Below, in pieces: positions 1-64,000 of a stretch of 64,000 nucleotides of DNA. The stretch is from a virus. The translations under genes and the position numbers were made by a program. Where the stretch lies: the IMG/VR virus record IMGVR_UViG_3300047481_001036. One strand, given 5' to 3'. The notes below the pieces were generated by a model. That model ran no database searches. It was not told the origin of the DNA and saw only the letters and a program-made list of their open reading frames with translations. The first letter of the stretch is position 1. The number at the start of each line of letters is the position of its first letter.

Positions 1-802
1 ATGTAACTTCTACTGGAAATGTTACATAGCGAGTTCTAGGAGCAAAAGATCCTAGTTCATTGATGCTTTCACGACCAAGACTTGCACTAACTGTAATATT
101 TTGAAAATATAAACCACCACTAGCTTTAGGATATATACCTCCTACACCAGTTGGTAAAACCGATCCCTCTATATTTACAAATTGTCTACGAGCTAACTTT
201 TGTGCTGTTTTTGATGATTCAGTCTGGGTGAATGCTGTCATAGCACCCATGCCGCTATCATTCATGCTCCATTTTTTACTGTTACCAACAAGAGTTAATT
301 CTTCCGTTGCTGTGCCGTCTATCGGGAATGTAAAATTTAAATTAGATACATACATTCTTTCGCACAAAACATACGAATCAGTAGTGCCGTCTGTTGTACT
401 TTTGGTATCATCATAAATACCTAGTCTAAAATCCACTACATTGTTAGCTAATCCGCCAAAACCTTTAGTCTGTTGTTCGGCTGTAGAATATACATTACTA
501 AGATTAGCTCCGGCAACACCAGAAACTCCACCCATGCACATAAGATATAATGGAGCCCTGCCATCTACTAGTTTACTAATTGTAACTTCTACGTTTGGTA
601 AGTTTTCTGAAATATTATATAGATCGATAGCTCCTAATTGAAAAGCTTGTTCTGTGTCAAAGTTAGTAGTCATACCAACGCTTTGTACGCCTGGAGGCTG
701 ATACCAAGTAGTATAATAAGAAATGGAACCATTACTAGCAGGAGTTCCTGGCTTAACTTGTGCTACCTGTGATCCGTAAAAAATTCTATTATTATTAGCC
801 AT
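1..802 (-). CDS. tail tube/major tail-like protein, paralogue 3 (runs off window edge)
   Basis: Not in ORF track. Manual translation MANNNRIFYGSQVAQVKP...WYQPPGVQSVGMTTNF...SASLGRESINELG...RYVTFPVEVT is clearly homologous to the two adjacent ORFs. Confidence 0.65.
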   Translation of the reverse strand, partial: MANNNRIFYGSQVAQVKPGTPASNGSISYYTTWYQPPGVQSVGMTTNFDTEQAFQLGAIDLYNISENLPNVEVTISKLVDGRAPLYLMCMGGVSGVAGANLSNVYSTAEQQTKGFGGLANNVVDFRLGIYDDTKSTTDGTTDSYVLCERMYVSNLNFTFPIDGTATEELTLVGNSKKWSMNDSGMGAMTAFTQTESSKTAQKLARRQFVNIEGSVLPTGVGGIYPKASGGLYFQNITVSASLGRESINELGSFAPRTRYVTFPVEVT

Positions 803-823
803 GTAAACTTCTCCGTTAATTAA

Positions 824-2053
824 TTAGGTAAATGTAGCTTGTGAAGACAAGTCTATGGAACTAGCATCAGAGAACTCTGTAAAGTCTGCATATGAACCAA
901 GAGGTATAACATTAAGTTTATTAAATGTCTGGAAGCTGAACGTAGTAGTAACATTACCACCACCAGTATCTCCTCCGGTATAATTCACTGACGTTAGCTT
1001 ATTCTTTTTGCCAAGGTCAATAACTAGCGAATCAGAATCAGTGCTTCCACATACTTTAATAACAATTTCTTTGTAATCTAAATTAGAAAAAGATGTTGTG
1101 CAACCAGAGGCTTCGTCGAAACTATCAGCATCGACTAGATCTCCACTAACTGAAATAATCTCGAATTCGGACGTAACTTCAACAGGAAGTGCCGTATATT
1201 TATAATATGGTCCAAAAAATCCTAATTCGTTAATATTTTCTCTATTCAAACTAGCATTAATACTAATACTTTGAATAATAGGTTTTTTCTCAGCAGCACT
1301 AGCGCCCACAATAGGAATACCTCCTCTTGTGCCTGTTGGCAAAACACAGAAATTGATAGATGCAGGAGAATCTAATTTACCATCAGCATCTCTGGACGGA
1401 GCTGCAACATCTCCTCCTGTTATAGCAACATACTGTCTGCGAGCTAAGAAACTAGTACCACTACCATAAGGAGTAGCATTGTCATCAGTTAATAAATCTG
1501 ATGCTTGACCGGGAACATTTCCTCCCTTAAGCCATGTTTTATTAGTACCTACAAGAGTTACCTCTTCTGTGGCATTACCGTCTACTGTAAAATTATATCC
1601 GATACTAGATAGATACATGCCGCTGCACATCGTATGATAAACAGCAACACCGGTAGCATAAGGTTCTGTATCAGAGAATACTGCAAATCTTACATTAACC
1701 ATACTATTTGCAGCTTCAATAAGATCTTTATTAACAGTTTTAAGATTTGATCCGTCCGGAGTAGCAGTACAAATAGAGTATAAAGGAGCGGTGCCATCAA
1801 TAAGTTTAGATAATGTTACTTCTACTTCAGGAGCTGTTTCTGTTTGAGAATAAATTTTTAGTGTTCCTAATTGAGACACAGGCTCTGTATTAAAATTAGT
1901 AGTAATACCAGCGCTTTGTAATCCTCTTGGCTGTACCCAAGAACCATATGCAATATAGTCGCTTGGCTGTCTATAGTCGTGAGCGTTACCAGTTGTTACT
2001 GGTTGTAAATGAATGCCCTGAGATGCATAAAAAATTCTTTTGTTGTCTGACAT
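824..2053 (-). CDS. tail tube/major tail-like protein, paralogue 2
   Basis: 409 aa, Gly/Thr-rich. Shares RIFYASQ, GLQSxxxTTNF, EEVTLVG and TGGDTGGGNV motifs with neighbours. Lies downstream of the neck genes. Confidence 0.65.
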   Translation of the reverse strand: MSDNKRIFYASQGIHLQPVTTGNAHDYRQPSDYIAYGSWVQPRGLQSAGITTNFNTEPVSQLGTLKIYSQTETAPEVEVTLSKLIDGTAPLYSICTATPDGSNLKTVNKDLIEAANSMVNVRFAVFSDTEPYATGVAVYHTMCSGMYLSSIGYNFTVDGNATEEVTLVGTNKTWLKGGNVPGQASDLLTDDNATPYGSGTSFLARRQYVAITGGDVAAPSRDADGKLDSPASINFCVLPTGTRGGIPIVGASAAEKKPIIQSISINASLNRENINELGFFGPYYKYTALPVEVTSEFEIISVSGDLVDADSFDEASGCTTSFSNLDYKEIVIKVCGSTDSDSLVIDLGKKNKLTSVNYTGGDTGGGNVTTTFSFQTFNKLNVIPLGSYADFTEFSDASSIDLSSQATFT

Positions 2054-2068
2054 TATTAATCTCCAGAA

Positions 2069-3262
2069 TTATTGATCTGTGTTGAAATAGTTATAAGATA
2101 CTGCTGGTGCAACTGGGGCAGACTCGGGCAAGCTTTGCATACTTAGAGTATTACTAGCAATATTGAGACCGTCTTTGTATGTTCCGCTAGCTTGAATAGT
2201 AAAATTATTGAAATTTCTAAAGCTATATGTGACCATAACATTTCCACCACCAGTATCCCCACCTGTCTGATTGATAGAAGTTAAAGTATTTTTGTAGCCA
2301 AGATCAAATGCCATAGTATTAGATGCTGTAGTAGAATCTCCATCACAAATTACAACCCTAATAGGATGCTGTTTTAGATTACTTTTTGAACCATTGCAGA
2401 ATGATTGACCAAGAAAGTCATCAGCATCCACACCATCTCCATCTGTTGACATTACTTCAAATTCTGATGTTACTTCGATAGGAAAGTTAGTATAACGACA
2501 ATAAGGAGCAAAACGCCCTAGTTGATTAATACTTTCTCTTCCTAGAGATGCGCTAATAGTAATGTTCTGGAAGTGTGGCATTTTATCTCCGCCGGGTTGT
2601 CTAATGCCGCTCGGACCAATAGGTAAAGTAGAATTTACAATATCAACGTATTGTTTTCTGAGAATTCCGCTAGCTGTTGTGGGAGTAATTGCTCCTACTG
2701 TTGTACTTGGATTAAAAATATTCCCGACATTAAAAGAGGAATCTCCTAAGAAAGCTCCAGTATTCCATATTTTATGGTTACCAACAAGAGTAACTTCTTC
2801 TGTAGCATTACCTTCGATAGGAATAGTATAGTTAAAACTAGATAAATACATACCACTACAAACAACATACTGAGATGCAGTATTAGAAATAAATTGATTA
2901 GCACTTTCATAAATACCAAGTCTAAAATTTACTCTATTATTTGCTAATGATACTAACTGTTTATTTTCGGCTCCGTCAACTCCGTCCTTGCCTCCCATAC
3001 ACATAAGATATAGGGGTGCTGTTGTATCTATAACTCTGTTAAGAGTTACTTCTACTTCTGGGATAGACTCAACATTATCATACAGTTCAACGGTGCCTAA
3101 TTGGAATGCTGGCTCCAAAGCAAAGTTTGTTGTCATAGACACGCTTTGTAGACCGAGAGGCTGATACCAACCACTATAAATATCAGACGAAGATGTTGGC
3201 GTGGCAGTTTGTGGTCTTAGTTGTGCTGTTTGTGAGGCGTAATAAATTCTACTGTTAGGCAT
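2069..3262 (-). CDS. tail tube/major tail-like protein, paralogue 1
   Basis: 397 aa with the same motifs; syntenic position after the tail-completion-like gene. Confidence 0.65.
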   Translation of the reverse strand: MPNSRIYYASQTAQLRPQTATPTSSSDIYSGWYQPLGLQSVSMTTNFALEPAFQLGTVELYDNVESIPEVEVTLNRVIDTTAPLYLMCMGGKDGVDGAENKQLVSLANNRVNFRLGIYESANQFISNTASQYVVCSGMYLSSFNYTIPIEGNATEEVTLVGNHKIWNTGAFLGDSSFNVGNIFNPSTTVGAITPTTASGILRKQYVDIVNSTLPIGPSGIRQPGGDKMPHFQNITISASLGRESINQLGRFAPYCRYTNFPIEVTSEFEVMSTDGDGVDADDFLGQSFCNGSKSNLKQHPIRVVICDGDSTTASNTMAFDLGYKNTLTSINQTGGDTGGGNVMVTYSFRNFNNFTIQASGTYKDGLNIASNTLSMQSLPESAPVAPAVSYNYFNTDQ

Positions 3263-3313
3263 ATTTAGCTCCCATATTATGGATTGTATAGAGTATACTA
3301 CACCAAAAATTGT

Positions 3314-4060
3314 TTAATAGCTTAGTAGTGTCTCAGATTCTGTGCGAATAGCATCTAAAAGATTATTGTTTATAGATTTAGCTACTATATAGTTTTGTAC
3401 ACTAATAGTTAAACCATATAAATTATCAAGATTTTTAACCATAGCAATGTGAGGCATTTGATGTAGTACTACTGATTCATTAATGTTTAATAGGTCTGTA
3501 TTTAAATGCTCGTAATCTGAAGATTTATACACCAAAAGATATGAGCATTGTGATTTAGATAAGTTAGTAGACAATACATGATCTATACTATCATTTAGGC
3601 TCATATCTTCCAAGAAATTATGTATTTTCCAGGTTGTATTTGGTATTTTTGATGATATATTATCGTAAATAGTGTCTATCGTTTGGTTAGATTTATTTCT
3701 AAATAACATAGACATAAATTTGGGATGAAAATTAGACTGTGACAAATGGTCAATAATAAGGCCAACATCCGGTCCTTCTGGCACACAATCCATAATTAGA
3801 TAGATGGGCAGTTTAGCATTATTATCTATTTTAGACAATAGGTCAATTTTATCAAATTCTTCCTTATGTTTTTCGTAGATCTCTTTAGAGAAACCAAATC
3901 TACATGCATAATTATGTATAGTATTATAATTACTAGAGTCTAAAGTAATATCTTTATGGTCTATAATTTTTTTAATAATATCTCTTTGACATCCTGCTAT
4001 TTTTTTATCATCAAGAACCTGATTAGCAAACATACATTGAGAACAATTGGTATTAACCAT
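3314..4060 (-). CDS. hypothetical protein (N-terminal Cys motif)
   Basis: 248 aa ORF within the operon; CxxC...C...C at the N terminus. Confidence 0.6.
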   Translation of the reverse strand: MVNTNCSQCMFANQVLDDKKIAGCQRDIIKKIIDHKDITLDSSNYNTIHNYACRFGFSKEIYEKHKEEFDKIDLLSKIDNNAKLPIYLIMDCVPEGPDVGLIIDHLSQSNFHPKFMSMLFRNKSNQTIDTIYDNISSKIPNTTWKIHNFLEDMSLNDSIDHVLSTNLSKSQCSYLLVYKSSDYEHLNTDLLNINESVVLHQMPHIAMVKNLDNLYGLTISVQNYIVAKSINNNLLDAIRTESETLLSY

Positions 4061-4069
4061 AATTATTTC

Positions 4070-5008
4070 CTAGGGTAAAATTTCCATGGACCATCTTACA
4101 ACACCATTATAAAGAGAAGAACTCAATGTGTTAAGTTCTACTATAGTGCTATTTTTAATCATTACCCAATTATTTTTATATAAGCTAACCGCTTCTGGAT
4201 AATTAATTCCGCTAGGATTTATTTCTCCCGAAATTTTTAGTTCTGTTTTGTTAGCTTTAACTATTTGATTAGTATCATATAGCCAAAAGGTATTATCTTT
4301 TTGTACTAATAATGTATCTATAATAGAATTTCTTTGATTAGCATTTTGCGTAAAAATATGTAATAACAAATCTTGAGTTACTATGTTTTCTGTAGTTCCT
4401 AGCTCATAAGGAGACAATATGGTTCTAGGAATTAATTCTATTACAATAGCTGGTAATTGAACCCTATGATTGGCTGCAATACTATATTCGTTTGTTTGTT
4501 TAAAATTATCCGGATTGTAGGTTTCTTTCTGTACTTCTTTCCACCAAGCAGCATCACTAGATTTATATATTTGAATATATTTATGAGAATAAGCAGCTAC
4601 TACAGTAGAAGATGGCGCTACATTAAAGCTAAAATTAATTCTACCTAATGGATAATTAATACTATAGCCATAACTACCACTACCGGTAGGCGCTGGTAAA
4701 AATGTATTATTCAAATAGACACCGGAAAATATAGCTGGTGAACTACCATTATAATTAACGCCGGATTCGTATACCCAATCTTTTCTAACAGCTTCCCATA
4801 TTCTACCAGATGGTACAGATGGATTGCTTACGGGTTTTAACACAGAAAAATTATTACTGGTATTAATACCACTAGTAGGAATAGATACATTAACATAACC
4901 TCCAATATTTAAGAAAGACCAATCTAGAAAACTTTTTATATTGTCTTCCAGACTAGACACTCTATCTTTAGACCCTATACTAGATACATGTTGAAATTGA
5001 TTGCTCAT
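4070..5008 (-). CDS. tail completion/terminator-like virion protein
   Basis: 312 aa; position after the neck genes; C-terminal LPAIVIE...DLLLHIF segment is typical of tail terminators (inference). Confidence 0.45.
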   Translation of the reverse strand: MSNQFQHVSSIGSKDRVSSLEDNIKSFLDWSFLNIGGYVNVSIPTSGINTSNNFSVLKPVSNPSVPSGRIWEAVRKDWVYESGVNYNGSSPAIFSGVYLNNTFLPAPTGSGSYGYSINYPLGRINFSFNVAPSSTVVAAYSHKYIQIYKSSDAAWWKEVQKETYNPDNFKQTNEYSIAANHRVQLPAIVIELIPRTILSPYELGTTENIVTQDLLLHIFTQNANQRNSIIDTLLVQKDNTFWLYDTNQIVKANKTELKISGEINPSGINYPEAVSLYKNNWVMIKNSTIVELNTLSSSLYNGVVRWSMEILP

Positions 5009-5658
5009 AAATATTTCTCTATAGTATTTTGTATGAGATTATAAATAGACTTATCTATAGTAGATACTGCTCTAGTAGTCCAGTTATCATTTTGCGACCC
5101 TGCAAACTCTGGAGGTACTCTCCAACTATCTTTAGACGGTACCATAATTGCCATTCCGGATCTAGAATACGGTGATGATCCGTATTTTACTGAATAATTC
5201 TTAACTATAGGAGTATTACTACGCAATAGTAACCACTCTAACCAAGGTAAAGAATATCCTTTAGCATCAACTACTGAGCTGATATTAGCATATATTACTC
5301 CTCCAAGATCATCAGATTTCATCATAGTCATGACAAAACCTCCTTTAATCCCGTTATTATTTGATGACAATGGTTGCTTGCTTACTTGTATAGTATTGAC
5401 TAAAGCATCAACTACAAGATCTACTACAGAAGAATCTGGTATGCCTAATTCTGCTTTAAGTTTACCGCTAATTAATGAGGCATATTCTGGTTCTTGTTTT
5501 AAAGCTTCTTTTACTATGCTTTTTATACCTTCGGTAATAGGAGATAAACTTTTATCAATAACAATAGAAAGCTTGTCTATGATAGATTTCAATATCATAG
5601 ATTTTATTTGATCATCAGACTCTAATAAATTAAGACTGAATTTCATTTTCTTTTCCAC
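5005..5658 (-). CDS. neck/tail-completion protein
   Basis: 217 aa; synteny within the head-tail joining block. Confidence 0.4.
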   Translation of the reverse strand: MEKKMKFSLNLLESDDQIKSMILKSIIDKLSIVIDKSLSPITEGIKSIVKEALKQEPEYASLISGKLKAELGIPDSSVVDLVVDALVNTIQVSKQPLSSNNNGIKGGFVMTMMKSDDLGGVIYANISSVVDAKGYSLPWLEWLLLRSNTPIVKNYSVKYGSSPYSRSGMAIMVPSKDSWRVPPEFAGSQNDNWTTRAVSTIDKSIYNLIQNTIEKYL

Positions 5659-6179
5659 ATAGTAATAATATAACCATTATTTCCGAAACCAACTGGTTCA
5701 GGATCTCCTGCTTTTTCATAGGTATAGTTTCCAGAGTCTACAAGAGAAGTATCTATAACTATATCGGTAGCAGCTCTTATTTTAGATAATAAATCTATTT
5801 TACATAGCGTCTGCACCATACCGTTAGGTATGTTAAGATTAATATTAGCTACTTTATTTATCCAATATTTACTATCAAAAATACAAGCCAAATAAACATC
5901 GTCTTCTACATGATCTATATTATATGATCCCATACCCATACATACAGGACATATAGAACCTTCTGCGAATGGATTGGGGCCGGTACCGTTGTATATGTTG
6001 GCGGACAATCTTGATATAGGGTCAAATACGCAATTATTACATAAAGTAGTATTAAACTGATTAGAATATCTTAATTTACATCTTCTTGTAAGAGCAGAAT
6101 CTTGCAGCAATGCATCGATAGCATTGTTAAATAATTGTTTAAATTCAGGACTGATAATGTTGTTAAATGTATTACTCAT
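5643..6179 (-). CDS. head-closure-like protein with CxxC pairs
   Basis: 178 aa, CNNC...CPVC; synteny. Confidence 0.45.
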   Translation of the reverse strand: MSNTFNNIISPEFKQLFNNAIDALLQDSALTRRCKLRYSNQFNTTLCNNCVFDPISRLSANIYNGTGPNPFAEGSICPVCMGMGSYNIDHVEDDVYLACIFDSKYWINKVANINLNIPNGMVQTLCKIDLLSKIRAATDIVIDTSLVDSGNYTYEKAGDPEPVGFGNNGYIITMWKRK

Positions 6180-6362
6180 TAATTGTAACTATTTCGGAGT
6201 TAAGCTCGGGAGACATGATACTATCTGTATAAGTTAGTGAATAATTATCAACATATTGTGTATCTCTAATTGTAATTGTATTAGATATAGTATTGTACTC
6301 TAATAGCTCTTTCATTTGTAGTCTAATATCTAATAAATACTGATTGATAATAGATGTTAAAA

Positions 6363-7367
6363 TCATAAGTCTTCTGCTGGTGAATGAGTTAGAATTAATT
6401 TCCAAGAATCTATTAGTCCAGATCCTATTGGATCAGTATCTTTCACAATCAAGTTCCATGTTCCTGTTACTGGCACTCCAAATAAATGATCGAAGCTAGA
6501 CAATAATGTTTCATTAGAAAAATTAATATCAGATTTTTTATCATAAATATTAATTAATCCTCCGTTGGTTGTATTATGTAAATAGTCTGTATCATTTGCT
6601 TTATTTGAGAACATAAAGCTAAAGTTATTATTATAATTTTTAATTTTGCTATTAGCAGATAACAGTATTTTATCTCCTGATGGAGGAGCCAAAACAAATA
6701 CTAAATCTGATGGACTTTGATGTTGTAATTTATTTATAGCTAATTCTATATTTTCAATTGGCCTAGAGTCTGTGGTATTTATACTACCACTAACCAAACA
6801 TAAGTCTGGTAATACCAAAGAAGATCCTGTGTGAACTACCGAGTATACATCTAAATCTATACAGTCGTCTGGTAAACATAAATCAGAGTTTTCTGGAGTA
6901 GTTGATACAGTAGGTGTGACTTGATTATCTGAAGGAGTTGGTGTTAAAGTGACAAGATTTATATTAGGATCTAAACTAGCAGGACAACTGGATGCGAGTG
7001 CCAGATTTCTTTTAACTAAAGTAATAGTACCAGTAGACAATCTAACATTTCTAAGCTTATTATTTAGAGAAATAATATCTAAATCGTAAACGGCAGTATC
7101 AAAATTATAGTTTTGTGTTAAATTAGCGGATATTCTAAATCTAATTCTACCTCTATTATCTGCTGTTAATGACCAATCATGAAGATCATATTGGGCTAGA
7201 GCAGATGTAGAAAAAACTTGTTTATTTGTTTTTGCACTATCAATCCACTGCAAAACAACACATTTATCACTTAAATTTATAGGATTATTATTAGCATCAT
7301 TGTATTGAAAAAAAATTTCAAAATCTGATCCTTGCTCTAATAGAAAATTGTATGTAACTGCTGGCAT
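6363..7367 (-). CDS. virion-associated protein: BppU-like N-terminal domain plus proprotein-convertase P-domain
   Basis: N-terminal EQGSDF...AVYDL. C-terminal HQSPSDLVFVLAPPSG...GTWNLIVKD...GLIDSWKL matches the P_proprotein pattern. Confidence 0.6.
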   Translation of the reverse strand: MPAVTYNFLLEQGSDFEIFFQYNDANNNPINLSDKCVVLQWIDSAKTNKQVFSTSALAQYDLHDWSLTADNRGRIRFRISANLTQNYNFDTAVYDLDIISLNNKLRNVRLSTGTITLVKRNLALASSCPASLDPNINLVTLTPTPSDNQVTPTVSTTPENSDLCLPDDCIDLDVYSVVHTGSSLVLPDLCLVSGSINTTDSRPIENIELAINKLQHQSPSDLVFVLAPPSGDKILLSANSKIKNYNNNFSFMFSNKANDTDYLHNTTNGGLINIYDKKSDINFSNETLLSSFDHLFGVPVTGTWNLIVKDTDPIGSGLIDSWKLILTHSPAEDL

Positions 7368-7392
7368 AAATAAACTCTTATATTAAAAAAGA

Positions 7393-7902
7393 TTAATAAA
7401 CTTCTCTATTCCGCATATATGTAGACAGTGATCTTGGATCGAACTTGTTGCCAACAAATGGACTAAGTATTGCTCTAACAGCCGTAGCTTCCTTAACATC
7501 CCAATGAGAAGCTAGTTCGTCATATGCTGCACAAGGGCCTTTATCTAAAATTAAATTCCAACCCGCTAAACTACCAGCAACACTTAATTGCGCCGGTCCT
7601 AGCGCAGCTCTGATACCTTCTAATGCTGCTCTGGTTCTCAAGGTGCTTTGATCTATTATACAAGCAGCTTTGAGACTAACTAAGCTGATAAAAATACTAT
7701 CGTCATTCGCTGTTGGATCCGGAGATATGCTACTATTGACAACATTAATTGTATATGTATTATCTAAAGACACGTCAAACTGAACATATTTAGCTGCTAC
7801 TGTGATTACTTGTAGTAATCTAGAATCGCTATAAACTGGCTGATCCCCAAGATCATTAATAAGAGTTCTAACAATAATTGGTATTTCTATAGTCCAGCTC
7901 AT
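7393..7902 (-). CDS. head-tail connector/adaptor protein
   Basis: 169 aa directly after the capsid gene; VRTLINDL...YSDSRL pattern. Confidence 0.55.
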   Translation of the reverse strand: MSWTIEIPIIVRTLINDLGDQPVYSDSRLLQVITVAAKYVQFDVSLDNTYTINVVNSSISPDPTANDDSIFISLVSLKAACIIDQSTLRTRAALEGIRAALGPAQLSVAGSLAGWNLILDKGPCAAYDELASHWDVKEATAVRAILSPFVGNKFDPRSLSTYMRNREVY

Positions 7903-7998
7903 TTTTGACCTATCTGATATAGAATAATGGTATTAATACAATAAATTATACACCTTCACACTTCAATATGCTTATCGCTATACAATCACAATTATAAT

Positions 7999-8030
7999 AA
8001 AAAAAGGGCCGGGGTTTAACCCAGCCCTTC
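7999..8030 (-). terminator. intrinsic terminator after capsid gene
   Basis: Minus strand GAAGGGCTGGG-TTAAA-CCCCGGCCC followed by a T7 run. Confidence 0.75.
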
Positions 8031-8058
8031 TTTATTGATGTTATAAACTATCTAATTA

Positions 8059-9069
8059 TTATAGAGAACCGACGAGCACTCTACGGTTGTCTAGAACAGC
8101 AAAGCCGAGTTCGGCCCATCCATAAAATCCAGCTCTCTTTTGACGATGAAGAGTATCATCTTCAAAGATCTGAACTTCTTGGCGAACAGGCATAATAAAG
8201 CTGTCGCTCTTGCGAAGATCTAGACCAACCACGATCTCAGTATCACCAGCAGGTAATGATCCGCCTAGTGTAGAACTATAGAATAGTTGATACTGTTGAC
8301 CAACACCTAGTTCGTCAAGATCATGTAGATTGATGCCGAATACTCTGTTGAGAGTGCCATCAGCGGCAGTATAGATCTCTCTACGAGTAACTTCATCAAC
8401 TTGCTCAAGACCCCACTGACGAATATCTTCCATAGCTTCTGGAGAGATATAAAGGTCGGTTAACATACCACGATTAGCACTAGTACTGTTACCGCCTCCG
8501 TTACGACGCATAACGGTCTTCATGAGACTAACGAGTCTCTTTGTGAACTGATTAGAACCAGCATCACTATCATAAACTACGATGTTGCGATCAACACCAG
8601 CAGCAAGGATTGTGTGCCAGCCATCATCGTTCATCTTCTTAACGAATGAAGCTTCTAGAACTTCCATAGCACGACCAACAACGTCCCAACGGGCATCGCG
8701 AGCATACTTGAGGAGATAGTCGATGGATGCTCCAACATCATATGTTGGAACCATCACATAGTCACCCTCAACATGGCGCTCTGGAATATAGCCATGGTTT
8801 GGAATAGTATAGGCAACAAAGTCTTTCTCTGTGCCAGGAGCTAGAAAATCAAGAGGAAATTCTGGAGTAGCACTTTGAGCTAATTGGATTGGCTCGAAGA
8901 TACCATCTAGAATATCGCCACTTAAAACACCCTGACGTAGGGGAAGCTCTAGAGCCTTAGCAAATTCTGCATTAGCAGCTAGGGCCACCTCTCTGTTGGG
9001 TGAACCAGAACGAACTAGAAGATCTGTTAATTCTGGTGTTGGTTGAAATCTTTCGGTTTTGGCTGACAT
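8059..9069 (-). CDS. major capsid protein (HK97-fold expected)
   Basis: 336 aa after the portal, protease and decoration genes; followed by a terminator; C-terminal GFYGWAELGFAVLD. Confidence 0.8.
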   Translation of the reverse strand: MSAKTERFQPTPELTDLLVRSGSPNREVALAANAEFAKALELPLRQGVLSGDILDGIFEPIQLAQSATPEFPLDFLAPGTEKDFVAYTIPNHGYIPERHVEGDYVMVPTYDVGASIDYLLKYARDARWDVVGRAMEVLEASFVKKMNDDGWHTILAAGVDRNIVVYDSDAGSNQFTKRLVSLMKTVMRRNGGGNSTSANRGMLTDLYISPEAMEDIRQWGLEQVDEVTRREIYTAADGTLNRVFGINLHDLDELGVGQQYQLFYSSTLGGSLPAGDTEIVVGLDLRKSDSFIMPVRQEVQIFEDDTLHRQKRAGFYGWAELGFAVLDNRRVLVGSL

Positions 9070-9097
9070 GTGTTTATCTCCCTGTTATATAAGTGAT

Positions 9098-9556
9098 TTA
9101 TAGGTTAACTGATACTTTTGCGTAGCCGTCGCTATCTTTAGCACTCAAGAATTGACCAATCTTGACAGCGTTTGTTGAGCTAGTTCCAATGAGGCCGCTG
9201 GCGCCAACATAAGCATCAGCACCTGCCGAGGGCGTTGTGCCTGCTACAAGTTGATTGGTTGTGACTTGACCTTGACGTAAGAGAGTCACTTTACCACCAA
9301 CCTGTACTTCGTCTTTATGCCAGTTGATGTGTTGTCTTGTAAGATCAAGATTAACAACATCATTTAATAGCACACCAACAGGCTTAGCTCCGGAAGCAAC
9401 TGCGGCATAAGCGACCACAGCATTGGCATCATCCATAGATACGCCAACACCACTGGTAGCGGTAACCACACTAGCAACACCACCACGCTCAGCTGTTGTG
9501 TTCATGAAAAAAGAGATATCAGTTAAAAGTTCTACGCGATCTGGTTTTAGAGCCAT
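9098..9556 (-). CDS. capsid decoration/cement protein
   Basis: 152 aa, Ala/Gly/Val-rich, immediately upstream of the capsid gene; KPVGVLLNDV...GLI...IGQF. Confidence 0.6.
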   Translation of the reverse strand: MALKPDRVELLTDISFFMNTTAERGGVASVVTATSGVGVSMDDANAVVAYAAVASGAKPVGVLLNDVVNLDLTRQHINWHKDEVQVGGKVTLLRQGQVTTNQLVAGTTPSAGADAYVGASGLIGTSSTNAVKIGQFLSAKDSDGYAKVSVNL

Positions 9557-9582
9557 TTTATTTCTCCATTATAATGGGTTAT

Positions 9583-11133
9583 TTACTTATTAGTTTTTTT
9601 GCCTAGTTTGCTATACACAAATTCAACCAAAGCTGCTCTAGTAGAATCCATTTCGGACTCTGCTTCGCCACCAATTGAAAGATTTACATCTTCCTGTACC
9701 TCAACAGAATCTAGAACAGCAGGATCAGCATTTTGAGATGCAGACTCGGTTGCTGTGTTAGTTTCGGTCTCTACTTCTTCGCTAGCTACTGCTTCTTTTT
9801 TTGATGTTAGAGTCGCAAAAACAGAAGCCATAGTATCGAAAGCATCGTCCGACATTGATTCAAATTTACTAACAACACTATCAGCAGTGTCATTATCTAA
9901 GCCCTTCTCAACTAGGGCGGCTTTTCTCTTTAGCATTTTTTCTTTTTTGAGCATTTCTTCTTCTTTGGTTTTGTATCCAGCTAATACTTCATTAAGAGAG
10001 CTAAGTTCTGTTTCCATAGACTCAATAGCAGCCTTCATTTTCTTAACTTCTTCTTCTTTGTGTTTTAGCTCTGTATCTTTCTTAGCTGCTTCTTCTTTAA
10101 TGGCATTAATCTCATTTTGACTAGCCTCAGTAAGAGCAACAATATCTGCTTGAAGTTTATCGTTTAATGACTGAAGAGATTGAACATCAACTTCAGCTTG
10201 AGCGACTACTTCAGTATTTTCTGTTGTGACTGTTGTCATTTCGGCATTCTCTGTATTTGCTACAGCGTTTTCTTCTTTGGCTAAACTCATATTTAAATTC
10301 TCCGAATTAATGCTGGATTGAAAATTTAATACACCTGATTCGATATTTTTTTGATTTTTTTCTGGTACCAATATTTGATCTGATTGATTACTGAAAGATT
10401 TTATATCTTTTTTACTAAAGATTATACTATCTTCATTAGCTGGTTTGTCAACAAAACCTTTACCAGTAAAAGTAATGTGTCTTAAAACTCTACCTATTTT
10501 ATAGTCTTGATGTTCGCCAATTCCGCCGTATGCTCTAAGATATTTAGTTAAATATGCGGTTTCATTATTTCTATTTAAAATTTTATACTCACCAGTCTGT
10601 TTATTGAGTACACCATAATCAAATCCTTTGAAAAAACATTCCATACTAACATACTTAGTTTGATTCTCTATTTCTGCTATAAGCTTAGAAGATCTTTCTC
10701 TTAAAGCAGGATTACTGAAGCCCTTATATATAACAGAACCCGTTAGAATATGGTACTTTTCAGGTAAATTCTCTACTGGAGTATTTTCGTCTATTAAAAT
10801 TCCTTCTTCTGTAATTGGCCAATTAGATATAATATGTCCTATAATAGTATTTTCATCATGCTCTAAATTTGTAGGCTTGTGTTCTGGAGTATTTTTAGCT
10901 TGCCATACTTCAGCTTTATCAAAAATATCATCATTTTTATTCCAAGAAGATGAGACCAAAATAGACTGTACATAGTATAGGTCTTCATCATCAAAAGAAG
11001 CAATACTTTTTAGATATTTGATTTGTTTGTTTTCTTGTACACAAGGCTCTACAAAACTAGCATAGGATACAGAGGCTTTGGTTTTAATAACCTCTTCTAA
11101 TCCGTCTTGTTTTTCTGATTCGTAAATAAGCAT
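9583..11133 (-). CDS. prohead protease/scaffold fusion
   Basis: N-terminal NKNDD..NLEH..IIGHI..SMEC..GFVDKPAN protease-like domain; acidic coiled-coil C terminus; lies between portal and capsid. Confidence 0.7.
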   Translation of the reverse strand: MLIYESEKQDGLEEVIKTKASVSYASFVEPCVQENKQIKYLKSIASFDDEDLYYVQSILVSSSWNKNDDIFDKAEVWQAKNTPEHKPTNLEHDENTIIGHIISNWPITEEGILIDENTPVENLPEKYHILTGSVIYKGFSNPALRERSSKLIAEIENQTKYVSMECFFKGFDYGVLNKQTGEYKILNRNNETAYLTKYLRAYGGIGEHQDYKIGRVLRHITFTGKGFVDKPANEDSIIFSKKDIKSFSNQSDQILVPEKNQKNIESGVLNFQSSINSENLNMSLAKEENAVANTENAEMTTVTTENTEVVAQAEVDVQSLQSLNDKLQADIVALTEASQNEINAIKEEAAKKDTELKHKEEEVKKMKAAIESMETELSSLNEVLAGYKTKEEEMLKKEKMLKRKAALVEKGLDNDTADSVVSKFESMSDDAFDTMASVFATLTSKKEAVASEEVETETNTATESASQNADPAVLDSVEVQEDVNLSIGGEAESEMDSTRAALVEFVYSKLGKKTNK

Positions 11134-11156
11134 TTTATATGGCCTTTCGTATTAAA

Positions 11157-13349
11157 TTATTGATCAGATTCATTATACACCATAGAATAGAAAGAAGATT
11201 TAGCTTGTTTTACTTCATCAGTAGTTAAATCTCTTCCTAGATCCGATCTTAAATCTTTTAACCATAAATAAAAGTGATCAATATGATTTGTATTGGTATG
11301 CATACCACTAATATTTGCTTTGATATAATCTTCTGTAATATCACTAAATGGTTTTAAATCAAATAAAATTTTACTCTTTACATCTTCTAAATAGCTATAT
11401 TCTGCACTAGATAAACTGCGTAAATTTTTCTTATTATAAAAATCTAGAATAATAGGATTTATAATATTACTAATTTTTTCTTGAGCACCGTTTGCCCATA
11501 TATTAAGCTTGGCACCAGTTCTTGGACTAAAAGTTCTTTGTTTTCTAGGACCGGTATCTTTTGATAGTTTGGGTCTGCCTTCTCCTGGCTGACCTGATAA
11601 TCCATCATTAGTAACCGGCCGAGTATTAGTAGGAGCAGCTGGAGTCTTAAGCTCTATGGCTGTTTTTTCTCCTTTTTTCTTTTTTTCTAAATCTAAACCA
11701 ACCTCACTAGGAGTAACAATTCCTGATTGTAGTGCTATTTTCTTTAAAGCATTATCTATTTGAGGATCAAACCAAGGGCCTGATTTTTGTACCATACGAT
11801 TACTATCTCTTTCCCTATACTCCCTATTTAATCTAGACTTCTCCATATCTGGATCAATACCAAATTTGGTTTGTAATAATTCATCACTAATTAAATTACG
11901 ATCAGCTAATTGAACTAATAATGCCTTCTCTGAGTCTTCGTTAGATAAGTCCATTCTATCAAATTCTATTTTAGCCGGATGATTGAATCCCATAGCCTTC
12001 TGTACTAAAGCTATCTCTTGTTCCCAAAACTCTACTAATATATCTCTGCCATATTGAAGTCTTTGAGTTAAAGTTTTTAATGAGATAAAATTATTAGTAG
12101 TACCAGATGCTCCAAATGTTCCGGTAAGAGTGGGAGGAATACCAAGACCAGCATATACAGAATTAAGATGCGGAGTATACTTGCCTTCTCCTAGAAAGTT
12201 ATGTACATTAGTATTAGACTCCAATAGTTCTATGTCCGGACCCCAAATTAAATCCATAGTACCACCACCAACATTATTACCAAGTATAGAAGCTAATTTA
12301 GCTGTAGCGGCTTTAGTAGGTGCTATTTTATGTTCTAGACTTCCCAATTTAAAAATTCTAATGTTTGAGATAGCTCCGTCTAATGCTGCCATATCAGCTA
12401 GTTTTAATTTTTCTATTACAGCAATATCATCCATAATAGCATATATCATAGGATACGCCCATGACTGCCAATCATCTTTTTTATAATGGAATACTAGTGT
12501 TTTATTAGGATCTAAAGGATAACCTTTCTTAGTTTTTGCAGCTTCTATTATTTGAGCTGGTAGACCATCTACTACTTGTTTTTCTGCTGGTGTTTTAGGA
12601 TTGTTAATAGTTTTACGAAGTCCAGCGGGAAGTTGGATCTCATAAGTTTTATTCGTTATAAAAGAAGCTAAGGAACCAGCTGTGACTTCTACAAATACAG
12701 GATCTATAAAAGTATATTTCCAGGGAATCTCTCTTTTTTCTAATTCTGGTTCTGGTAAATCCGCTAGCTGCATATCAGCCGCCCCTAAAGATCTATATAA
12801 TTTATCTGTTCCTTTTAAACTTATCTTAGCTGTTCTACGATCTATAATAATATTACCGCTTTTATATAAATTATTTAAGAATCTTTCACTACGGTCTTTG
12901 CCATTAATTTTTTTGAACCATCTTCTATAAAATCTTTCTATTCTCTTATTACGATGTACTAATCTAATTCCCTGACTAGCAAAATCACCCATAAGATCTA
13001 CAACATTCTTAACTAAACCCACTCTTTGATATATATCTTCTGCTCGTCTCAATATGGCTTTGATATGAACAGGAGGGGCTTCTTGCGGTCTAAATTGATA
13101 GTAATCACTTTTAGTTAGTCCGGGGCGACTACCAGTATTACCATCTAGAGAAGAATAGTCTAAAGAATATCTTCTAGCGCCAAAAGCAGCAGTAGTCTTG
13201 TCTATTAATGTAAATTCATCTAGTGATGCAGAAGATGTTTTGAGCGCTTCTTGCTTGCTCTGAAGATCGTCTCCCCATGTTACGTAAGCTTCTTCGGGAA
13301 CGATATTGGCGTTATTTATGACGTCGTTTTTGGTTCTTTTTTTGCTCAT
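11157..13349 (-). CDS. portal protein
   Basis: 730 aa directly after terminase; AGLGIP...F and KIEF..MDL portal-like motifs. Confidence 0.75.
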   Translation of the reverse strand: MSKKRTKNDVINNANIVPEEAYVTWGDDLQSKQEALKTSSASLDEFTLIDKTTAAFGARRYSLDYSSLDGNTGSRPGLTKSDYYQFRPQEAPPVHIKAILRRAEDIYQRVGLVKNVVDLMGDFASQGIRLVHRNKRIERFYRRWFKKINGKDRSERFLNNLYKSGNIIIDRRTAKISLKGTDKLYRSLGAADMQLADLPEPELEKREIPWKYTFIDPVFVEVTAGSLASFITNKTYEIQLPAGLRKTINNPKTPAEKQVVDGLPAQIIEAAKTKKGYPLDPNKTLVFHYKKDDWQSWAYPMIYAIMDDIAVIEKLKLADMAALDGAISNIRIFKLGSLEHKIAPTKAATAKLASILGNNVGGGTMDLIWGPDIELLESNTNVHNFLGEGKYTPHLNSVYAGLGIPPTLTGTFGASGTTNNFISLKTLTQRLQYGRDILVEFWEQEIALVQKAMGFNHPAKIEFDRMDLSNEDSEKALLVQLADRNLISDELLQTKFGIDPDMEKSRLNREYRERDSNRMVQKSGPWFDPQIDNALKKIALQSGIVTPSEVGLDLEKKKKGEKTAIELKTPAAPTNTRPVTNDGLSGQPGEGRPKLSKDTGPRKQRTFSPRTGAKLNIWANGAQEKISNIINPIILDFYNKKNLRSLSSAEYSYLEDVKSKILFDLKPFSDITEDYIKANISGMHTNTNHIDHFYLWLKDLRSDLGRDLTTDEVKQAKSSFYSMVYNESDQ

Positions 13350-13403
13350 ATTATTAATAGTAATGTAATCGAATTATAATGCAACTATCCTTTAGTATAC
13401 ACT

Positions 13404-15422
13404 TTATCTATAAATTCCTGTATAAATATCATCATTAGCTCCTCCTGTAAACCAGTCTGGTCCTTTATACATTTGTCCGTCTGTTTTGACCGAATTCCTA
13501 GCATCCGCACCTATTACATCATACTCTACTGGTCCTAACGTTCTGTTAATTTGTCTAGCTATCATATTAGCTATTAATAGCGCACTATATCTATCTTTAC
13601 GCAGTCTTCCTTTTTTGTTGTGTCCTGCTTTAGTTTCCGGAGTATCCCATCTGTCTCTGGAATTTGATGATTGACTAGTTTGAGTCATAACAATAGTGGT
13701 TAATTCATTTTTTAATTCTTCTATCTCTAGGATACATTCACTTAAGCTATCATATAAAGGGTTAATTTCATCTAATATTTCTTTGCCTTCTGATTCCATG
13801 GCTAGTCCTAGTGTTAGATTATCAAAAGCAGGAAATAGCAGAGCTTTATCCTCTAGGTCTTTTCGTAATCCGTGATTAGCTTGACTGGTCCATTCCGCTT
13901 TAGCAAATTGTATTAATTCTAGAATATGTAAGCCTTGTTGACTATCTGTATCTTTAAATTTATTAGCATCAATAATAGGCCATATTAATTGCTCTCCATT
14001 TTCTAATTTATCTGGATCGTGTAAAGCTTCTTCGATAGCAATACCACCTCCCTGAGCGTCTATTCCTATCCTCATCGGAGGAAAACTTTTCATCAAATTT
14101 CTAATTTTACGAACACAGAATCCATAGAAATCATGTTCATTGACTAATCCGGTTCTTTGTCTCTCTTTAAAATTAGCTCTGTTAGTAGTCCAACAATATA
14201 CGATTCTGGAATGATTCGGATGAGCCTCTAGTATTACTATACTGAAATTATCTTGCTCTGACGCCGGATCAATACCATAAATATATTGCTTATTAGTATC
14301 TCCTTTTATTGTAGCGTCAAACTTAATAATATGTCCATCTATAGTAATAGTGTTATTTGAAACTACACAACTCTCTATTAAACTACGTCTAAAAAATCCT
14401 TCACTATCTTTAACGAAACATGCGGCATACTCCATATTGTATATTCCCGCATGAATAGTGGCTTTGGCTCTAGATACTTGTTTATCATCCATGAATCCTT
14501 TAGGTATTAATTCATAAGGAATACGAATAATAGAATAGTCTTTCCAATTAAAATTTGCAGGAACTTCACCTTTAAATAGTTCTCTAAGTTTACGTTCATC
14601 TCCTTTACTTTCGATAATACCCTTATATCTTTTCCAATACTGAGCGAAATGCTTAAAGTCATAGTCTGCTGTACCAGATATTACGGCTTGATTACCCATT
14701 CTTTTATTTATTGTATCTAATTCGTCATTCCATACTCCAGCATCTATCATAGCTTGTCTCTTAGCTTCTTCTTTTACATTTTGAATGGGACTAGCGGATA
14801 CGGCTGCGAATCCAGAAACGACGGTTTCGTATATGTCTGGAGATATAGAACTAAACTCGTCAGCAAGAATAATATGTGCTCTTAAACCTCTAATCTTATC
14901 TCCTGTACCCATAGGAATAGCTATTGCCCAACTATCTCCTAATCTTATAGTGCATCTATCAACATCTCTTCTAGGACCGTCGTCATTACCAGAAAATATA
15001 CTTCGTAGAATAGGGCTGCCTTTCCACATATTTTCCATATACTCGAAAATAATCTTGCTCTGACGAAAGGCTGCACCAACAATAACTATTTTGGTACCAG
15101 GATAAAAAATACATTTTAATATAGCGTATAAGGCTAGCGTAAAACTTTTAGAGAATCCTCGACTACCAATTAACATAGGAAAAGGTCTATTCCAAATTTC
15201 TTGGAGTACTGCTATCTGAATAGGATGTAATTCTAGATTAAAAAGCAGTTTACATGTTGATCCTAAGTATCTAGGATCTCGTAATAGTTTTATGAGATGT
15301 AAATCTGGATTTTCTATGTCTTGTTCTGTCCTATGTATCATAGGATTATTACTTAGATTTAATGCACTTAGCTCTCCTAGTCCTAGCCAAGCATCATCGA
15401 AATTAGTTTTACCCATAATCAA
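13404..15422 (-). CDS. terL: terminase large subunit
   Basis: Walker A-like GSRGFSKS, Walker B IILADEF, nuclease motif YGIDPA, C-terminal KDRYSA. Confidence 0.85.
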   Translation of the reverse strand: MIMGKTNFDDAWLGLGELSALNLSNNPMIHRTEQDIENPDLHLIKLLRDPRYLGSTCKLLFNLELHPIQIAVLQEIWNRPFPMLIGSRGFSKSFTLALYAILKCIFYPGTKIVIVGAAFRQSKIIFEYMENMWKGSPILRSIFSGNDDGPRRDVDRCTIRLGDSWAIAIPMGTGDKIRGLRAHIILADEFSSISPDIYETVVSGFAAVSASPIQNVKEEAKRQAMIDAGVWNDELDTINKRMGNQAVISGTADYDFKHFAQYWKRYKGIIESKGDERKLRELFKGEVPANFNWKDYSIIRIPYELIPKGFMDDKQVSRAKATIHAGIYNMEYAACFVKDSEGFFRRSLIESCVVSNNTITIDGHIIKFDATIKGDTNKQYIYGIDPASEQDNFSIVILEAHPNHSRIVYCWTTNRANFKERQRTGLVNEHDFYGFCVRKIRNLMKSFPPMRIGIDAQGGGIAIEEALHDPDKLENGEQLIWPIIDANKFKDTDSQQGLHILELIQFAKAEWTSQANHGLRKDLEDKALLFPAFDNLTLGLAMESEGKEILDEINPLYDSLSECILEIEELKNELTTIVMTQTSQSSNSRDRWDTPETKAGHNKKGRLRKDRYSALLIANMIARQINRTLGPVEYDVIGADARNSVKTDGQMYKGPDWFTGGANDDIYTGIYR

Positions 15423-15907
15423 TCAGACTCTTTTTCTTTTTTTACTGTTTCTATATAATGTATCTTTTTAAAAATATACTCTGCTAATTTTTGAGCATTA
15501 CTAGCATTACCACAAAATACAACATGTATATTATGTTGTAATTGTAAATCTAATATGTTTTTAATTAAAAAGGCTGGACTAATTTTAACTTTATCCCACA
15601 TTTTTTTGGGTACTGTAGAGCCTATTGGATAAACTAGTAAATCTTCTAAGTCAAATTCTAATAGTAAAAATGAATATTTAAGCTGACTCAATCGCATAAT
15701 TACATCACTAAATCTAGACTCAACAATATTTGTAGCAAATTCACTAGAGCTTTTTTTTCTTTCTATGCAAACAATGTCTTCTAGTCCTTCTATACTATAA
15801 TCCCCAGTATCTAGTTTTCTATGAGCCGTAGTGTGATTAACAAAAGACCAGGGTTGCTGCTCTCTTGTGTCAATAATGACTGTAAAATTGTTATAATTAT
15901 TTGTCAT
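15419..15907 (-). CDS. ERCC4/XPF-family nuclease
   Basis: VIIDTREQ...GDYSI...IERK signature. Confidence 0.8.
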   Translation of the reverse strand: MTNNYNNFTVIIDTREQQPWSFVNHTTAHRKLDTGDYSIEGLEDIVCIERKKSSSEFATNIVESRFSDVIMRLSQLKYSFLLLEFDLEDLLVYPIGSTVPKKMWDKVKISPAFLIKNILDLQLQHNIHVVFCGNASNAQKLAEYIFKKIHYIETVKKEKESD

Positions 15908-16187
15908 GATTATTCTTTTTAGTACTAACTATTTTTAAAAATACTGCCTCATAGATATCTTCTAGTCCTCGAATAAATTTATGATGATAATAACATAGTG
16001 TAATTCCGTTACTAACTTCGAATCTTAAACTAGGATAATGAGCCCATGTTTTAATATGATGAGCATTTAAACGTTTATTAACAGAACATCCAGGCCACTG
16101 ACATTGATGTTTGTCTCTAGTATATACTGCTTTTCTCCATTTTTTATATTGAGGGTCATTAAAATTACGCATATTTATTAATATCAC
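15897..16187 (-). CDS. HNH endonuclease (packaging-associated)
   Basis: WRKAVYTRD..CQ..C...AHHI...NGITLC..HH; true start is likely the second Met. Confidence 0.8.
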   Translation of the reverse strand: MILINMRNFNDPQYKKWRKAVYTRDKHQCQWPGCSVNKRLNAHHIKTWAHYPSLRFEVSNGITLCYYHHKFIRGLEDIYEAVFLKIVSTKKNNHDK

Positions 16188-17151
16188 TATTAACCATATC
16201 TCTAACTAAACTCTCAAAAGAAACTGTTGGTACCCATCCTAGATGTGATCGAGCTTTAGAACTATCTCCTTTGAGATAATTAACCTCGCATGGTCTATAT
16301 AATTCTGGATCTATCATCACATGATTTGTCCAATCTAAACCAACGAGATCGAAAGCTTTTTCTAGGAAATTTTGTACGGTATAGGTCTCTCCAGTACTTA
16401 GTACAAAATCATCTGCAACATTTTGTTGTAGCATTAAATACATACCATAAACATAATCTTTGGCATGACCCCAGTCTCTACTAGCTTCTAAATTGCCTAA
16501 TTTAAGCTTAGTGTCTGGACTGATAACTTTATTGATCAGTTTACCAATATAGCATGTAATTTTTCTAGTAACAAAATTTTCGCCTCGTCGTGGACTTTCA
16601 TGATTAAACAAAATGCCCGAACAAGCATATAAGTTATAGGCTTCTCTATAAATTTGTACCATACGATGACTAGCCATTTTGGCTACCGCATAAGGACTTT
16701 GAGGCAAAAACATTGTGTCTTCATTCTGATATTTATCATTATTTTTTAAGGTATAATTAGCTCCAAACATTTCGCTGGTGCTGGCTTGATAGAATCTAGT
16801 ACCAGGAGAAAATCTACGAATATTTTCTAATAGATTAATAACTCCAACAGTATCTATTTCGAATGTGGTAGTAGGCTGTTTAAAACTAGTTCCTACATGA
16901 CTTTGAGCCGCAAGATTATAAAGTTCGTCCGGCCTATATTTATCAATAATAGATGCTATATCACTAGGGTCTGTTAAATCAAATTCGTCAACAGAAAATT
17001 GAGGAGATGAAATATGAGAAATTCTATCAAAATTCAATGAACTACTGCGTCTATATAATCCGACTACATTATAATTTCTAGATAGTAATAACTCTGCTAG
17101 ATAAGATCCGTCCTGTCCTGTGACTCCGGTAATAAGTGCTGTTTTAGTCAT
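16165..17151 (-). CDS. gmd: GDP-mannose 4,6-dehydratase
   Basis: ALITGVTGQDGSYLAE, YNLAAQSHV, FYQASTSE, SPYAVAK, LFNHESPRRG, RDWGHAKDY. Confidence 0.95.
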   Translation of the reverse strand: MTKTALITGVTGQDGSYLAELLLSRNYNVVGLYRRSSSLNFDRISHISSPQFSVDEFDLTDPSDIASIIDKYRPDELYNLAAQSHVGTSFKQPTTTFEIDTVGVINLLENIRRFSPGTRFYQASTSEMFGANYTLKNNDKYQNEDTMFLPQSPYAVAKMASHRMVQIYREAYNLYACSGILFNHESPRRGENFVTRKITCYIGKLINKVISPDTKLKLGNLEASRDWGHAKDYVYGMYLMLQQNVADDFVLSTGETYTVQNFLEKAFDLVGLDWTNHVMIDPELYRPCEVNYLKGDSSKARSHLGWVPTVSFESLVRDMVNSDINKYA

Positions 17152-17965
17152 TATGTACGCTTTCTGGTGTTAATAGGGGTTGGTCTACTACTCCGTCCTG
17201 ATAAGTATGATATTCACTTAATTTAGCCCTAACCTTATCTGTGGCCATAGCTAAAATTTCCATTTCTCGTCCTTCACGTTCTCTAGTTTCTTCGTCTTCC
17301 AACATTCGTATAAGACCGACCCAAGAGCTTTTGCCGTCCTCGATTCTTTTGATACGTTGCTCTCTGGTAGCTTTGAGGTCTTTACTTATTTTTTGCTGTT
17401 CGTTAAGAAGCTTGGTATACTCATTAGTATAGTTCGCTATGCTATTTCTAGCAAAGCTTAATTGAGTTTCCATATTTGCTAGTTTGGGAATATCTCTTTG
17501 GTCTTCGGGCTTAAGGTATTCGGCATCTACAAGCTTTTGTAATTTTTCAGTTTCGCTAATATGTCTTTTGCGTTCTTTCATAGAACGATTAATAAGAATA
17601 TCTATGGTTATAAATTGTTTAATCTGTAATTCTTCTGCTGGTAAAACGTCTTCTCGGAACTGTTTTATTAAACCTACCCATGTATCCTCAAAATATTGAA
17701 GTTCTCCGCTATCAGCATCAAACTGACGCTTGATTTCTAGCCAAAAGGTTTTGGTATGCAGTTTTTGTTTTAAGATATCATTTTCACTATGATCTGCTAT
17801 AATTGCTAGATTATTTTCTTCTGCATATCGTCGTACAGGATCAACATTACGATTAATGTTATCTGCTATTTGCTGCAAAGTTAAGGACTGAAAATTCTCA
17901 CGAATATATTTCTCTTCATCTAAGCTTAGTTGTCCTCGTTTTTTTGGAATGATTCTTTTTTCCAA
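17144..17965 (-). CDS. HTH plus coiled-coil protein, possible terminase small subunit
   Basis: N-terminal LTLQQIADNINR HTH-like segment; helical body; upstream of terL in the same operon. Function inferred from position. Confidence 0.35.
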   Translation of the reverse strand: MEKRIIPKKRGQLSLDEEKYIRENFQSLTLQQIADNINRNVDPVRRYAEENNLAIIADHSENDILKQKLHTKTFWLEIKRQFDADSGELQYFEDTWVGLIKQFREDVLPAEELQIKQFITIDILINRSMKERKRHISETEKLQKLVDAEYLKPEDQRDIPKLANMETQLSFARNSIANYTNEYTKLLNEQQKISKDLKATREQRIKRIEDGKSSWVGLIRMLEDEETREREGREMEILAMATDKVRAKLSEYHTYQDGVVDQPLLTPESVHND

Positions 17966-18591
17966 TTGTTGTCCTCCATTAGCTTAAAAATGTGAGCTTG
18001 TAATTTTGTTAGGTCCGCTTTGGGTACTTTAGCTCCATGCTTTAATTTTAAATATGTTTCTCTGTATTCTGATTGAATATTAGCGTCTAAAAATTGTATT
18101 AGTTCATTATTGGCTACTAAAGAATCTAAGTTTGTGTGACTTTCTGCGGAATTAAAATTATTTTCTATATATGATGGTTGTATAATATTCTTTTTAATTT
18201 CATTACGCTTAGCCCATGCTGCATATGGTACACAATCTTGCTTATTGGTAAATTGTGAACATTGATTAGTAGAATTTTTGCATAATTTATCATAAAAAGG
18301 ACAAGTATGACAAGGCTTATCGGGCCTTTGATAGTTGTTACGTTTATAGTTAAATAACCTATTCCTAACGTGTGTCCATAAAAAGTTTTCCAACGGTCTT
18401 TTTTTGTCGTAATTTTGAAGGCCTTCCAAAGCAAAAATAGCAGCTTGCTGTTTCATATCCTCTGTGCTGTGATATGCGAATCTAAACTTATTAGCTAATC
18501 TTTTGCTGATATTATCTAAAACTAATAAAAACTCTTCTGTGGATACTCCATTAGGTAGTTGGTTTGGTATTTGTAGTTTCTTTTTCTTCAT
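17926..18591 (-). CDS. phage sigma70-family (region 2) factor with Cys-rich insertion
   Basis: EDMKQQAAIFALEGLQNYD..RPLENFLWTHVRNRLFNYKR resembles sigma region 2; CHTC...C...C...C follows. Confidence 0.7.
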   Translation of the reverse strand: MKKKKLQIPNQLPNGVSTEEFLLVLDNISKRLANKFRFAYHSTEDMKQQAAIFALEGLQNYDKKRPLENFLWTHVRNRLFNYKRNNYQRPDKPCHTCPFYDKLCKNSTNQCSQFTNKQDCVPYAAWAKRNEIKKNIIQPSYIENNFNSAESHTNLDSLVANNELIQFLDANIQSEYRETYLKLKHGAKVPKADLTKLQAHIFKLMEDNNWKKESFQKNEDN

Positions 18592-18721
18592 GTAGTAATT
18601 GCGCTATGGTTTTAGTTTCTGGACAATTCATATCGGATGATACATCACATATTGAGCCTGATGCACAAACCTTTAATGTGGAATTGGCCATATTTAATTG
18701 AGAAAAATCTAGATTGTTCAT
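18551..18721 (-). CDS. small hypothetical protein (56 aa)
   Basis: Manual ORF MNNLDFSQLN...TKPTT; AAGGA SD upstream; overlaps the sigma gene start. Confidence 0.45.
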   Translation of the reverse strand: MNNLDFSQLNMANSTLKVCASGSICDVSSDMNCPETKTIAQLLHEEKETTNTKPTT

Positions 18722-18813
18722 TTTTTATTCCTTGCTTCAAACTTGCCAACTGTTATTATAGTATGTTTTGTGTGGATATTGTCAACTTAAATTGTAGGAA
18801 GGGAAATTAATTT

Positions 18814-19047
18814 ATGGCTAATTATAAGAAATGGACCGATGTGGAACTATCATATATTCAGGATAATCACTCGTTATTGTGTGATGAGAGTCTAGCCGCT
18901 TCGCTAAGCAAAATTACTGGTAGTCCTGTTAGTACCGCTATGGTAAGACGTCAAAGACGCAAACTGTCGCTAAAAAAGAGCAGAGGTCGCCCTAAGAAGA
19001 CTCCTAATGTTCAATCACCAGTACAGTCTAGTGAAGCTGTTTCTTGA
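18814..19047 (+). CDS. small DNA-binding protein (HTH-like, AT-hook-like RGRPKK)
   Basis: KWTDVEL..I..., VRRQRRKL, KKSRGRPKK. Confidence 0.55.
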   Translation: MANYKKWTDVELSYIQDNHSLLCDESLAASLSKITGSPVSTAMVRRQRRKLSLKKSRGRPKKTPNVQSPVQSSEAVS

Positions 19048-19074
19048 ACCTTTAATGACTCAATCTTTATGCAG

Positions 19075-19109
19075 AAAGAAGCTGGTTAGCGTATAGCCTG
19101 CTTCTTTTT
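19075..19109 (+). terminator. intrinsic terminator
   Basis: AAAGAAGC-TGGTTA-GCGTA-TAGCCT-GCTTCTTTTT. Confidence 0.55.
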
Positions 19110-19141
19110 GTATTTAAATGGCCAACCCCAGGAAATATCCC

Positions 19142-20090
19142 ATGAAAGTTTTAATTTCAGGAGCGAGTGGATTCTTAGGTAGTAGAGTAGTTGACCAATT
19201 AAAAAAAGATAATCATAAGATCAAAACCTTTAGGTCAGTAGAGACTGATTTGATTAAATATGACCAAACTATAGCTTTGGTAGCTTCTTATAAACCTGAT
19301 GTTGTGATACATTGTGCTGCAAAGGTGGGAGGAATAGGGGCGAATATGGCCAATCCTGCCGACTTTATATATAGTAATTTGACGATGGGATGTAATCTTA
19401 TTCAGGCTAGCAGTGTTGTGGGGGGTGGATAAATTTGTAATGGTGGGTACGGTATGTTCTTATCCTAAATTTTGTAGTGTGCCTTTTAATGAAGAAGATT
19501 TATGGAATGGTTTTCCAGAAGAAACTAATGCTCCTTATGGAATAGCTAAAAAAACATTGGGGGTTATGTTAAAAGCATATTATAATCAGTATAATTTAAA
19601 AAGTATAATACTAATGCCTTGTAATTTATACGGGCCTGGCGATAATTTTGATGATAAGTCTAGTCATGTTATTCCAGCGTTAATTAAAAAGTTTGTTCAT
19701 GCTAAGCAAAACAATTTAAAGTCTGTGCATTGTTGGGGCGATGGTAGTGCTACTAGAGAGTTCTTGTATGTAAATGATGCTGCACGAGCTATAGCTATGT
19801 CTATAAACAACTGTGGTGATGCAGAGATCGTTAACCTGGGGTCTTCTGGGGAAATTAGCATACGGGAATTAGCCGAAATGATTAAGTCTATAGTTGGATT
19901 TGGTGGTGAAATAATTTGGGATAAATCTATGCCTAATGGTCAGCCTAGGAGATTGTTGGATACTACCAAAGCCAAAAAAATATTGGGATGGGAACCTAAA
20001 GTAGAGTTTACGACGGGACTGACCGATACTATAAACTGGTGGATCAATCAACAATCAAAGGAAGAAAAATATGAAAACAATAATGAATAG
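19142..20090 (+). pseudogene. fcl: GDP-L-fucose synthase, split by a +1 frameshift in a G6 run at 19420-19425
   Basis: First ORF: MKVLISGASGFLGS...AAKVGGIGAN. Second ORF: GTVCSYPK...N.PYGIAK...PCNLYGPGDNF...SHVIPALI...WGDGSATREFLY. Removing one G fuses them. Confidence 0.85.
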
Positions 20091-20400
20091 TATAATAGTA
20101 ATACTTTGTTTATCTTTTATGATGCAAGAAAGCTATGGTCAGGGATGGGTGGCATCCTATGAAAGATACAATTTTGTTCCTGCTGTTGCGGTGCCTGTGG
20201 CTCCTACAGTATATGGGGAAAATAGGCCAATGTTAGTATATTATGTTCAACCTATTCAGTATAATACTACATATTATAATTATTATTATGTTTACCCATA
20301 TGGTCCTATGGTATCTCCGTACTCTAGTCCTTATTTATATGCTCCTGGTGTTCCTGTTTATATTCAGGCACAACCAAGGTGCAGACTTTTTAAATACTAA
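20071..20400 (+). CDS. secreted Tyr/Pro/Val-rich small protein
   Basis: Signal-peptide-like N terminus; low-complexity YYVYPY segments. Confidence 0.55.
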   Translation: MKTIMNSIIVILCLSFMMQESYGQGWVASYERYNFVPAVAVPVAPTVYGENRPMLVYYVQPIQYNTTYYNYYYVYPYGPMVSPYSSPYLYAPGVPVYIQAQPRCRLFKY

Positions 20401-20484
20401 TCCTAAAACAGGGTGTTGACTTTGTAAATTTGTCTGCTAAATTCGAGTCCTAGGTAGATAAATTCTCACCCGAAAGGACTCGAT

Positions 20485-21750
20485 ATGAAAAAGCATGGAT
20501 TGTGTGTAGAATCGTTAGAGACTAGATCTTTATTAACTCCTATTGTGGCTATTATTGACAGTGGCATAGATCTTAATCATCAAGCACTACAGCAATATAT
20601 TTGGAATAATCCTAATGAATTAGCAAATAATAATATTGATGATGATAATAATGGTTATATAGATGATATTCATGGATGGAATTTTGCCAATAATACTAAT
20701 ATTGTGCAGGATGGGTACGGTCATGGTACTCATGTGGCCGGAATAGTGGCAAGTTATGGTCCAGTCTCTTTGATGGCTTTAAAATTTCAAGATGATAGTG
20801 GATTAGGATTTACAGGGGCTGCTATCTCTGCTATAAATTATGTTATAATGATGAAAAAAACATTTGGATTAGATATAGTAGCTATCAATGCTAGTTGGGG
20901 AGGAACTACGGGAACTTCATTTATGTTAGAAAGAGCTATTCAACTAGCTAATGATGCTAATATAGTATTTGTATCCGCTGCTGGCAATAATGCTTCTGAT
21001 AATGATCTAACTCCAAGATATCCTAGCGGTTATGATGTGCCTAATATTATAGCAGTTGCTGCTGTAGGATATGACAATCAGACTTTGGCGGGATTTTCTA
21101 ATTATGGGAAAAATAGTGTAGATTTGGGGGCTAAAGGAACTGCTATATATTCTACATTACCAGGTAACCAGTATGGATACTTGAGTGGTACGAGTATGGC
21201 AGCTCCTCAAGTTGCTGGTGCGGTAGCGGCCATATGTAATAAGTATGGAAATTTGAGTGTAGCAGAAATAAAAGAAAGAATCTTTTCTACTGTTACGAAA
21301 AGTATATACCTAACTGATAAAGTGTATACTGGTGGATCGCTTAATATTACAGGAGCTTTATCTTCAAATGTTACTGTTGTAGTAAATCCTCCAACTCTTC
21401 CTAGTCCTCCTGCTCCTCCGATTGTGGTGAAGAGCTGGGATGAAAGGATTGTGGGGCGAACGGATATATTCAATATTAATAGAGTTAGAGGATGGGCGGT
21501 TGATACTGATCATGTTAATGACAGAGTAAGAGTTAAAGTAGTTATAAATAATCGTAGCGTTGTGGTTGTCGATGCTAATCAGTATCGTAGTAACCTAGTT
21601 AACTACGGAGATAGGCGTCATGGGTTCGATATTCGATTAAGTCGTAAAATGTTTAATCGAGGATGGAATGAAGTAAAGATATTTGCGGAAAATAAAGATA
21701 CTGGTGAACTAAAAATGATAGCTACCAAAAGAATCAGAAGAATAATATAA
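20485..21750 (+). CDS. subtilisin-like (S8) serine protease with planctomycete-type LExRxLL leader
   Basis: Catalytic motifs AIIDSG, HGTHVAG, AAGN, SGTSMAAPQVAG; N-terminal VESLETRSLL. Confidence 0.9.
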   Translation: MKKHGLCVESLETRSLLTPIVAIIDSGIDLNHQALQQYIWNNPNELANNNIDDDNNGYIDDIHGWNFANNTNIVQDGYGHGTHVAGIVASYGPVSLMALKFQDDSGLGFTGAAISAINYVIMMKKTFGLDIVAINASWGGTTGTSFMLERAIQLANDANIVFVSAAGNNASDNDLTPRYPSGYDVPNIIAVAAVGYDNQTLAGFSNYGKNSVDLGAKGTAIYSTLPGNQYGYLSGTSMAAPQVAGAVAAICNKYGNLSVAEIKERIFSTVTKSIYLTDKVYTGGSLNITGALSSNVTVVVNPPTLPSPPAPPIVVKSWDERIVGRTDIFNINRVRGWAVDTDHVNDRVRVKVVINNRSVVVVDANQYRSNLVNYGDRRHGFDIRLSRKMFNRGWNEVKIFAENKDTGELKMIATKRIRRII

Positions 21751-21992
21751 TGGCTAATAAACTGGCCAATTTATATAGGGGTCGCTTACTATGTTTATAC
21801 CACCGGGAGGTTTTTCGACATTTCAGCCCAGTATCACGTAAAATGAAAAAACCCCCTAAGATGTTGTGGCATAAGTACTTAGGTGCTATTGTATCGCGAA
21901 ACTTGACGTAAGTACTTGTGAGATAATGACTTAGAATAAATGGCACGATATTTGCTGTCAGAAAAAATTCTCAAAAAAATTTTTCTAAGGTA

Positions 21993-22021
21993 TTGACACG
22001 GGTTTGGCCGATATGTATAAT
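21993..22021 (+). promoter_or_regulatory. sigma70-type early promoter, first of more than 20 with CCGATA in the spacer
   Basis: TTGACA-17-TATAAT. Related copies start near 22626, 23634, 26531, 27496, 28384, 29100, 30228, 31102, 31520, 32327, 32837, 34455, 34632, 35636, 36978, 37834, 38961, 40435, 40871, 41283, 42221 and 51634. Confidence 0.85.
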
Positions 22022-22049
22022 ATGCTCAACACAAGAGGAGATGACGAAA

Positions 22050-22274
22050 ATGATTGCGCTGAACACTGTGGCTGAGTTGACCGGGTTTCTGAACAACAAC
22101 TCTACTCTTTCGACCCTTGTGGGCGAAGTGGTTTTCTCTGGTGATCTGCTCGACCATGTTCGGGCTAACGGTAACGTGATCAACATCGACGAGGAGATCG
22201 GTTTCTGTGATGATGGTGGAGAAATCGTTATCGACGATAACGGGAATGTTGTTAGCGATATGTATATTCCGTAA
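22050..22274 (+). CDS. small acidic hypothetical protein
   Basis: GAGGAG SD; follows the promoter at 21993. Confidence 0.65.
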   Translation: MIALNTVAELTGFLNNNSTLSTLVGEVVFSGDLLDHVRANGNVINIDEEIGFCDDGGEIVIDDNGNVVSDMYIP

Positions 22275-22682
22275 GGTATTGACAACCTAAAAATTAGTTG
22301 CTAAAATAGGCTCAACACGAAAGGACGAATATGGACAGCGTAATTACCGTAATTTTTTCTTCTGATTGTTGTGGGGCTCATATGACTTTTGCACAGGCAG
22401 ATTATGAGATTTGCCCATCTTGCCTAGATCATTGCGAAGTAATTGGTGAAGAGGTTATCGAAGATCGAGGAGAATATTGATCGTAAACCCTTGCTACTAA
22501 AGCACTTAGAGAAAGGTATTGCGGCAAAACTTGACGTAAGTACTTAGCCCGTAATGACTTAGGTATACTAAAAATTTTTTATAGATTTGGCATGAAATTA
22601 TTTTTATTTTTCTAAAAGTTTTCTCTTGCATTTGGTCGATAATATTGGTAGAATCAAGTATCAAAGAAAGAGAGTGATAGAG

Positions 22683-22907
22683 ATGGAAAAGAGTATGAGT
22701 GTGAATGGTTTCCTTGCTACGCTTCCTAAGATTGTGCAAAAGAAAGTGTGGAAGGTTACGGATTCCACTGGTACGGTTGTACAGTATGTAGGCTCTACCG
22801 ATAATCGGAAAAGTACTGCTCAGGTGTACATCAACAGCAAGTATCCCGGTCAAAACTTGACCCTTACGTTTTCTCACTTCAACGGAATGATTGCTATCCC
22901 CCGATAA
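22683..22907 (+). CDS. hypothetical protein
   Basis: ORF after the promoter at 22626. Confidence 0.6.
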   Translation: MEKSMSVNGFLATLPKIVQKKVWKVTDSTGTVVQYVGSTDNRKSTAQVYINSKYPGQNLTLTFSHFNGMIAIPR

Positions 22908-22967
22908 GAGGGGTTGACGGGCGGGAAAAGTTTGGTATAATACTGGAAAGAGAAAGAGAGAAAGATT

Positions 22968-23180
22968 ATGAGCAAGAATGAAGTGATGATGATTGTGGAA
23001 AAGATTTTCGGTGATGATGCTAACCGTGTTCGCGTCAACATGAGCGGTGATTGCTACCGTATCGAATGGGAAGATGGTTGCCATTCGGTTAGGGTTAACG
23101 AAAAGAATGCGTTTGACAAGATTAACGATCTCTACTATGATGTTGCTTGTGAGAATGCTTCCGAGTTTGGTTGGTCTTGA
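22968..23180 (+). CDS. hypothetical protein
   Basis: Has its own TTGACG..TATAAT promoter and purine-rich leader. Confidence 0.6.
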   Translation: MSKNEVMMIVEKIFGDDANRVRVNMSGDCYRIEWEDGCHSVRVNEKNAFDKINDLYYDVACENASEFGWS

Positions 23181-23195
23181 ATAAAGGGTAAGAAA

Positions 23196-23306
23196 ATGAT
23201 TTTCAGTGATTATGTTCTCTTGACCGGTTTGCTTGCTGCCTGTGCATTTGTTTCGTATCTTGTGCATGAAATCGGCAACGCTATCAATTCTTATCTGAAC
23301 AGCTAA
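23196..23306 (+). CDS. 36-aa membrane peptide, paralogue of 26923-27033
   Basis: MIFSDYVLLTGLLAACAFVSYLVHEIGNAINSYLNS; 25/36 identical to the second copy. Confidence 0.7.
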   Translation: MIFSDYVLLTGLLAACAFVSYLVHEIGNAINSYLNS

Positions 23307-23847
23307 AGGCTATAATCATGGTTTTCTATATGTATCGTGCTGTTGACGCTAAACGCTTAGGTACAGTATATGCTATTGATTGGGTGGAAGCCCGCACACT
23401 AGCTACCCAAAAGTGGGGGTATAAGTTTGGCGAAGTGTTCGCATGTACAGCCCCATTGCCAGAGGAAGGCGGATTAGTGGTTTGGTGAACGTAAACCCTT
23501 ACTGCATAAGGACTTAGGGCAAATCGCGGGGCCGAATTCGACGTAAGTGGTTGGCATATATAGACTTACGACAACTCTATTTTTCTTCTCATTTGGCACA
23601 CGATTATTTTTCGGTTTTTTTCAAGAAAGCCTATTGACTTGGCCGATAATCTCTGTATAATAATGGCATAAGAAAGAAAGCAAAGGATAAGAAAATGAAG
23701 AATTGGATTTGCTATAACCTTTTTGGTGAAAAGGCTGATGATGTTGGCACTTTCGGAATGATTAGCGGATGTGCAATTATAGCCTTTCTTCTTTCGTCTG
23801 TTTTCTACTTTTTTGTTTATATTCCTCTTGTTTATTTTGGGTGAAAT

Positions 23848-24036
23848 ATGAATAGCCTTGATAAGATTCTTTCTGCTATGCGTACCGGTAAGTATGGTAG
23901 CGTTATTGACCCAAAGGGTAATGTGCATGTTGGCCTAATCAACTGCATCATGCGTGAGGATGGTAGTGGGAAGAACTGGATCGTTACGGTGACCAACCGT
24001 ACAGTAAGCGAACGGGTGTTCATTCACGCCAAATAA
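23848..24036 (+). CDS. hypothetical protein
   Basis: 62 aa, ends just before the repeat at 24044. Confidence 0.6.
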   Translation: MNSLDKILSAMRTGKYGSVIDPKGNVHVGLINCIMREDGSGKNWIVTVTNRTVSERVFIHAK

Positions 24037-24588
24037 TCGAACATAAGTCCTTGCTGCTAAAGGACTTAGAGCAAGGCGGTGCGGCCAGTTTTGACGTAAG
24101 TACTTATGCAGTAAGAGTTTACGCTCTGTATTTTTTCTAAACTAATGATTGGGGATTGGCCGATAATCTATATATAGAAAGAGAGGCCAAAATGTACGAT
24201 GTGGTTTTTTTGATTACCTTCATGGGATTCGGTATAGGATTTGAGGGGTGCGATGAGGGAAAGATGTATTTTGGGACGTATACGCCAAATAGGGAATATG
24301 GTTGGGTTGTAACGGATAAGGAAGTTTATTTGGATACGATTCTAGAAAAAACAAATGTTCAGTATTGACGCTTAAAGATTTTTCTGTATAATGCCGATAT
24401 AAGAAAGTAAGGAGAAAGAAAATGCAGTTTGCTCTTGGCGATAAGGTGAAGGTTGATGGGAAGTTTGGCCGAATCATTCTCTGGCATTTTGATGAAGGGA
24501 ATGTTTGGCATGTTGAGATTGACGGGGAAGAGTATGAGTGCTATGATGAGGACATGGAATTGATCTCCTGAAAATAAGGAAAATAAAA

Positions 24589-24741
24589 ATGGAAAAGATG
24601 ATCGACGAAAACGGAGAAGAGTGGATGATGGGCTTTTTTGAAGATGAGGGTTGGGATCCGATTATGGGAGATGCGGAAGACTGGGTGGAAACGGATGATG
24701 AGTGGCTGGACGATTTCCAGGGTGAAGAAGACTTTGCCTAA
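24589..24741 (+). CDS. 50-aa highly acidic protein
   Basis: MEKMIDENGEEW...DDFQGEEDFA; AAGGA SD; stop TAA is the first 3 nt of the repeat site at 24739. Confidence 0.65.
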   Translation: MEKMIDENGEEWMMGFFEDEGWDPIMGDAEDWVETDDEWLDDFQGEEDFA

Positions 24742-24988
24742 AGCGTTGCGGAGTAAAGACTTACGTCGCGGCGGGCCGCGAAAATTTGACGTAAGTACTT
24801 GTGGAGACTAGGTTTACGACACATTTCTCATCATACTAGATGTCCTATCAGAAGCCTCAAAAAAAAGACTCTCTCTAAACCTATATCTCATAAGGACTTA
24901 AGAACAATCTGGAATTTTTCTAAAGATTGCATTTGACTTTTGACGATAATTTATCGTATAATCTAGCATAAGAAAGAGAGAGTGAAAG

Positions 24989-25183
24989 ATGGAAAAGTTG
25001 ACTGTGACCGAAGAAATTGTCGTGTCTGCCCTGTTGAAAACCAGTGAGGACAACATGAGTTCCCTGATCGAAAGCGGTGTGAGTGAATCTCTTACCAAAA
25101 TGCTGATCGAGGATTTGCAGGCTCTTCGCGTAATCCGTCGCAAACTGGGTTTGGATTGCTATACCCCTCACGATAGGGGTTGA
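24989..25183 (+). CDS. hypothetical protein
   Basis: 64 aa after a promoter. Confidence 0.6.
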   Translation: MEKLTVTEEIVVSALLKTSEDNMSSLIESGVSESLTKMLIEDLQALRVIRRKLGLDCYTPHDRG

Positions 25184-25233
25184 CACCAATAGAAAGTTTT
25201 TGCTAGAATACGACCAACACGAAAGGAACAGTT

Positions 25234-25575
25234 ATGAAGCAGAAGTTTGAGATCATCGAAAATGCTAAGCGTCAAGCCCGTATGTGCTTTCTGGGGATTG
25301 CCATTCCTCACCAACCCTCTCTTGCCGAAGGGGTTTACGGCCCTATTCGCTCGGAAAAGGTTCTGAAGTTCAATCGAAAGGCACTTCGCAATTTGGGCAA
25401 AGTACAGAAAGAAAAGACGAATCCCCGTCTTATTGGGGGTGAGGATACCATGATCGTGAAGGCTGGAAAGCCGGGTTCATGGGAAAGGGTTGAAGCACTG
25501 GCTCACCAATATGGTGCGATTTTGGCGTGTGGTGAGGAAGTTTCTCCATTCGCATTCAAAGCAAGTGATGAATGA
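25234..25575 (+). CDS. hypothetical protein
   Basis: 113 aa, AAGGA SD, own promoter. Confidence 0.65.
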   Translation: MKQKFEIIENAKRQARMCFLGIAIPHQPSLAEGVYGPIRSEKVLKFNRKALRNLGKVQKEKTNPRLIGGEDTMIVKAGKPGSWERVEALAHQYGAILACGEEVSPFAFKASDE

Positions 25576-25832
25576 TTGTTCACTACTGAACAAAAGCTTG
25601 ACGTAAATCCTTACTATCACAGGACTTGCGTCAAGTTGCTGGGCCCGACTAGCTCTAAGTACTTATCCTACAACAACTTAGATACATAATTGCAAATCAT
25701 ATGCCAAACTATAAAATTTCTAAGATTTTTCTGTCAAAATTTCTTGACAATATTTTTTCGATTTTTCTCTTGAAAATTCAAGATTGAGACGATATAATGT
25801 CGATATAAGAAGTAAGAAAGAAAGAGGAAACG

Positions 25833-26039
25833 ATGAATAGCAAGACGATTGCAAAAGAGTTGCAGAAACTGGGTTACACGCTCAAGCGGACTTCTGACGT
25901 TGAAGCCCGATGGATGGTTCGCTCGGATGTGCTGACCTACCATTGGGACTTCAAGGACTTGAAGGGGGTTGAGCGATTTATGGTAGATGAGCGGGCTATG
26001 TATCGTTATGCCAAAGCCAACGGAGCAACCCTACGATAA
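25833..26039 (+). CDS. hypothetical protein
   Basis: 68 aa, GAGG SD. Confidence 0.6.
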   Translation: MNSKTIAKELQKLGYTLKRTSDVEARWMVRSDVLTYHWDFKDLKGVERFMVDERAMYRYAKANGATLR

Positions 26040-26095
26040 AGGGGTTGACACAAAAACACTTTTTGATAAGATACAACAATAAGAAAGGGATAAAT

Positions 26096-26407
26096 ATGAC
26101 ACATGCTGAAGCAGTTTCTATGGTTCGTGGCAAGCGTAACGCAACTCGTCGCAAGGTTGGCAACAACACCTATGCGGAAATCCTGCATGACGGGAGCGTG
26201 GGTATCATGCTGCATAGTACCTATGTGGTAAAGATTCATGAGGATAATACCTACACTCTAAATAGTGGAGGCTGGCAAACTCTGACCACAAAGGATAGAA
26301 TCAACCAGTATAGCCCGCGTTATGTCTATCAAAAGAATTTCGAATGGTTTGTAAAGATCAACGACAAATCCTATCCATTTATGGATGGTATGGTGGTGGG
26401 AAACTGA
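26096..26407 (+). CDS. conserved phage hypothetical protein
   Basis: TLNSGGWQTLTTKDRIN motif. Confidence 0.65.
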   Translation: MTHAEAVSMVRGKRNATRRKVGNNTYAEILHDGSVGIMLHSTYVVKIHEDNTYTLNSGGWQTLTTKDRINQYSPRYVYQKNFEWFVKINDKSYPFMDGMVVGN

Positions 26408-26582
26408 TCGTAAAGCCTTATCCCTAAACGACTTAGGGTGAGGCCGCGCCCCCCGCAGCGTCGTAAGTGCTTATGCAGCAACACTTTATGACGAGAAAAA
26501 TATTTTTGGATTTTTTTTAAGAATACCCTATTGACAGGACGATAATCTATGGTAGATTAGCAGTATCCAAGGAGAAAAGAGA

Positions 26583-26870
26583 ATGAATGCCACGAAGCGA
26601 AATATGGTTGAGCGGATCGCGGAGAAGGTGGGGGTGACGGGTTTGCAGGCCAGAGAAATCGTGCAGGCCACGTTGGATGATCTGGTCGCAACGCTCGCGG
26701 CGGAAGGTCGCATCGAATTGCGTAACTTTGGCGTGTTTACGGTCAAGGTGTCCGCTCCGCGTAAGGCTCGCAACCCACGAACGGGTGAGACTGTGATGAT
26801 CGGTGAGCGTAAGGTAGTAAAGTTCAAGGCCGGAAAGGCTATGGAGAATACCGTAAACCGACAAGGCTGA
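26583..26870 (+). CDS. HU/IHF-family DNA-bending protein
   Basis: RIELRNFGVFTVK...ARNPRTGETV...VKFKAGK. Confidence 0.92.
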   Translation: MNATKRNMVERIAEKVGVTGLQAREIVQATLDDLVATLAAEGRIELRNFGVFTVKVSAPRKARNPRTGETVMIGERKVVKFKAGKAMENTVNRQG

Positions 26871-26922
26871 GACTTGACAAGTTAGATTTTTAGGATACAA
26901 TGCACCTTGAGAGGAGTTTGCA

Positions 26923-27344
26923 ATGAACGCTATGGATTATATTTTTCTTTTTGGTTTGCTTGCTCCGTGTGCTTTTATCAGCTATACTGTGCATGAAATT
27001 GGAAATGCTATAGCGTCCTATCTGAACGATTAAAAAAGGTTAAAAATATGATAGGGGTTATACTAGTGCTATTAGGTTTGCTTGTATTGGCTACGGTTGG
27101 CGGAGTTGTTTTGGCTATCATGGATATTTCAGCCGAAAATTATTAATATAAAGGATCACGGATGGTCGATATACAAATAGATTGGATGTGGATGGGTGTG
27201 GGATTTGTTGTTGGCATTGGTAGTGCTTGGCTTGTTTCTGACTTGGTTTTCCACTAAAAAATAGAAATAAAAATGAGTAAAGAAATTCTTTGGGCTGTTT
27301 CTTTTATTCTCGGTTCTGTAGTAGCTTTATTCGCTAATATCTAA
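26923..27344 (+). CDS. four tandem small membrane peptides (26923-27033, 27048-27146, 27162-27257, 27273-27344)
   Basis: Manual translation: 36, 32, 31 and 23 aa, each with one hydrophobic helix; most have an SD. Confidence 0.55.
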
Positions 27345-27548
27345 ACTAGCTCTAAACCCTTGTGGCGTAAAGACTTACGTCATAAAGGGCCCGCCCCGCG
27401 ATACCTAAGTCGTTGCAGCATAAAGACTTAGGATCAATCTTTACACACGCAAATACTGTGCCATAAAATTTTTGTTTTTCTCCAAAGTTTGAACTTGCAT
27501 TTGGTCGATAATTAGTGTAGACTCAGAGCATCAAGAGGAGGAAGAATC

Positions 27549-27707
27549 ATGCTCAACGATTTTGATGATGTGAATCGGATTCTTGCAGAGATGGCCGACG
27601 ATGGTATGATTGAGCCTATTGATGATCCCAATGTCGAAATTAACTTTTGGGATTGGGCAGATGTGGTGGGGTGTGTAGAAGATTTTGTCCCCGAGGAGGC
27701 GTTTTGA
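27549..27707 (+). CDS. 52-aa acidic protein
   Basis: GAGGAGG SD; MLNDFDDVNRIL...EEAF. Confidence 0.65.
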   Translation: MLNDFDDVNRILAEMADDGMIEPIDDPNVEINFWDWADVVGCVEDFVPEEAF

Positions 27708-27791
27708 TGTTGGATTTGCTCTTGACGGTATGCGGAGTCGTGCTATACTTCGGATTCCTTTATTTGAACCTCACTCTGGAAAGGAACTAAT

Positions 27792-28070
27792 ATGAGTCAC
27801 CCAGATCCCCTTTTTGATCCTGATAACTCTTATGAGGATGATATGAATTACGACTATTATAACGATTACTTTGACGAGGATAGTAGTAACTATCATCCGG
27901 ATGCGGATCATGAGATTTCTACTCATACTGATGATGATTATGAGAACGAGGAAGAAGATGTTTGGAATGATGATGTCGATGATAGTATGGATGGAGATTT
28001 CGACAGTGCCATGCGAGATGCTGGATTTGGGACAGACGAGGATTATGGCTATTATGGAGAAGATTTCTAA
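27792..28070 (+). CDS. extremely Asp/Glu/Tyr-rich protein
   Basis: 92 aa with a single Arg and no Lys; AAGGA SD. Confidence 0.7.
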   Translation: MSHPDPLFDPDNSYEDDMNYDYYNDYFDEDSSNYHPDADHEISTHTDDDYENEEEDVWNDDVDDSMDGDFDSAMRDAGFGTDEDYGYYGEDF

Positions 28071-28273
28071 TGTTGACGATAAAAGAGTTTCGACAGTTGG
28101 TAAATGCTGAACTGAATAAACAGTGTGGTCTCTCTCTTGGTGATCTGCCAGATTTTGATCTGTACAATTACTATGATCCAGAACTGAATCCGCAAGAAGC
28201 CAATGATATTGCAGTGGAAGCGGCACATGATTTGCTCTATGAGGAAGGCTTTCCTCTGGAAGAAATGGTGTGA
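28070..28273 (+). CDS. hypothetical protein
   Basis: 67 aa, TAATG-coupled to the upstream gene. Confidence 0.65.
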   Translation: MLTIKEFRQLVNAELNKQCGLSLGDLPDFDLYNYYDPELNPQEANDIAVEAAHDLLYEEGFPLEEMV

Positions 28274-28417
28274 TCTAAACCGTTGTGGCGTAAGCACTTA
28301 CGTCGCGGCGGGCCGCAAAAACAAGCCATAAGTCTTTATATGACAAGACTTTAGAGACAAAATATTTTTTCTGAAGTTTTCTCTTGACTCTGACCGATAA
28401 TAGAGTAAGATAAGCGT

Positions 28418-28576
28418 ATGATGAAAAAGCAAAAAATCAAACTGGAAGTTAAGCCAATCTGGGCAATTGGCAAGGGTCATAACGTCCACAATAGCGGCTC
28501 GGGTCAGCACGACAATAGACCCAAGAGACTCCGTACCCGTCAATCAAGGAATAATCAGGCTATAAATGACTGGTAG
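28418..28576 (+). CDS. 52-aa basic protein, paralogue of 39244-39411 (possibly leaderless)
   Basis: W...KGH...DNRPKRLRTR; ATG lies 6 nt after the -10 TAAGAT. Confidence 0.6.
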   Translation: MMKKQKIKLEVKPIWAIGKGHNVHNSGSGQHDNRPKRLRTRQSRNNQAINDW

Positions 28577-28679
28577 TCTCTGCTAATCTTATGGAATCGG
28601 CTGGTGTGGCTGTAGTCAGCGAAAATATAGCGGTCTTGACAATCAAAAATTACAGTGTAGAATCTATAAAAAGAAAGGA

Positions 28680-28982
28680 TTGGTTATGGCTGGTATGACT
28701 CTGCAAGATTGGATTAATGCTTATATTCCCAAGGAGAATGAGAAGAATATGGTGAAGGTTAATGTTACTCACACAGATACTTTTGGTGGTGAACCTAACT
28801 ATGGTTGGGTAAAGCGTCATGAGTTTACCATTCATAAACATGCTTCGCAACGTAATATCGTTCGCAAGGCTAAGGCTCTGGCTGGAATGACGGGGGTTAA
28901 GGCCGATACTTATGATTACGGAGATAGTTATACCGTAAAGCCTAGAGGCTATCATCAGGTTATTTTTGTGGATTTTGAGTGA
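28680..28982 (+). CDS. conserved phage hypothetical protein
   Basis: THTDTFGGEPNYGWVKR motif. Confidence 0.65.
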   Translation: MVMAGMTLQDWINAYIPKENEKNMVKVNVTHTDTFGGEPNYGWVKRHEFTIHKHASQRNIVRKAKALAGMTGVKADTYDYGDSYTVKPRGYHQVIFVDFE

Positions 28983-29152
28983 ACATCACCCTAAACCCTT
29001 GGTGCTTCGGCACTTAGGGTGGCGGGTGCGGCCGAGCTGGTCGTAAGTTCTTATTTCTCAACACTTTATAGCTAAAATATTTTTTTTAAGTTTTTTCTCT
29101 TGACAAGCCGATAATATATGGTAGAATCCAAAGATGAAAGAGAGAGTGAAAA

Positions 29153-30114
29153 ATGAGTAGATATTATGAGGATCGTTGGAATCCGTATAATCGTCATGAT
29201 ACGGGTATGTATGTTGTCTATCGTAAGAGTGACAATAAGCACCTAGGAACGGTAGTGGATTGTCATACTGCTAGCGAAGCCAAACGTAAGGCTTATGACG
29301 AATATGGTTGTGAGTGCTATGTAAGTGAGATTGAGGAATAGTTAGTATGAAAAAGTTGAGTAATATGGATCTGGATGACTTGCAGTTCGATGCTCAGTTG
29401 ATGGGTTTTAGAGTTGTGTACCTGGAAAAGCCTCTTGACTGGAATCATTTTGTGTTGTATCATCTTATGCCACAGTTGACTTATGTTGGTCACTATAGAA
29501 CTTTGAACGATGTGCGTATGGATATGCAACAGCACTATGTACCAGCAGGAGTTTGAAATGAACGGTTATGAACTGATTGCTCAACTGAATGAGATTGTGA
29601 AGGATATAGTACTGGTTCCTAATAGTTTGCTTCCTGAAAACTTTCAAGATCATAGAACTGATAGTGTGAGTTTGGCCGATCTGGAAGACAAGTGCGATAG
29701 TATGGAACGTAGTGAAACTGACCACGAAGAAGAGAAGAGGGAAAAGGCTCGTCGTGTTGAGTTGTATCGTGAGATGATGCATAATGGGCGGGAAATATCC
29801 TATCTACGGAAGGGGCTGTGATGAACGGTAATAATCCGTATTGGCCTTATTGGTTGAGTAATACTCTAAACTTTACCTACCATGGTAAGAATGTTTGGGG
29901 TACTATTATGAGATTTGGTAATGGCTTCGTTACCATGATTACGAAAGATGGTTATCGTAATTATTGTTGGAATAAGATGGGTCCTATTATATTGTATCAG
30001 TGTGCTGTGCAGGAGCTTATAAAAAATTACCAGTATCACAATGATCAAAATTTTAAATATTTATATGATTTTTACGGACCTTATGTGCAGCCTTATCCTT
30101 GGAAAGAGGATTAA
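29153..30114 (+). CDS. four small hypothetical genes (29153-29341, 29347-29556, ~29558-29821, 29818-30114)
   Basis: Contiguous co-oriented ORFs within one repeat-bounded unit. Confidence 0.6.
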
Positions 30115-30280
30115 TCTCTAAAGTCTTGCAATTAAAAGACTTAGAAGCAAGCGACACCGCCGGATTTGACGTAAGTTCTTACTCCTTAATGCTTTACGAT
30201 CAAAAAAATTTTTTTAAGATTTTTCGCTTGACAAGCCGATAATAGTATTGTAGGATAGAACGCAAGAAAGAGAGGACAGT

Positions 30281-30502
30281 ATGCAACACCGTTTCTTTGA
30301 TATTGTGGTCGAAACTGAAAGTGGTGAGGTTGGGGTGGATAAGGAGTTTACACTGGATATTCCTGAGCATGACACTAGTAATGCTATGGAACGTGCAGAA
30401 TATCTGGGGATTATGATGGATACGCTGGTTGCGACAAGCGGACTTGCTGTATGCTCTTTCCGCAGCGAGATTGTGGAAAATTTTGCTCAAGTTTGCTCTT
30501 GA
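30281..30502 (+). CDS. hypothetical protein
   Basis: GAGGA SD after the promoter at 30228. Confidence 0.6.
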   Translation: MQHRFFDIVVETESGEVGVDKEFTLDIPEHDTSNAMERAEYLGIMMDTLVATSGLAVCSFRSEIVENFAQVCS

Positions 30503-30568
30503 CAATTGATGATAATAGTGTAGAATGTTGGAAACGTCATGGTTAGATTTCTCTAAGAAAGGTTTGAT

Positions 30569-30976
30569 ATGAACGATACGACGATTACTCTTGTTGCGGT
30601 TGGTGTTGGCGTGGTGTTTGCTGTGGGTTTCTTTCTGTTTAGTGCGATTCGTGGTGTGCATGGTTCTCTTGCTAATGCCAAGGTTGGAGATATTTTCAAC
30701 TTTGAATATGAGCAACCACATCATGGTGATCCCGAGCGTGTTCTTGCCAAGGTTATCGAGCCGGTTTATACGCTGGACGATCTCCAGATTCGCAGGCTCA
30801 ATGCTCGCAGTCGGTATCGGGCTAATGACCCTAATTTCAAACGTACTAAGCATCTGGTTACTTGCCAGACGAATGATGGTAAGATTCGCAATTTTTATGC
30901 AGAGCGTACTAAGAACGTGCGTAGGTTGCCTATCTCTCATCCCTTGTTTCGTAAGGTAGCCGCGATGGTTCTCTAA
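30569..30976 (+). CDS. membrane-anchored protein with SH3/WYL-like C terminus
   Basis: N-terminal TM helix; FNFEY...DGKIRNFY pattern (weak). Confidence 0.5.
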   Translation: MNDTTITLVAVGVGVVFAVGFFLFSAIRGVHGSLANAKVGDIFNFEYEQPHHGDPERVLAKVIEPVYTLDDLQIRRLNARSRYRANDPNFKRTKHLVTCQTNDGKIRNFYAERTKNVRRLPISHPLFRKVAAMVL

Positions 30977-31723
30977 AAATTGAGCGTCCATAAAAACCCC
31001 TAATCCTAAGTTGTTGCTATGGCAGAACTTAGGACGGGGCGGCGCCGCTAAATTTTCCATAAGTGCTTATCTAATATAGGGTTACGATAACTAAATTTTT
31101 CTTGACAAATTGCCGATAATAGATATAATCAGGCTAAGGAGAAAGTGATGCACACTTGGCGAGTTTGGCAAAATAATCGGATTGTTGGTTATATAACCGC
31201 AGTATCCGAATACGAAGCATACGCAAAAGCCACTGATAAATACGGACGGTATCTTTGGGTTGAACGAATACTAGATAACTGTCCTGCCTAATCCTACGGA
31301 TTTGGGTTGTGTGGGTGTAGTCAGCGAAACTTAGAGGACTATAATGAGTGCAATATCGAATGCTGTTGAATCTTTATTCAAAACTAAAAATGTAGAATTT
31401 TCTCAGTTTGAAATATGTATGCTTATTGCTGGTCTATATCTTTTGAAGGATAAACAAGAAGAATTCTATAAAGGAATGATTCACAATCTAATCGAAAAAG
31501 TTTCTAAAGTTGAGGACACTTGACAGCCGATAATGGCTATGCTAGAATCTAAAATCTATGGTAGACTACTCTGACGATACGTTTAGCATTGTGGAGATGA
31601 TTGCTAACGGCAAGGGACTTGCTCTGGTTTGTCATTATCACTACGAGTTGCATAATGGCGATGAGGTGGTATACTGGTCGTACTACTTGCACGATATTCT
31701 AAAGTTTTTGAGGAACTATAAAA

Positions 31724-32203
31724 ATGCCTAACTGGTGCCTGAATAAGTTGACCGTTTCCCATGCAGATAAGACTGCTATGGATAGGTTTGTGGAGTCTTA
31801 CAATAAAGGAACTGTTTGTAATGAGTTTCTACCTATACCAAGCGATATTGGCGATGGATGGTACGATTGGTGCGTAAATAACTGGGGAACAAAGTGGGAT
31901 ATTGGTGCGGACTTAGGAACAGAGAGAGAAGAGTTTCATGGTCTAAAGGCCACTGTGGTGGACAATGAGGCTTGTTGTTCATTTGACAGTGCTTGGGCTC
32001 CTCCCATCGGATTATATGAAAAACTGGATGAGTTGGGCTATAAGGTTCATGCTAGTTATTTTGAGCCAGGAATGTGCTTTTGTGGTATATGGACTGATGG
32101 ATATGATAACTATATCGAATATAAGACTAAGGATATGATTCCTGTGGGTATTTGGAATGATTTTGATTGTGGGTCTTTCTTTGACGAAACGGTAGAAGCC
32201 TAA
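31724..32203 (+). CDS. DUF1281/YubB-like protein
   Basis: MPNWCLN...WYDWCVNNWGTKWD...FDSAWAPP...YFEPGMCFCG. Confidence 0.8.
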   Translation: MPNWCLNKLTVSHADKTAMDRFVESYNKGTVCNEFLPIPSDIGDGWYDWCVNNWGTKWDIGADLGTEREEFHGLKATVVDNEACCSFDSAWAPPIGLYEKLDELGYKVHASYFEPGMCFCGIWTDGYDNYIEYKTKDMIPVGIWNDFDCGSFFDETVEA

Positions 32204-32355
32204 ACGCTTCCTCGCTCTAAGTGCTTAGCCCAAGGGCACTTAGGGCGAGTGGCCGCGGCCCGCTGCGTCGTAATTGCTTACCCCACAACGCTTTGCATCA
32301 AAAAATATTTTTTCAAGCAAATCCTATTGACAAGCCGATAATAGAGTGTAGAATG

Positions 32356-32830
32356 ACTGAAGAACAAGCAAACGCTTGTTGGTTATGTCGGGCCGAGTAG
32401 CCGGTAAAAACGGTAGTTGATGTCCTAGGAAACGTTTTCTACAATCGGTCCTAACAATACAAACATTCGTAGGTCCATGCTCGGGACTAGATAGGGTTAA
32501 GCCATTACGATAAACCTACCGTTCGTTATGCGAGGTGGGGTTGACAGCGGGCTTAAACGCTGTATAGTAGTGCTTATCTATGGGGGATAGCGTCCCCACT
32601 ACGATTCATATAATTACTTCGTGGGTTCAGCCATAGGAACTAGAGAGTCGATTAATCTATGGGGGATGGCGTCCTCACCACGACCAATACAACCAGTAAT
32701 CGTTCCCAAGAGCCAGACGGCATGAGTCATGAACTATGCCTAGGAAGGATTTCCGTGGGCGGTTTCCACAGTTCCGTCAAAGGGTAGACTGTTGGGCAAT
32801 AGAATCGGGGCGTAAAAGATTCGCTGGTTT
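32356..32830 (+). ncRNA. candidate large structured RNA(s)
   Basis: Promoter at 32327; no plausible ORF; many hairpins and a duplicated GGGGA-N5-TCC(C/T)C module. Confidence 0.5.
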
Positions 32831-32872
32831 TTTATATTGACAAGCCGATAATAGATGGTAGAATACAGGTAT

Positions 32873-32958
32873 GGCGAATGTAGTTTAACTGGAAAAACAC
32901 TCTTCATACAATATATTATATGATTAAGACTTGATGGTTCGAGTCCATCCATTTGCCC
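32873..32958 (+). ncRNA. tRNA-like RNA with non-canonical anticodon arm
   Basis: Acceptor GGCGAATG/CATTTGCC, D arm GTTT/AAAC, T arm GATGG-TTCGAGT-CCATC; no 5-7-5 anticodon arm. Confidence 0.6.
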
Positions 32959-33149
32959 CTTAATACTAGAATGTGTAAAGCATGACTAAAGAACAAGCGA
33001 TAGTTAAGATATTGAAAGTTTTAAAGAATCCTATGATGGTTATGAGTGTTTATAATCGGGATGAAGCCTTGACTTTAGCAGAAGAATATGGTATAACGGC
33101 TAAAGAGTTGATTGAGGTGTGGGCCGATTTAGCAATGAGGGTATAACGA

Positions 33150-34370
33150 TGACTTGGCGAACCGGAAAACCTATTGATATGGGTTATTATCTTTGTGCTA
33201 TTGTTGGTAATAATAAGCCTACTGAATTATATTGGGATGGTTCTGTTTGGAGTTATCAAAATACCGATTGGGAAACTCTTGATAATAATGAAGTAGCCTA
33301 TTATATGTATCTTGGTGATATTCCTATGCCGGAGGGTTGGTAATGAAAGCCTATGCTATTGTTTGTGAGTACGGGGCCGCTAGTATTCATGAATCTATTG
33401 AGATGATTTGTAAGACTGAAAAGATTGCACGATCATATTATAATGATGCTGAGTTTTATGGTAGGCCGGTTGATATTCGTGAAATAGAGATTGTGACCAA
33501 ACCATATCAGAAGTCTCCTATCTACTTGAAAAGTATCAAAAGAAAAAAGGTTAAGAAATGACCGTTAACGAACTGGTTGAGCAGTTGAAAAGTTATCCGG
33601 GCGATATGAGGGTTCTTACTCTTGGTTATGAGGGTGGGTATCATGATATTAGGTTGGATAATGACGATATTGTGTTCGATGTTAAGCGTGGTGATGGGGC
33701 TTGGTATTATGGGCCTCACGAATGTGTGAAGTTTACCGATGAGAAGGTTGGTACTCTGTGTTTGATTGTTGGGAGAGGTAAATGATCTATCTTAATCTGA
33801 ATGAAATTGAAAGATTGTGTGAGATTGTGGCCGAGTTGACAAAGTTGAAGATGGGCGTGGTGGCTGAACTCAAGGGTACTAAGTGGATTATTGAGGTTAC
33901 TAACTAATGGAATGGAATAACTCTCATAAGAATCCTCCAACCGAAGGCCAGAAAGTTTATTACTTTGGGCCACAAATCGGTATAGGAATTGGTTATTATT
34001 CTTTTAACGAGAATAGTTCATTTACTCCATACTATTATGATGACAATGGTGTGAAGGTATATGAGGATAAAGTAATAGAACTATGTCCACATGTTTTCAA
34101 GAATACTGACAATACTTACTGGGGGATCGTGGACGCTTGTGATGCTCCTTACTGGCTTCCTTACGATGAGGAACGAGCCAAGAGTTGGTGTCCGATTATT
34201 CCAGAGAAATATACGAAAGATTTGTACGATTGAATATGGAACTTAAAACACTTAGCGATATTTGTCCGTGTGGGGCGTGTGAAGTTTTGGTGTGGAAGTA
34301 TGATAATAATGGACTTATCTGGAACTTTTGCCAGAGATGCCATTGGTGGTATGTCGGAAATGATTGGTAG
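33150..34370 (+). CDS. run of small hypothetical genes (to 33343, 33561, 33785, 34233, 34370)
   Basis: Overlapping co-oriented ORFs; two have DUF551-like W...P starts. Confidence 0.55.
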
Positions 34371-34666
34371 ATAAGGACTTACGACCAACCCGGCGGCGGA
34401 AATTTGACCTAAGTTCTTATCCAACAACGACTTAGGATATATTAAAGATTGCTCTTGACGTTTGCCGATAATAGAGTATACTAATACGGCAGGACAGAAA
34501 CGGGCCGCTGGCAGAATAACGTTAAAGAAGCCACGGTTAAATGCAAGGCCGAGTATGGCATAACCCGGTCTGTCTCTGCTAATCCTACGGATTTGGCTAG
34601 AGTGGCTGTAGTCAGCGAAAGTTTAAAGGTCTTGACAAGATTTAGCCGATAAGGTATACTGGTAAC

Positions 34667-35149
34667 ATGAAACAGAAACCACTATATGGCGAAGTTCGAT
34701 TCCATCTTGGCAGTGGAAAAAATTATATGCATTGGCAAGTGCGCGTCAAGCAGGGTGGGCAGACTGTTGATGTATATTATTACGATCCTAATGAATATCA
34801 GTTAGAATTACGTGGTTGTAAACTTCGCAATCGTCCTAATAAAGCCAAGCAAGTTTTTGAGGCTGGTGTGCATGATGTGAGTGGGTGGATTCGGTGTGAA
34901 GAAACCATGCTTAGGAAAAGTTTTTATCCCATTTTACCTGTTGACAACCTTGAGCGTGTGTTTTATAATCCACTTCGTGATCCGCACTGGCGACGAGAAA
35001 GTGATAATAATGAGTTTATTTGGGACGAAACTGAGTATGCCACACTGATTACTCACGGTAAACAAGTTTATATTTTGGAAGAACGCGATTGTGCATTTGA
35101 CGATCTTAGAGAAATTGATTCAAAGTATTTAGGAGATTTTAAGGTATGA
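34667..35149 (+). CDS. hypothetical protein (possibly leaderless)
   Basis: 160 aa; ATG lies 6 nt after TATACT. Confidence 0.65.
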   Translation: MKQKPLYGEVRFHLGSGKNYMHWQVRVKQGGQTVDVYYYDPNEYQLELRGCKLRNRPNKAKQVFEAGVHDVSGWIRCEETMLRKSFYPILPVDNLERVFYNPLRDPHWRRESDNNEFIWDETEYATLITHGKQVYILEERDCAFDDLREIDSKYLGDFKV

Positions 35150-35514
35150 TTAGTATTCAAGTGACGATTGCAGAGGCTATTGCTATTGCCAACACTGCGG
35201 GTAACGATCTGCATGATCGTATCGTGAAGAATATCGAGGTGGCTCTTGGTATTAACCAGAGTCGTGACGTTACTATTACTAAGATGCCGGGAGACAATCG
35301 TATTCCTTGCATCAAGGCTATTCGCCTGCACTCTGGATGGGGATTGAGAGAGGCTAAAGAGTGGACGGATATGTTGGTTGGGCGTTATGATACAAATATC
35401 GGACGCTGGGTGACTGGTGGTATTAAGAATACTATCAAGTTGCCTACTCCGGCTGCCGCCGAGGCTCTCTTGCGTGATCTGGTCGGTTTGGGTTGTGAGG
35501 GATATTTATCTTGA
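35146..35514 (+). CDS. ribosomal protein bL12 (L7/L12) C-terminal-domain-like protein
   Basis: RIPCIKAIRLHSGWGLREAKEWTD compared with bL12 KIxVIKxVRxxTGLGLKEAKxLVE; ends AAAEALLRDLVGLGC. Confidence 0.7.
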   Translation: MISIQVTIAEAIAIANTAGNDLHDRIVKNIEVALGINQSRDVTITKMPGDNRIPCIKAIRLHSGWGLREAKEWTDMLVGRYDTNIGRWVTGGIKNTIKLPTPAAAEALLRDLVGLGCEGYLS

Positions 35515-35800
35515 TCTAAAGCCTTGTCCCTAAAGAACTTAGGGTGAGGCGGCGCGGCCCGATTTGACATAACTCCTTATAGCAAAACAACTTAGGAACA
35601 ATTCAAATAATCTGGAATTTTGATTCACGAACCGTCTTGACAATGACGATAACTAAGGTATACTGATAGCATCACACGACAAGAGTGCCAAACGATCCCG
35701 AAAACAACAAAAGTTCGGATTGGCCCTTGACAAGTGATGATGTATATGGTATGATTACTTTACTTGGTTAGATTACACTTTTTGGAAAGGGTTTATTACT

Positions 35801-36052
35801 ATGAAGAAGTTTACGTTTGCTGTCGATATTGTCGCTGATGACCTTGATCGTGAGGTTGTGGTCGATTCGATCCGTTCGTGTCTGGCCGATGCTCTGCCAG
35901 GTGATGTTCATGCGAATGTCAAGGCTGGCGAGATCAAGGTGTTCTCGGAGCAAGGCTATAAGGTGTGGCGTGCCCGTGTGACTGGTGTGACTGCGGAACA
36001 GGCCGGTGATGCTCACAACGCAAAGGTTGAGAAGGAAACCGTCGAGGCCTGA
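35801..36052 (+). CDS. hypothetical protein
   Basis: 83 aa. Confidence 0.6.
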   Translation: MKKFTFAVDIVADDLDREVVVDSIRSCLADALPGDVHANVKAGEIKVFSEQGYKVWRARVTGVTAEQAGDAHNAKVEKETVEA

Positions 36053-36066
36053 CCTTGACAAACTGG

Positions 36067-36275
36067 ACTATGCCAGTATAAATAGTATTTAGGCATAGTG
36101 CGGCGGGATTCGTCCCGCGTATGACGCTGGCAATACCAGCCTAGCAGAGTCTAACCAACTAATAACCAGCGTGGTTGCTGGGAAGGGGTCTGCTGCTAGT
36201 AATATAACGATGGTAAAGTGATCCCACCATCAAACCGTACAGCCCTCACGGGACGCCGTGTGGGCTTGCGGCATT
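36067..36275 (+). ncRNA. candidate structured RNA upstream of tRNA-Arg
   Basis: Consecutive hairpins including GCGGGA-TTCG-TCCCGC; no ORF. Confidence 0.4.
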
Positions 36276-36281
36276 GAATAC

Positions 36282-36354
36282 GCTGCCGTGGCCGAGTAGA
36301 TTAGGCATCAACCTTCTAAGTTGACTCACGAGGGTGCAAATCCTTCCGGCAGTA
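36282..36354 (+). tRNA. tRNA-Arg(UCU)
   Basis: GCTGCCG/CGGCAGT acceptor; TCAAC-CTTCTAA-GTTGA; variant T loop TGCAAAT. Confidence 0.85.
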
Positions 36355-36811
36355 TTAAATTAATATGATCGAGTTCCCAGTGATGATTAGGACATAACGC
36401 TATAAGATTATCTATGTTATTAATTTCTGATATTGTTGCAGTATCGGGGAAGGATGATATAGAGCGAATATGACAAACTTCGAAGTGATTATCATAGCCA
36501 CAAACAATGCAGCATTGTGGCTTATCTGAAGATCTATATATATTCCTAGCTAGATTTCTTATTCTGGAATTTTTTTGATATTTACGCTTATTGGTTGCTT
36601 CACCATATGTTATAGTATTCCAGTCTTTGTTCATGGGATTGCATCCGGTACAAAATTTACGTCTGAAAAATCCAGTTTCTTTACCACAAGATTTACAATA
36701 ACTAATTTGCTTTTTTCTTTTTGGTATCTTATTAGTAGTTTTTACTGAACAAGATCTAGAGCAAAATTTAGGATTATTAGTAGATTTTCCACAACAAACA
36801 CAATTAGCCAT
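36326..36811 (-). CDS. free-standing HNH endonuclease with Zn-binding N terminus
   Basis: CVCCGK..KFCSRSC, CKSCG..FCTGC, CIVCG...EVCHI...NLIALCPNHHWELD. Confidence 0.85.
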   Translation of the reverse strand: MANCVCCGKSTNNPKFCSRSCSVKTTNKIPKRKKQISYCKSCGKETGFFRRKFCTGCNPMNKDWNTITYGEATNKRKYQKNSRIRNLARNIYRSSDKPQCCIVCGYDNHFEVCHIRSISSFPDTATISEINNIDNLIALCPNHHWELDHINLILPEGFAPS

Positions 36812-37027
36812 AATAATCTCCTATCTGAAGTTGCTACTACTTCTATATACACCAAAGCATATTCGATTCTAACTCTTTTGCTGGTAAGGACTTAGGACAA
36901 ATCAGAGGGGCCGGGTTCGACGTAACTCCTTTAGCTTCAACAACTTACGCCAAAATAATTTTTCCACAATTTTTCTCTTGACAGTGCCGATAATCTAGTG
37001 TAGAATCACGAGACACAGGAGATAATC

Positions 37028-37732
37028 ATGAAAGTTGCAAACGGTAACGATAAGTTGGGCAAGGGTTGTTTGGTCGTTTCTCGTCCGGTTGGTGATACTT
37101 GTCCCTCGGATTGTGATTTTCTCGGTAACGGTTGCTATGCCGAAAATACTGAGAAGATTTATCCCAATGTTCGTCCCGCCGGTATGCAAAATCTTATCAC
37201 GGAGAAAAATCGTATTCGTGCTATGATTCTCGACGCCTTGCGTCAAGGTAAAAGTATCCGCTGGCATGAACGTGGCGATTGGTTTCTCAATGGCGAACTC
37301 GACACCAACTATGTTGATAACGTAGTCTGGGCATGTGAGAGTATTCTTGCCGAAGGTAAGGCTCTGCCCGATATGTGGTTTTATACTCATATCTATGATA
37401 ATAGGCTATCATCTATGGAAAAGTATATGGCGGTCTATGCTAGTATCCATGATGCTAATGATAAGGCCGAAGCGGTTGCCGCTGGTTTCAAACTCTTTGC
37501 ATGGTGCGATAGCGACGAGAAAATTGTTAGCAAGCGTCCGCGTAACAAGGCTAAGGCCGATGCTTGGCGAGCAGCGTTGCCGAAACTTGTTGTGATTGAC
37601 GATGCCAAATATGTTACTTGCCCCGAAATCCGTCGTGGTCGCGGAGTTGTGACTTGTACCCCCACAAAGGGTAGTGTGTCGTGTGACCTTTGTGTTCGTG
37701 GTTTGGCTAACGTGCTTTTTCCTTCTCACTAA
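37028..37732 (+). CDS. phage gp88-like protein
   Basis: TCPSDC...CYA...IRWHERGDW...WFYTH...CP...CDLC. Confidence 0.65.
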   Translation: MKVANGNDKLGKGCLVVSRPVGDTCPSDCDFLGNGCYAENTEKIYPNVRPAGMQNLITEKNRIRAMILDALRQGKSIRWHERGDWFLNGELDTNYVDNVVWACESILAEGKALPDMWFYTHIYDNRLSSMEKYMAVYASIHDANDKAEAVAAGFKLFAWCDSDEKIVSKRPRNKAKADAWRAALPKLVVIDDAKYVTCPEIRRGRGVVTCTPTKGSVSCDLCVRGLANVLFPSH

Positions 37733-38052
37733 ACATAAAGCCTTGTACCTAAAGAACTTAGGACAAGGCGAGCCGCGAGAATTTGTTCTAAGTACTTGAC
37801 GTCAAACGATTTAGATTTATTCAAGATTTTTAGTTGACAAAGCCGATAATACTCTGTAGAATAGAAGCAATCGAAGGGAGAAAACTATGGAACTCTGGCA
37901 AATTGTCGATGATACTAAAGTGCGTCATGTATGGCGTTGTGCTGAATGTGAAGATGAAATAAATATTGTTCCGTGGTGGTATCAAGATAATGGTACTCCA
38001 GTTTGTGTAGATTGTGATGAAGATATGTTGTATCTTGGTACGGAGATGAGAA

Positions 38053-38628
38053 ATGCCTAAGTTTGATTATGTAGGACAATTTACTGATGGTGGAAGTCTG
38101 AATGGATTTTATAAACTTAAAGGCAGAAAATACGGATTTAAAAGTTTTCCAAATCAGAGTTTGGCTGATTTTTCTCATGCTGTGCAGAAAGATTTGTCTA
38201 GTTCAGATTTAGCCCCTAGAGTCTATAGTCCAGTATGCAAAATTAGGGTACCTAATTATTTTGCAGAATCTAATGGGCGTGGTGGTATCCGTACTGTTAC
38301 TCATATGGTCTTAAGTAATTGGGGGTATCTGACTGAAATTGCCAGTCCTTATATCTCTGATGATGGAATGTGTGAGTATGACGATGAAGTTAATGATCTT
38401 TTAGAGATGTTGTATAAATACTATGGCATTGACTATAGTGATAGTCATGAAGGCAATTTTGGTTATGTAAAACGTTTGGGTAAAAAGAAGTTGGTAGTAA
38501 TTGATTTGGGTGCTGAAGGAATAAGTATTGATGACGAAGATGAAAGGTATCCAAAGGTTTGTTGGGATGGTGCCGAGGATTATTCTTGTTATTGTACAAA
38601 CTGTGTAGAAAGATATAGCTATGTCTAA
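38053..38628 (+). CDS. protein-kinase-like fold protein
   Basis: YGFK, LAPRV, catalytic-loop-like DSHEGNFG, VIDLG. Confidence 0.6.
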   Translation: MPKFDYVGQFTDGGSLNGFYKLKGRKYGFKSFPNQSLADFSHAVQKDLSSSDLAPRVYSPVCKIRVPNYFAESNGRGGIRTVTHMVLSNWGYLTEIASPYISDDGMCEYDDEVNDLLEMLYKYYGIDYSDSHEGNFGYVKRLGKKKLVVIDLGAEGISIDDEDERYPKVCWDGAEDYSCYCTNCVERYSYV

Positions 38629-38866
38629 ATATTATATTAAATGTGGTACTCTAGAATTAATTTATTCTACTAATAAAAATCCTTTAGATGCTGCTATTAC
38701 AACATTAGGAGAATGTAATCAATTTGATATTCTAGATGAATATTTTTATATAGATGAAAGAGGATTTAAAGACTATGTAACAGCAGATAAAAATACTCAA
38801 GTAATTAAACTGAATAAAATATGTAGAAAAGCTGGTTGGGAAATTAATAAAGAAGACGAGTTGTAA
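38621..38866 (+). CDS. hypothetical protein
   Basis: Stop TAA is the start of the repeat site at 38864. Confidence 0.6.
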   Translation: MSKYYIKCGTLELIYSTNKNPLDAAITTLGECNQFDILDEYFYIDERGFKDYVTADKNTQVIKLNKICRKAGWEINKEDEL

Positions 38867-39011
38867 ATCTAAGGGACTACAGCACTTACGGCTGGTCCCT
38901 CCGCGTTATTCGGTTCTAAGTCTTTGTTTTTCAAGTACTTAGGAAAAACTAAAGAAACAATTGACAGATGCCGATAATTATGATATGCTTGTTAGAAGAA
39001 AAGGAGAGCGG

Positions 39012-39269
39012 ATGATCCAGTGGATTGGTGTGATAATTGCATTATTGGGATTGGCCTATAATGGTGTAAAAGATTATCAGAAAGGCGATATAAAAATACC
39101 GCAACTGCCACAAAAACAAGTATTGACAAAACCGGTTTATCCTATACAATACTGTTTAATGGCTTATGATCCTAATTTAGACAAGGTTTTTTATCTTCAC
39201 GAAAACGGTCAATGGTTTGATTATGCACCACCTCAACGACGATATGCGACCCAAACGCAATCACAATAA
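39012..39269 (+). CDS. membrane-anchored hypothetical protein
   Basis: AAGGAG SD; N-terminal hydrophobic helix. Confidence 0.6.
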   Translation: MIQWIGVIIALLGLAYNGVKDYQKGDIKIPQLPQKQVLTKPVYPIQYCLMAYDPNLDKVFYLHENGQWFDYAPPQRRYATQTQSQ

Positions 39270-39411
39270 AATTAAAATAAAGACTAAAAAGCCTTGGGAG
39301 TTGGCTACAGGACACAGAGAGGAACGTAATACGTTATTTGATAATCGTCCGAAACGTATGCGTACCCGTCGAGACATTGACAAAACTTGGCGAAACGAGT
39401 ATGATATGTAA
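39244..39411 (+). CDS. small basic protein, paralogue of 28418-28576
   Basis: PWELATGH...DNRPKRMRTR. Confidence 0.6.
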   Translation: MRPKRNHNKIKIKTKKPWELATGHREERNTLFDNRPKRMRTRRDIDKTWRNEYDM

Positions 39412-39416
39412 TATGA

Positions 39417-39492
39417 CGGGGAATAGAGAAGCCTAGCCGTTCTCGTCGGTCTCATAAGCCGAAGATCGTGGGTGCGAATCCCACTTCCCCTA
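39417..39492 (+). tRNA. tRNA-Met(CAU), initiator-like
   Basis: C1:U72 mismatch; TCGGT-CTCATAA-GCCGA (only two of the three initiator G-C pairs). Confidence 0.8.
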
Positions 39493-39555
39493 CTTGTCGT
39501 GTCTACCCATGTGGATAGAGCGATCTTGACTCGTCAGAAATGGCGAGTCTTGCGG

Positions 39556-39627
39556 GCCGATGTAGCACAACGGTAGTGCAATTGATTTGTAATCAATAGG
39601 TTGAAGGTTCAAATCCTTTCGTCGGCT
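39556..39627 (+). tRNA. tRNA-Thr(UGU)
   Basis: ATTGA-TTTGTAA-TCAAT; full cloverleaf. Confidence 0.92.
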
Positions 39628-39640
39628 TATTGGAAATTAT

Positions 39641-39850
39641 ATGGAAAAACCTAAAAAGTTTATTGATTCTACTGTTGGAACCCTAGATATTTTATCTAAG
39701 GGCAAGATAGAGTATGTTTTTATTCATACTGCTTCTTATTTAGCTAATAAAGAGTGCGATAAATTAGAAGCTATGGGTCATTGGTTAATACAAGCTGCAC
39801 AATATCTTAGAGAAAGCAAAAAGGAGAGCGGAAGTCATAGAGATAGATAA
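39641..39850 (+). CDS. hypothetical protein within tRNA cluster
   Basis: 69 aa. Confidence 0.5.
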   Translation: MEKPKKFIDSTVGTLDILSKGKIEYVFIHTASYLANKECDKLEAMGHWLIQAAQYLRESKKESGSHRDR

Positions 39851-39853
39851 TAT

Positions 39854-39926
39854 TGCCCGATAGCTTAATTGGTAGAGCGGCTGACTTTGGATCAGCTGGT
39901 TGTAGGTTCGAGTCCTACTCGGGCAT
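39854..39926 (+). tRNA. tRNA-Gln(UUG)
   Basis: GCTGA-CTTTGGA-TCAGC. Confidence 0.92.
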
Positions 39927-39929
39927 TTA

Positions 39930-40015
39930 GGAAACTTGGCAGAGTGGTCGAATGCGTCTGACTAGAAATCAGATGAGGCTAATAACCTCCGTGGGTTCGA
40001 ATCCTACAGTTTCCG
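39930..40015 (+). tRNA. tRNA-Ser(AGA)
   Basis: TCTGA-CTAGAAA-TCAGA; long variable arm; G73. Confidence 0.9.
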
Positions 40016-40019
40016 TTAT

Positions 40020-40092
40020 TGCCCAGTAGCACAATGGTAGTTGCAAGCGGCTGTTAACCGCTGGGTTGTAGGTTCGAGTCCTACCTGGGCAG
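40020..40092 (+). tRNA. tRNA-Asn(GUU)
   Basis: AGCGG-CTGTTAA-CCGCT. Confidence 0.92.
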
Positions 40093-40097
40093 TTTTT

Positions 40098-40184
40098 GGA
40101 ATCTTGGCCGAGTGGTTTAAGGCAGCGGTTTACTAAACCGCCGAGGGTTAAAATCCTCCGTGGGTTCGAATCCCTCAGATTCCG
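40098..40184 (+). tRNA. tRNA-Ser(ACU)
   Basis: GCGGT-TTACTAA-ACCGC; long variable arm; G73. Confidence 0.9.
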
Positions 40185-40185
40185 T

Positions 40186-40256
40186 ATTGGCGTAGTTCAA
40201 CGGTAGAATGACGGTCTCCAAAACCGTAGATGAGGGTTCGATTCCCTCCGCCTTTG
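40186..40256 (+). tRNA. tRNA-Trp(CCA), two U-U mismatches in acceptor stem
   Basis: ACGGT-CTCCAAA-ACCGT; acceptor ATTGGCG/CGCCTTT. Confidence 0.75.
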
Positions 40257-40258
40257 CT

Positions 40259-40338
40259 GGTGAGTTTCCAGAGCGGCAAATGGGCCTGACTGTAGATCAG
40301 GTGCTTCGGCTTCGGGGGTTCGAGTCCCTCACTCACCA
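40259..40338 (+). tRNA. tRNA-Tyr(GUA)
   Basis: CCTGA-CTGTAGA-TCAGG; the repeat element begins at the next base. Confidence 0.92.
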
Positions 40339-40488
40339 TAAAATATTGATAACAAAAGACTTAGAGCAATTTGATCGGCCGAATCATACCTAAGTACTTA
40401 TTCTTCAACAACTTAGATTTTCTAAAGACTTCTCTTGACAGTAGCCGATAATAGTGTAGAATACGAGCAACACAAGAGGAGAAGAATC

Positions 40489-40854
40489 ATGGGTTTGGAT
40501 CAGTATGCATATTGCGTTGATAACAATGGAGAAAAGGAAGAATTGGCGTATTGGCGTAAGCATCCTAATCTCCAAGGTTTTATGGAACGTCTCTGGGAAA
40601 GCAAGGGTCGTCCCGGTGATCGTGATGAACATAATATGCTGGGAGATTTTAATTGTATCCCAGTAGAATTGACTTATGAAGATTTGGATAGTCTGGAGAA
40701 GGCGGTATCATCTAAAGGATTACCGGAAACCGGCGGATTCTTTTTTGGTAGCGATAGTGACGAATATTACAAGAATCAGGATTTGGAGTTTGTAGGCAAG
40801 GCTCGTGAAGCACTTGATGCCGGTCTGCATGTTTTTTACGATAGTTGGTGGTGA
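40489..40854 (+). CDS. conserved phage hypothetical protein
   Basis: MGLDQY...YWRKH...GFFFG...YDSWW family pattern. Confidence 0.7.
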   Translation: MGLDQYAYCVDNNGEKEELAYWRKHPNLQGFMERLWESKGRPGDRDEHNMLGDFNCIPVELTYEDLDSLEKAVSSKGLPETGGFFFGSDSDEYYKNQDLEFVGKAREALDAGLHVFYDSWW

Positions 40855-40987
40855 AATCCTAAAGAACCAGTTGACAGATGCCGATATACACTGTATAATA
40901 CAAAACTGACCATCAAGCATAATCGTAAAGAAAAAGGGACGCTTTGCTTGCAAAGATGATCCAGCGTGGTATGATGGTGGTCTACTC

Positions 40988-41063
40988 GGGGCGTAAGGTA
41001 AGCCGGTTGCATCCGACACTCTTATAAGGTGTTCATAGGTACGTTCGACTCGTACACGCCCTA
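40988..41063 (+). tRNA. tRNA-Ile(UAU)
   Basis: GGGGCGT/ACGCCCT; ACACT-CTTATAA-GGTGT; GTACG-TTCGACT-CGTAC. Confidence 0.8.
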
Positions 41064-41096
41064 CTCGGAGGCTGACGTTTTTTTGAGTTACGAAGT

Positions 41097-41169
41097 GGCC
41101 CTATCGTCTAACGGTTCAGGACTTCGGATTTTCGTTCCGAATATCGGGGTTCGAATCCCCGTAGGGTCA
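41097..41169 (+). tRNA. tRNA-Glu(UUC)
   Basis: TCGGA-TTTTCGT-TCCGA. Confidence 0.9.
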
Positions 41170-41208
41170 TTTGACAAATAGAAAAAGTACGATATACTAT
41201 ATAAAAAT

Positions 41209-41281
41209 GGGCCTCTAGCTCAATTGGCAGAGCAAGGAGCTTTTAACTCTTAGGTTCAGGGTTCGAGTCCCTGGGGGCCCA
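41209..41281 (+). tRNA. tRNA-Lys(UUU)
   Basis: AGGAG-CTTTTAA-CTCTT. Confidence 0.92.
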
Positions 41282-41331
41282 CTTGACAAGTTTAGCCGAT
41301 TGGTGTATAATAGTTTTACTCGGGAGAGATT

Positions 41332-41532
41332 ATGATGAATGATAATGAGTATGAATACGATTATCACGATCTGGCACAAAACTCTGAAGACTTGTATGAA
41401 GACGAGTGCTACTATGACGATGGTGTAGACGAGTCTTGGATGGTTTTAGATGACGATGAAAAAGAAACCACAGATGATAATGGTTGGGATAATTACTATC
41501 ATAATCTAACAGATGAAATCATAGACGATTGA
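41332..41532 (+). CDS. highly acidic small protein
   Basis: 66 aa, D/E/Y-rich, own promoter at 41283. Confidence 0.65.
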   Translation: MMNDNEYEYDYHDLAQNSEDLYEDECYYDDGVDESWMVLDDDEKETTDDNGWDNYYHNLTDEIIDD

Positions 41533-41630
41533 TCTCTCCTCAACGGATGCAACTTGGTGGGACAAGTATCTATTCACTCCTTTCTTTCTTTTCTCTAAGT
41601 ACGTTCGAATCGTACCATCCGTTATTAATC

Positions 41631-42128
41631 ATGTCAGATATACTCAATAGTAATATCGAAGATTGTCGTAAAACAGACACAGGGGTTATTCAAGGAGCGT
41701 CTCATACCTGTAGAGTATTGAACCATAAGAATCGTAATAAGATTATTATTAAGGCAGTATGCGATCTAAGAAAAATATATGATGATTTTGATAGTATTGC
41801 TTGCTGCGGCGTAAGCGGTTTGATGGTAGTACCGCAGATAGCAGAAATTCTTAATAAGAACATAGTTATTATTAGAAAACAAAATGAAAAAAGATATAGC
41901 GATTTTTATATCGAAGGAGTTTCTCCTTTTAGATATGTTATTGTTGATGATCTGATTTGTTCTGGTAATACCGTTAAGTGGATACAAAATGCTATTTACG
42001 AAGATAATCCTAAAGCCAGATGTGTAGGATTGTATTGTTATTTGCCAGAAGAATGCTCTTATACTAAAGACACCGCTAAACTATTTTATCAAAGATACAA
42101 AATAAATCTCCTAAACCCTGCTCCATAA
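41631..42128 (+). CDS. type I phosphoribosyltransferase-like protein
   Basis: YVIVDDLICSGNT PRPP-binding motif. Confidence 0.75.
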   Translation: MSDILNSNIEDCRKTDTGVIQGASHTCRVLNHKNRNKIIIKAVCDLRKIYDDFDSIACCGVSGLMVVPQIAEILNKNIVIIRKQNEKRYSDFYIEGVSPFRYVIVDDLICSGNTVKWIQNAIYEDNPKARCVGLYCYLPEECSYTKDTAKLFYQRYKINLLNPAP

Positions 42129-42291
42129 TAGACTTAGAGCATTTTGCGTGGGCCGGGCTAGCCATAAGTACTTGCCAGTAAAAGACTTGCGAACAAAAAA
42201 TTTTTCCGCAAGTTTGGCTATTGACACGCCGATAATAGATGATAGAATCAGCGTATCGGAACGAAGAATCAGTAACACGAAAGGGTTGATT

Positions 42292-43239
42292 ATGCCTGCT
42301 ATGGTTGAAAAGATGATGTTTGTCGGTGCTACCCCGTGGCACGGTGAGGGTACGCAGTTGGAAGAGAACCCGTCTATCAGCGAGGCTATTGTTGCCGCTG
42401 GTCTGGATTGGGAAGTCGGCACTAAGCCGCTGTTTACGTCGGAAGGCGAGGAGGTCAACGCTAAGGCGACTTTCCGCAAGACCGACAACCGTGTTCTCGG
42501 AGTCGTGGGGCCACGTTATACGCCGCTCCAGAATCAGGATGCTTTCGATTGGTTCCAGCCTTTTCTTGACGCTGGCGAGTGTCAACTGCATACCGCCGGT
42601 TCGCTCAGTGAGGGCGAGAAGGTTTGGGTGCTGGCTCAACTCAACCGTGACAATTGTGAGATTGTCAAGGGTGATGAGGTGAGCAAGTTTATTCTGCTGT
42701 CTAACAGCCACGACGGTACAACGTCGATCCGCGTCGGATATACTCCGATTCGCGTGGTCTGTGTTAATACCCTCGCCGCTGCTCATACTAGCAAGGAAAG
42801 TTCTCTGATTCGGATTCGTCACACACGCTCCAGCAAGACCAATCTGGAGAACGTGCGAGATATTATGGACAATATCAACGCACAATTTGAGGCGACTGCG
42901 GAACAGTATCGGTTCCTCGCGTCTAAGGATTTCAACCAGAATGACGTTCGTAAGTACGTCAAGGTGCTGCTCGGGATCGACAAGACCCCGGACGAGGATA
43001 TTAAGACTCGTACCCGCAACATCATGGACGAGATTCTTACACTCGTCGAAGGCCCGAAGCAGAGTGCTACCGGGGTTCGTGGAACATGGTGGGCTGCCTA
43101 CAACGGTTTCAATGAATATCTTAACTACACTAAGGGTCGTTCGGTGAGCAACCGTCTCGATTCACTCTGGTTCGGCCAGAATGGAGTTGAGAACCGCAAG
43201 GCTCTCGACACGGCTATGGAGTTTGCGAACGCCGTCTAA
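42292..43239 (+). CDS. DUF932 (TIGR03299-like) phage/plasmid protein
   Basis: PWHGEG...GLDWEV...YTPLQN...LSNSHDG...TPIRVVCVNT...GTWWAAYNG. Confidence 0.85.
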   Translation: MPAMVEKMMFVGATPWHGEGTQLEENPSISEAIVAAGLDWEVGTKPLFTSEGEEVNAKATFRKTDNRVLGVVGPRYTPLQNQDAFDWFQPFLDAGECQLHTAGSLSEGEKVWVLAQLNRDNCEIVKGDEVSKFILLSNSHDGTTSIRVGYTPIRVVCVNTLAAAHTSKESSLIRIRHTRSSKTNLENVRDIMDNINAQFEATAEQYRFLASKDFNQNDVRKYVKVLLGIDKTPDEDIKTRTRNIMDEILTLVEGPKQSATGVRGTWWAAYNGFNEYLNYTKGRSVSNRLDSLWFGQNGVENRKALDTAMEFANAV

Positions 43240-43263
43240 TCCTTTCGTGGTGCGGTTCAATGC

Positions 43264-43308
43264 GAGAGGGCCGCTGCTGGGCAACTGGCGGCGGCTCTCT
43301 CCGTTTTT
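43264..43308 (+). terminator. intrinsic terminator
   Basis: GAGAGGGCCGCTGCTGG-GCAA-CTGGCGGCGGCTCTCTC followed by a T run. Confidence 0.75.
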
Positions 43309-44589
43309 ATTTAAAAAAGCGTATCGACATAAGATATTGATAAATAAGCACTTACGACGGGTCGGGCCCGCAAAATTTGTCGTAACTTTAAATACCACAA
43401 GGACTTAGGAGATTTCCTATAGACTATCTGACGAAATGACGATACAATAGATGTAAGTGTCTTAGAGACAAGGAGTTAGGAACAATATATTGTTTAGATT
43501 TATCTTTGTCGTATCTAATCCTACGGAATTGCCGAATATGCCAACAGTCAGCCAAAAGTATGGTAGTATTATGTTTGGTAATGATTCTAAGTATAGTAAT
43601 ACCAATCACTTGCGTAAAGTTCCAATGTGTGGTATACTGTAGGAGTAGGGGAGGTATTAGGTATACTAATAATCTCTTATATATTTGAGATTGATTATCA
43701 ATAACTCTGTCTCATCTAATCCTACGGATTTGGCGGTCTTAGTGATAGTCAGCGAGTTTTATGGGACCTATTATGTTTAGTCCAATAGATATAACGGCTT
43801 ATCTTTCAATATTGCTAGTATCATATGATATTCATAAACCTAGTATCATTTCTTATAATTCATATACTACTACTCATATCATTACTAATTCTGATATGTA
43901 TGATGTAAATAAGATTATAGAAAAAGCATTTATGCAGGAAGAAAAATGATAAAATGTTTTAGTTTTGTTCACGGGCATAAAAATGCTCAAGAAATAGTTG
44001 TTGATCTTAATGGAATGAAAAGTATCCAGAGTGATCCGTTCTATATACAATATGATAGAAATAAGGATTATGGTAAGGATGATAGTTATTGTATTAGGGG
44101 AAATGTTACTGAAAATGATTGGGACGAATTAGATTTGTCTAGCGATTTTATGGAGATTTAATATGCAAGTATTTGTAGTATTTGATTTTCCCGGTGTTGA
44201 TCCTGACAGTGAAGAAGCAGACAATATTGTAGAATGTCTTGAAATTGATCTTGAACATTTTGCTGAAGAAACTGGACACTCTTGGTATATTGATGATGCT
44301 ATGGCCGATTAGTTAAATTGTTATAGTACGGTCATTGTGGATGTCGATATGTATGGTATACTGGCTCTATTGCAAAGGAGGTCAAGGAGTACACGAATGA
44401 AGGTTATTAATATTACTATGGAATTAGTTATTGATGACGATATTACTAATCTGGATAAGATCGCAGATTATCTGAATAATAAACTATATACTGATCCAGA
44501 ATTTTTTGGAGATTTTGGGCCTGAGAATATAGAGTCTATTGATAACGAGGACGGAACTCCTATTTATGACCAAAAATATGGGTGGGCTA

Positions 44590-44793
44590 ATGATCCAAGT
44601 GAATGATAAAAATCGTGAAGAAATTCTTGATAAATATGCTGAGAGTGTTATGGATGGTATGGACTTTCAGAGACTATGGGAATTGGCCTATAATAGTATA
44701 AGGGATAGTAAAGACCTTATGGAAAATGAGGCTTTAGAATCTGAGATTCTTGATTGTTGTCCTGAAATTTTAGAGGAGCATAGTCATGAATGA
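44590..44793 (+). CDS. small helical protein, same family as 46661-46912 and 46909-47157
   Basis: Shared VNxxNrexI..rY..y....MD...EI...cP.iLE pattern. Confidence 0.6.
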   Translation: MIQVNDKNREEILDKYAESVMDGMDFQRLWELAYNSIRDSKDLMENEALESEILDCCPEILEEHSHE

Positions 44794-45018
44794 TGAACAT
44801 ATTGCTACATATCTTTATGATGTTAATCATGATGATGGTGTTTATGAGATATATGCTATATATGATAGTTGGTCTGATAGAGATAATAGGAAAGTATCTT
44901 ACTATGATGTATTTAACAAGAAAGGGATTTGCGTAAACGAAGGCGATCCATTCTATAGTCTGCCATCATGGCAGGATATATATCATAACTATTACAATAA
45001 AATACCTAATCAATCATA

Positions 45019-45411
45019 ATGCAAAAATCAGCCACGGTAGCTTTAGTATCCAATAATAAGCTTCTTCTTTTAGAGAGAGGTCATACTGCTCCATGGAATC
45101 CTAATAAATATTGTTTACCGGGCGGAAAATTAGATAACAATGAATCATTAATATCTTGTGCTATCAGAGAACTTAAAGAGGAAACAGACATTGACTTATC
45201 TTCTAATCAATTAAAACCTATAGTTATTAACTATCCTAAATATTCCAAAACCATATTTGTTTGTTGTGATAATACAAGTCATATAGTAAAACTCAACTGG
45301 GAACACTCAAAATACCTGTGGGCATCGTATGCTGATTCGCTCACAATACCCATAGTCCCCGGTCTGATGACAACTATTAAAACTCTCGTGGATCATGGCT
45401 ACATGGTTTAA
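45019..45411 (+). CDS. NUDIX hydrolase
   Basis: GGKLDNNESLISCAIRELKEET Nudix box. Confidence 0.9.
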   Translation: MQKSATVALVSNNKLLLLERGHTAPWNPNKYCLPGGKLDNNESLISCAIRELKEETDIDLSSNQLKPIVINYPKYSKTIFVCCDNTSHIVKLNWEHSKYLWASYADSLTIPIVPGLMTTIKTLVDHGYMV

Positions 45412-46660
45412 ACAAAACAAAAACTGGAGCATCAGAGTCATTATATCCAAATAGATACCATTGTCAAGGAGTTATCTTATGCGAAATCCAAAGGAAATTA
45501 TAAATACTATTATTGCTGGTGATGATCTTTATTGGGATGCTTATGAAAATAAATATATTGCTCTAAGTACGGATGAAATTAATAGTATTATTAAGTCCTG
45601 TATAGACAATGATATTCATGATGAAAAGAGTATGATGAAGGTTATGAACTGGTGTACCAGTGTAAGAATAGGCTCTCTTCTTATGAAGAATTTTCTGGAA
45701 GGTAAGATAAGAATCTCTTGTGATGATAATAGTGATGAGCCTGAGTTCTCTAAGAAGTAATATATTATATCCTCACCCGCTGCATAATATATAATCTCTT
45801 TCATGTGGGTTGTCAAGCAAGAAAATTTTTATAAATCTATCATAGAACGTAAGTTGTTGATACACAAGAGGTTGCGTCAAAGAGTCGTGTGTGGTAGAAT
45901 GTACAGTGTGGTCACTTTCACCTTTTGGAGTCTTTTATGCTTGGTATGTGTTTGTGCTTCGGTATTTGTTTCGGAATGTTGAACGGATATATGCAAGTCA
46001 CTTACAACTAAGATACCAAATAATATTCATTGTTATTCATCTTCTTTTAGAAGAATAAATATTTATAAGATAATAATCAATGATCCATTTCAGTGATATC
46101 TCAGATGATATAAGTTTGATAAAATGAAAGCCGATGATTATAATACGATTGTTTACTATTATTGCTAATATTACCGATGATTCTAGTACTATAAAAAAGG
46201 AGTGTCATTGCTGCATGTAACAGAATATCTTTTGATTCTAAAGCAGCTTATGAATCATTAATCTCAATAGAACCACTAATAGTAAATAGACACATGAAAT
46301 ACGAACACATGTTCGTTAAATATATTTGCTACTCATAATAGTAAATATAACACATAACCCTCTGGCGCCTCTTTATAATGCGTACTTCCAGAGGGTTTTT
46401 TATTGATACTAAGAATAGTAGTCTAGCATTTGTATAGGCCACTTACTGTCTTATCTAATGCTCCAAGATTGGTGGTAATGGTGACAGTCAGCCAATAATA
46501 GGGGCCGTGGTAAAAGTTGTATTATGATATCTATTGACCCTTCATGGGTCTATTGTATAATGCAATAGTCCACGGAGCCATTGATCAGTCGTAGATAACT
46601 ATGGTGGATCATTGGAGTCATAGGCATGGTGTTTTTACAACTTGTTCTATGAGGTGATAT

Positions 46661-47377
46661 ATGATGTCTTGGAACTTAGAAGTTAATGGTAACAACAGAG
46701 ATGAGATTCAATCTAGATATGTAAATTATTTGATATCAAGAATGGATTTCATAGAAATACGTAATGTTTTAAAGGACTATATTAATACTGACAAGATCTT
46801 TTACTCTCATGATGATTTGTTAGATGAGATAAAAGCAAGAGGGCCAGAGGCTATTAGTGAAGTATTTAATCGTTCTAGTAATCTTACTGTAAATGAGGAG
46901 GTGTTACTATGAGACATTTTAAAGTTAATAGTGAGAATAAAGAATACATAGTTAAGAGATATACTGATTATCTCTTATCTCGTATGGATAATCTTGAAGT
47001 TTGGGAAGGATTCAAAGAATACTTTTATAAGGAGAAGCTATCGTATCCTAATGATACTTTGGAGCAAGAGATTAATAGATATTGTCCTTCAATTCTAGAA
47101 GACCATATTGCTGAAGAAGTAATAGGAAAGGGACACGAATATGCCAAGACTATTTAACAGAGTTATTAGTTTTAGAGTAGAGGGCGAAATATATGATACT
47201 GATACTACTCCGGAACAGATTATAAAAAGTTATGACTGGTCTTTTAAACATGACGGAGGCAACTCTATATTCTGCTCAGCATCATATGACGATAATCGTG
47301 GTCGTATCACAAATATGACTAGACTAAATAAAATCCAAAAATGGAGAAAGCCTGATACTGAATATTTTATTATATAA
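46661..47377 (+). CDS. three hypothetical genes (46661-46912, 46909-47157, 47141-47377); first two paralogous
   Basis: Overlapping ORFs, GAGG SD. Confidence 0.6.
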
Positions 47378-47652
47378 AGTAAAGAGATAAAGTTGAGTGG
47401 CATAAACGCCCCAACTTGTCTCATCTAATATTAACGGTTTGATTTTTTTGATAGTAGTCAGTCAAAATCTGTTATTAATAATCCGTCACATAGTCCCACC
47501 TAATGTTCTAGATTTGGTTTTAGTGGTAATAGTCAGCCAAACTAGATGATCTGAATAAAGAATTGATTCTTGACCCTATGCTCCACAAAGTTATCATAGA
47601 CAACCTAACCGTCGCACGGATGCGACATTTTTTTCAACAGGAGAAAATTTTT

Positions 47653-47868
47653 ATGATGAAGTTTGCACTAGTAGTGGTTCTCATGGTATTCGGTTCGTCA
47701 GCATTTGCTGGTGAGTGTGTTAGTGGCAATTGTACTCTACGAAGTCGAGTTGTCAATGTTACTAGGGAAGTAATTTCTGTTCCAGTAACAGTAACCCGCC
47801 GAACGGTTGAGGCTACTCGTAATGTTGGTCGCAAGTCTGTGGCCCGCGTTCGTAGCGTTGTGCGATGA
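47653..47868 (+). CDS. small secreted Arg/Val-rich protein
   Basis: Signal peptide ending AFA, then GECVSGNC. Confidence 0.6.
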   Translation: MMKFALVVVLMVFGSSAFAGECVSGNCTLRSRVVNVTREVISVPVTVTRRTVEATRNVGRKSVARVRSVVR

Positions 47869-47994
47869 ACAATATTTGATAGATAATCTGAAGGGTTATA
47901 ATAACTTGTCAGACTATAGATCACTAGAAAATTCCCTCGAATAAACTCGGGGGTCTTTTCTTAAATAGACTTATTTACTTCAAGGAGGAATATT

Positions 47995-48339
47995 ATGAAA
48001 AATTTTATGATCGCATTAGCACTTATTTTTTGCATTAGTTTTACCGCAGAAGCAGCAAGACCAAACTATTATAGTCCGACCACTAATAGGGTCTATAGTT
48101 ATACTAATAGTCAAAATATAGGATCAGATCAGGATCGTTGTCAAGCAGAAGCTAATTATATGGCAGCTAATAATATTACTGGTCATGTATGGGGAACTAT
48201 AGGACGATTTGAAGGCGTGGGTTATGGGGGTAGTCCTAATTGTAATACCTGTGTTCCTAGTAGCAGAATGACTCCAACAGGAGATGCTTCGGCTCAAGGT
48301 AGGAATGGTAAATGGTATAGAGTTAGGTCGTGGAGATAA
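47995..48339 (+). CDS. secreted protein (minimal CAP/SCP-like)
   Basis: Signal peptide ending AEA; AxYMA...GH...FEGVG...GDASAQG..G.WY.VR.W. Confidence 0.55.
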   Translation: MKNFMIALALIFCISFTAEAARPNYYSPTTNRVYSYTNSQNIGSDQDRCQAEANYMAANNITGHVWGTIGRFEGVGYGGSPNCNTCVPSSRMTPTGDASAQGRNGKWYRVRSWR

Positions 48340-48349
48340 AAGTCTCTAA

Positions 48350-48422
48350 GCAAGAGTAGCTCAATTGGCAGAGCGTCAGGTTTCCAACCTGAATGTTGAG
48401 GGTTCGATTCCCTTCTCTTGCT
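48350..48422 (+). tRNA. tRNA-Gly(UCC)
   Basis: TCAGG-TTTCCAA-CCTGA. Confidence 0.92.
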
Positions 48423-48769
48423 TTTAATATGTTGATTTTGTCACAGCTAATATTCTGGATTTGGGTATTATGGGTACAGTCAGCCAAACTTATATTTTAT
48501 GATTGCTATTAAGTTAGATAAAAATATATCATGTGAAAATATATGTATGCAGATTCAACTATTAATTAATCAAGCTCAAGCTTCTATGAATACTAATGAT
48601 AGTTTATTGGTTATAGATATAAAACCTATCATAGATACTAATATAGTTACTGATGTTCCTAAGTTGACCTATAACAATAGTCCCGATTGACACTGGGCCA
48701 CTTCAAACTTACTATAGTCTTAGCTAATCATTCAACTTTGGAATTTATGGAAACAGTCAGCGAGACATT

Positions 48770-49057
48770 ATGACAAAAAAGAAAACCAACCAGAAGAAGA
48801 GCAAAAAGACATTACCAAAAAGATCGGGTCAAGATTGTCCTGATGGAGTTTGTCCTATCAAAAAACCTAAAGCTAAGATAAAGTCTAAAGGTAAAAAGAC
48901 AACATCCAAATCAAAAGATATTAATGTTGTAGTTCCTATTCCGGCCCCGATTCCTATTGCTATTCCTGTAACTATTCCTATTCCATCCGGCAACGGAATT
49001 TTAGGCAAAATTAAAAATGTATTTTCTAGGTTTAGTCGTTATGGAAGAGATTCTTAG
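48770..49057 (+). CDS. Lys-rich protein with CPDGVCP and (IP)n segment
   Basis: 95 aa. Confidence 0.55.
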   Translation: MTKKKTNQKKSKKTLPKRSGQDCPDGVCPIKKPKAKIKSKGKKTTSKSKDINVVVPIPAPIPIAIPVTIPIPSGNGILGKIKNVFSRFSRYGRDS

Positions 49058-50012
49058 GTTTCTAATATCTATGGTTGCTAGTATCATGGTTGTAGAAACC
49101 ATAGTATATTTTATGGCCAAATGGTTTATGTATTATGTTTCATCTCCAACTGATAGCTCAGACCATAAATAAAAAACCACTAGTTCCTACTCTTATTCAT
49201 GATCCAACAACCAGAATAATAGTAATACTATCCCTACTAGTAGTATCAGTCACCATCTTGTATAGAGTATGGAAATATTTTAATGAGATATAATGATCTA
49301 GGACAATATGGCCACATTATTATTCCACTCTGCATCATAATTTATCTAGGATTATATTCATATTTAAGCAGAGAGTACGGGGCCATAGATGAGTGAGTCA
49401 GAAATAAAAGCCTGGATAATTTTAGGATTCGTTTACCTAGTATGTATAATAGGCACAATATTTATTGTAAGGGCAGAAAATGAAAAAGACTGAATTTCAT
49501 ATTTGTTTTATTAAAAATCTAGCTTTTATAATGCTAGTGACAGTAGTTTCTATGGTTTCTATGCGATTTTTTCTTACAAATCTATTTTTTGTTTCCTCAA
49601 ATACCCCCGTTTATACCTCTCATCAATCTTAGCCTAACGCCGAATCAGGGAAATAATAGCTAATAGTTTCTATTTTCTATTAAAAGTATTCAATTTTTAC
49701 TTATTGATTATGCCCGTGGTGAAAAACGCATTAAAGATGGCTATTAGGAATGGCCGATAATCCAGTTTGACAACCATCAGTTTCTATGGTATGCTGGATA
49801 CTACTGGTAATGGTAGTTTTACTAATAGGTATAGGAAAAAATGTATAAAAATGTATTATTGACCGATAAAGAAATTGCTCTACTCAAGCGTGTTGTAGGC
49901 GATTATTTGCATGAAAAACTTACTCCAGAACGTAATAATTTGACCATTATTCTTAACCGTTTGCGTGGTATTAAACCCACTAAAAGTTATAATCAAAGTA
50001 TAGATTAGGGAA

Positions 50013-53000
50013 ATGAACCCACAAATGAATACCAAATCAGATTCTAATAGTTTCCAGCAATATGCTATCAAAGTGGCCGATTATATAGAGATGGAATATG
50101 GGGGTTTTGATAGTGATACTGTTATGACCGATGATGAAAAATATACTGTGCGAAATATTCTAACAGCATATCACGAAACTAATGATAGTATAAATAATGC
50201 GGCTAATAGTGTTATGACTTATCTAAGGAAGAATAAAGTTTGGAAGGAGAATAACTAATGGGGAAATTGGTCAAATCTGAAACAACATCTTTGCCTATCA
50301 GTGATGGTCTGGTAATGTATTTGTATGATGCTGGTGATAGTTGTGGAAATTATTCAAGAGTAGATTTTGTTAACTATTCTAACTATAATGATTTTCTCAT
50401 GATAATGGATAGGTCTAAATTGAAAGAAGTGGCCGAATTTATTTTGAAATATTTGGATAACGAATGAAATATACTGATCCACCTTATCTTTGTGATTATC
50501 TTAATTTCTTTATTGAGAAAAGAACAAAGCCAATCATTAATCAAAAGAGTAAAGAATACGTTGTTGCTTTTCATCCTAGAAATGGATTTTTTGAGGAACC
50601 TCCATTGTCTAGGGAAGATTTGAAAGGGTTGGCCGATTTTATCTATAAGTATTTGGAGAATAACTAATGCAAGTTTATATTGTTATAGGCACTAAAGAAA
50701 ATGTTTATCAAGAGACTGTAGGTGGGGAATTTTTGCCTCATCCAGACAAGCAAATTATACGAGTATTTTCTAGCGGAGAACACGCTAGGCAGTTTGTGGC
50801 TACCTCAAAATTAGCCAAACCAACAAGAAAAGGTTACGGAGATACATCATACTATCGCGGTGGATATTATGATATGGAAATTGAAAGTCATATTATAGAC
50901 CAAAATTTGGAGAATAACTAATGGAAATTATTATTGACGAGAATATAAAAAGCGAAATTCAAGAGTTTCTTGTTAAGTGGAAAAATACTACCGAAAAAGA
51001 TATTGATCTATGGGATTTCTAATGGGGCGCTCTTGAACTTTTGGAACAGACTATCAAGGAGAATAAATAATGAAAATTGACCTTAAAAAAGATGATATTT
51101 TTCTCTTGATTGACTCTTTGTATAGTTACCAATTAGATATTGAACATGGAAATGATAATGGGTTTGAATACTCTTGGACTGAAGATCAAGTAATGAATTT
51201 AGTAGATAGATTAACTACATTTGTAGAGACTAAATCATGAGCAATTATTATTGTATAGATTGTGACGGCGATAATATTGGATGGGATGCTTGGGTAGATG
51301 AAAACGGCGAATTATTGGCTGGCCCATTTGATACTTGTCAATGTATGGATTGTGGCTCTGATAGCATAGAACAAAAGGGAGAATAATTAATGAAAAAGAA
51401 AAAAGTTACTAAAAAGCAAAAACCAATTGGGCGTAAACAAAAGATTGATGTTGTAATAGAATCATTGGTTCATCTTGAGCAAAGAGTAAAAGAACTAATA
51501 GATAGAGTAGAAAGTTTACATACGCAAGTATATTATCACCCAGAAAAAGCTGTGCCAAAAAAAATATTGGCCTAATGATTTTTACCGTTATCATGGACTT
51601 ACTAACAAAATGACCTTTTGCTAAAGAACAGTCTTGACAAACCCCGATACTGTGATATAGTGTTGGCGTGGACTTCAACCATTCTGGAGACTAAATAAAA
51701 TGGGTATGGGTAGTTTTGCGGTTAACAGTTTTGTTATTGGATATGATGATCTTAAAAAGATTGTTCCAGACGAAATATCGGCCATTGAGAATGAAAAATT
51801 CTTTAAAGAGATTGGGTGGGCAACTATTAGTCAGTGGTTGAGTTGGGATGACTTATCTGTTGTTGAGGATGCTATATTAGATTATTGTTTTGATGAAGAA
51901 AAAGACGATGACCATAACCAAAAGATAGCAGAAGAAGTCTCTCAAGTTTATGATAAGCATATCTCAGAGTTGAAGAATGTTTTTAATCAGAAAACCGGCC
52001 TAACTCTGTATTTCGACCATTATGATGAAGATAGTGGAGATAGGTATGATAATCCTAATGATAAGGACGGTTGCATATTCTGTGTGGATGGTATGGTGCA
52101 ACTAACTCCTGCGGGCGAAAAGTATAAGGACATTATAACTGAACGACGATGGACGCAGTACGGATAAAATATTGATTATAATGAGTCGCATGGGACTTTC
52201 CATGATGATAAGACGTATTCTTACCTACGGGAGACTAAACCAGACCGAATCGTGAAATAATAGTTCCAAATATCCTATTATTATAGCGGCCCTCTTTTAG
52301 TGGAATAAATTGTAGGGACGGGTGCAGTTGGTACATTATAGTCGATTTTATAAGGAAACAGAATGAATATCTCAATTGAACAACTCAAAAACCTAATAAT
52401 GAAATATGATTACGATCATGGAGAATATCCAGAGAGTGATTATGAGGGGCTTAGTGTTTATGAATTTATATGTCATGAATTAGGCATTAAATCTGATTTT
52501 GAGTACGATCATTTTAATAAAAAATATGCTAAGTTGTTAAAAGAAACTTTTAAGGAAAATAATAATGAGTCCACAACTTAGACAAAATATTCAAAAATTT
52601 TTAGTCGATTGTGATAATCCTACTAATGAAATTAGCCGTGAGGCTTATCTTTATAATAGCCTACAAACAGCCTTAAATTTTTTGAGGATGGCTATTATTG
52701 ATTATTATAAGATTGAATCTGACGAAAATGATCTACAATCTGCTACTAAAACTTGGATAGAAGCAGTCCAAAAATATTATGAGAATGAGCCAAATCGTAA
52801 AAAACTGACCCAAATATTCATGAGAGGATATTTTTCGGGTTGGAGTGAAAGGGAAGTGGCTACCCTAGCGGACAAATTATTTAAGAACAATCAAGATTAT
52901 CCATTGAGATAAAAATGCAGAGCAGTAAATCTAATACTAATAAAAGTTCGTTTAGAAGCGATGCTCTAAATATTCATTTCTTTCATCAAGGAATGATGTA

Positions 53001-53795
53001 TAATGATAAATATGGTATAATGTTTGGTCCAACTAAAGGTCATGCTAATCCTCCTATTTCTAGAGCAGAACTTAAATCTTTAGCTGATTTTATATATCAG
53101 TATTTGGAAAATCACTAATGAATAACTTGTCTACTTATAATATTCTTTGTGTTAGTTTCTATTTTAGTATCTTATTGGGAACACTAATGAATTTTATGGA
53201 AAAACCAGAATATAGTTTTCCTCCTAATATGGGGTGGATAGTTATGCTGGGTCTATTGACTATCTTAAATAAGGATAATAAATGAATGAACTTTATGATT
53301 ATCTACAAACTCTAATAGGCACAAAAAATTGTCCTATTATTTCTATTCATCCTGTTTTTGGAACAACGGAAAACTATTTTGAATTAACTATGAAAAATGG
53401 CGAGAATATAAGGGTATCAGAAAGTAAAATTTGTATAACTAAAGACTGGAGATATGCTAGACCGATGGTTGGTCTTGACGAAATGGGCCTACCAATTTTT
53501 ATAAACAGTTGGGATGACAAAGTAAAAAGGAGTCTAAATAATGAGTAAAACATATAAACTTGCATATATGATTGTGCCACTTTTGGCTATGGGATGCCAA
53601 CCAGATGTTTCCCAACTTAAACAATATAAAGTTACTATCACGAATTCTAATGGTATGATTCATAAAGAAAAGACTATTTATAGTACTAGTGTTCCAACTG
53701 TACATTTTATTGGAGATACTTTAATGTATTTTGATTGGCATGACAATAATTGGAGACAAAATAGATTGCCGGTTGGATGGTTAGCAGAAATATAG
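50013..53795 (+). CDS. block of translationally coupled small hypothetical genes
   Basis: Many ORFs joined by GGAGAATAAnTAATG-type junctions. Confidence 0.55.
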
Positions 53796-53994
53796 CCTAT
53801 AGTTGAACAAGAATAACTTATGGAGAATAAATAGTGAGTCCTCATCCTTTAGATACTGTTACGGTGTTTATCAATGATGCAGAAAAATATGGTCTTGTGC
53901 CAGAGGTTATTTTGTCTGCTCTTTTATATATGAAAAATAATCCAGATCGTGAAATTGAAGATGCGATAAGTTATGGTTTTTATGAGTGGATAAA

Positions 53995-54312
53995 ATGAAG
54001 CTATACATAGCAGTATTGGATGAATTTCCAGATTACATGACTCCAACTTTAGTAGCCCATGCTGTATTGGGGGCTCATTTAAAGTTTCAAGACAATGTAG
54101 ACTATCAGAATTGGTTAATTAATTCTTTCAAAAAATGTGTTGTTCGTGTTAATAAAAAAGAATTTGAAAAAATATGCGAATTACCAGAAGTTTATCTGGC
54201 TCATGAAAATCATACATTAAATGCTCAAAAATCTTGTGCAATTCCTGTGCCATGCGAAAACGTACTTTTGCCAAATGTATTAAAATACGCTAAATTATGG
54301 AAGCCTATATGA
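53995..54312 (+). CDS. peptidyl-tRNA hydrolase (Pth2)-like protein
   Basis: KLYIAV...LVAHA...YQNWL..SFKKCVVRV...A.PVP...KL fits the Pth2 fold pattern. Confidence 0.6.
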   Translation: MKLYIAVLDEFPDYMTPTLVAHAVLGAHLKFQDNVDYQNWLINSFKKCVVRVNKKEFEKICELPEVYLAHENHTLNAQKSCAIPVPCENVLLPNVLKYAKLWKPI

Positions 54313-54613
54313 CAAAAATATATAGTATTAGATTCAATGAATATTTTATGCAAAAACAATACGAGTCTTTAATAAAAAATGGTTATCATTGGAAACAAGC
54401 CGAAAAAATAATTATAAAACAATGGAGAGAACATGGTTATTGAAATAAGTCATCATTGGCAGTCAGATAAATATTTGTGGACTTTGTACGATGGGCCGGA
54501 TGGTATTGACAAAAGAGTAGGACAGTGCGATACTCTAGGAGAAGTTTTTGAAAAAGTGCTGGAAGCCAGATTGATTATAAAACAGTCTTATAAGTAAAAT
54601 TACTACTAATTTA

Positions 54614-55213
54614 GTGGAGCAAAAATTGAGTTCTATAATAACTATCGATCCCAAACAAATCACAAATTATCACAGAACTGATAATGAACTTCAAGCCTTT
54701 TGGCTGTTTTGTATTTTGGTTGCTGGAAAAAATTCAGATACTACAAGTAGAGTTATATCTAATATTATTAATGATCTTGAACCTTGGGATAGTCTATTCG
54801 ACGGCATACAACGAATAGGATATGAAGGTCTGAGAGATATTCTACATAAAAATAGAACTGGTCAATATGATCGTATTTCTAGGGCTATTTGGCAAAGTAT
54901 TAATTTAGATCTGAAAACTTGTAGTGTAGAAGATTTGGTAAAAATTCATGGAGTTGGGCCAAAAACTGCAAGATTTTTCTTATTGCATAGTAGAGAATTT
55001 TGTGATGAAATAGTATTGGATACTCATATTCTGAACTGGCTAAGAACCAGATGTAATATGATAGATGCACCACAGAATACTCCACAAAACCCTAAACAAT
55101 ATCAAGAGTGGGCTATTATTTGTAAACAGTTTATGGAACAATATTATCCGGGTCTTACTTTGTCTAAAATAGATCTATTAATCTGGACTGAAATGAGTGG
55201 TAGATTGGATTAA
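54614..55213 (+). CDS. HhH-GPD DNA glycosylase-like protein
   Basis: LVKIHGVGPKTARFFL...IVLDTHIL. Confidence 0.75.
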   Translation: MEQKLSSIITIDPKQITNYHRTDNELQAFWLFCILVAGKNSDTTSRVISNIINDLEPWDSLFDGIQRIGYEGLRDILHKNRTGQYDRISRAIWQSINLDLKTCSVEDLVKIHGVGPKTARFFLLHSREFCDEIVLDTHILNWLRTRCNMIDAPQNTPQNPKQYQEWAIICKQFMEQYYPGLTLSKIDLLIWTEMSGRLD

Positions 55214-55215
55214 AT

Positions 55216-55587
55216 ATGAATGGTATAAACATTCAAGGCCCGTGGTCTAGTCTTTTAATAAATGGTCAGAAAACCATCGAAACACGATCCTATCCACTAC
55301 CTAAAAAGTACAGAGATGTTACTTTGGCTCTCATAGAAACTCCCGGCGGTAAAAAATTTAAAAGTAGAATAATAGGAACTATTACTTTTAGTGACTCTTT
55401 TAAATATGACAATGAAACATCATGGGCATCTGACTATAATAGACATTATGTTAGACCAGATGATATTTACGGTTGGAACGATAAACCTAAGTATGGATGG
55501 ATTGTAAAACAAATTGTAAAATTTGATAAGCCGGTTGAGCCGCCCAAGAAAAGAGGAATTGTTTTTTCAAAAGATTGTATAGTATGA
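55216..55587 (+). CDS. ASCH-domain protein
   Basis: IQGPWSSLLINGQKTIETRS. Confidence 0.85.
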   Translation: MNGINIQGPWSSLLINGQKTIETRSYPLPKKYRDVTLALIETPGGKKFKSRIIGTITFSDSFKYDNETSWASDYNRHYVRPDDIYGWNDKPKYGWIVKQIVKFDKPVEPPKKRGIVFSKDCIV

Positions 55588-57192
55588 ATGATTTAGATAA
55601 AAAAGACTTGCTAGAACTAGCGAATATAATTAAAACTTCTGCCCATACTATTGGTGCAGTAAAGATCAAAGATGATAGGATTAGTAGCGATAGTTATATA
55701 ACTATTGTTGATGCTCTGAATGAAATTAAAGGCTGTGTGGATACTATTATTGAGATTGTAGAGAACAAACCTCATAAGATTGAAAGAATGTTTTAATGGA
55801 AGTAAATATAAAACAAGAACTAAAAAATCTAGATAGAACTAATTTATGTGATGTTAACGATCTGGTTCAAAAAATAATAGCTGATCTTATAGATATTCTT
55901 ATTACTACTGATAGTGAAGTAATGTTTGGAGCAGCCTCGGATTATATGATTGATCTAATTAATCCAGACCTTTTGGATTTTGATTCAAGAGAAGATTGAT
56001 AAACGCCGATACTATGGTATAAAGTGTCAGAGTTGACATTTTAGATAGTATCTGTGACGATAAGTGACATTTTTGGCACATTGGAGACATACAATGAATT
56101 TTTTTATTGAAAAACACGATATGAGTATTATTATTGATGCTCTAGAATTTATGCAAGAAACTATGAGGCAAAGAGAGTTATTTGGCCTTCCTAGTATCTG
56201 GCCCTATTCTAAGGAGGACATTGATATTTTGTCCCAAAGTTTTGATACTTCACTTGTGGAGAATACTAAATGAGTAAATTTATAAAATCTTTTGTTTTTG
56301 CTATTGTCTTGATTGGTTGTAGCACCTATAGTATTATTACTCCAAAAACTGCTTTTGCTATTAGTGATGAAGAAATCAATAAGATTTTGAAGGCTAAAGA
56401 AATTGTTAGAGGTATGGTGAACTATCCAGATACTTTGGTGTTTCATGAATTTTATACTAAAGTCAGAGGAGATATTGTTACTCTTAAATTCACTTGCAAA
56501 AATGGTTTCGGTGTTGCTGAAACTCATGTTATGGATATAAATACTCGTAAATGATACAATCTCATATATATACTGTAGATAATGGTCAAAATTATACTAT
56601 AGATTTTTTACGCACAAAAGACCAAATCAATTTTGAACATCACAAAAAAGTTCAGTTTTTATCTTATGACGATCTCTTAAAACTAAGAGATAATATTGAA
56701 AAAATAGTCATACATTTGACTTATGATAAACGATAGCATAAAGTTTAGAGTTGTACAAAATCCCATTAGTAAAAATATAACCCTTGAAATATATAGACCA
56801 TATGGTATTGATAATGACTGGATGAGAGTTGATTCATTTAATGAAATGACGGTGCAAGAATTAAAATATCTTACAGAATATTTGATCAAACTATTTAAAA
56901 CCAAATCAAGTAATTAATAATGTTAAAATCAATCATAGAATTTTTCTATACGCCTATATTTACTCAATCTTCTAATATATTTTATATAGGAAGAAAAAAA
57001 ATTCCTATCGCTGTCAGAAAAACCCAGCAAGGCTATACAATTAAATTAGGGTCAGGATTTGCTAGTTATACGTTAGATACAACATCTCAAGAACTATCTG
57101 CTCTTGCAAACTTTATTAATAGTAATTTGAAATAGTTCTCTATTGACAACAAGTGATAGTGTGGTATAGTCCAGATATACAGAGCGAAAACA

Positions 57193-57642
57193 ATGAAACA
57201 AACTATATCTTATTCTTGGTCAAAATTTGATAATGATATTATTTTTCTTTATCAGAAAATTCTATCACAACATTGGATACCGGATTATATAGTGGGTGTT
57301 AAACGAGGAGGTCTTGTTCCTGCTATTAAGCTTAGTCACCTATTATCAAAACCAATGATTATGATGAGTTATCAACTCAGAGACAGTATTGATAACTCTA
57401 TTAGACTATTAGAAGCACAAACTTTGCCTAAAGATAAAAATGTACTAATAGTAGATGATATATGTGATAGCGGTGAAACTATTACAGATATAATTCAAAA
57501 ATTCATAGAAGAAGGATTTAATTCGGTAAAAACTTGTGCATTATATTTTAATGATAAACAATCATTTAATATAGATTTTTTTGCAAATATAATTGATAGA
57601 AATACAAATGCTCAATGGATTATTTTTCCGTGGGAACAGTAA
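57193..57642 (+). CDS. xanthine/hypoxanthine-type phosphoribosyltransferase
   Basis: IVGVKRGGLVPA...VLIVDDICDSGET...WIIFPWE. Confidence 0.85.
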   Translation: MKQTISYSWSKFDNDIIFLYQKILSQHWIPDYIVGVKRGGLVPAIKLSHLLSKPMIMMSYQLRDSIDNSIRLLEAQTLPKDKNVLIVDDICDSGETITDIIQKFIEEGFNSVKTCALYFNDKQSFNIDFFANIIDRNTNAQWIIFPWEQ

Positions 57643-57654
57643 TTTGTACATTTA

Positions 57655-60600
57655 ATGTTTGAAAACCTTGATAGAGGAGTAATTATGAATAATGTCTCAT
57701 TGGACTATAAATCCGCTGCTATGGAGTGTGCTAGATATATATTTGATAGCGATTGTGAACAAGTATCATATCAAGAATATATTCAAGATGGTAATGACCC
57801 CAGAGAGCATATCCTCTATTGTGCCGCTATAGTTTTGGGTGAAACAGAAGATTTTCAAATTGATATTAAAGAATACCTTAAAGGAGAATAATGATGAATT
57901 CTATTCAAGAATTGCGTAAAGCAGGGTATAAGGTTAGGGTATTGCATTTTCGGGACAGAATAATTAAAAATAGGATGGATACCAGTGTCAATGGATACGA
58001 GTCGCCTAAAGGTGGATTTACTAAAATAGTAATAGACAGTCCAGATGGTAAGCACTATGAAGGAGAAGCATGGTGTAGTCCTAAAGATAATTATAGTAAA
58101 AAGCTGGGTGTAAGGATCGCACTAGGAAGATGTGGAGTATGTAATGAATCAGTTACTACAAAATAAATTGTATGAAAAATACCCTAAACTTTTTGAAAAT
58201 AGATATAAAACCATGCAAGAAAGTTGTATGTATTGGGGAGTGTCTACGGGTGATGGCTGGTTTCATATTATAGATGTATTATGTAATGGTATTCTTAATC
58301 ATGAAACATATATTATGAATCCTAAATGGCCTAGATATAATCCAAATTATATTCCGGTAACATTTGATCAAATTAAAGAAAAGTTTGGAGGACTAAGCGT
58401 TTATTACTCTGGTGGCGACGAATATGTAAAAGGTCTTGTTGCTATAGCACAACATATTAGTTATTATACTTGTGAAGTTTGTGGAGATAAAGGTTCAACC
58501 AATAAAACAGGCTGGATTTCAACTCTATGTGATAAGCATAGACAAGATAGGGTAAGCAAATGATTTTTCGCTCTAGATACAATTACTGGTGCTGCTCTAA
58601 AATAGCAGATTTTATTAGGGGTACTCCGAAACCATTTGCTTTAGAATGGGGAGAATGGGAAAATTGGCACAAAGAGGCTAAGTCCAAACATCCTTATAGA
58701 TATTGGCTAGCAGAAACAGGATTAAAGAATCTACAGAACATAGTCATGTTCCCCAGCGACCTGTATCATAGTATTGAAACCTATATTCATAATAGGTGGA
58801 TAAGCAAAACACATTTTCTGAATACTGGACTAGAGCCCGGTCATTATTATGAGTTTGATTATAGAGTCCTACATGGTTTATTTAATGAATTAGTGGATTA
58901 TGTGGAAATGGAATTGGCTCATGTTAGTAAATATAGTAAAGAAAAGAAATATAAATTCAAAAATGGTCGATGTGTAGAAGCCGCGATGGATTATTTTGAT
59001 TGGGCCTGTTCTTTGGTATATAATGAAGAATATGGAATATCTAAAGACGATGACCATTATGGACAAATTACTCCACAAGCATTGTCAGCCAGAAAAGTTA
59101 AAGAACTATATTTATGGTGGAAAGAAACAAGACCCAATAGAATCGAACCATATGATGCTGTAAATATGCAGAGATTTCAAGGTAATGAATTTTCTAGTAA
59201 AAAGTCTAAAGAAGAGATAAGAGCGATGCATAAAATGACTAAACTAGAAGAACAATATGATAAAGAAGATACTAACAAACTTATTGAACTAATTAAGATC
59301 AGAAAGGAAATTTGGACATGAAAGCTATTCTAGAATATAATTTACCTGATGATCAACACGAATATGAAGTGGCTATTCAGGCCCAAAAAATGCAATCTTT
59401 TATTTGGGATTTTAGTCAGCAACTTCGTTCATGGTATAAATATCATCATGAATTTAAAGATGCCGACGATGCATTAGATAAAATACGAGAAGAATTTTAT
59501 AAACTTATTAATGAACACCAAATAAATATTGATCTATGACTAATAATAAACAATATTCTAGTTCACCAGAACGAGGTTCTTTTTACCGTGGAATATGGAA
59601 AAAGCAATTAGTAGAGGGTAAGACCACACAAGAATTATATGATCAAATGATGAATATTCTTGATAAAGAAAAGGAAAGAGAAGGCGAAGAAGATAAGAGT
59701 TTTAATCTAGAATATGATTTGCGTTCTAATCCAGAAATTTTAAATAAAGCCAGAAATAGTGACACTTATAGTCAGAATTTATACGCAGCCCTTTGTAATA
59801 ATAGATTTTTTTATGGAGATAAGGAATGGACTTGTTCGTGGAGACACGCTGGCGGTATAATTGCTGATATGTTACAAAAAGGAGATTATATAGACTGGTA
59901 CTGTTCTGGTATTGGTTCAGATTCAGAAAATAGTCTTGGATATGTCGGAGAGAGTTTTGTAACAGAAGAAATCAGACTTGATTTACTTAAAATGGGATGG
60001 ATTGTAAAACCATATGAGAACATATAAAACTGTCAAAAGAAAAGTTGAAGATAAAATTTATTGTGATGTCTGCGTAGAAAATTGTACCACCGAACAATTA
60101 GGCTCAGAATATGCAACTCTTGAGGCTATTTGGGGATATTCGTCCGGTAAAGACGGCAAGAAGTATGATATTCATTTGTGTGAGAATTGTTTCGATGAAA
60201 CTATAGAATGGATGACAAAAAAGAGAAAAAGATTTTTGGGCTGTTTTAATTATCCTCATGCCAAAGACCCGTTAAAGGGCGAAGGTTATGATATACTATG
60301 AATAGAAAACAAAAAAGAACCAAAGAAAAAGGAGCCAAAGGAGTAAAAGGTTATCTTTTATATGACCCATTTAAAAAAAATCATTTTTTTAGAGTTCATA
60401 ACAAGAAAGATCCAGCTAAATTTAAAGATTATAAAATAACAGCAGAAGATATAGAAATCAAACTGCTATCTAATTTTAATTGTTTGGTAGAATTAGAAAA
60501 TGGAGACAAGATTTTAGATTATAGTTCAGAGGTTTTGGGCTATAAATGAGTGAATACTTTAAAAAAACAATAGAAGTATGTCAAGAACTTATTATAGATA

Positions 60601-60788
60601 TTCATTACAATCCTAATATATCTAAAAAACCATACTTATGTAGAGTTTTTGGTTATGATGGCTTAGTAGACGCTCGTTTAGACTCTAAAGAATTGTTAAG
60701 ATTAAGTGAGAGTTTAGCCGATTGTTTATTTGACAAACCAGACGTTAAAGACTATAATGACTGTTTTACTGAGAAAGACGAGAATTAG
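57655..60788 (+). CDS. block of hypothetical phage genes (nine ORFs, 75-253 aa)
   Basis: Overlapping co-oriented ORFs; includes the GDGW..QIKEKFGGL family (58132-58563). Confidence 0.6.
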
Positions 60789-60796
60789 GTAACGCA

Positions 60797-61402
60797 ATGA
60801 GTATAACACTTATAGGTGATGTTCATGGTAAGTATGAACGCTACCATAGAATCATTAGAGAAAAAGACAGACATCCATTTACTGTACAATTAGGTGACTT
60901 TGGTTTCAATTATGAAACATTAAAAAACGTCGATCCTAAACATCATGTATTTATAGGAGGTAATCACGACAACTATGATAAGGTTACGGATGTTCCTAAC
61001 TATCTTGGTGACTATGGATATATGGTGAACTTTAATAGCATAGATTTTTTCTATTATCGTGGAGCATGGAGTATCGATCAGATATACCGTACTATAGGAA
61101 TAGACTGGTGGGAACAAGAGCAGGTAAAAATTGAAAGCTTTATGAAGGCTAGAGAACTTTATCGTCAAGTTAAACCAGATATTGTATTAACTCATGATTG
61201 TCCAGAAAGTGTTGCCCATTATCTTATACCTCCAAATGGTAGGATATTTCAGCAAAATACTGGTTGGGCATTACAGGAACTATTCAATATACATCAGCCT
61301 AAATATTGGTATTTTGGACATTGGCATAAAAGTTGGTCTATGACTATTAATGGAACACAGTTTAAATGTCTAAATGAACTAGAGATTGACACCATAGGAT
61401 AG
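60797..61402 (+). CDS. calcineurin-like metallophosphoesterase
   Basis: GDVHG, LGD, GNHD, THDCP, GHWH. Confidence 0.9.
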   Translation: MSITLIGDVHGKYERYHRIIREKDRHPFTVQLGDFGFNYETLKNVDPKHHVFIGGNHDNYDKVTDVPNYLGDYGYMVNFNSIDFFYYRGAWSIDQIYRTIGIDWWEQEQVKIESFMKARELYRQVKPDIVLTHDCPESVAHYLIPPNGRIFQQNTGWALQELFNIHQPKYWYFGHWHKSWSMTINGTQFKCLNELEIDTIG

Positions 61403-61521
61403 TCTGGTATAATGGTATTGTTGATGCCGCAAGGTAGAGATCGCGGGTATTCTCACAATCAACTTCCGTAGACTTTTAGCACGGTTTTGTGTAAGACTGA
61501 AAATCTTGCTTTATTTTATAA

Positions 61522-63893
61522 TATGCTAACTGTAATTAAAAAACCCTATAATAGTATATTGATACAATCAGATTCTCAAAAAGAACTTGTTTATTCTTTA
61601 ATGAGATTTCAAGAGTATTATGAAAACCCTAAATTTAGACATCAAATTTTTACTATAGGAGTTTTAAAACAGTGGTATAGCCAACAATATGGAGCAGATA
61701 CTTATGCTAAAGATTGGGTAGGATTTAATTTTCCTAGTTATGTGTTAGATCCATTTAGGCAAGGACTATTTGATCCTCTTACCAAATATGAACAAGCAGT
61801 TATCGATCTGTTTAGATATAGAACCAACAATTTCTATATTATAGGTTCAAATAGTGACGAAGTAACGAAACACGAATTACACCATGCTTTATACTATTAT
61901 AGCACAGAGTATAAGACACATATTGACAAAATCTTTCAAAAATCAAAAAATTTGTCCGTTAAACAAGCAATAAGTAAACTGCTAAATAAAGGTTATCATA
62001 AAGAAGTAGTATATGATGAACTACAAGCATATATACTAGATGATGATCAAAATTTTATATCATCTATTATAGATTCTGGTATAAAAAGCAAGGTAACACG
62101 CCTCTATAATAAATACAAATGAGTGATGATACATACAAAATATTCGATTTCGGCAATAAGTCCACATTTATTGCATCATATAATCATAAAGATATCTGGA
62201 ATATAACGATTACTAATAAAAATAAAACCACAGAATTTAATCTTAATCACAAAGAAGCCGAACAATTATATTTTCTGTTGTTAGATACAATAGGAACACC
62301 ATCAGAAAGAGAAATAATTTAATTATGGATTGTCCCAATTGCGTAACTCCGTGGAAATGCAACGGGCCTCATATAGTTCAAACTTCAAGTGGGTATTATT
62401 CTAGTACTGATGGTATTTTTATTAAAGAATCTAATGAATGGAAATTTATTCCTAATGAAAAAAGTTTTTGTGGACATCATCTACTAGATATTGTTGATAT
62501 ATTAAATGTACTAAATAAAAGAGAATCAAAATATAAAAGTCAAAAGAAAAGATTAGAAGCGTTACAAAAACTAAGTGATTTAGATCAAGAACTAGGATTA
62601 ATGTAATGAAAACTGGATCAGTAGTTGTATTTGAACCAAAAAATTTTAATCCAGAATTTTGGAAACAATTTCCAGAAAAAGATAAGATTAAATATTATGG
62701 GTCTTTGGGTTACGGTTCAGACAGGAAAAAGTTTTTTGTATTTTTAACAGAAATTCATGCTGCTCCCGGTCATTGTTTGTTGGTTGATCTTGATGATGGT
62801 CATATAGAAACTATGAGACACATGGCAGATTTTAGAGAAGTATTACAGGACGAGTTTTGATTATGAGAAAAAGAAAAACCACTAGTGCTGCTAAAAAACC
62901 GCGATTCAACTGTGATGTTGATGGCGGCATCATGGTTACTTGTGCATTACGATACTCTCTTGGGAGGATGACTTATGTACCAGCAGCAGTTCAAGATTGG
63001 ATAAAAACTTATTGGGATGACCTTGATAGTCATACTAAGTTTAATGTAGTGAGAGATGTATTTCAACACCTACATGAAAATTATCGCATCAGAAATGACG
63101 CACAGTTTGTAGATGTTGTTAGCGATTATGATGCTAAAGAATGGGAAAAGTTTGGTATTGACAGATATTGGGCCTTAAGTTATGATGAGCGAAAGAGCAT
63201 TGATATGTACTTGGGAAGCCAAAGAAATAATGCTAAGTGGCTAACAATTTGGATGCCCAAACTTTACGAGAATCGCCATGAACTTTGAACAAGCAAGAGA
63301 ACTATCCTTTCTGGTCAAGTGGAAAGCCATCGAATGTTTTAGTGGGCCAGAATGTTGGTGCAGAATCATAGTTCCTGTTGAGCCAATATATTATAGTCAT
63401 CCAGAAAATCCAGATAACAAACATGAATATTCTATTGTTGACGCTGGGGCATTAGATCAACAGACCGCCGAATATATTGTGCGAATTCATAACGAAAACT
63501 ATGATAGAGTTCAGCAAAGTCTTAAACAAGAGTGGGATGGACTAAATACTGGGCCTAGAAGTATTAGCACTATAGAAATGAACGAAATGGTTGAAACTTT
63601 TGAAAAATTGTGGGAAAATAAACAGAGTAAAATTGGTAAAATAATAAGAAAAGAGATAGATTAAAATGAGTTGGAATCATCGTGTAATTCGTAGAACTTA
63701 TTCTGATACTCATATGTATGAGATTCACGAGGTTTACTATGATAAAAAAGGAAAGATTAATGGTCTGACTGAAGAACCTATAAGAATTAGTGAAGAAACT
63801 GTGGGCGATCTAAGAAAAACGGTCGAGCGATTGACAAAGTGTTTGGAGAGTCCTATAATTGACTACGACACGTTACAGGAAATCAAGGAATAA
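61522..63893 (+). CDS. block of hypothetical phage genes (seven ORFs)
   Basis: Co-oriented ORFs; the first contains an HELHH metal-binding-like motif. Confidence 0.55.
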
Positions 63894-64000
63894 GTAATGG
63901 ATATTGGTTGGCAATATAGAATTGTTCAGAAAGATACTAAATGGGGTTTTCATCATGTATTTATTGATGAGAATGGAGACATCTCTAATATTAGTGATAT

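Follow-up and report, generated by a model that had tools for sequence, protein, structure and literature searches.

The window analysed here is a stretch of 64,000 nucleotides from an uncultivated phage of about 200 kb (IMG/VR record IMGVR_UViG_3300047481_001036). Between positions 21857 and 43407 it carries 21 co-oriented copies of a 78-bp double palindrome (Table 1). Each copy consists of two 25-bp dyads with a 9-7-9 layout and a G+C-rich linker of 27–28 bp between them. Four copies have a linker of 27 nt and the other 17 one of 28 nt, giving a period of 52–53 bp. The dyad consensus is TAAGTnCTT-N7-AAGnACTTA; its inner half-sites ACTTA and TAAGT are near-invariant, the left outer arm (TAAA/TAAG) is weaker and the 7-nt centres, or cores, vary from copy to copy. 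All 21 copies are placed after gene ends. An element starts 3–5 nt past the upstream stop codon or provides the stop itself, as with the TAA codons at 24739 and 38864, and one element adjoins tRNA-Tyr (40258–40339).

A search for TAANNNNTT-N7-AANNACTTA with at most one mismatch returned 54 strand-hits against 2.3 expected from shuffled sequences, and all but one lie inside 21857–43478. A profile built from 19 copies recovered 21 elements when the window was scanned, two of them degenerate (25604 and 32218), and the plus strand outscored the minus strand at all 21. Pattern search, profile scan and linker counts together confirm the 21 paired elements with a 52–53-bp period that the first-pass annotation had described. 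Its remarks on the better conserved inner arms, the two supplied stop codons and the tRNA junction were also correct when checked.

Table 1. Repeat elements and associated features, in window coordinates.
Feature	Position	Strand	Evidence
Element 1, 27-nt linker	21857..21933	+	pattern and profile
Element 2	22484..22561	+	pattern and profile
Element 3, 27-nt linker	23492..23568	+	pattern and profile
Element 4	24044..24121	+	pattern and profile
Element 5; first TAA is stop of ORF 24589-24741	24739..24816	+	profile
Solitary 25-bp site without partner	24876..24900	+	pattern
Element 6; left site degenerate	25604..25680	+	profile
Element 7; ahead of IHF/HU-family gene promoter	26411..26488	+	profile
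IHF/HU-family (DNABII) gene within array; candidate binder	26583..26870	+	PF00216 match
Element 8	27353..27430	+	pattern and profile
Element 9	28276..28353	+	pattern and profile
Element 10, 27-nt linker	28992..29068	+	profile
Example promoter: TTGACA, CCGATAAT in spacer, TAGAAT; 108 nt past element 10 start	29100..29127	+	
Element 11	30119..30196	+	pattern and profile
Element 12	31007..31084	+	pattern and profile
Element 13, degenerate	32218..32295	+	profile
Element 14	34357..34434	+	pattern and profile
Element 15	35517..35594	+	pattern and profile
Element 16	36870..36947	+	pattern and profile
Element 17; left border of segment 37733-38620, missing in relative L004	37736..37813	+	profile
Element 18; first TAA is stop of ORF 38621-38866	38864..38941	+	profile
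Element 19, 27-nt linker; start is last base of tRNA-Tyr	40339..40415	+	profile
Element 20	42112..42189	+	profile
Element 21, end of array	43330..43407	+	profile
Solitary 25-bp site without partner	43454..43478	.	pattern

About 470 further copies occur in 65 related phage loci of IMG/VR, and the 335 distinct copies from relatives were used for column statistics. The 7-nt centre is kept in 448 of 448 sites, i.e. the layout is 9-7-9 throughout, and the linker has a length of 28 nt in 320 of 342 pairs despite its variable sequence. In the five complete relatives (223–244 kb) the elements all fall within one region of about 20 kb each. Gene order is mostly kept among relatives. Neither DNA nor terminase comparison turned up a close cultured relative; the terminase shares no more than 26% identity with that of any phage in culture. 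The S8 peptidase gave no match as a query for relatives.

The elements are coupled to promoters, as had been noted in the first reading of the sequence. In the window, TTGACA-N16–18-TAnnnT is found 95–142 nt past the element start in 14 of the 21 copies; for the distinct copies as a whole, a recognisable promoter lies downstream in 250 of 329, while about a quarter have none within 140 nt. The promoter always lies to the right of the element, with the orientation marker counted 133 times on the plus strand and 12 times, weakly, on the minus strand. The coupled promoters form a sigma70-type family with an A/T tract, a TCAAG motif, TTGACA, CCGATAAT in the spacer and TAGAAT. The region has about 45 strong promoters, and about 24 strong promoters of the window are without an element. 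Distances between the right dyad and the -35 hexamer are quantised, with values of about 45, 55–56, 66 and 83–86 bp. Forty-six of 67 sequence families deviate by no more than 1.5 bp from a 10.5-bp grid, compared with 19 expected, for a grid that was fitted after the data had been seen and families that are not fully independent. Relatives with single sites keep distances of 56–57, 86 and 96 bp to the -35 hexamer.

The closest known kind of element is the promoter/stem-loop cassette of T4-like phages, the promoter-early stem-loop or PeSL (Arbiol et al. 2010, PMC2839356; Comeau et al. 2014, PMC4122927). Like the present elements, PeSLs are repeated intergenic composites between small ORFan genes of a hyperplastic early region, with a palindromic part upstream, an A/T-rich tract next and a near-consensus sigma70 promoter last. 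In both, borders of indels or replacements between related phages lie at or in the motif, although the effect is modest here (odds ratio 1.9). In contrast to the simple G-run/C-run stem-loop of PeSLs, the element described here contains two conserved 25-bp dyads with a 53-bp period and is helically phased with the promoter, whereas an RNA helix is unsupported. Moreover, the phage clade is unrelated to T4-like phages.

One rival reading is an RNA element; in PeSLs the stem-loop part terminates transcription (PMC2839356). The upstream transcript would fold into a hairpin displaying UAAAGNACUUA and a second hairpin, and thereby terminate transcription with the help of a factor, mark a processing site or stabilise the 3' end. 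The position directly behind the upstream stop codon, the orientation of every copy with transcription and the absence of canonical intrinsic terminators from the region, despite its many strong promoters, are in line with this. In some copies, the left arm together with the 7-nt centre tends to be complementary to the beginning of the linker (about 10 nt). This inverted repeat lies around the second box and pairs better within its own copy than across copies (-8.2 versus -6.8 kcal/mol, z -10.7). Its 18% of U-G pairs favour the plus strand, and the folding energy of columns 9–43 beats that of shuffled sequence by 2.7 kcal/mol, but the hairpin is weak or missing in about half of the copies.

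Fixed columns do not bear out such a helix. In a covariance model that combined a helix on the left with a hairpin in the right site, the left helix was paired in 49% and 59% of the cells for its two registers, which is not above shuffled or slid-partner controls. RNAalifold found no consensus structure in the 19 window copies, and none of the elements matched a covariance model of Rfam 15, even with E values up to 1 allowed. Mutual information over the 335 copies revealed no helix; neighbouring columns dominate the signal because of register slippage. The site arms are even depleted in standard pairs (95 versus 142 expected for columns 64/78 and 80 versus 98 for columns 65/77), so that the proposed non-compensatory variation of the arms holds on the 335 distinct copies. 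None of the stems is followed by a U tract. A terminator scan gave 19 matches against 13 expected, of which 29027–29045 is the sole overlap with an element. The linker was rejected as a terminator hairpin, its folding energy being equal to that of shuffled sequence. The exact linker length and the phasing to the next -35 hexamer would also be unexpected for an RNA signal. On balance, we consider an RNA element unlikely.

A further alternative is that the element serves site-specific recombination in the manner of integron attC or dif/pdif sites. A host Xer-like or other recombinase would then move promoter-plus-gene cassettes in and out. Such sites share with the elements the inverted arms around a 6–8-bp centre, for which the 9-7-9 geometry is suitable, and the location at gene-cassette borders; conserved arm mismatches are reminiscent of folded attC sites. 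Furthermore, similarity-block starts accumulate where elements begin, with 77 at their left edge or in their left site, and in aligned examples the left site moves with the upstream DNA and the linker and right site with the downstream promoter. However, all five complete relatives lack a match over the cut-off to the tyrosine recombinase profile PF00589 and any match to the serine recombinase (PF00239) and Y1 transposase (PF01797) profiles. With relatives aligned, breakpoints are not focused on the 7-bp cores, where such recombination would place the exchange. Similarity change-points instead run from column -5 to 97, i.e. from the left edge through element and linker to the right end, and borders lie at the left edge and within the linker. 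Relative to other gene ends of the array, the enrichment is 1.9-fold and applies to block starts only, whereas block ends show none. When flank-family shuffling was compared between elements and control offsets, the contrast was blurred by the similarity among promoter flanks of different units. The differing cores and the largely conserved gene order also speak against recombination and, unlike attC or dif/pdif modules, the cassettes here have their own promoters and two sites at a fixed, duplex-phased spacing. Hence, an integron- or pdif-like cassette system, one of two options in the first-pass annotation, is very improbable. What survives of the cassette idea is a looser modular exchange at conserved regulatory repeats, as for PeSLs.

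It is hardly credible that the element is a passive repeat that carries a promoter upstream region and multiplies through duplication or in the way of selfish MITE/REPIN-like units: the copies are numerous, imperfectly palindromic and, in the L004 genome, have identical left sites at two places, but they keep to a single orientation, region and position class (after a stop, before a promoter), their geometry is invariant in diverged phages and a Y1 transposase was not found in the five complete relatives.

The rigid geometry, the phasing, the non-compensatory arms and the lack of an RNA helix and of a U tract favour a DNA-level site for a symmetric protein. We therefore interpret the element as a DNA-level regulatory module of the early hyperplastic region with putative protein-binding dyads, at a probability of roughly 0.55. 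Most likely it serves for protein-binding control and as an insulator and is also a gene-module border, rather than a recombination site. The other option raised earlier, an array of multimer-binding operators or insulators for early promoters, thus fits the evidence best, including the restriction of the elements to one early region. A pure protein-site model leaves the inverted repeat between left arm and linker, and its preference for pairing within the same copy, unexplained.

In this module, the 28-bp G+C-rich spacer of free sequence keeps the two dyads at a separation of exactly five helical turns. They may be bound by a symmetric protein, either one dimer on each site or a single oligomer over both, that bends or wraps the DNA. 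The bound pair could set or time about 20 early promoters jointly and insulate each unit from its upstream neighbour. As a side effect, the repeats may be mild hot spots for gene-module exchange among related phages, as for PeSLs.

Operators of the phage phi29 protein p4 offer a parallel. They are inverted repeats 15 bp apart, several of which lie near early and late promoters, and p4, a regulator encoded by the phage, binds upstream and from there acts on the RNA polymerase of the host. The 5–6-nt inverted half-sites of p4 resemble the TAAGT-N15-ACTTA found here, and both systems have several sites per control region. They differ in the number of promoters, about 20 here versus three, and in the rigid two-site unit of the elements.

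As to the protein, the best lead from the sequence is an IHF/HU-type (DNABII) candidate. The gene within the array matches PF00216 with 96.6 bits, and some relatives have a PF00216 gene with elements on either side at the corresponding syntenic position. The half-sites of the element read (C)AA-N4-TTR (C74 in 206 of 335 copies, A75/A76 in more than 93%, T81/T82 in 100% and R83 in 335 of 335), and in CAA-N4-TTR they resemble DNABII sites (E. coli IHF consensus WATCAANNNNTTR; SPO1 TF1 at early promoters). HU intercalates its prolines at a distance of 9 bp, and the footprints of DNABII proteins cover 24–37 bp (PMC2528193); correspondingly, conserved TT and AA steps stand 9 bp apart here, like two proline kinks, and the 25-bp site falls within this footprint range. 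In contrast to the asymmetric IHF sites, the site here is two-fold symmetric, and the three bases preceding CAA ('WAT' of the IHF consensus) are not conserved. A phage DNABII gene is absent from all five complete element-bearing relatives and was consequently rejected as an obligatory partner; the binder may be a DNABII homodimer that is phage-encoded here and host-encoded where relatives lack the gene. No candidate binder gene is conserved throughout the clade. The 77-aa first rightward gene, considered as a co-occurring regulator, was discarded since it does not discriminate: the element-free genome G008 carries it too.

A more specific version of the protein-binding module can be put forward tentatively, namely that the double dyad is the early-regulon operator of a sequence-specific DNABII protein of the IHF/TF1-like kind with two-fold symmetry. 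The upstream DNA would be wrapped by a pair of U-turn bends that are separated by five helical turns and phased with the promoter. About 20 early promoters could thereby be switched on or off together with their units walled off, and the repeats would be portable joints for promoter-gene modules between phages.

Early regions of large phages contain most of the fast-changing genes of no assigned function in these genomes, and how dozens of tiny transcription units are coordinated and shuffled is poorly understood. This clade provides a clean handle, with a rigid 78-bp element, hundreds of natural variants, a fixed helical geometry with respect to a consensus promoter and a candidate binder. 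If the protein is found, the element would stand beside PeSLs as a second case, with a different mechanism, in which one repeat combines regulation and modular exchange, and it may supply a compact insulator/operator part for synthetic biology.

In the window, the motif TAANNNNTT-N7-AANNACTTA with at most one mismatch gives 54 strand-hits against 2.3 expected, and all hits except one fall within 21857-43478. A profile built on 19 aligned copies and then run over the window retrieved 21 elements, each scoring higher on the plus than on the minus strand (21/21). The linker between the two 25-bp dyads measures 28 nt in 17 copies and 27 nt in 4. Elements start 3-5 nt past the upstream stop codon or supply the TAA stop themselves, and one begins at the end of tRNA-Tyr. 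In 14 of the 21 copies a TTGACA-N16-18-TAnnnT promoter begins 95-142 nt past the element start. Motif count, profile hits, linker lengths, placement and downstream promoters thus show that the first-pass annotation, with its 21 paired 9-7-9 elements set at upstream gene ends and typically followed by a strong promoter, described the array correctly.

The window derives from a large, as yet uncultivated tailed phage, in which the structural genes are followed by a long rightward series of small genes with 13 tRNAs. No close cultured phage was found; a DNA search matched tRNA genes only, and terminase identity to any cultured phage is at most 26%. Relatives of a 363-aa protein encoded near the end of the array occur on 80 IMG/VR contigs, many of them 200-240 kb long, and the element is present at 65 of these 80 loci (~470 copies, 335 distinct). 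In five complete relatives (223-244 kb), one ~20-kb region each holds every strict match except one. Single 25-bp dyads replace the pairs in more distant relatives, and no elements were found in the relatives G006, G008, G009 and G016.

Coordinates of features in the window and in two related IMG/VR loci (L004, L085)
Feature	Record	Position	Strand	Remarks
Portal, terminase, capsid genes	window	up to ~18.6 kb	-	structural genes
77-aa product, first rightward gene	window	18814-19047	+	weak GcrA-like lead, 0.86 (Atlas feature search)
Sigma54-like sequence	window	about 21941-21956	+	TGGCACGATATTTGCT, just past first element; fits -24/-12 consensus
Elements supplying TAA stop	window	24739; 38864		
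Two degenerate elements	window	25604; 32218		
IHF/HU-family gene	window	26583-26870	+	inside array; PF00216, 96.6 bits; RNPRTGE arm in product
Early promoters, examples	window	29100-29127; 30228-30256; 36978-37006		(G)CCGATAAT in spacer
Rfam tRNA match	window	32874-32957	+	40.2 bits; no ARAGORN call
Pistol ribozyme match (RF02679)	window	36062-36124	+	55.4 bits, gathering score 34.5; within array, between 83-aa ORF and tRNA-Arg
363-aa protein	window	42148-43239		
Two elements with identical left site	L004	6643; 8719		TAAGTTGTTGGTATATAAAGACTTA; each immediately after a tRNA gene, different gene in each case
GIY-YIG/HNH homing-endonuclease-like genes	L085	1677-2837; 10083-10517		within element arrays

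The geometry of the element is strictly kept. The 7-nt centre is conserved in length in 448/448 sites, and the linker is 28 nt long in 320 of 342 pairs despite its freely varying sequence, while the dyad start-to-start spacing of 52-53 bp amounts to five helical turns. The promoter lies to the right of the element wherever orientation could be determined. Measured from the first T of the right dyad, the -35 hexamer occurs at quantised distances of 45, 55-56, 66 and 83-86 bp; with each sequence family counted once, 46 of 67 are no more than 1.5 bp off a 10.5-bp grid (expected 19). As this grid was fitted afterwards, the nominal p-value is too optimistic. Single-site relatives show distances of 56-57, 86 and 96 bp. 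Such rigid geometry and phasing are features of a protein-DNA assembly, here with a putative protein, on a set helix face relative to RNA polymerase.

The early promoters carry two further conserved motifs, (G)CCGATAAT directly after TTGACA and TCAAG ~9 nt upstream of the -35 hexamer, which may represent a second protein site. Elements 2 and 3 precede TTGGCA(C/T)-N5-TATTT variants; together with the sigma54-like sequence after the first element, these may just be variant members of the TTGACA..CGATAAT promoter family.

Each site reads TAA-N4-TTG ... CAA-N4-TTA and so contains the CAA-N4-TTR core of the IHF consensus twice, in inverted orientation; its TT and AA steps, separated by 9 bp, are conserved. 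The prolines of HU-family proteins kink DNA at positions 9 bp apart, and footprints cover 24-37 bp (PMC2528193). Many related phage contigs carry homologues of the IHF/HU-family (DNABII) gene in the array, at 80-92% identity, and in other relatives these homologues occupy the same location with elements on either side. The gene was not found in five complete element-bearing genomes. Consequently, the phage DNABII protein is not the general partner, and this role would have to fall to host DNABII or another phage factor. The 77-aa product, conserved in 12/16 related records, was rejected as an element-specific partner, its gene being present in one element-free relative (G008). Of the two options initially proposed, an operator array co-regulating about 20 early promoters fits best, in the form of an operator/insulator pair tied to early promoters; geometry and phasing favour it.

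The element might instead act as RNA. RNAalifold predicted no structure for it, and the arm middles within the 25-bp sites are depleted in pairs, with 95 standard pairs observed against 142 expected for columns 64/78 and 80 against 98 for columns 65/77. Arm variation had been called mostly non-compensatory; pairing is even below expectation. Own arms pair with worse energy than arms from different copies, both in the local hairpins and in the inner ACTTA/TAAGT pair. An opposite signal comes from the left arm plus 7-nt centre, which complements the initial ~10 nt of the linker in the same copy better than those of other copies (own -7.8 versus cross -4.9 kcal/mol in the window; -8.2 versus -6.8 kcal/mol over all copies, z -10.7). 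Many of these pairs are U-G, and no more than about half of the copies show a strong inverted repeat, which shifts in register. In fixed columns, 49-59% of cells pair in two registers, not above shuffled or slid partners. Linkers fold no better than shuffled sequence, stems followed by a U tract as in terminators are absent from the region, and Rfam gave no family match for the element. The element therefore lacks a conserved RNA fold, though some copies may form a hairpin.

The other initial option, a cassette system that shuffles or excises early genes, is not supported in a site-specific form. The complete relatives gave no tyrosine recombinase over the cut-off, no serine recombinase and no Y1 transposase, and gene order relative to phages at 70-80% identity is mostly conserved, with local gains, losses and replacements. 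Among relatives at 88-99% identity, 43 high-identity blocks start within 15 nt at the left edge of an element and 34 in the left site; block ends do not pile up at the element. Compared with other gene ends in the same arrays, block starts are enriched at elements (28/144 versus 87/771, 1.9-fold, p ~0.009 on non-independent data), and block ends show no excess. In aligned examples, either the whole element is kept with the downstream promoter and gene while all upstream DNA is swapped, or linker and right site are kept with them and the left site is swapped. Under the recombination model, breakpoints would fall in the 7-bp centres; the change-points are scattered across the element and show no focus there. 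A dedicated site-specific recombination system thus does not fit. Local mosaicism may also stem from the homing-endonuclease-like genes of L085.

The block borders fit exchange at conserved regulatory repeats of the kind shown for the promoter-early stem-loop (PeSL) cassettes of T4-like phages. PeSLs combine a stem-loop with a sigma70 promoter; they act as transcription terminators, undergo recombination and give rise to mini-circles (PMC2839356; PMC4122927). They are the closest known kind and share replacement borders at repeated regulatory elements, but the element of the window phage differs in its distinct, rigid double-dyad architecture. We conclude that early transcription units are most likely controlled through this composite element, which would resemble an operator/insulator pair, with a putative binder, coupled to the promoter.
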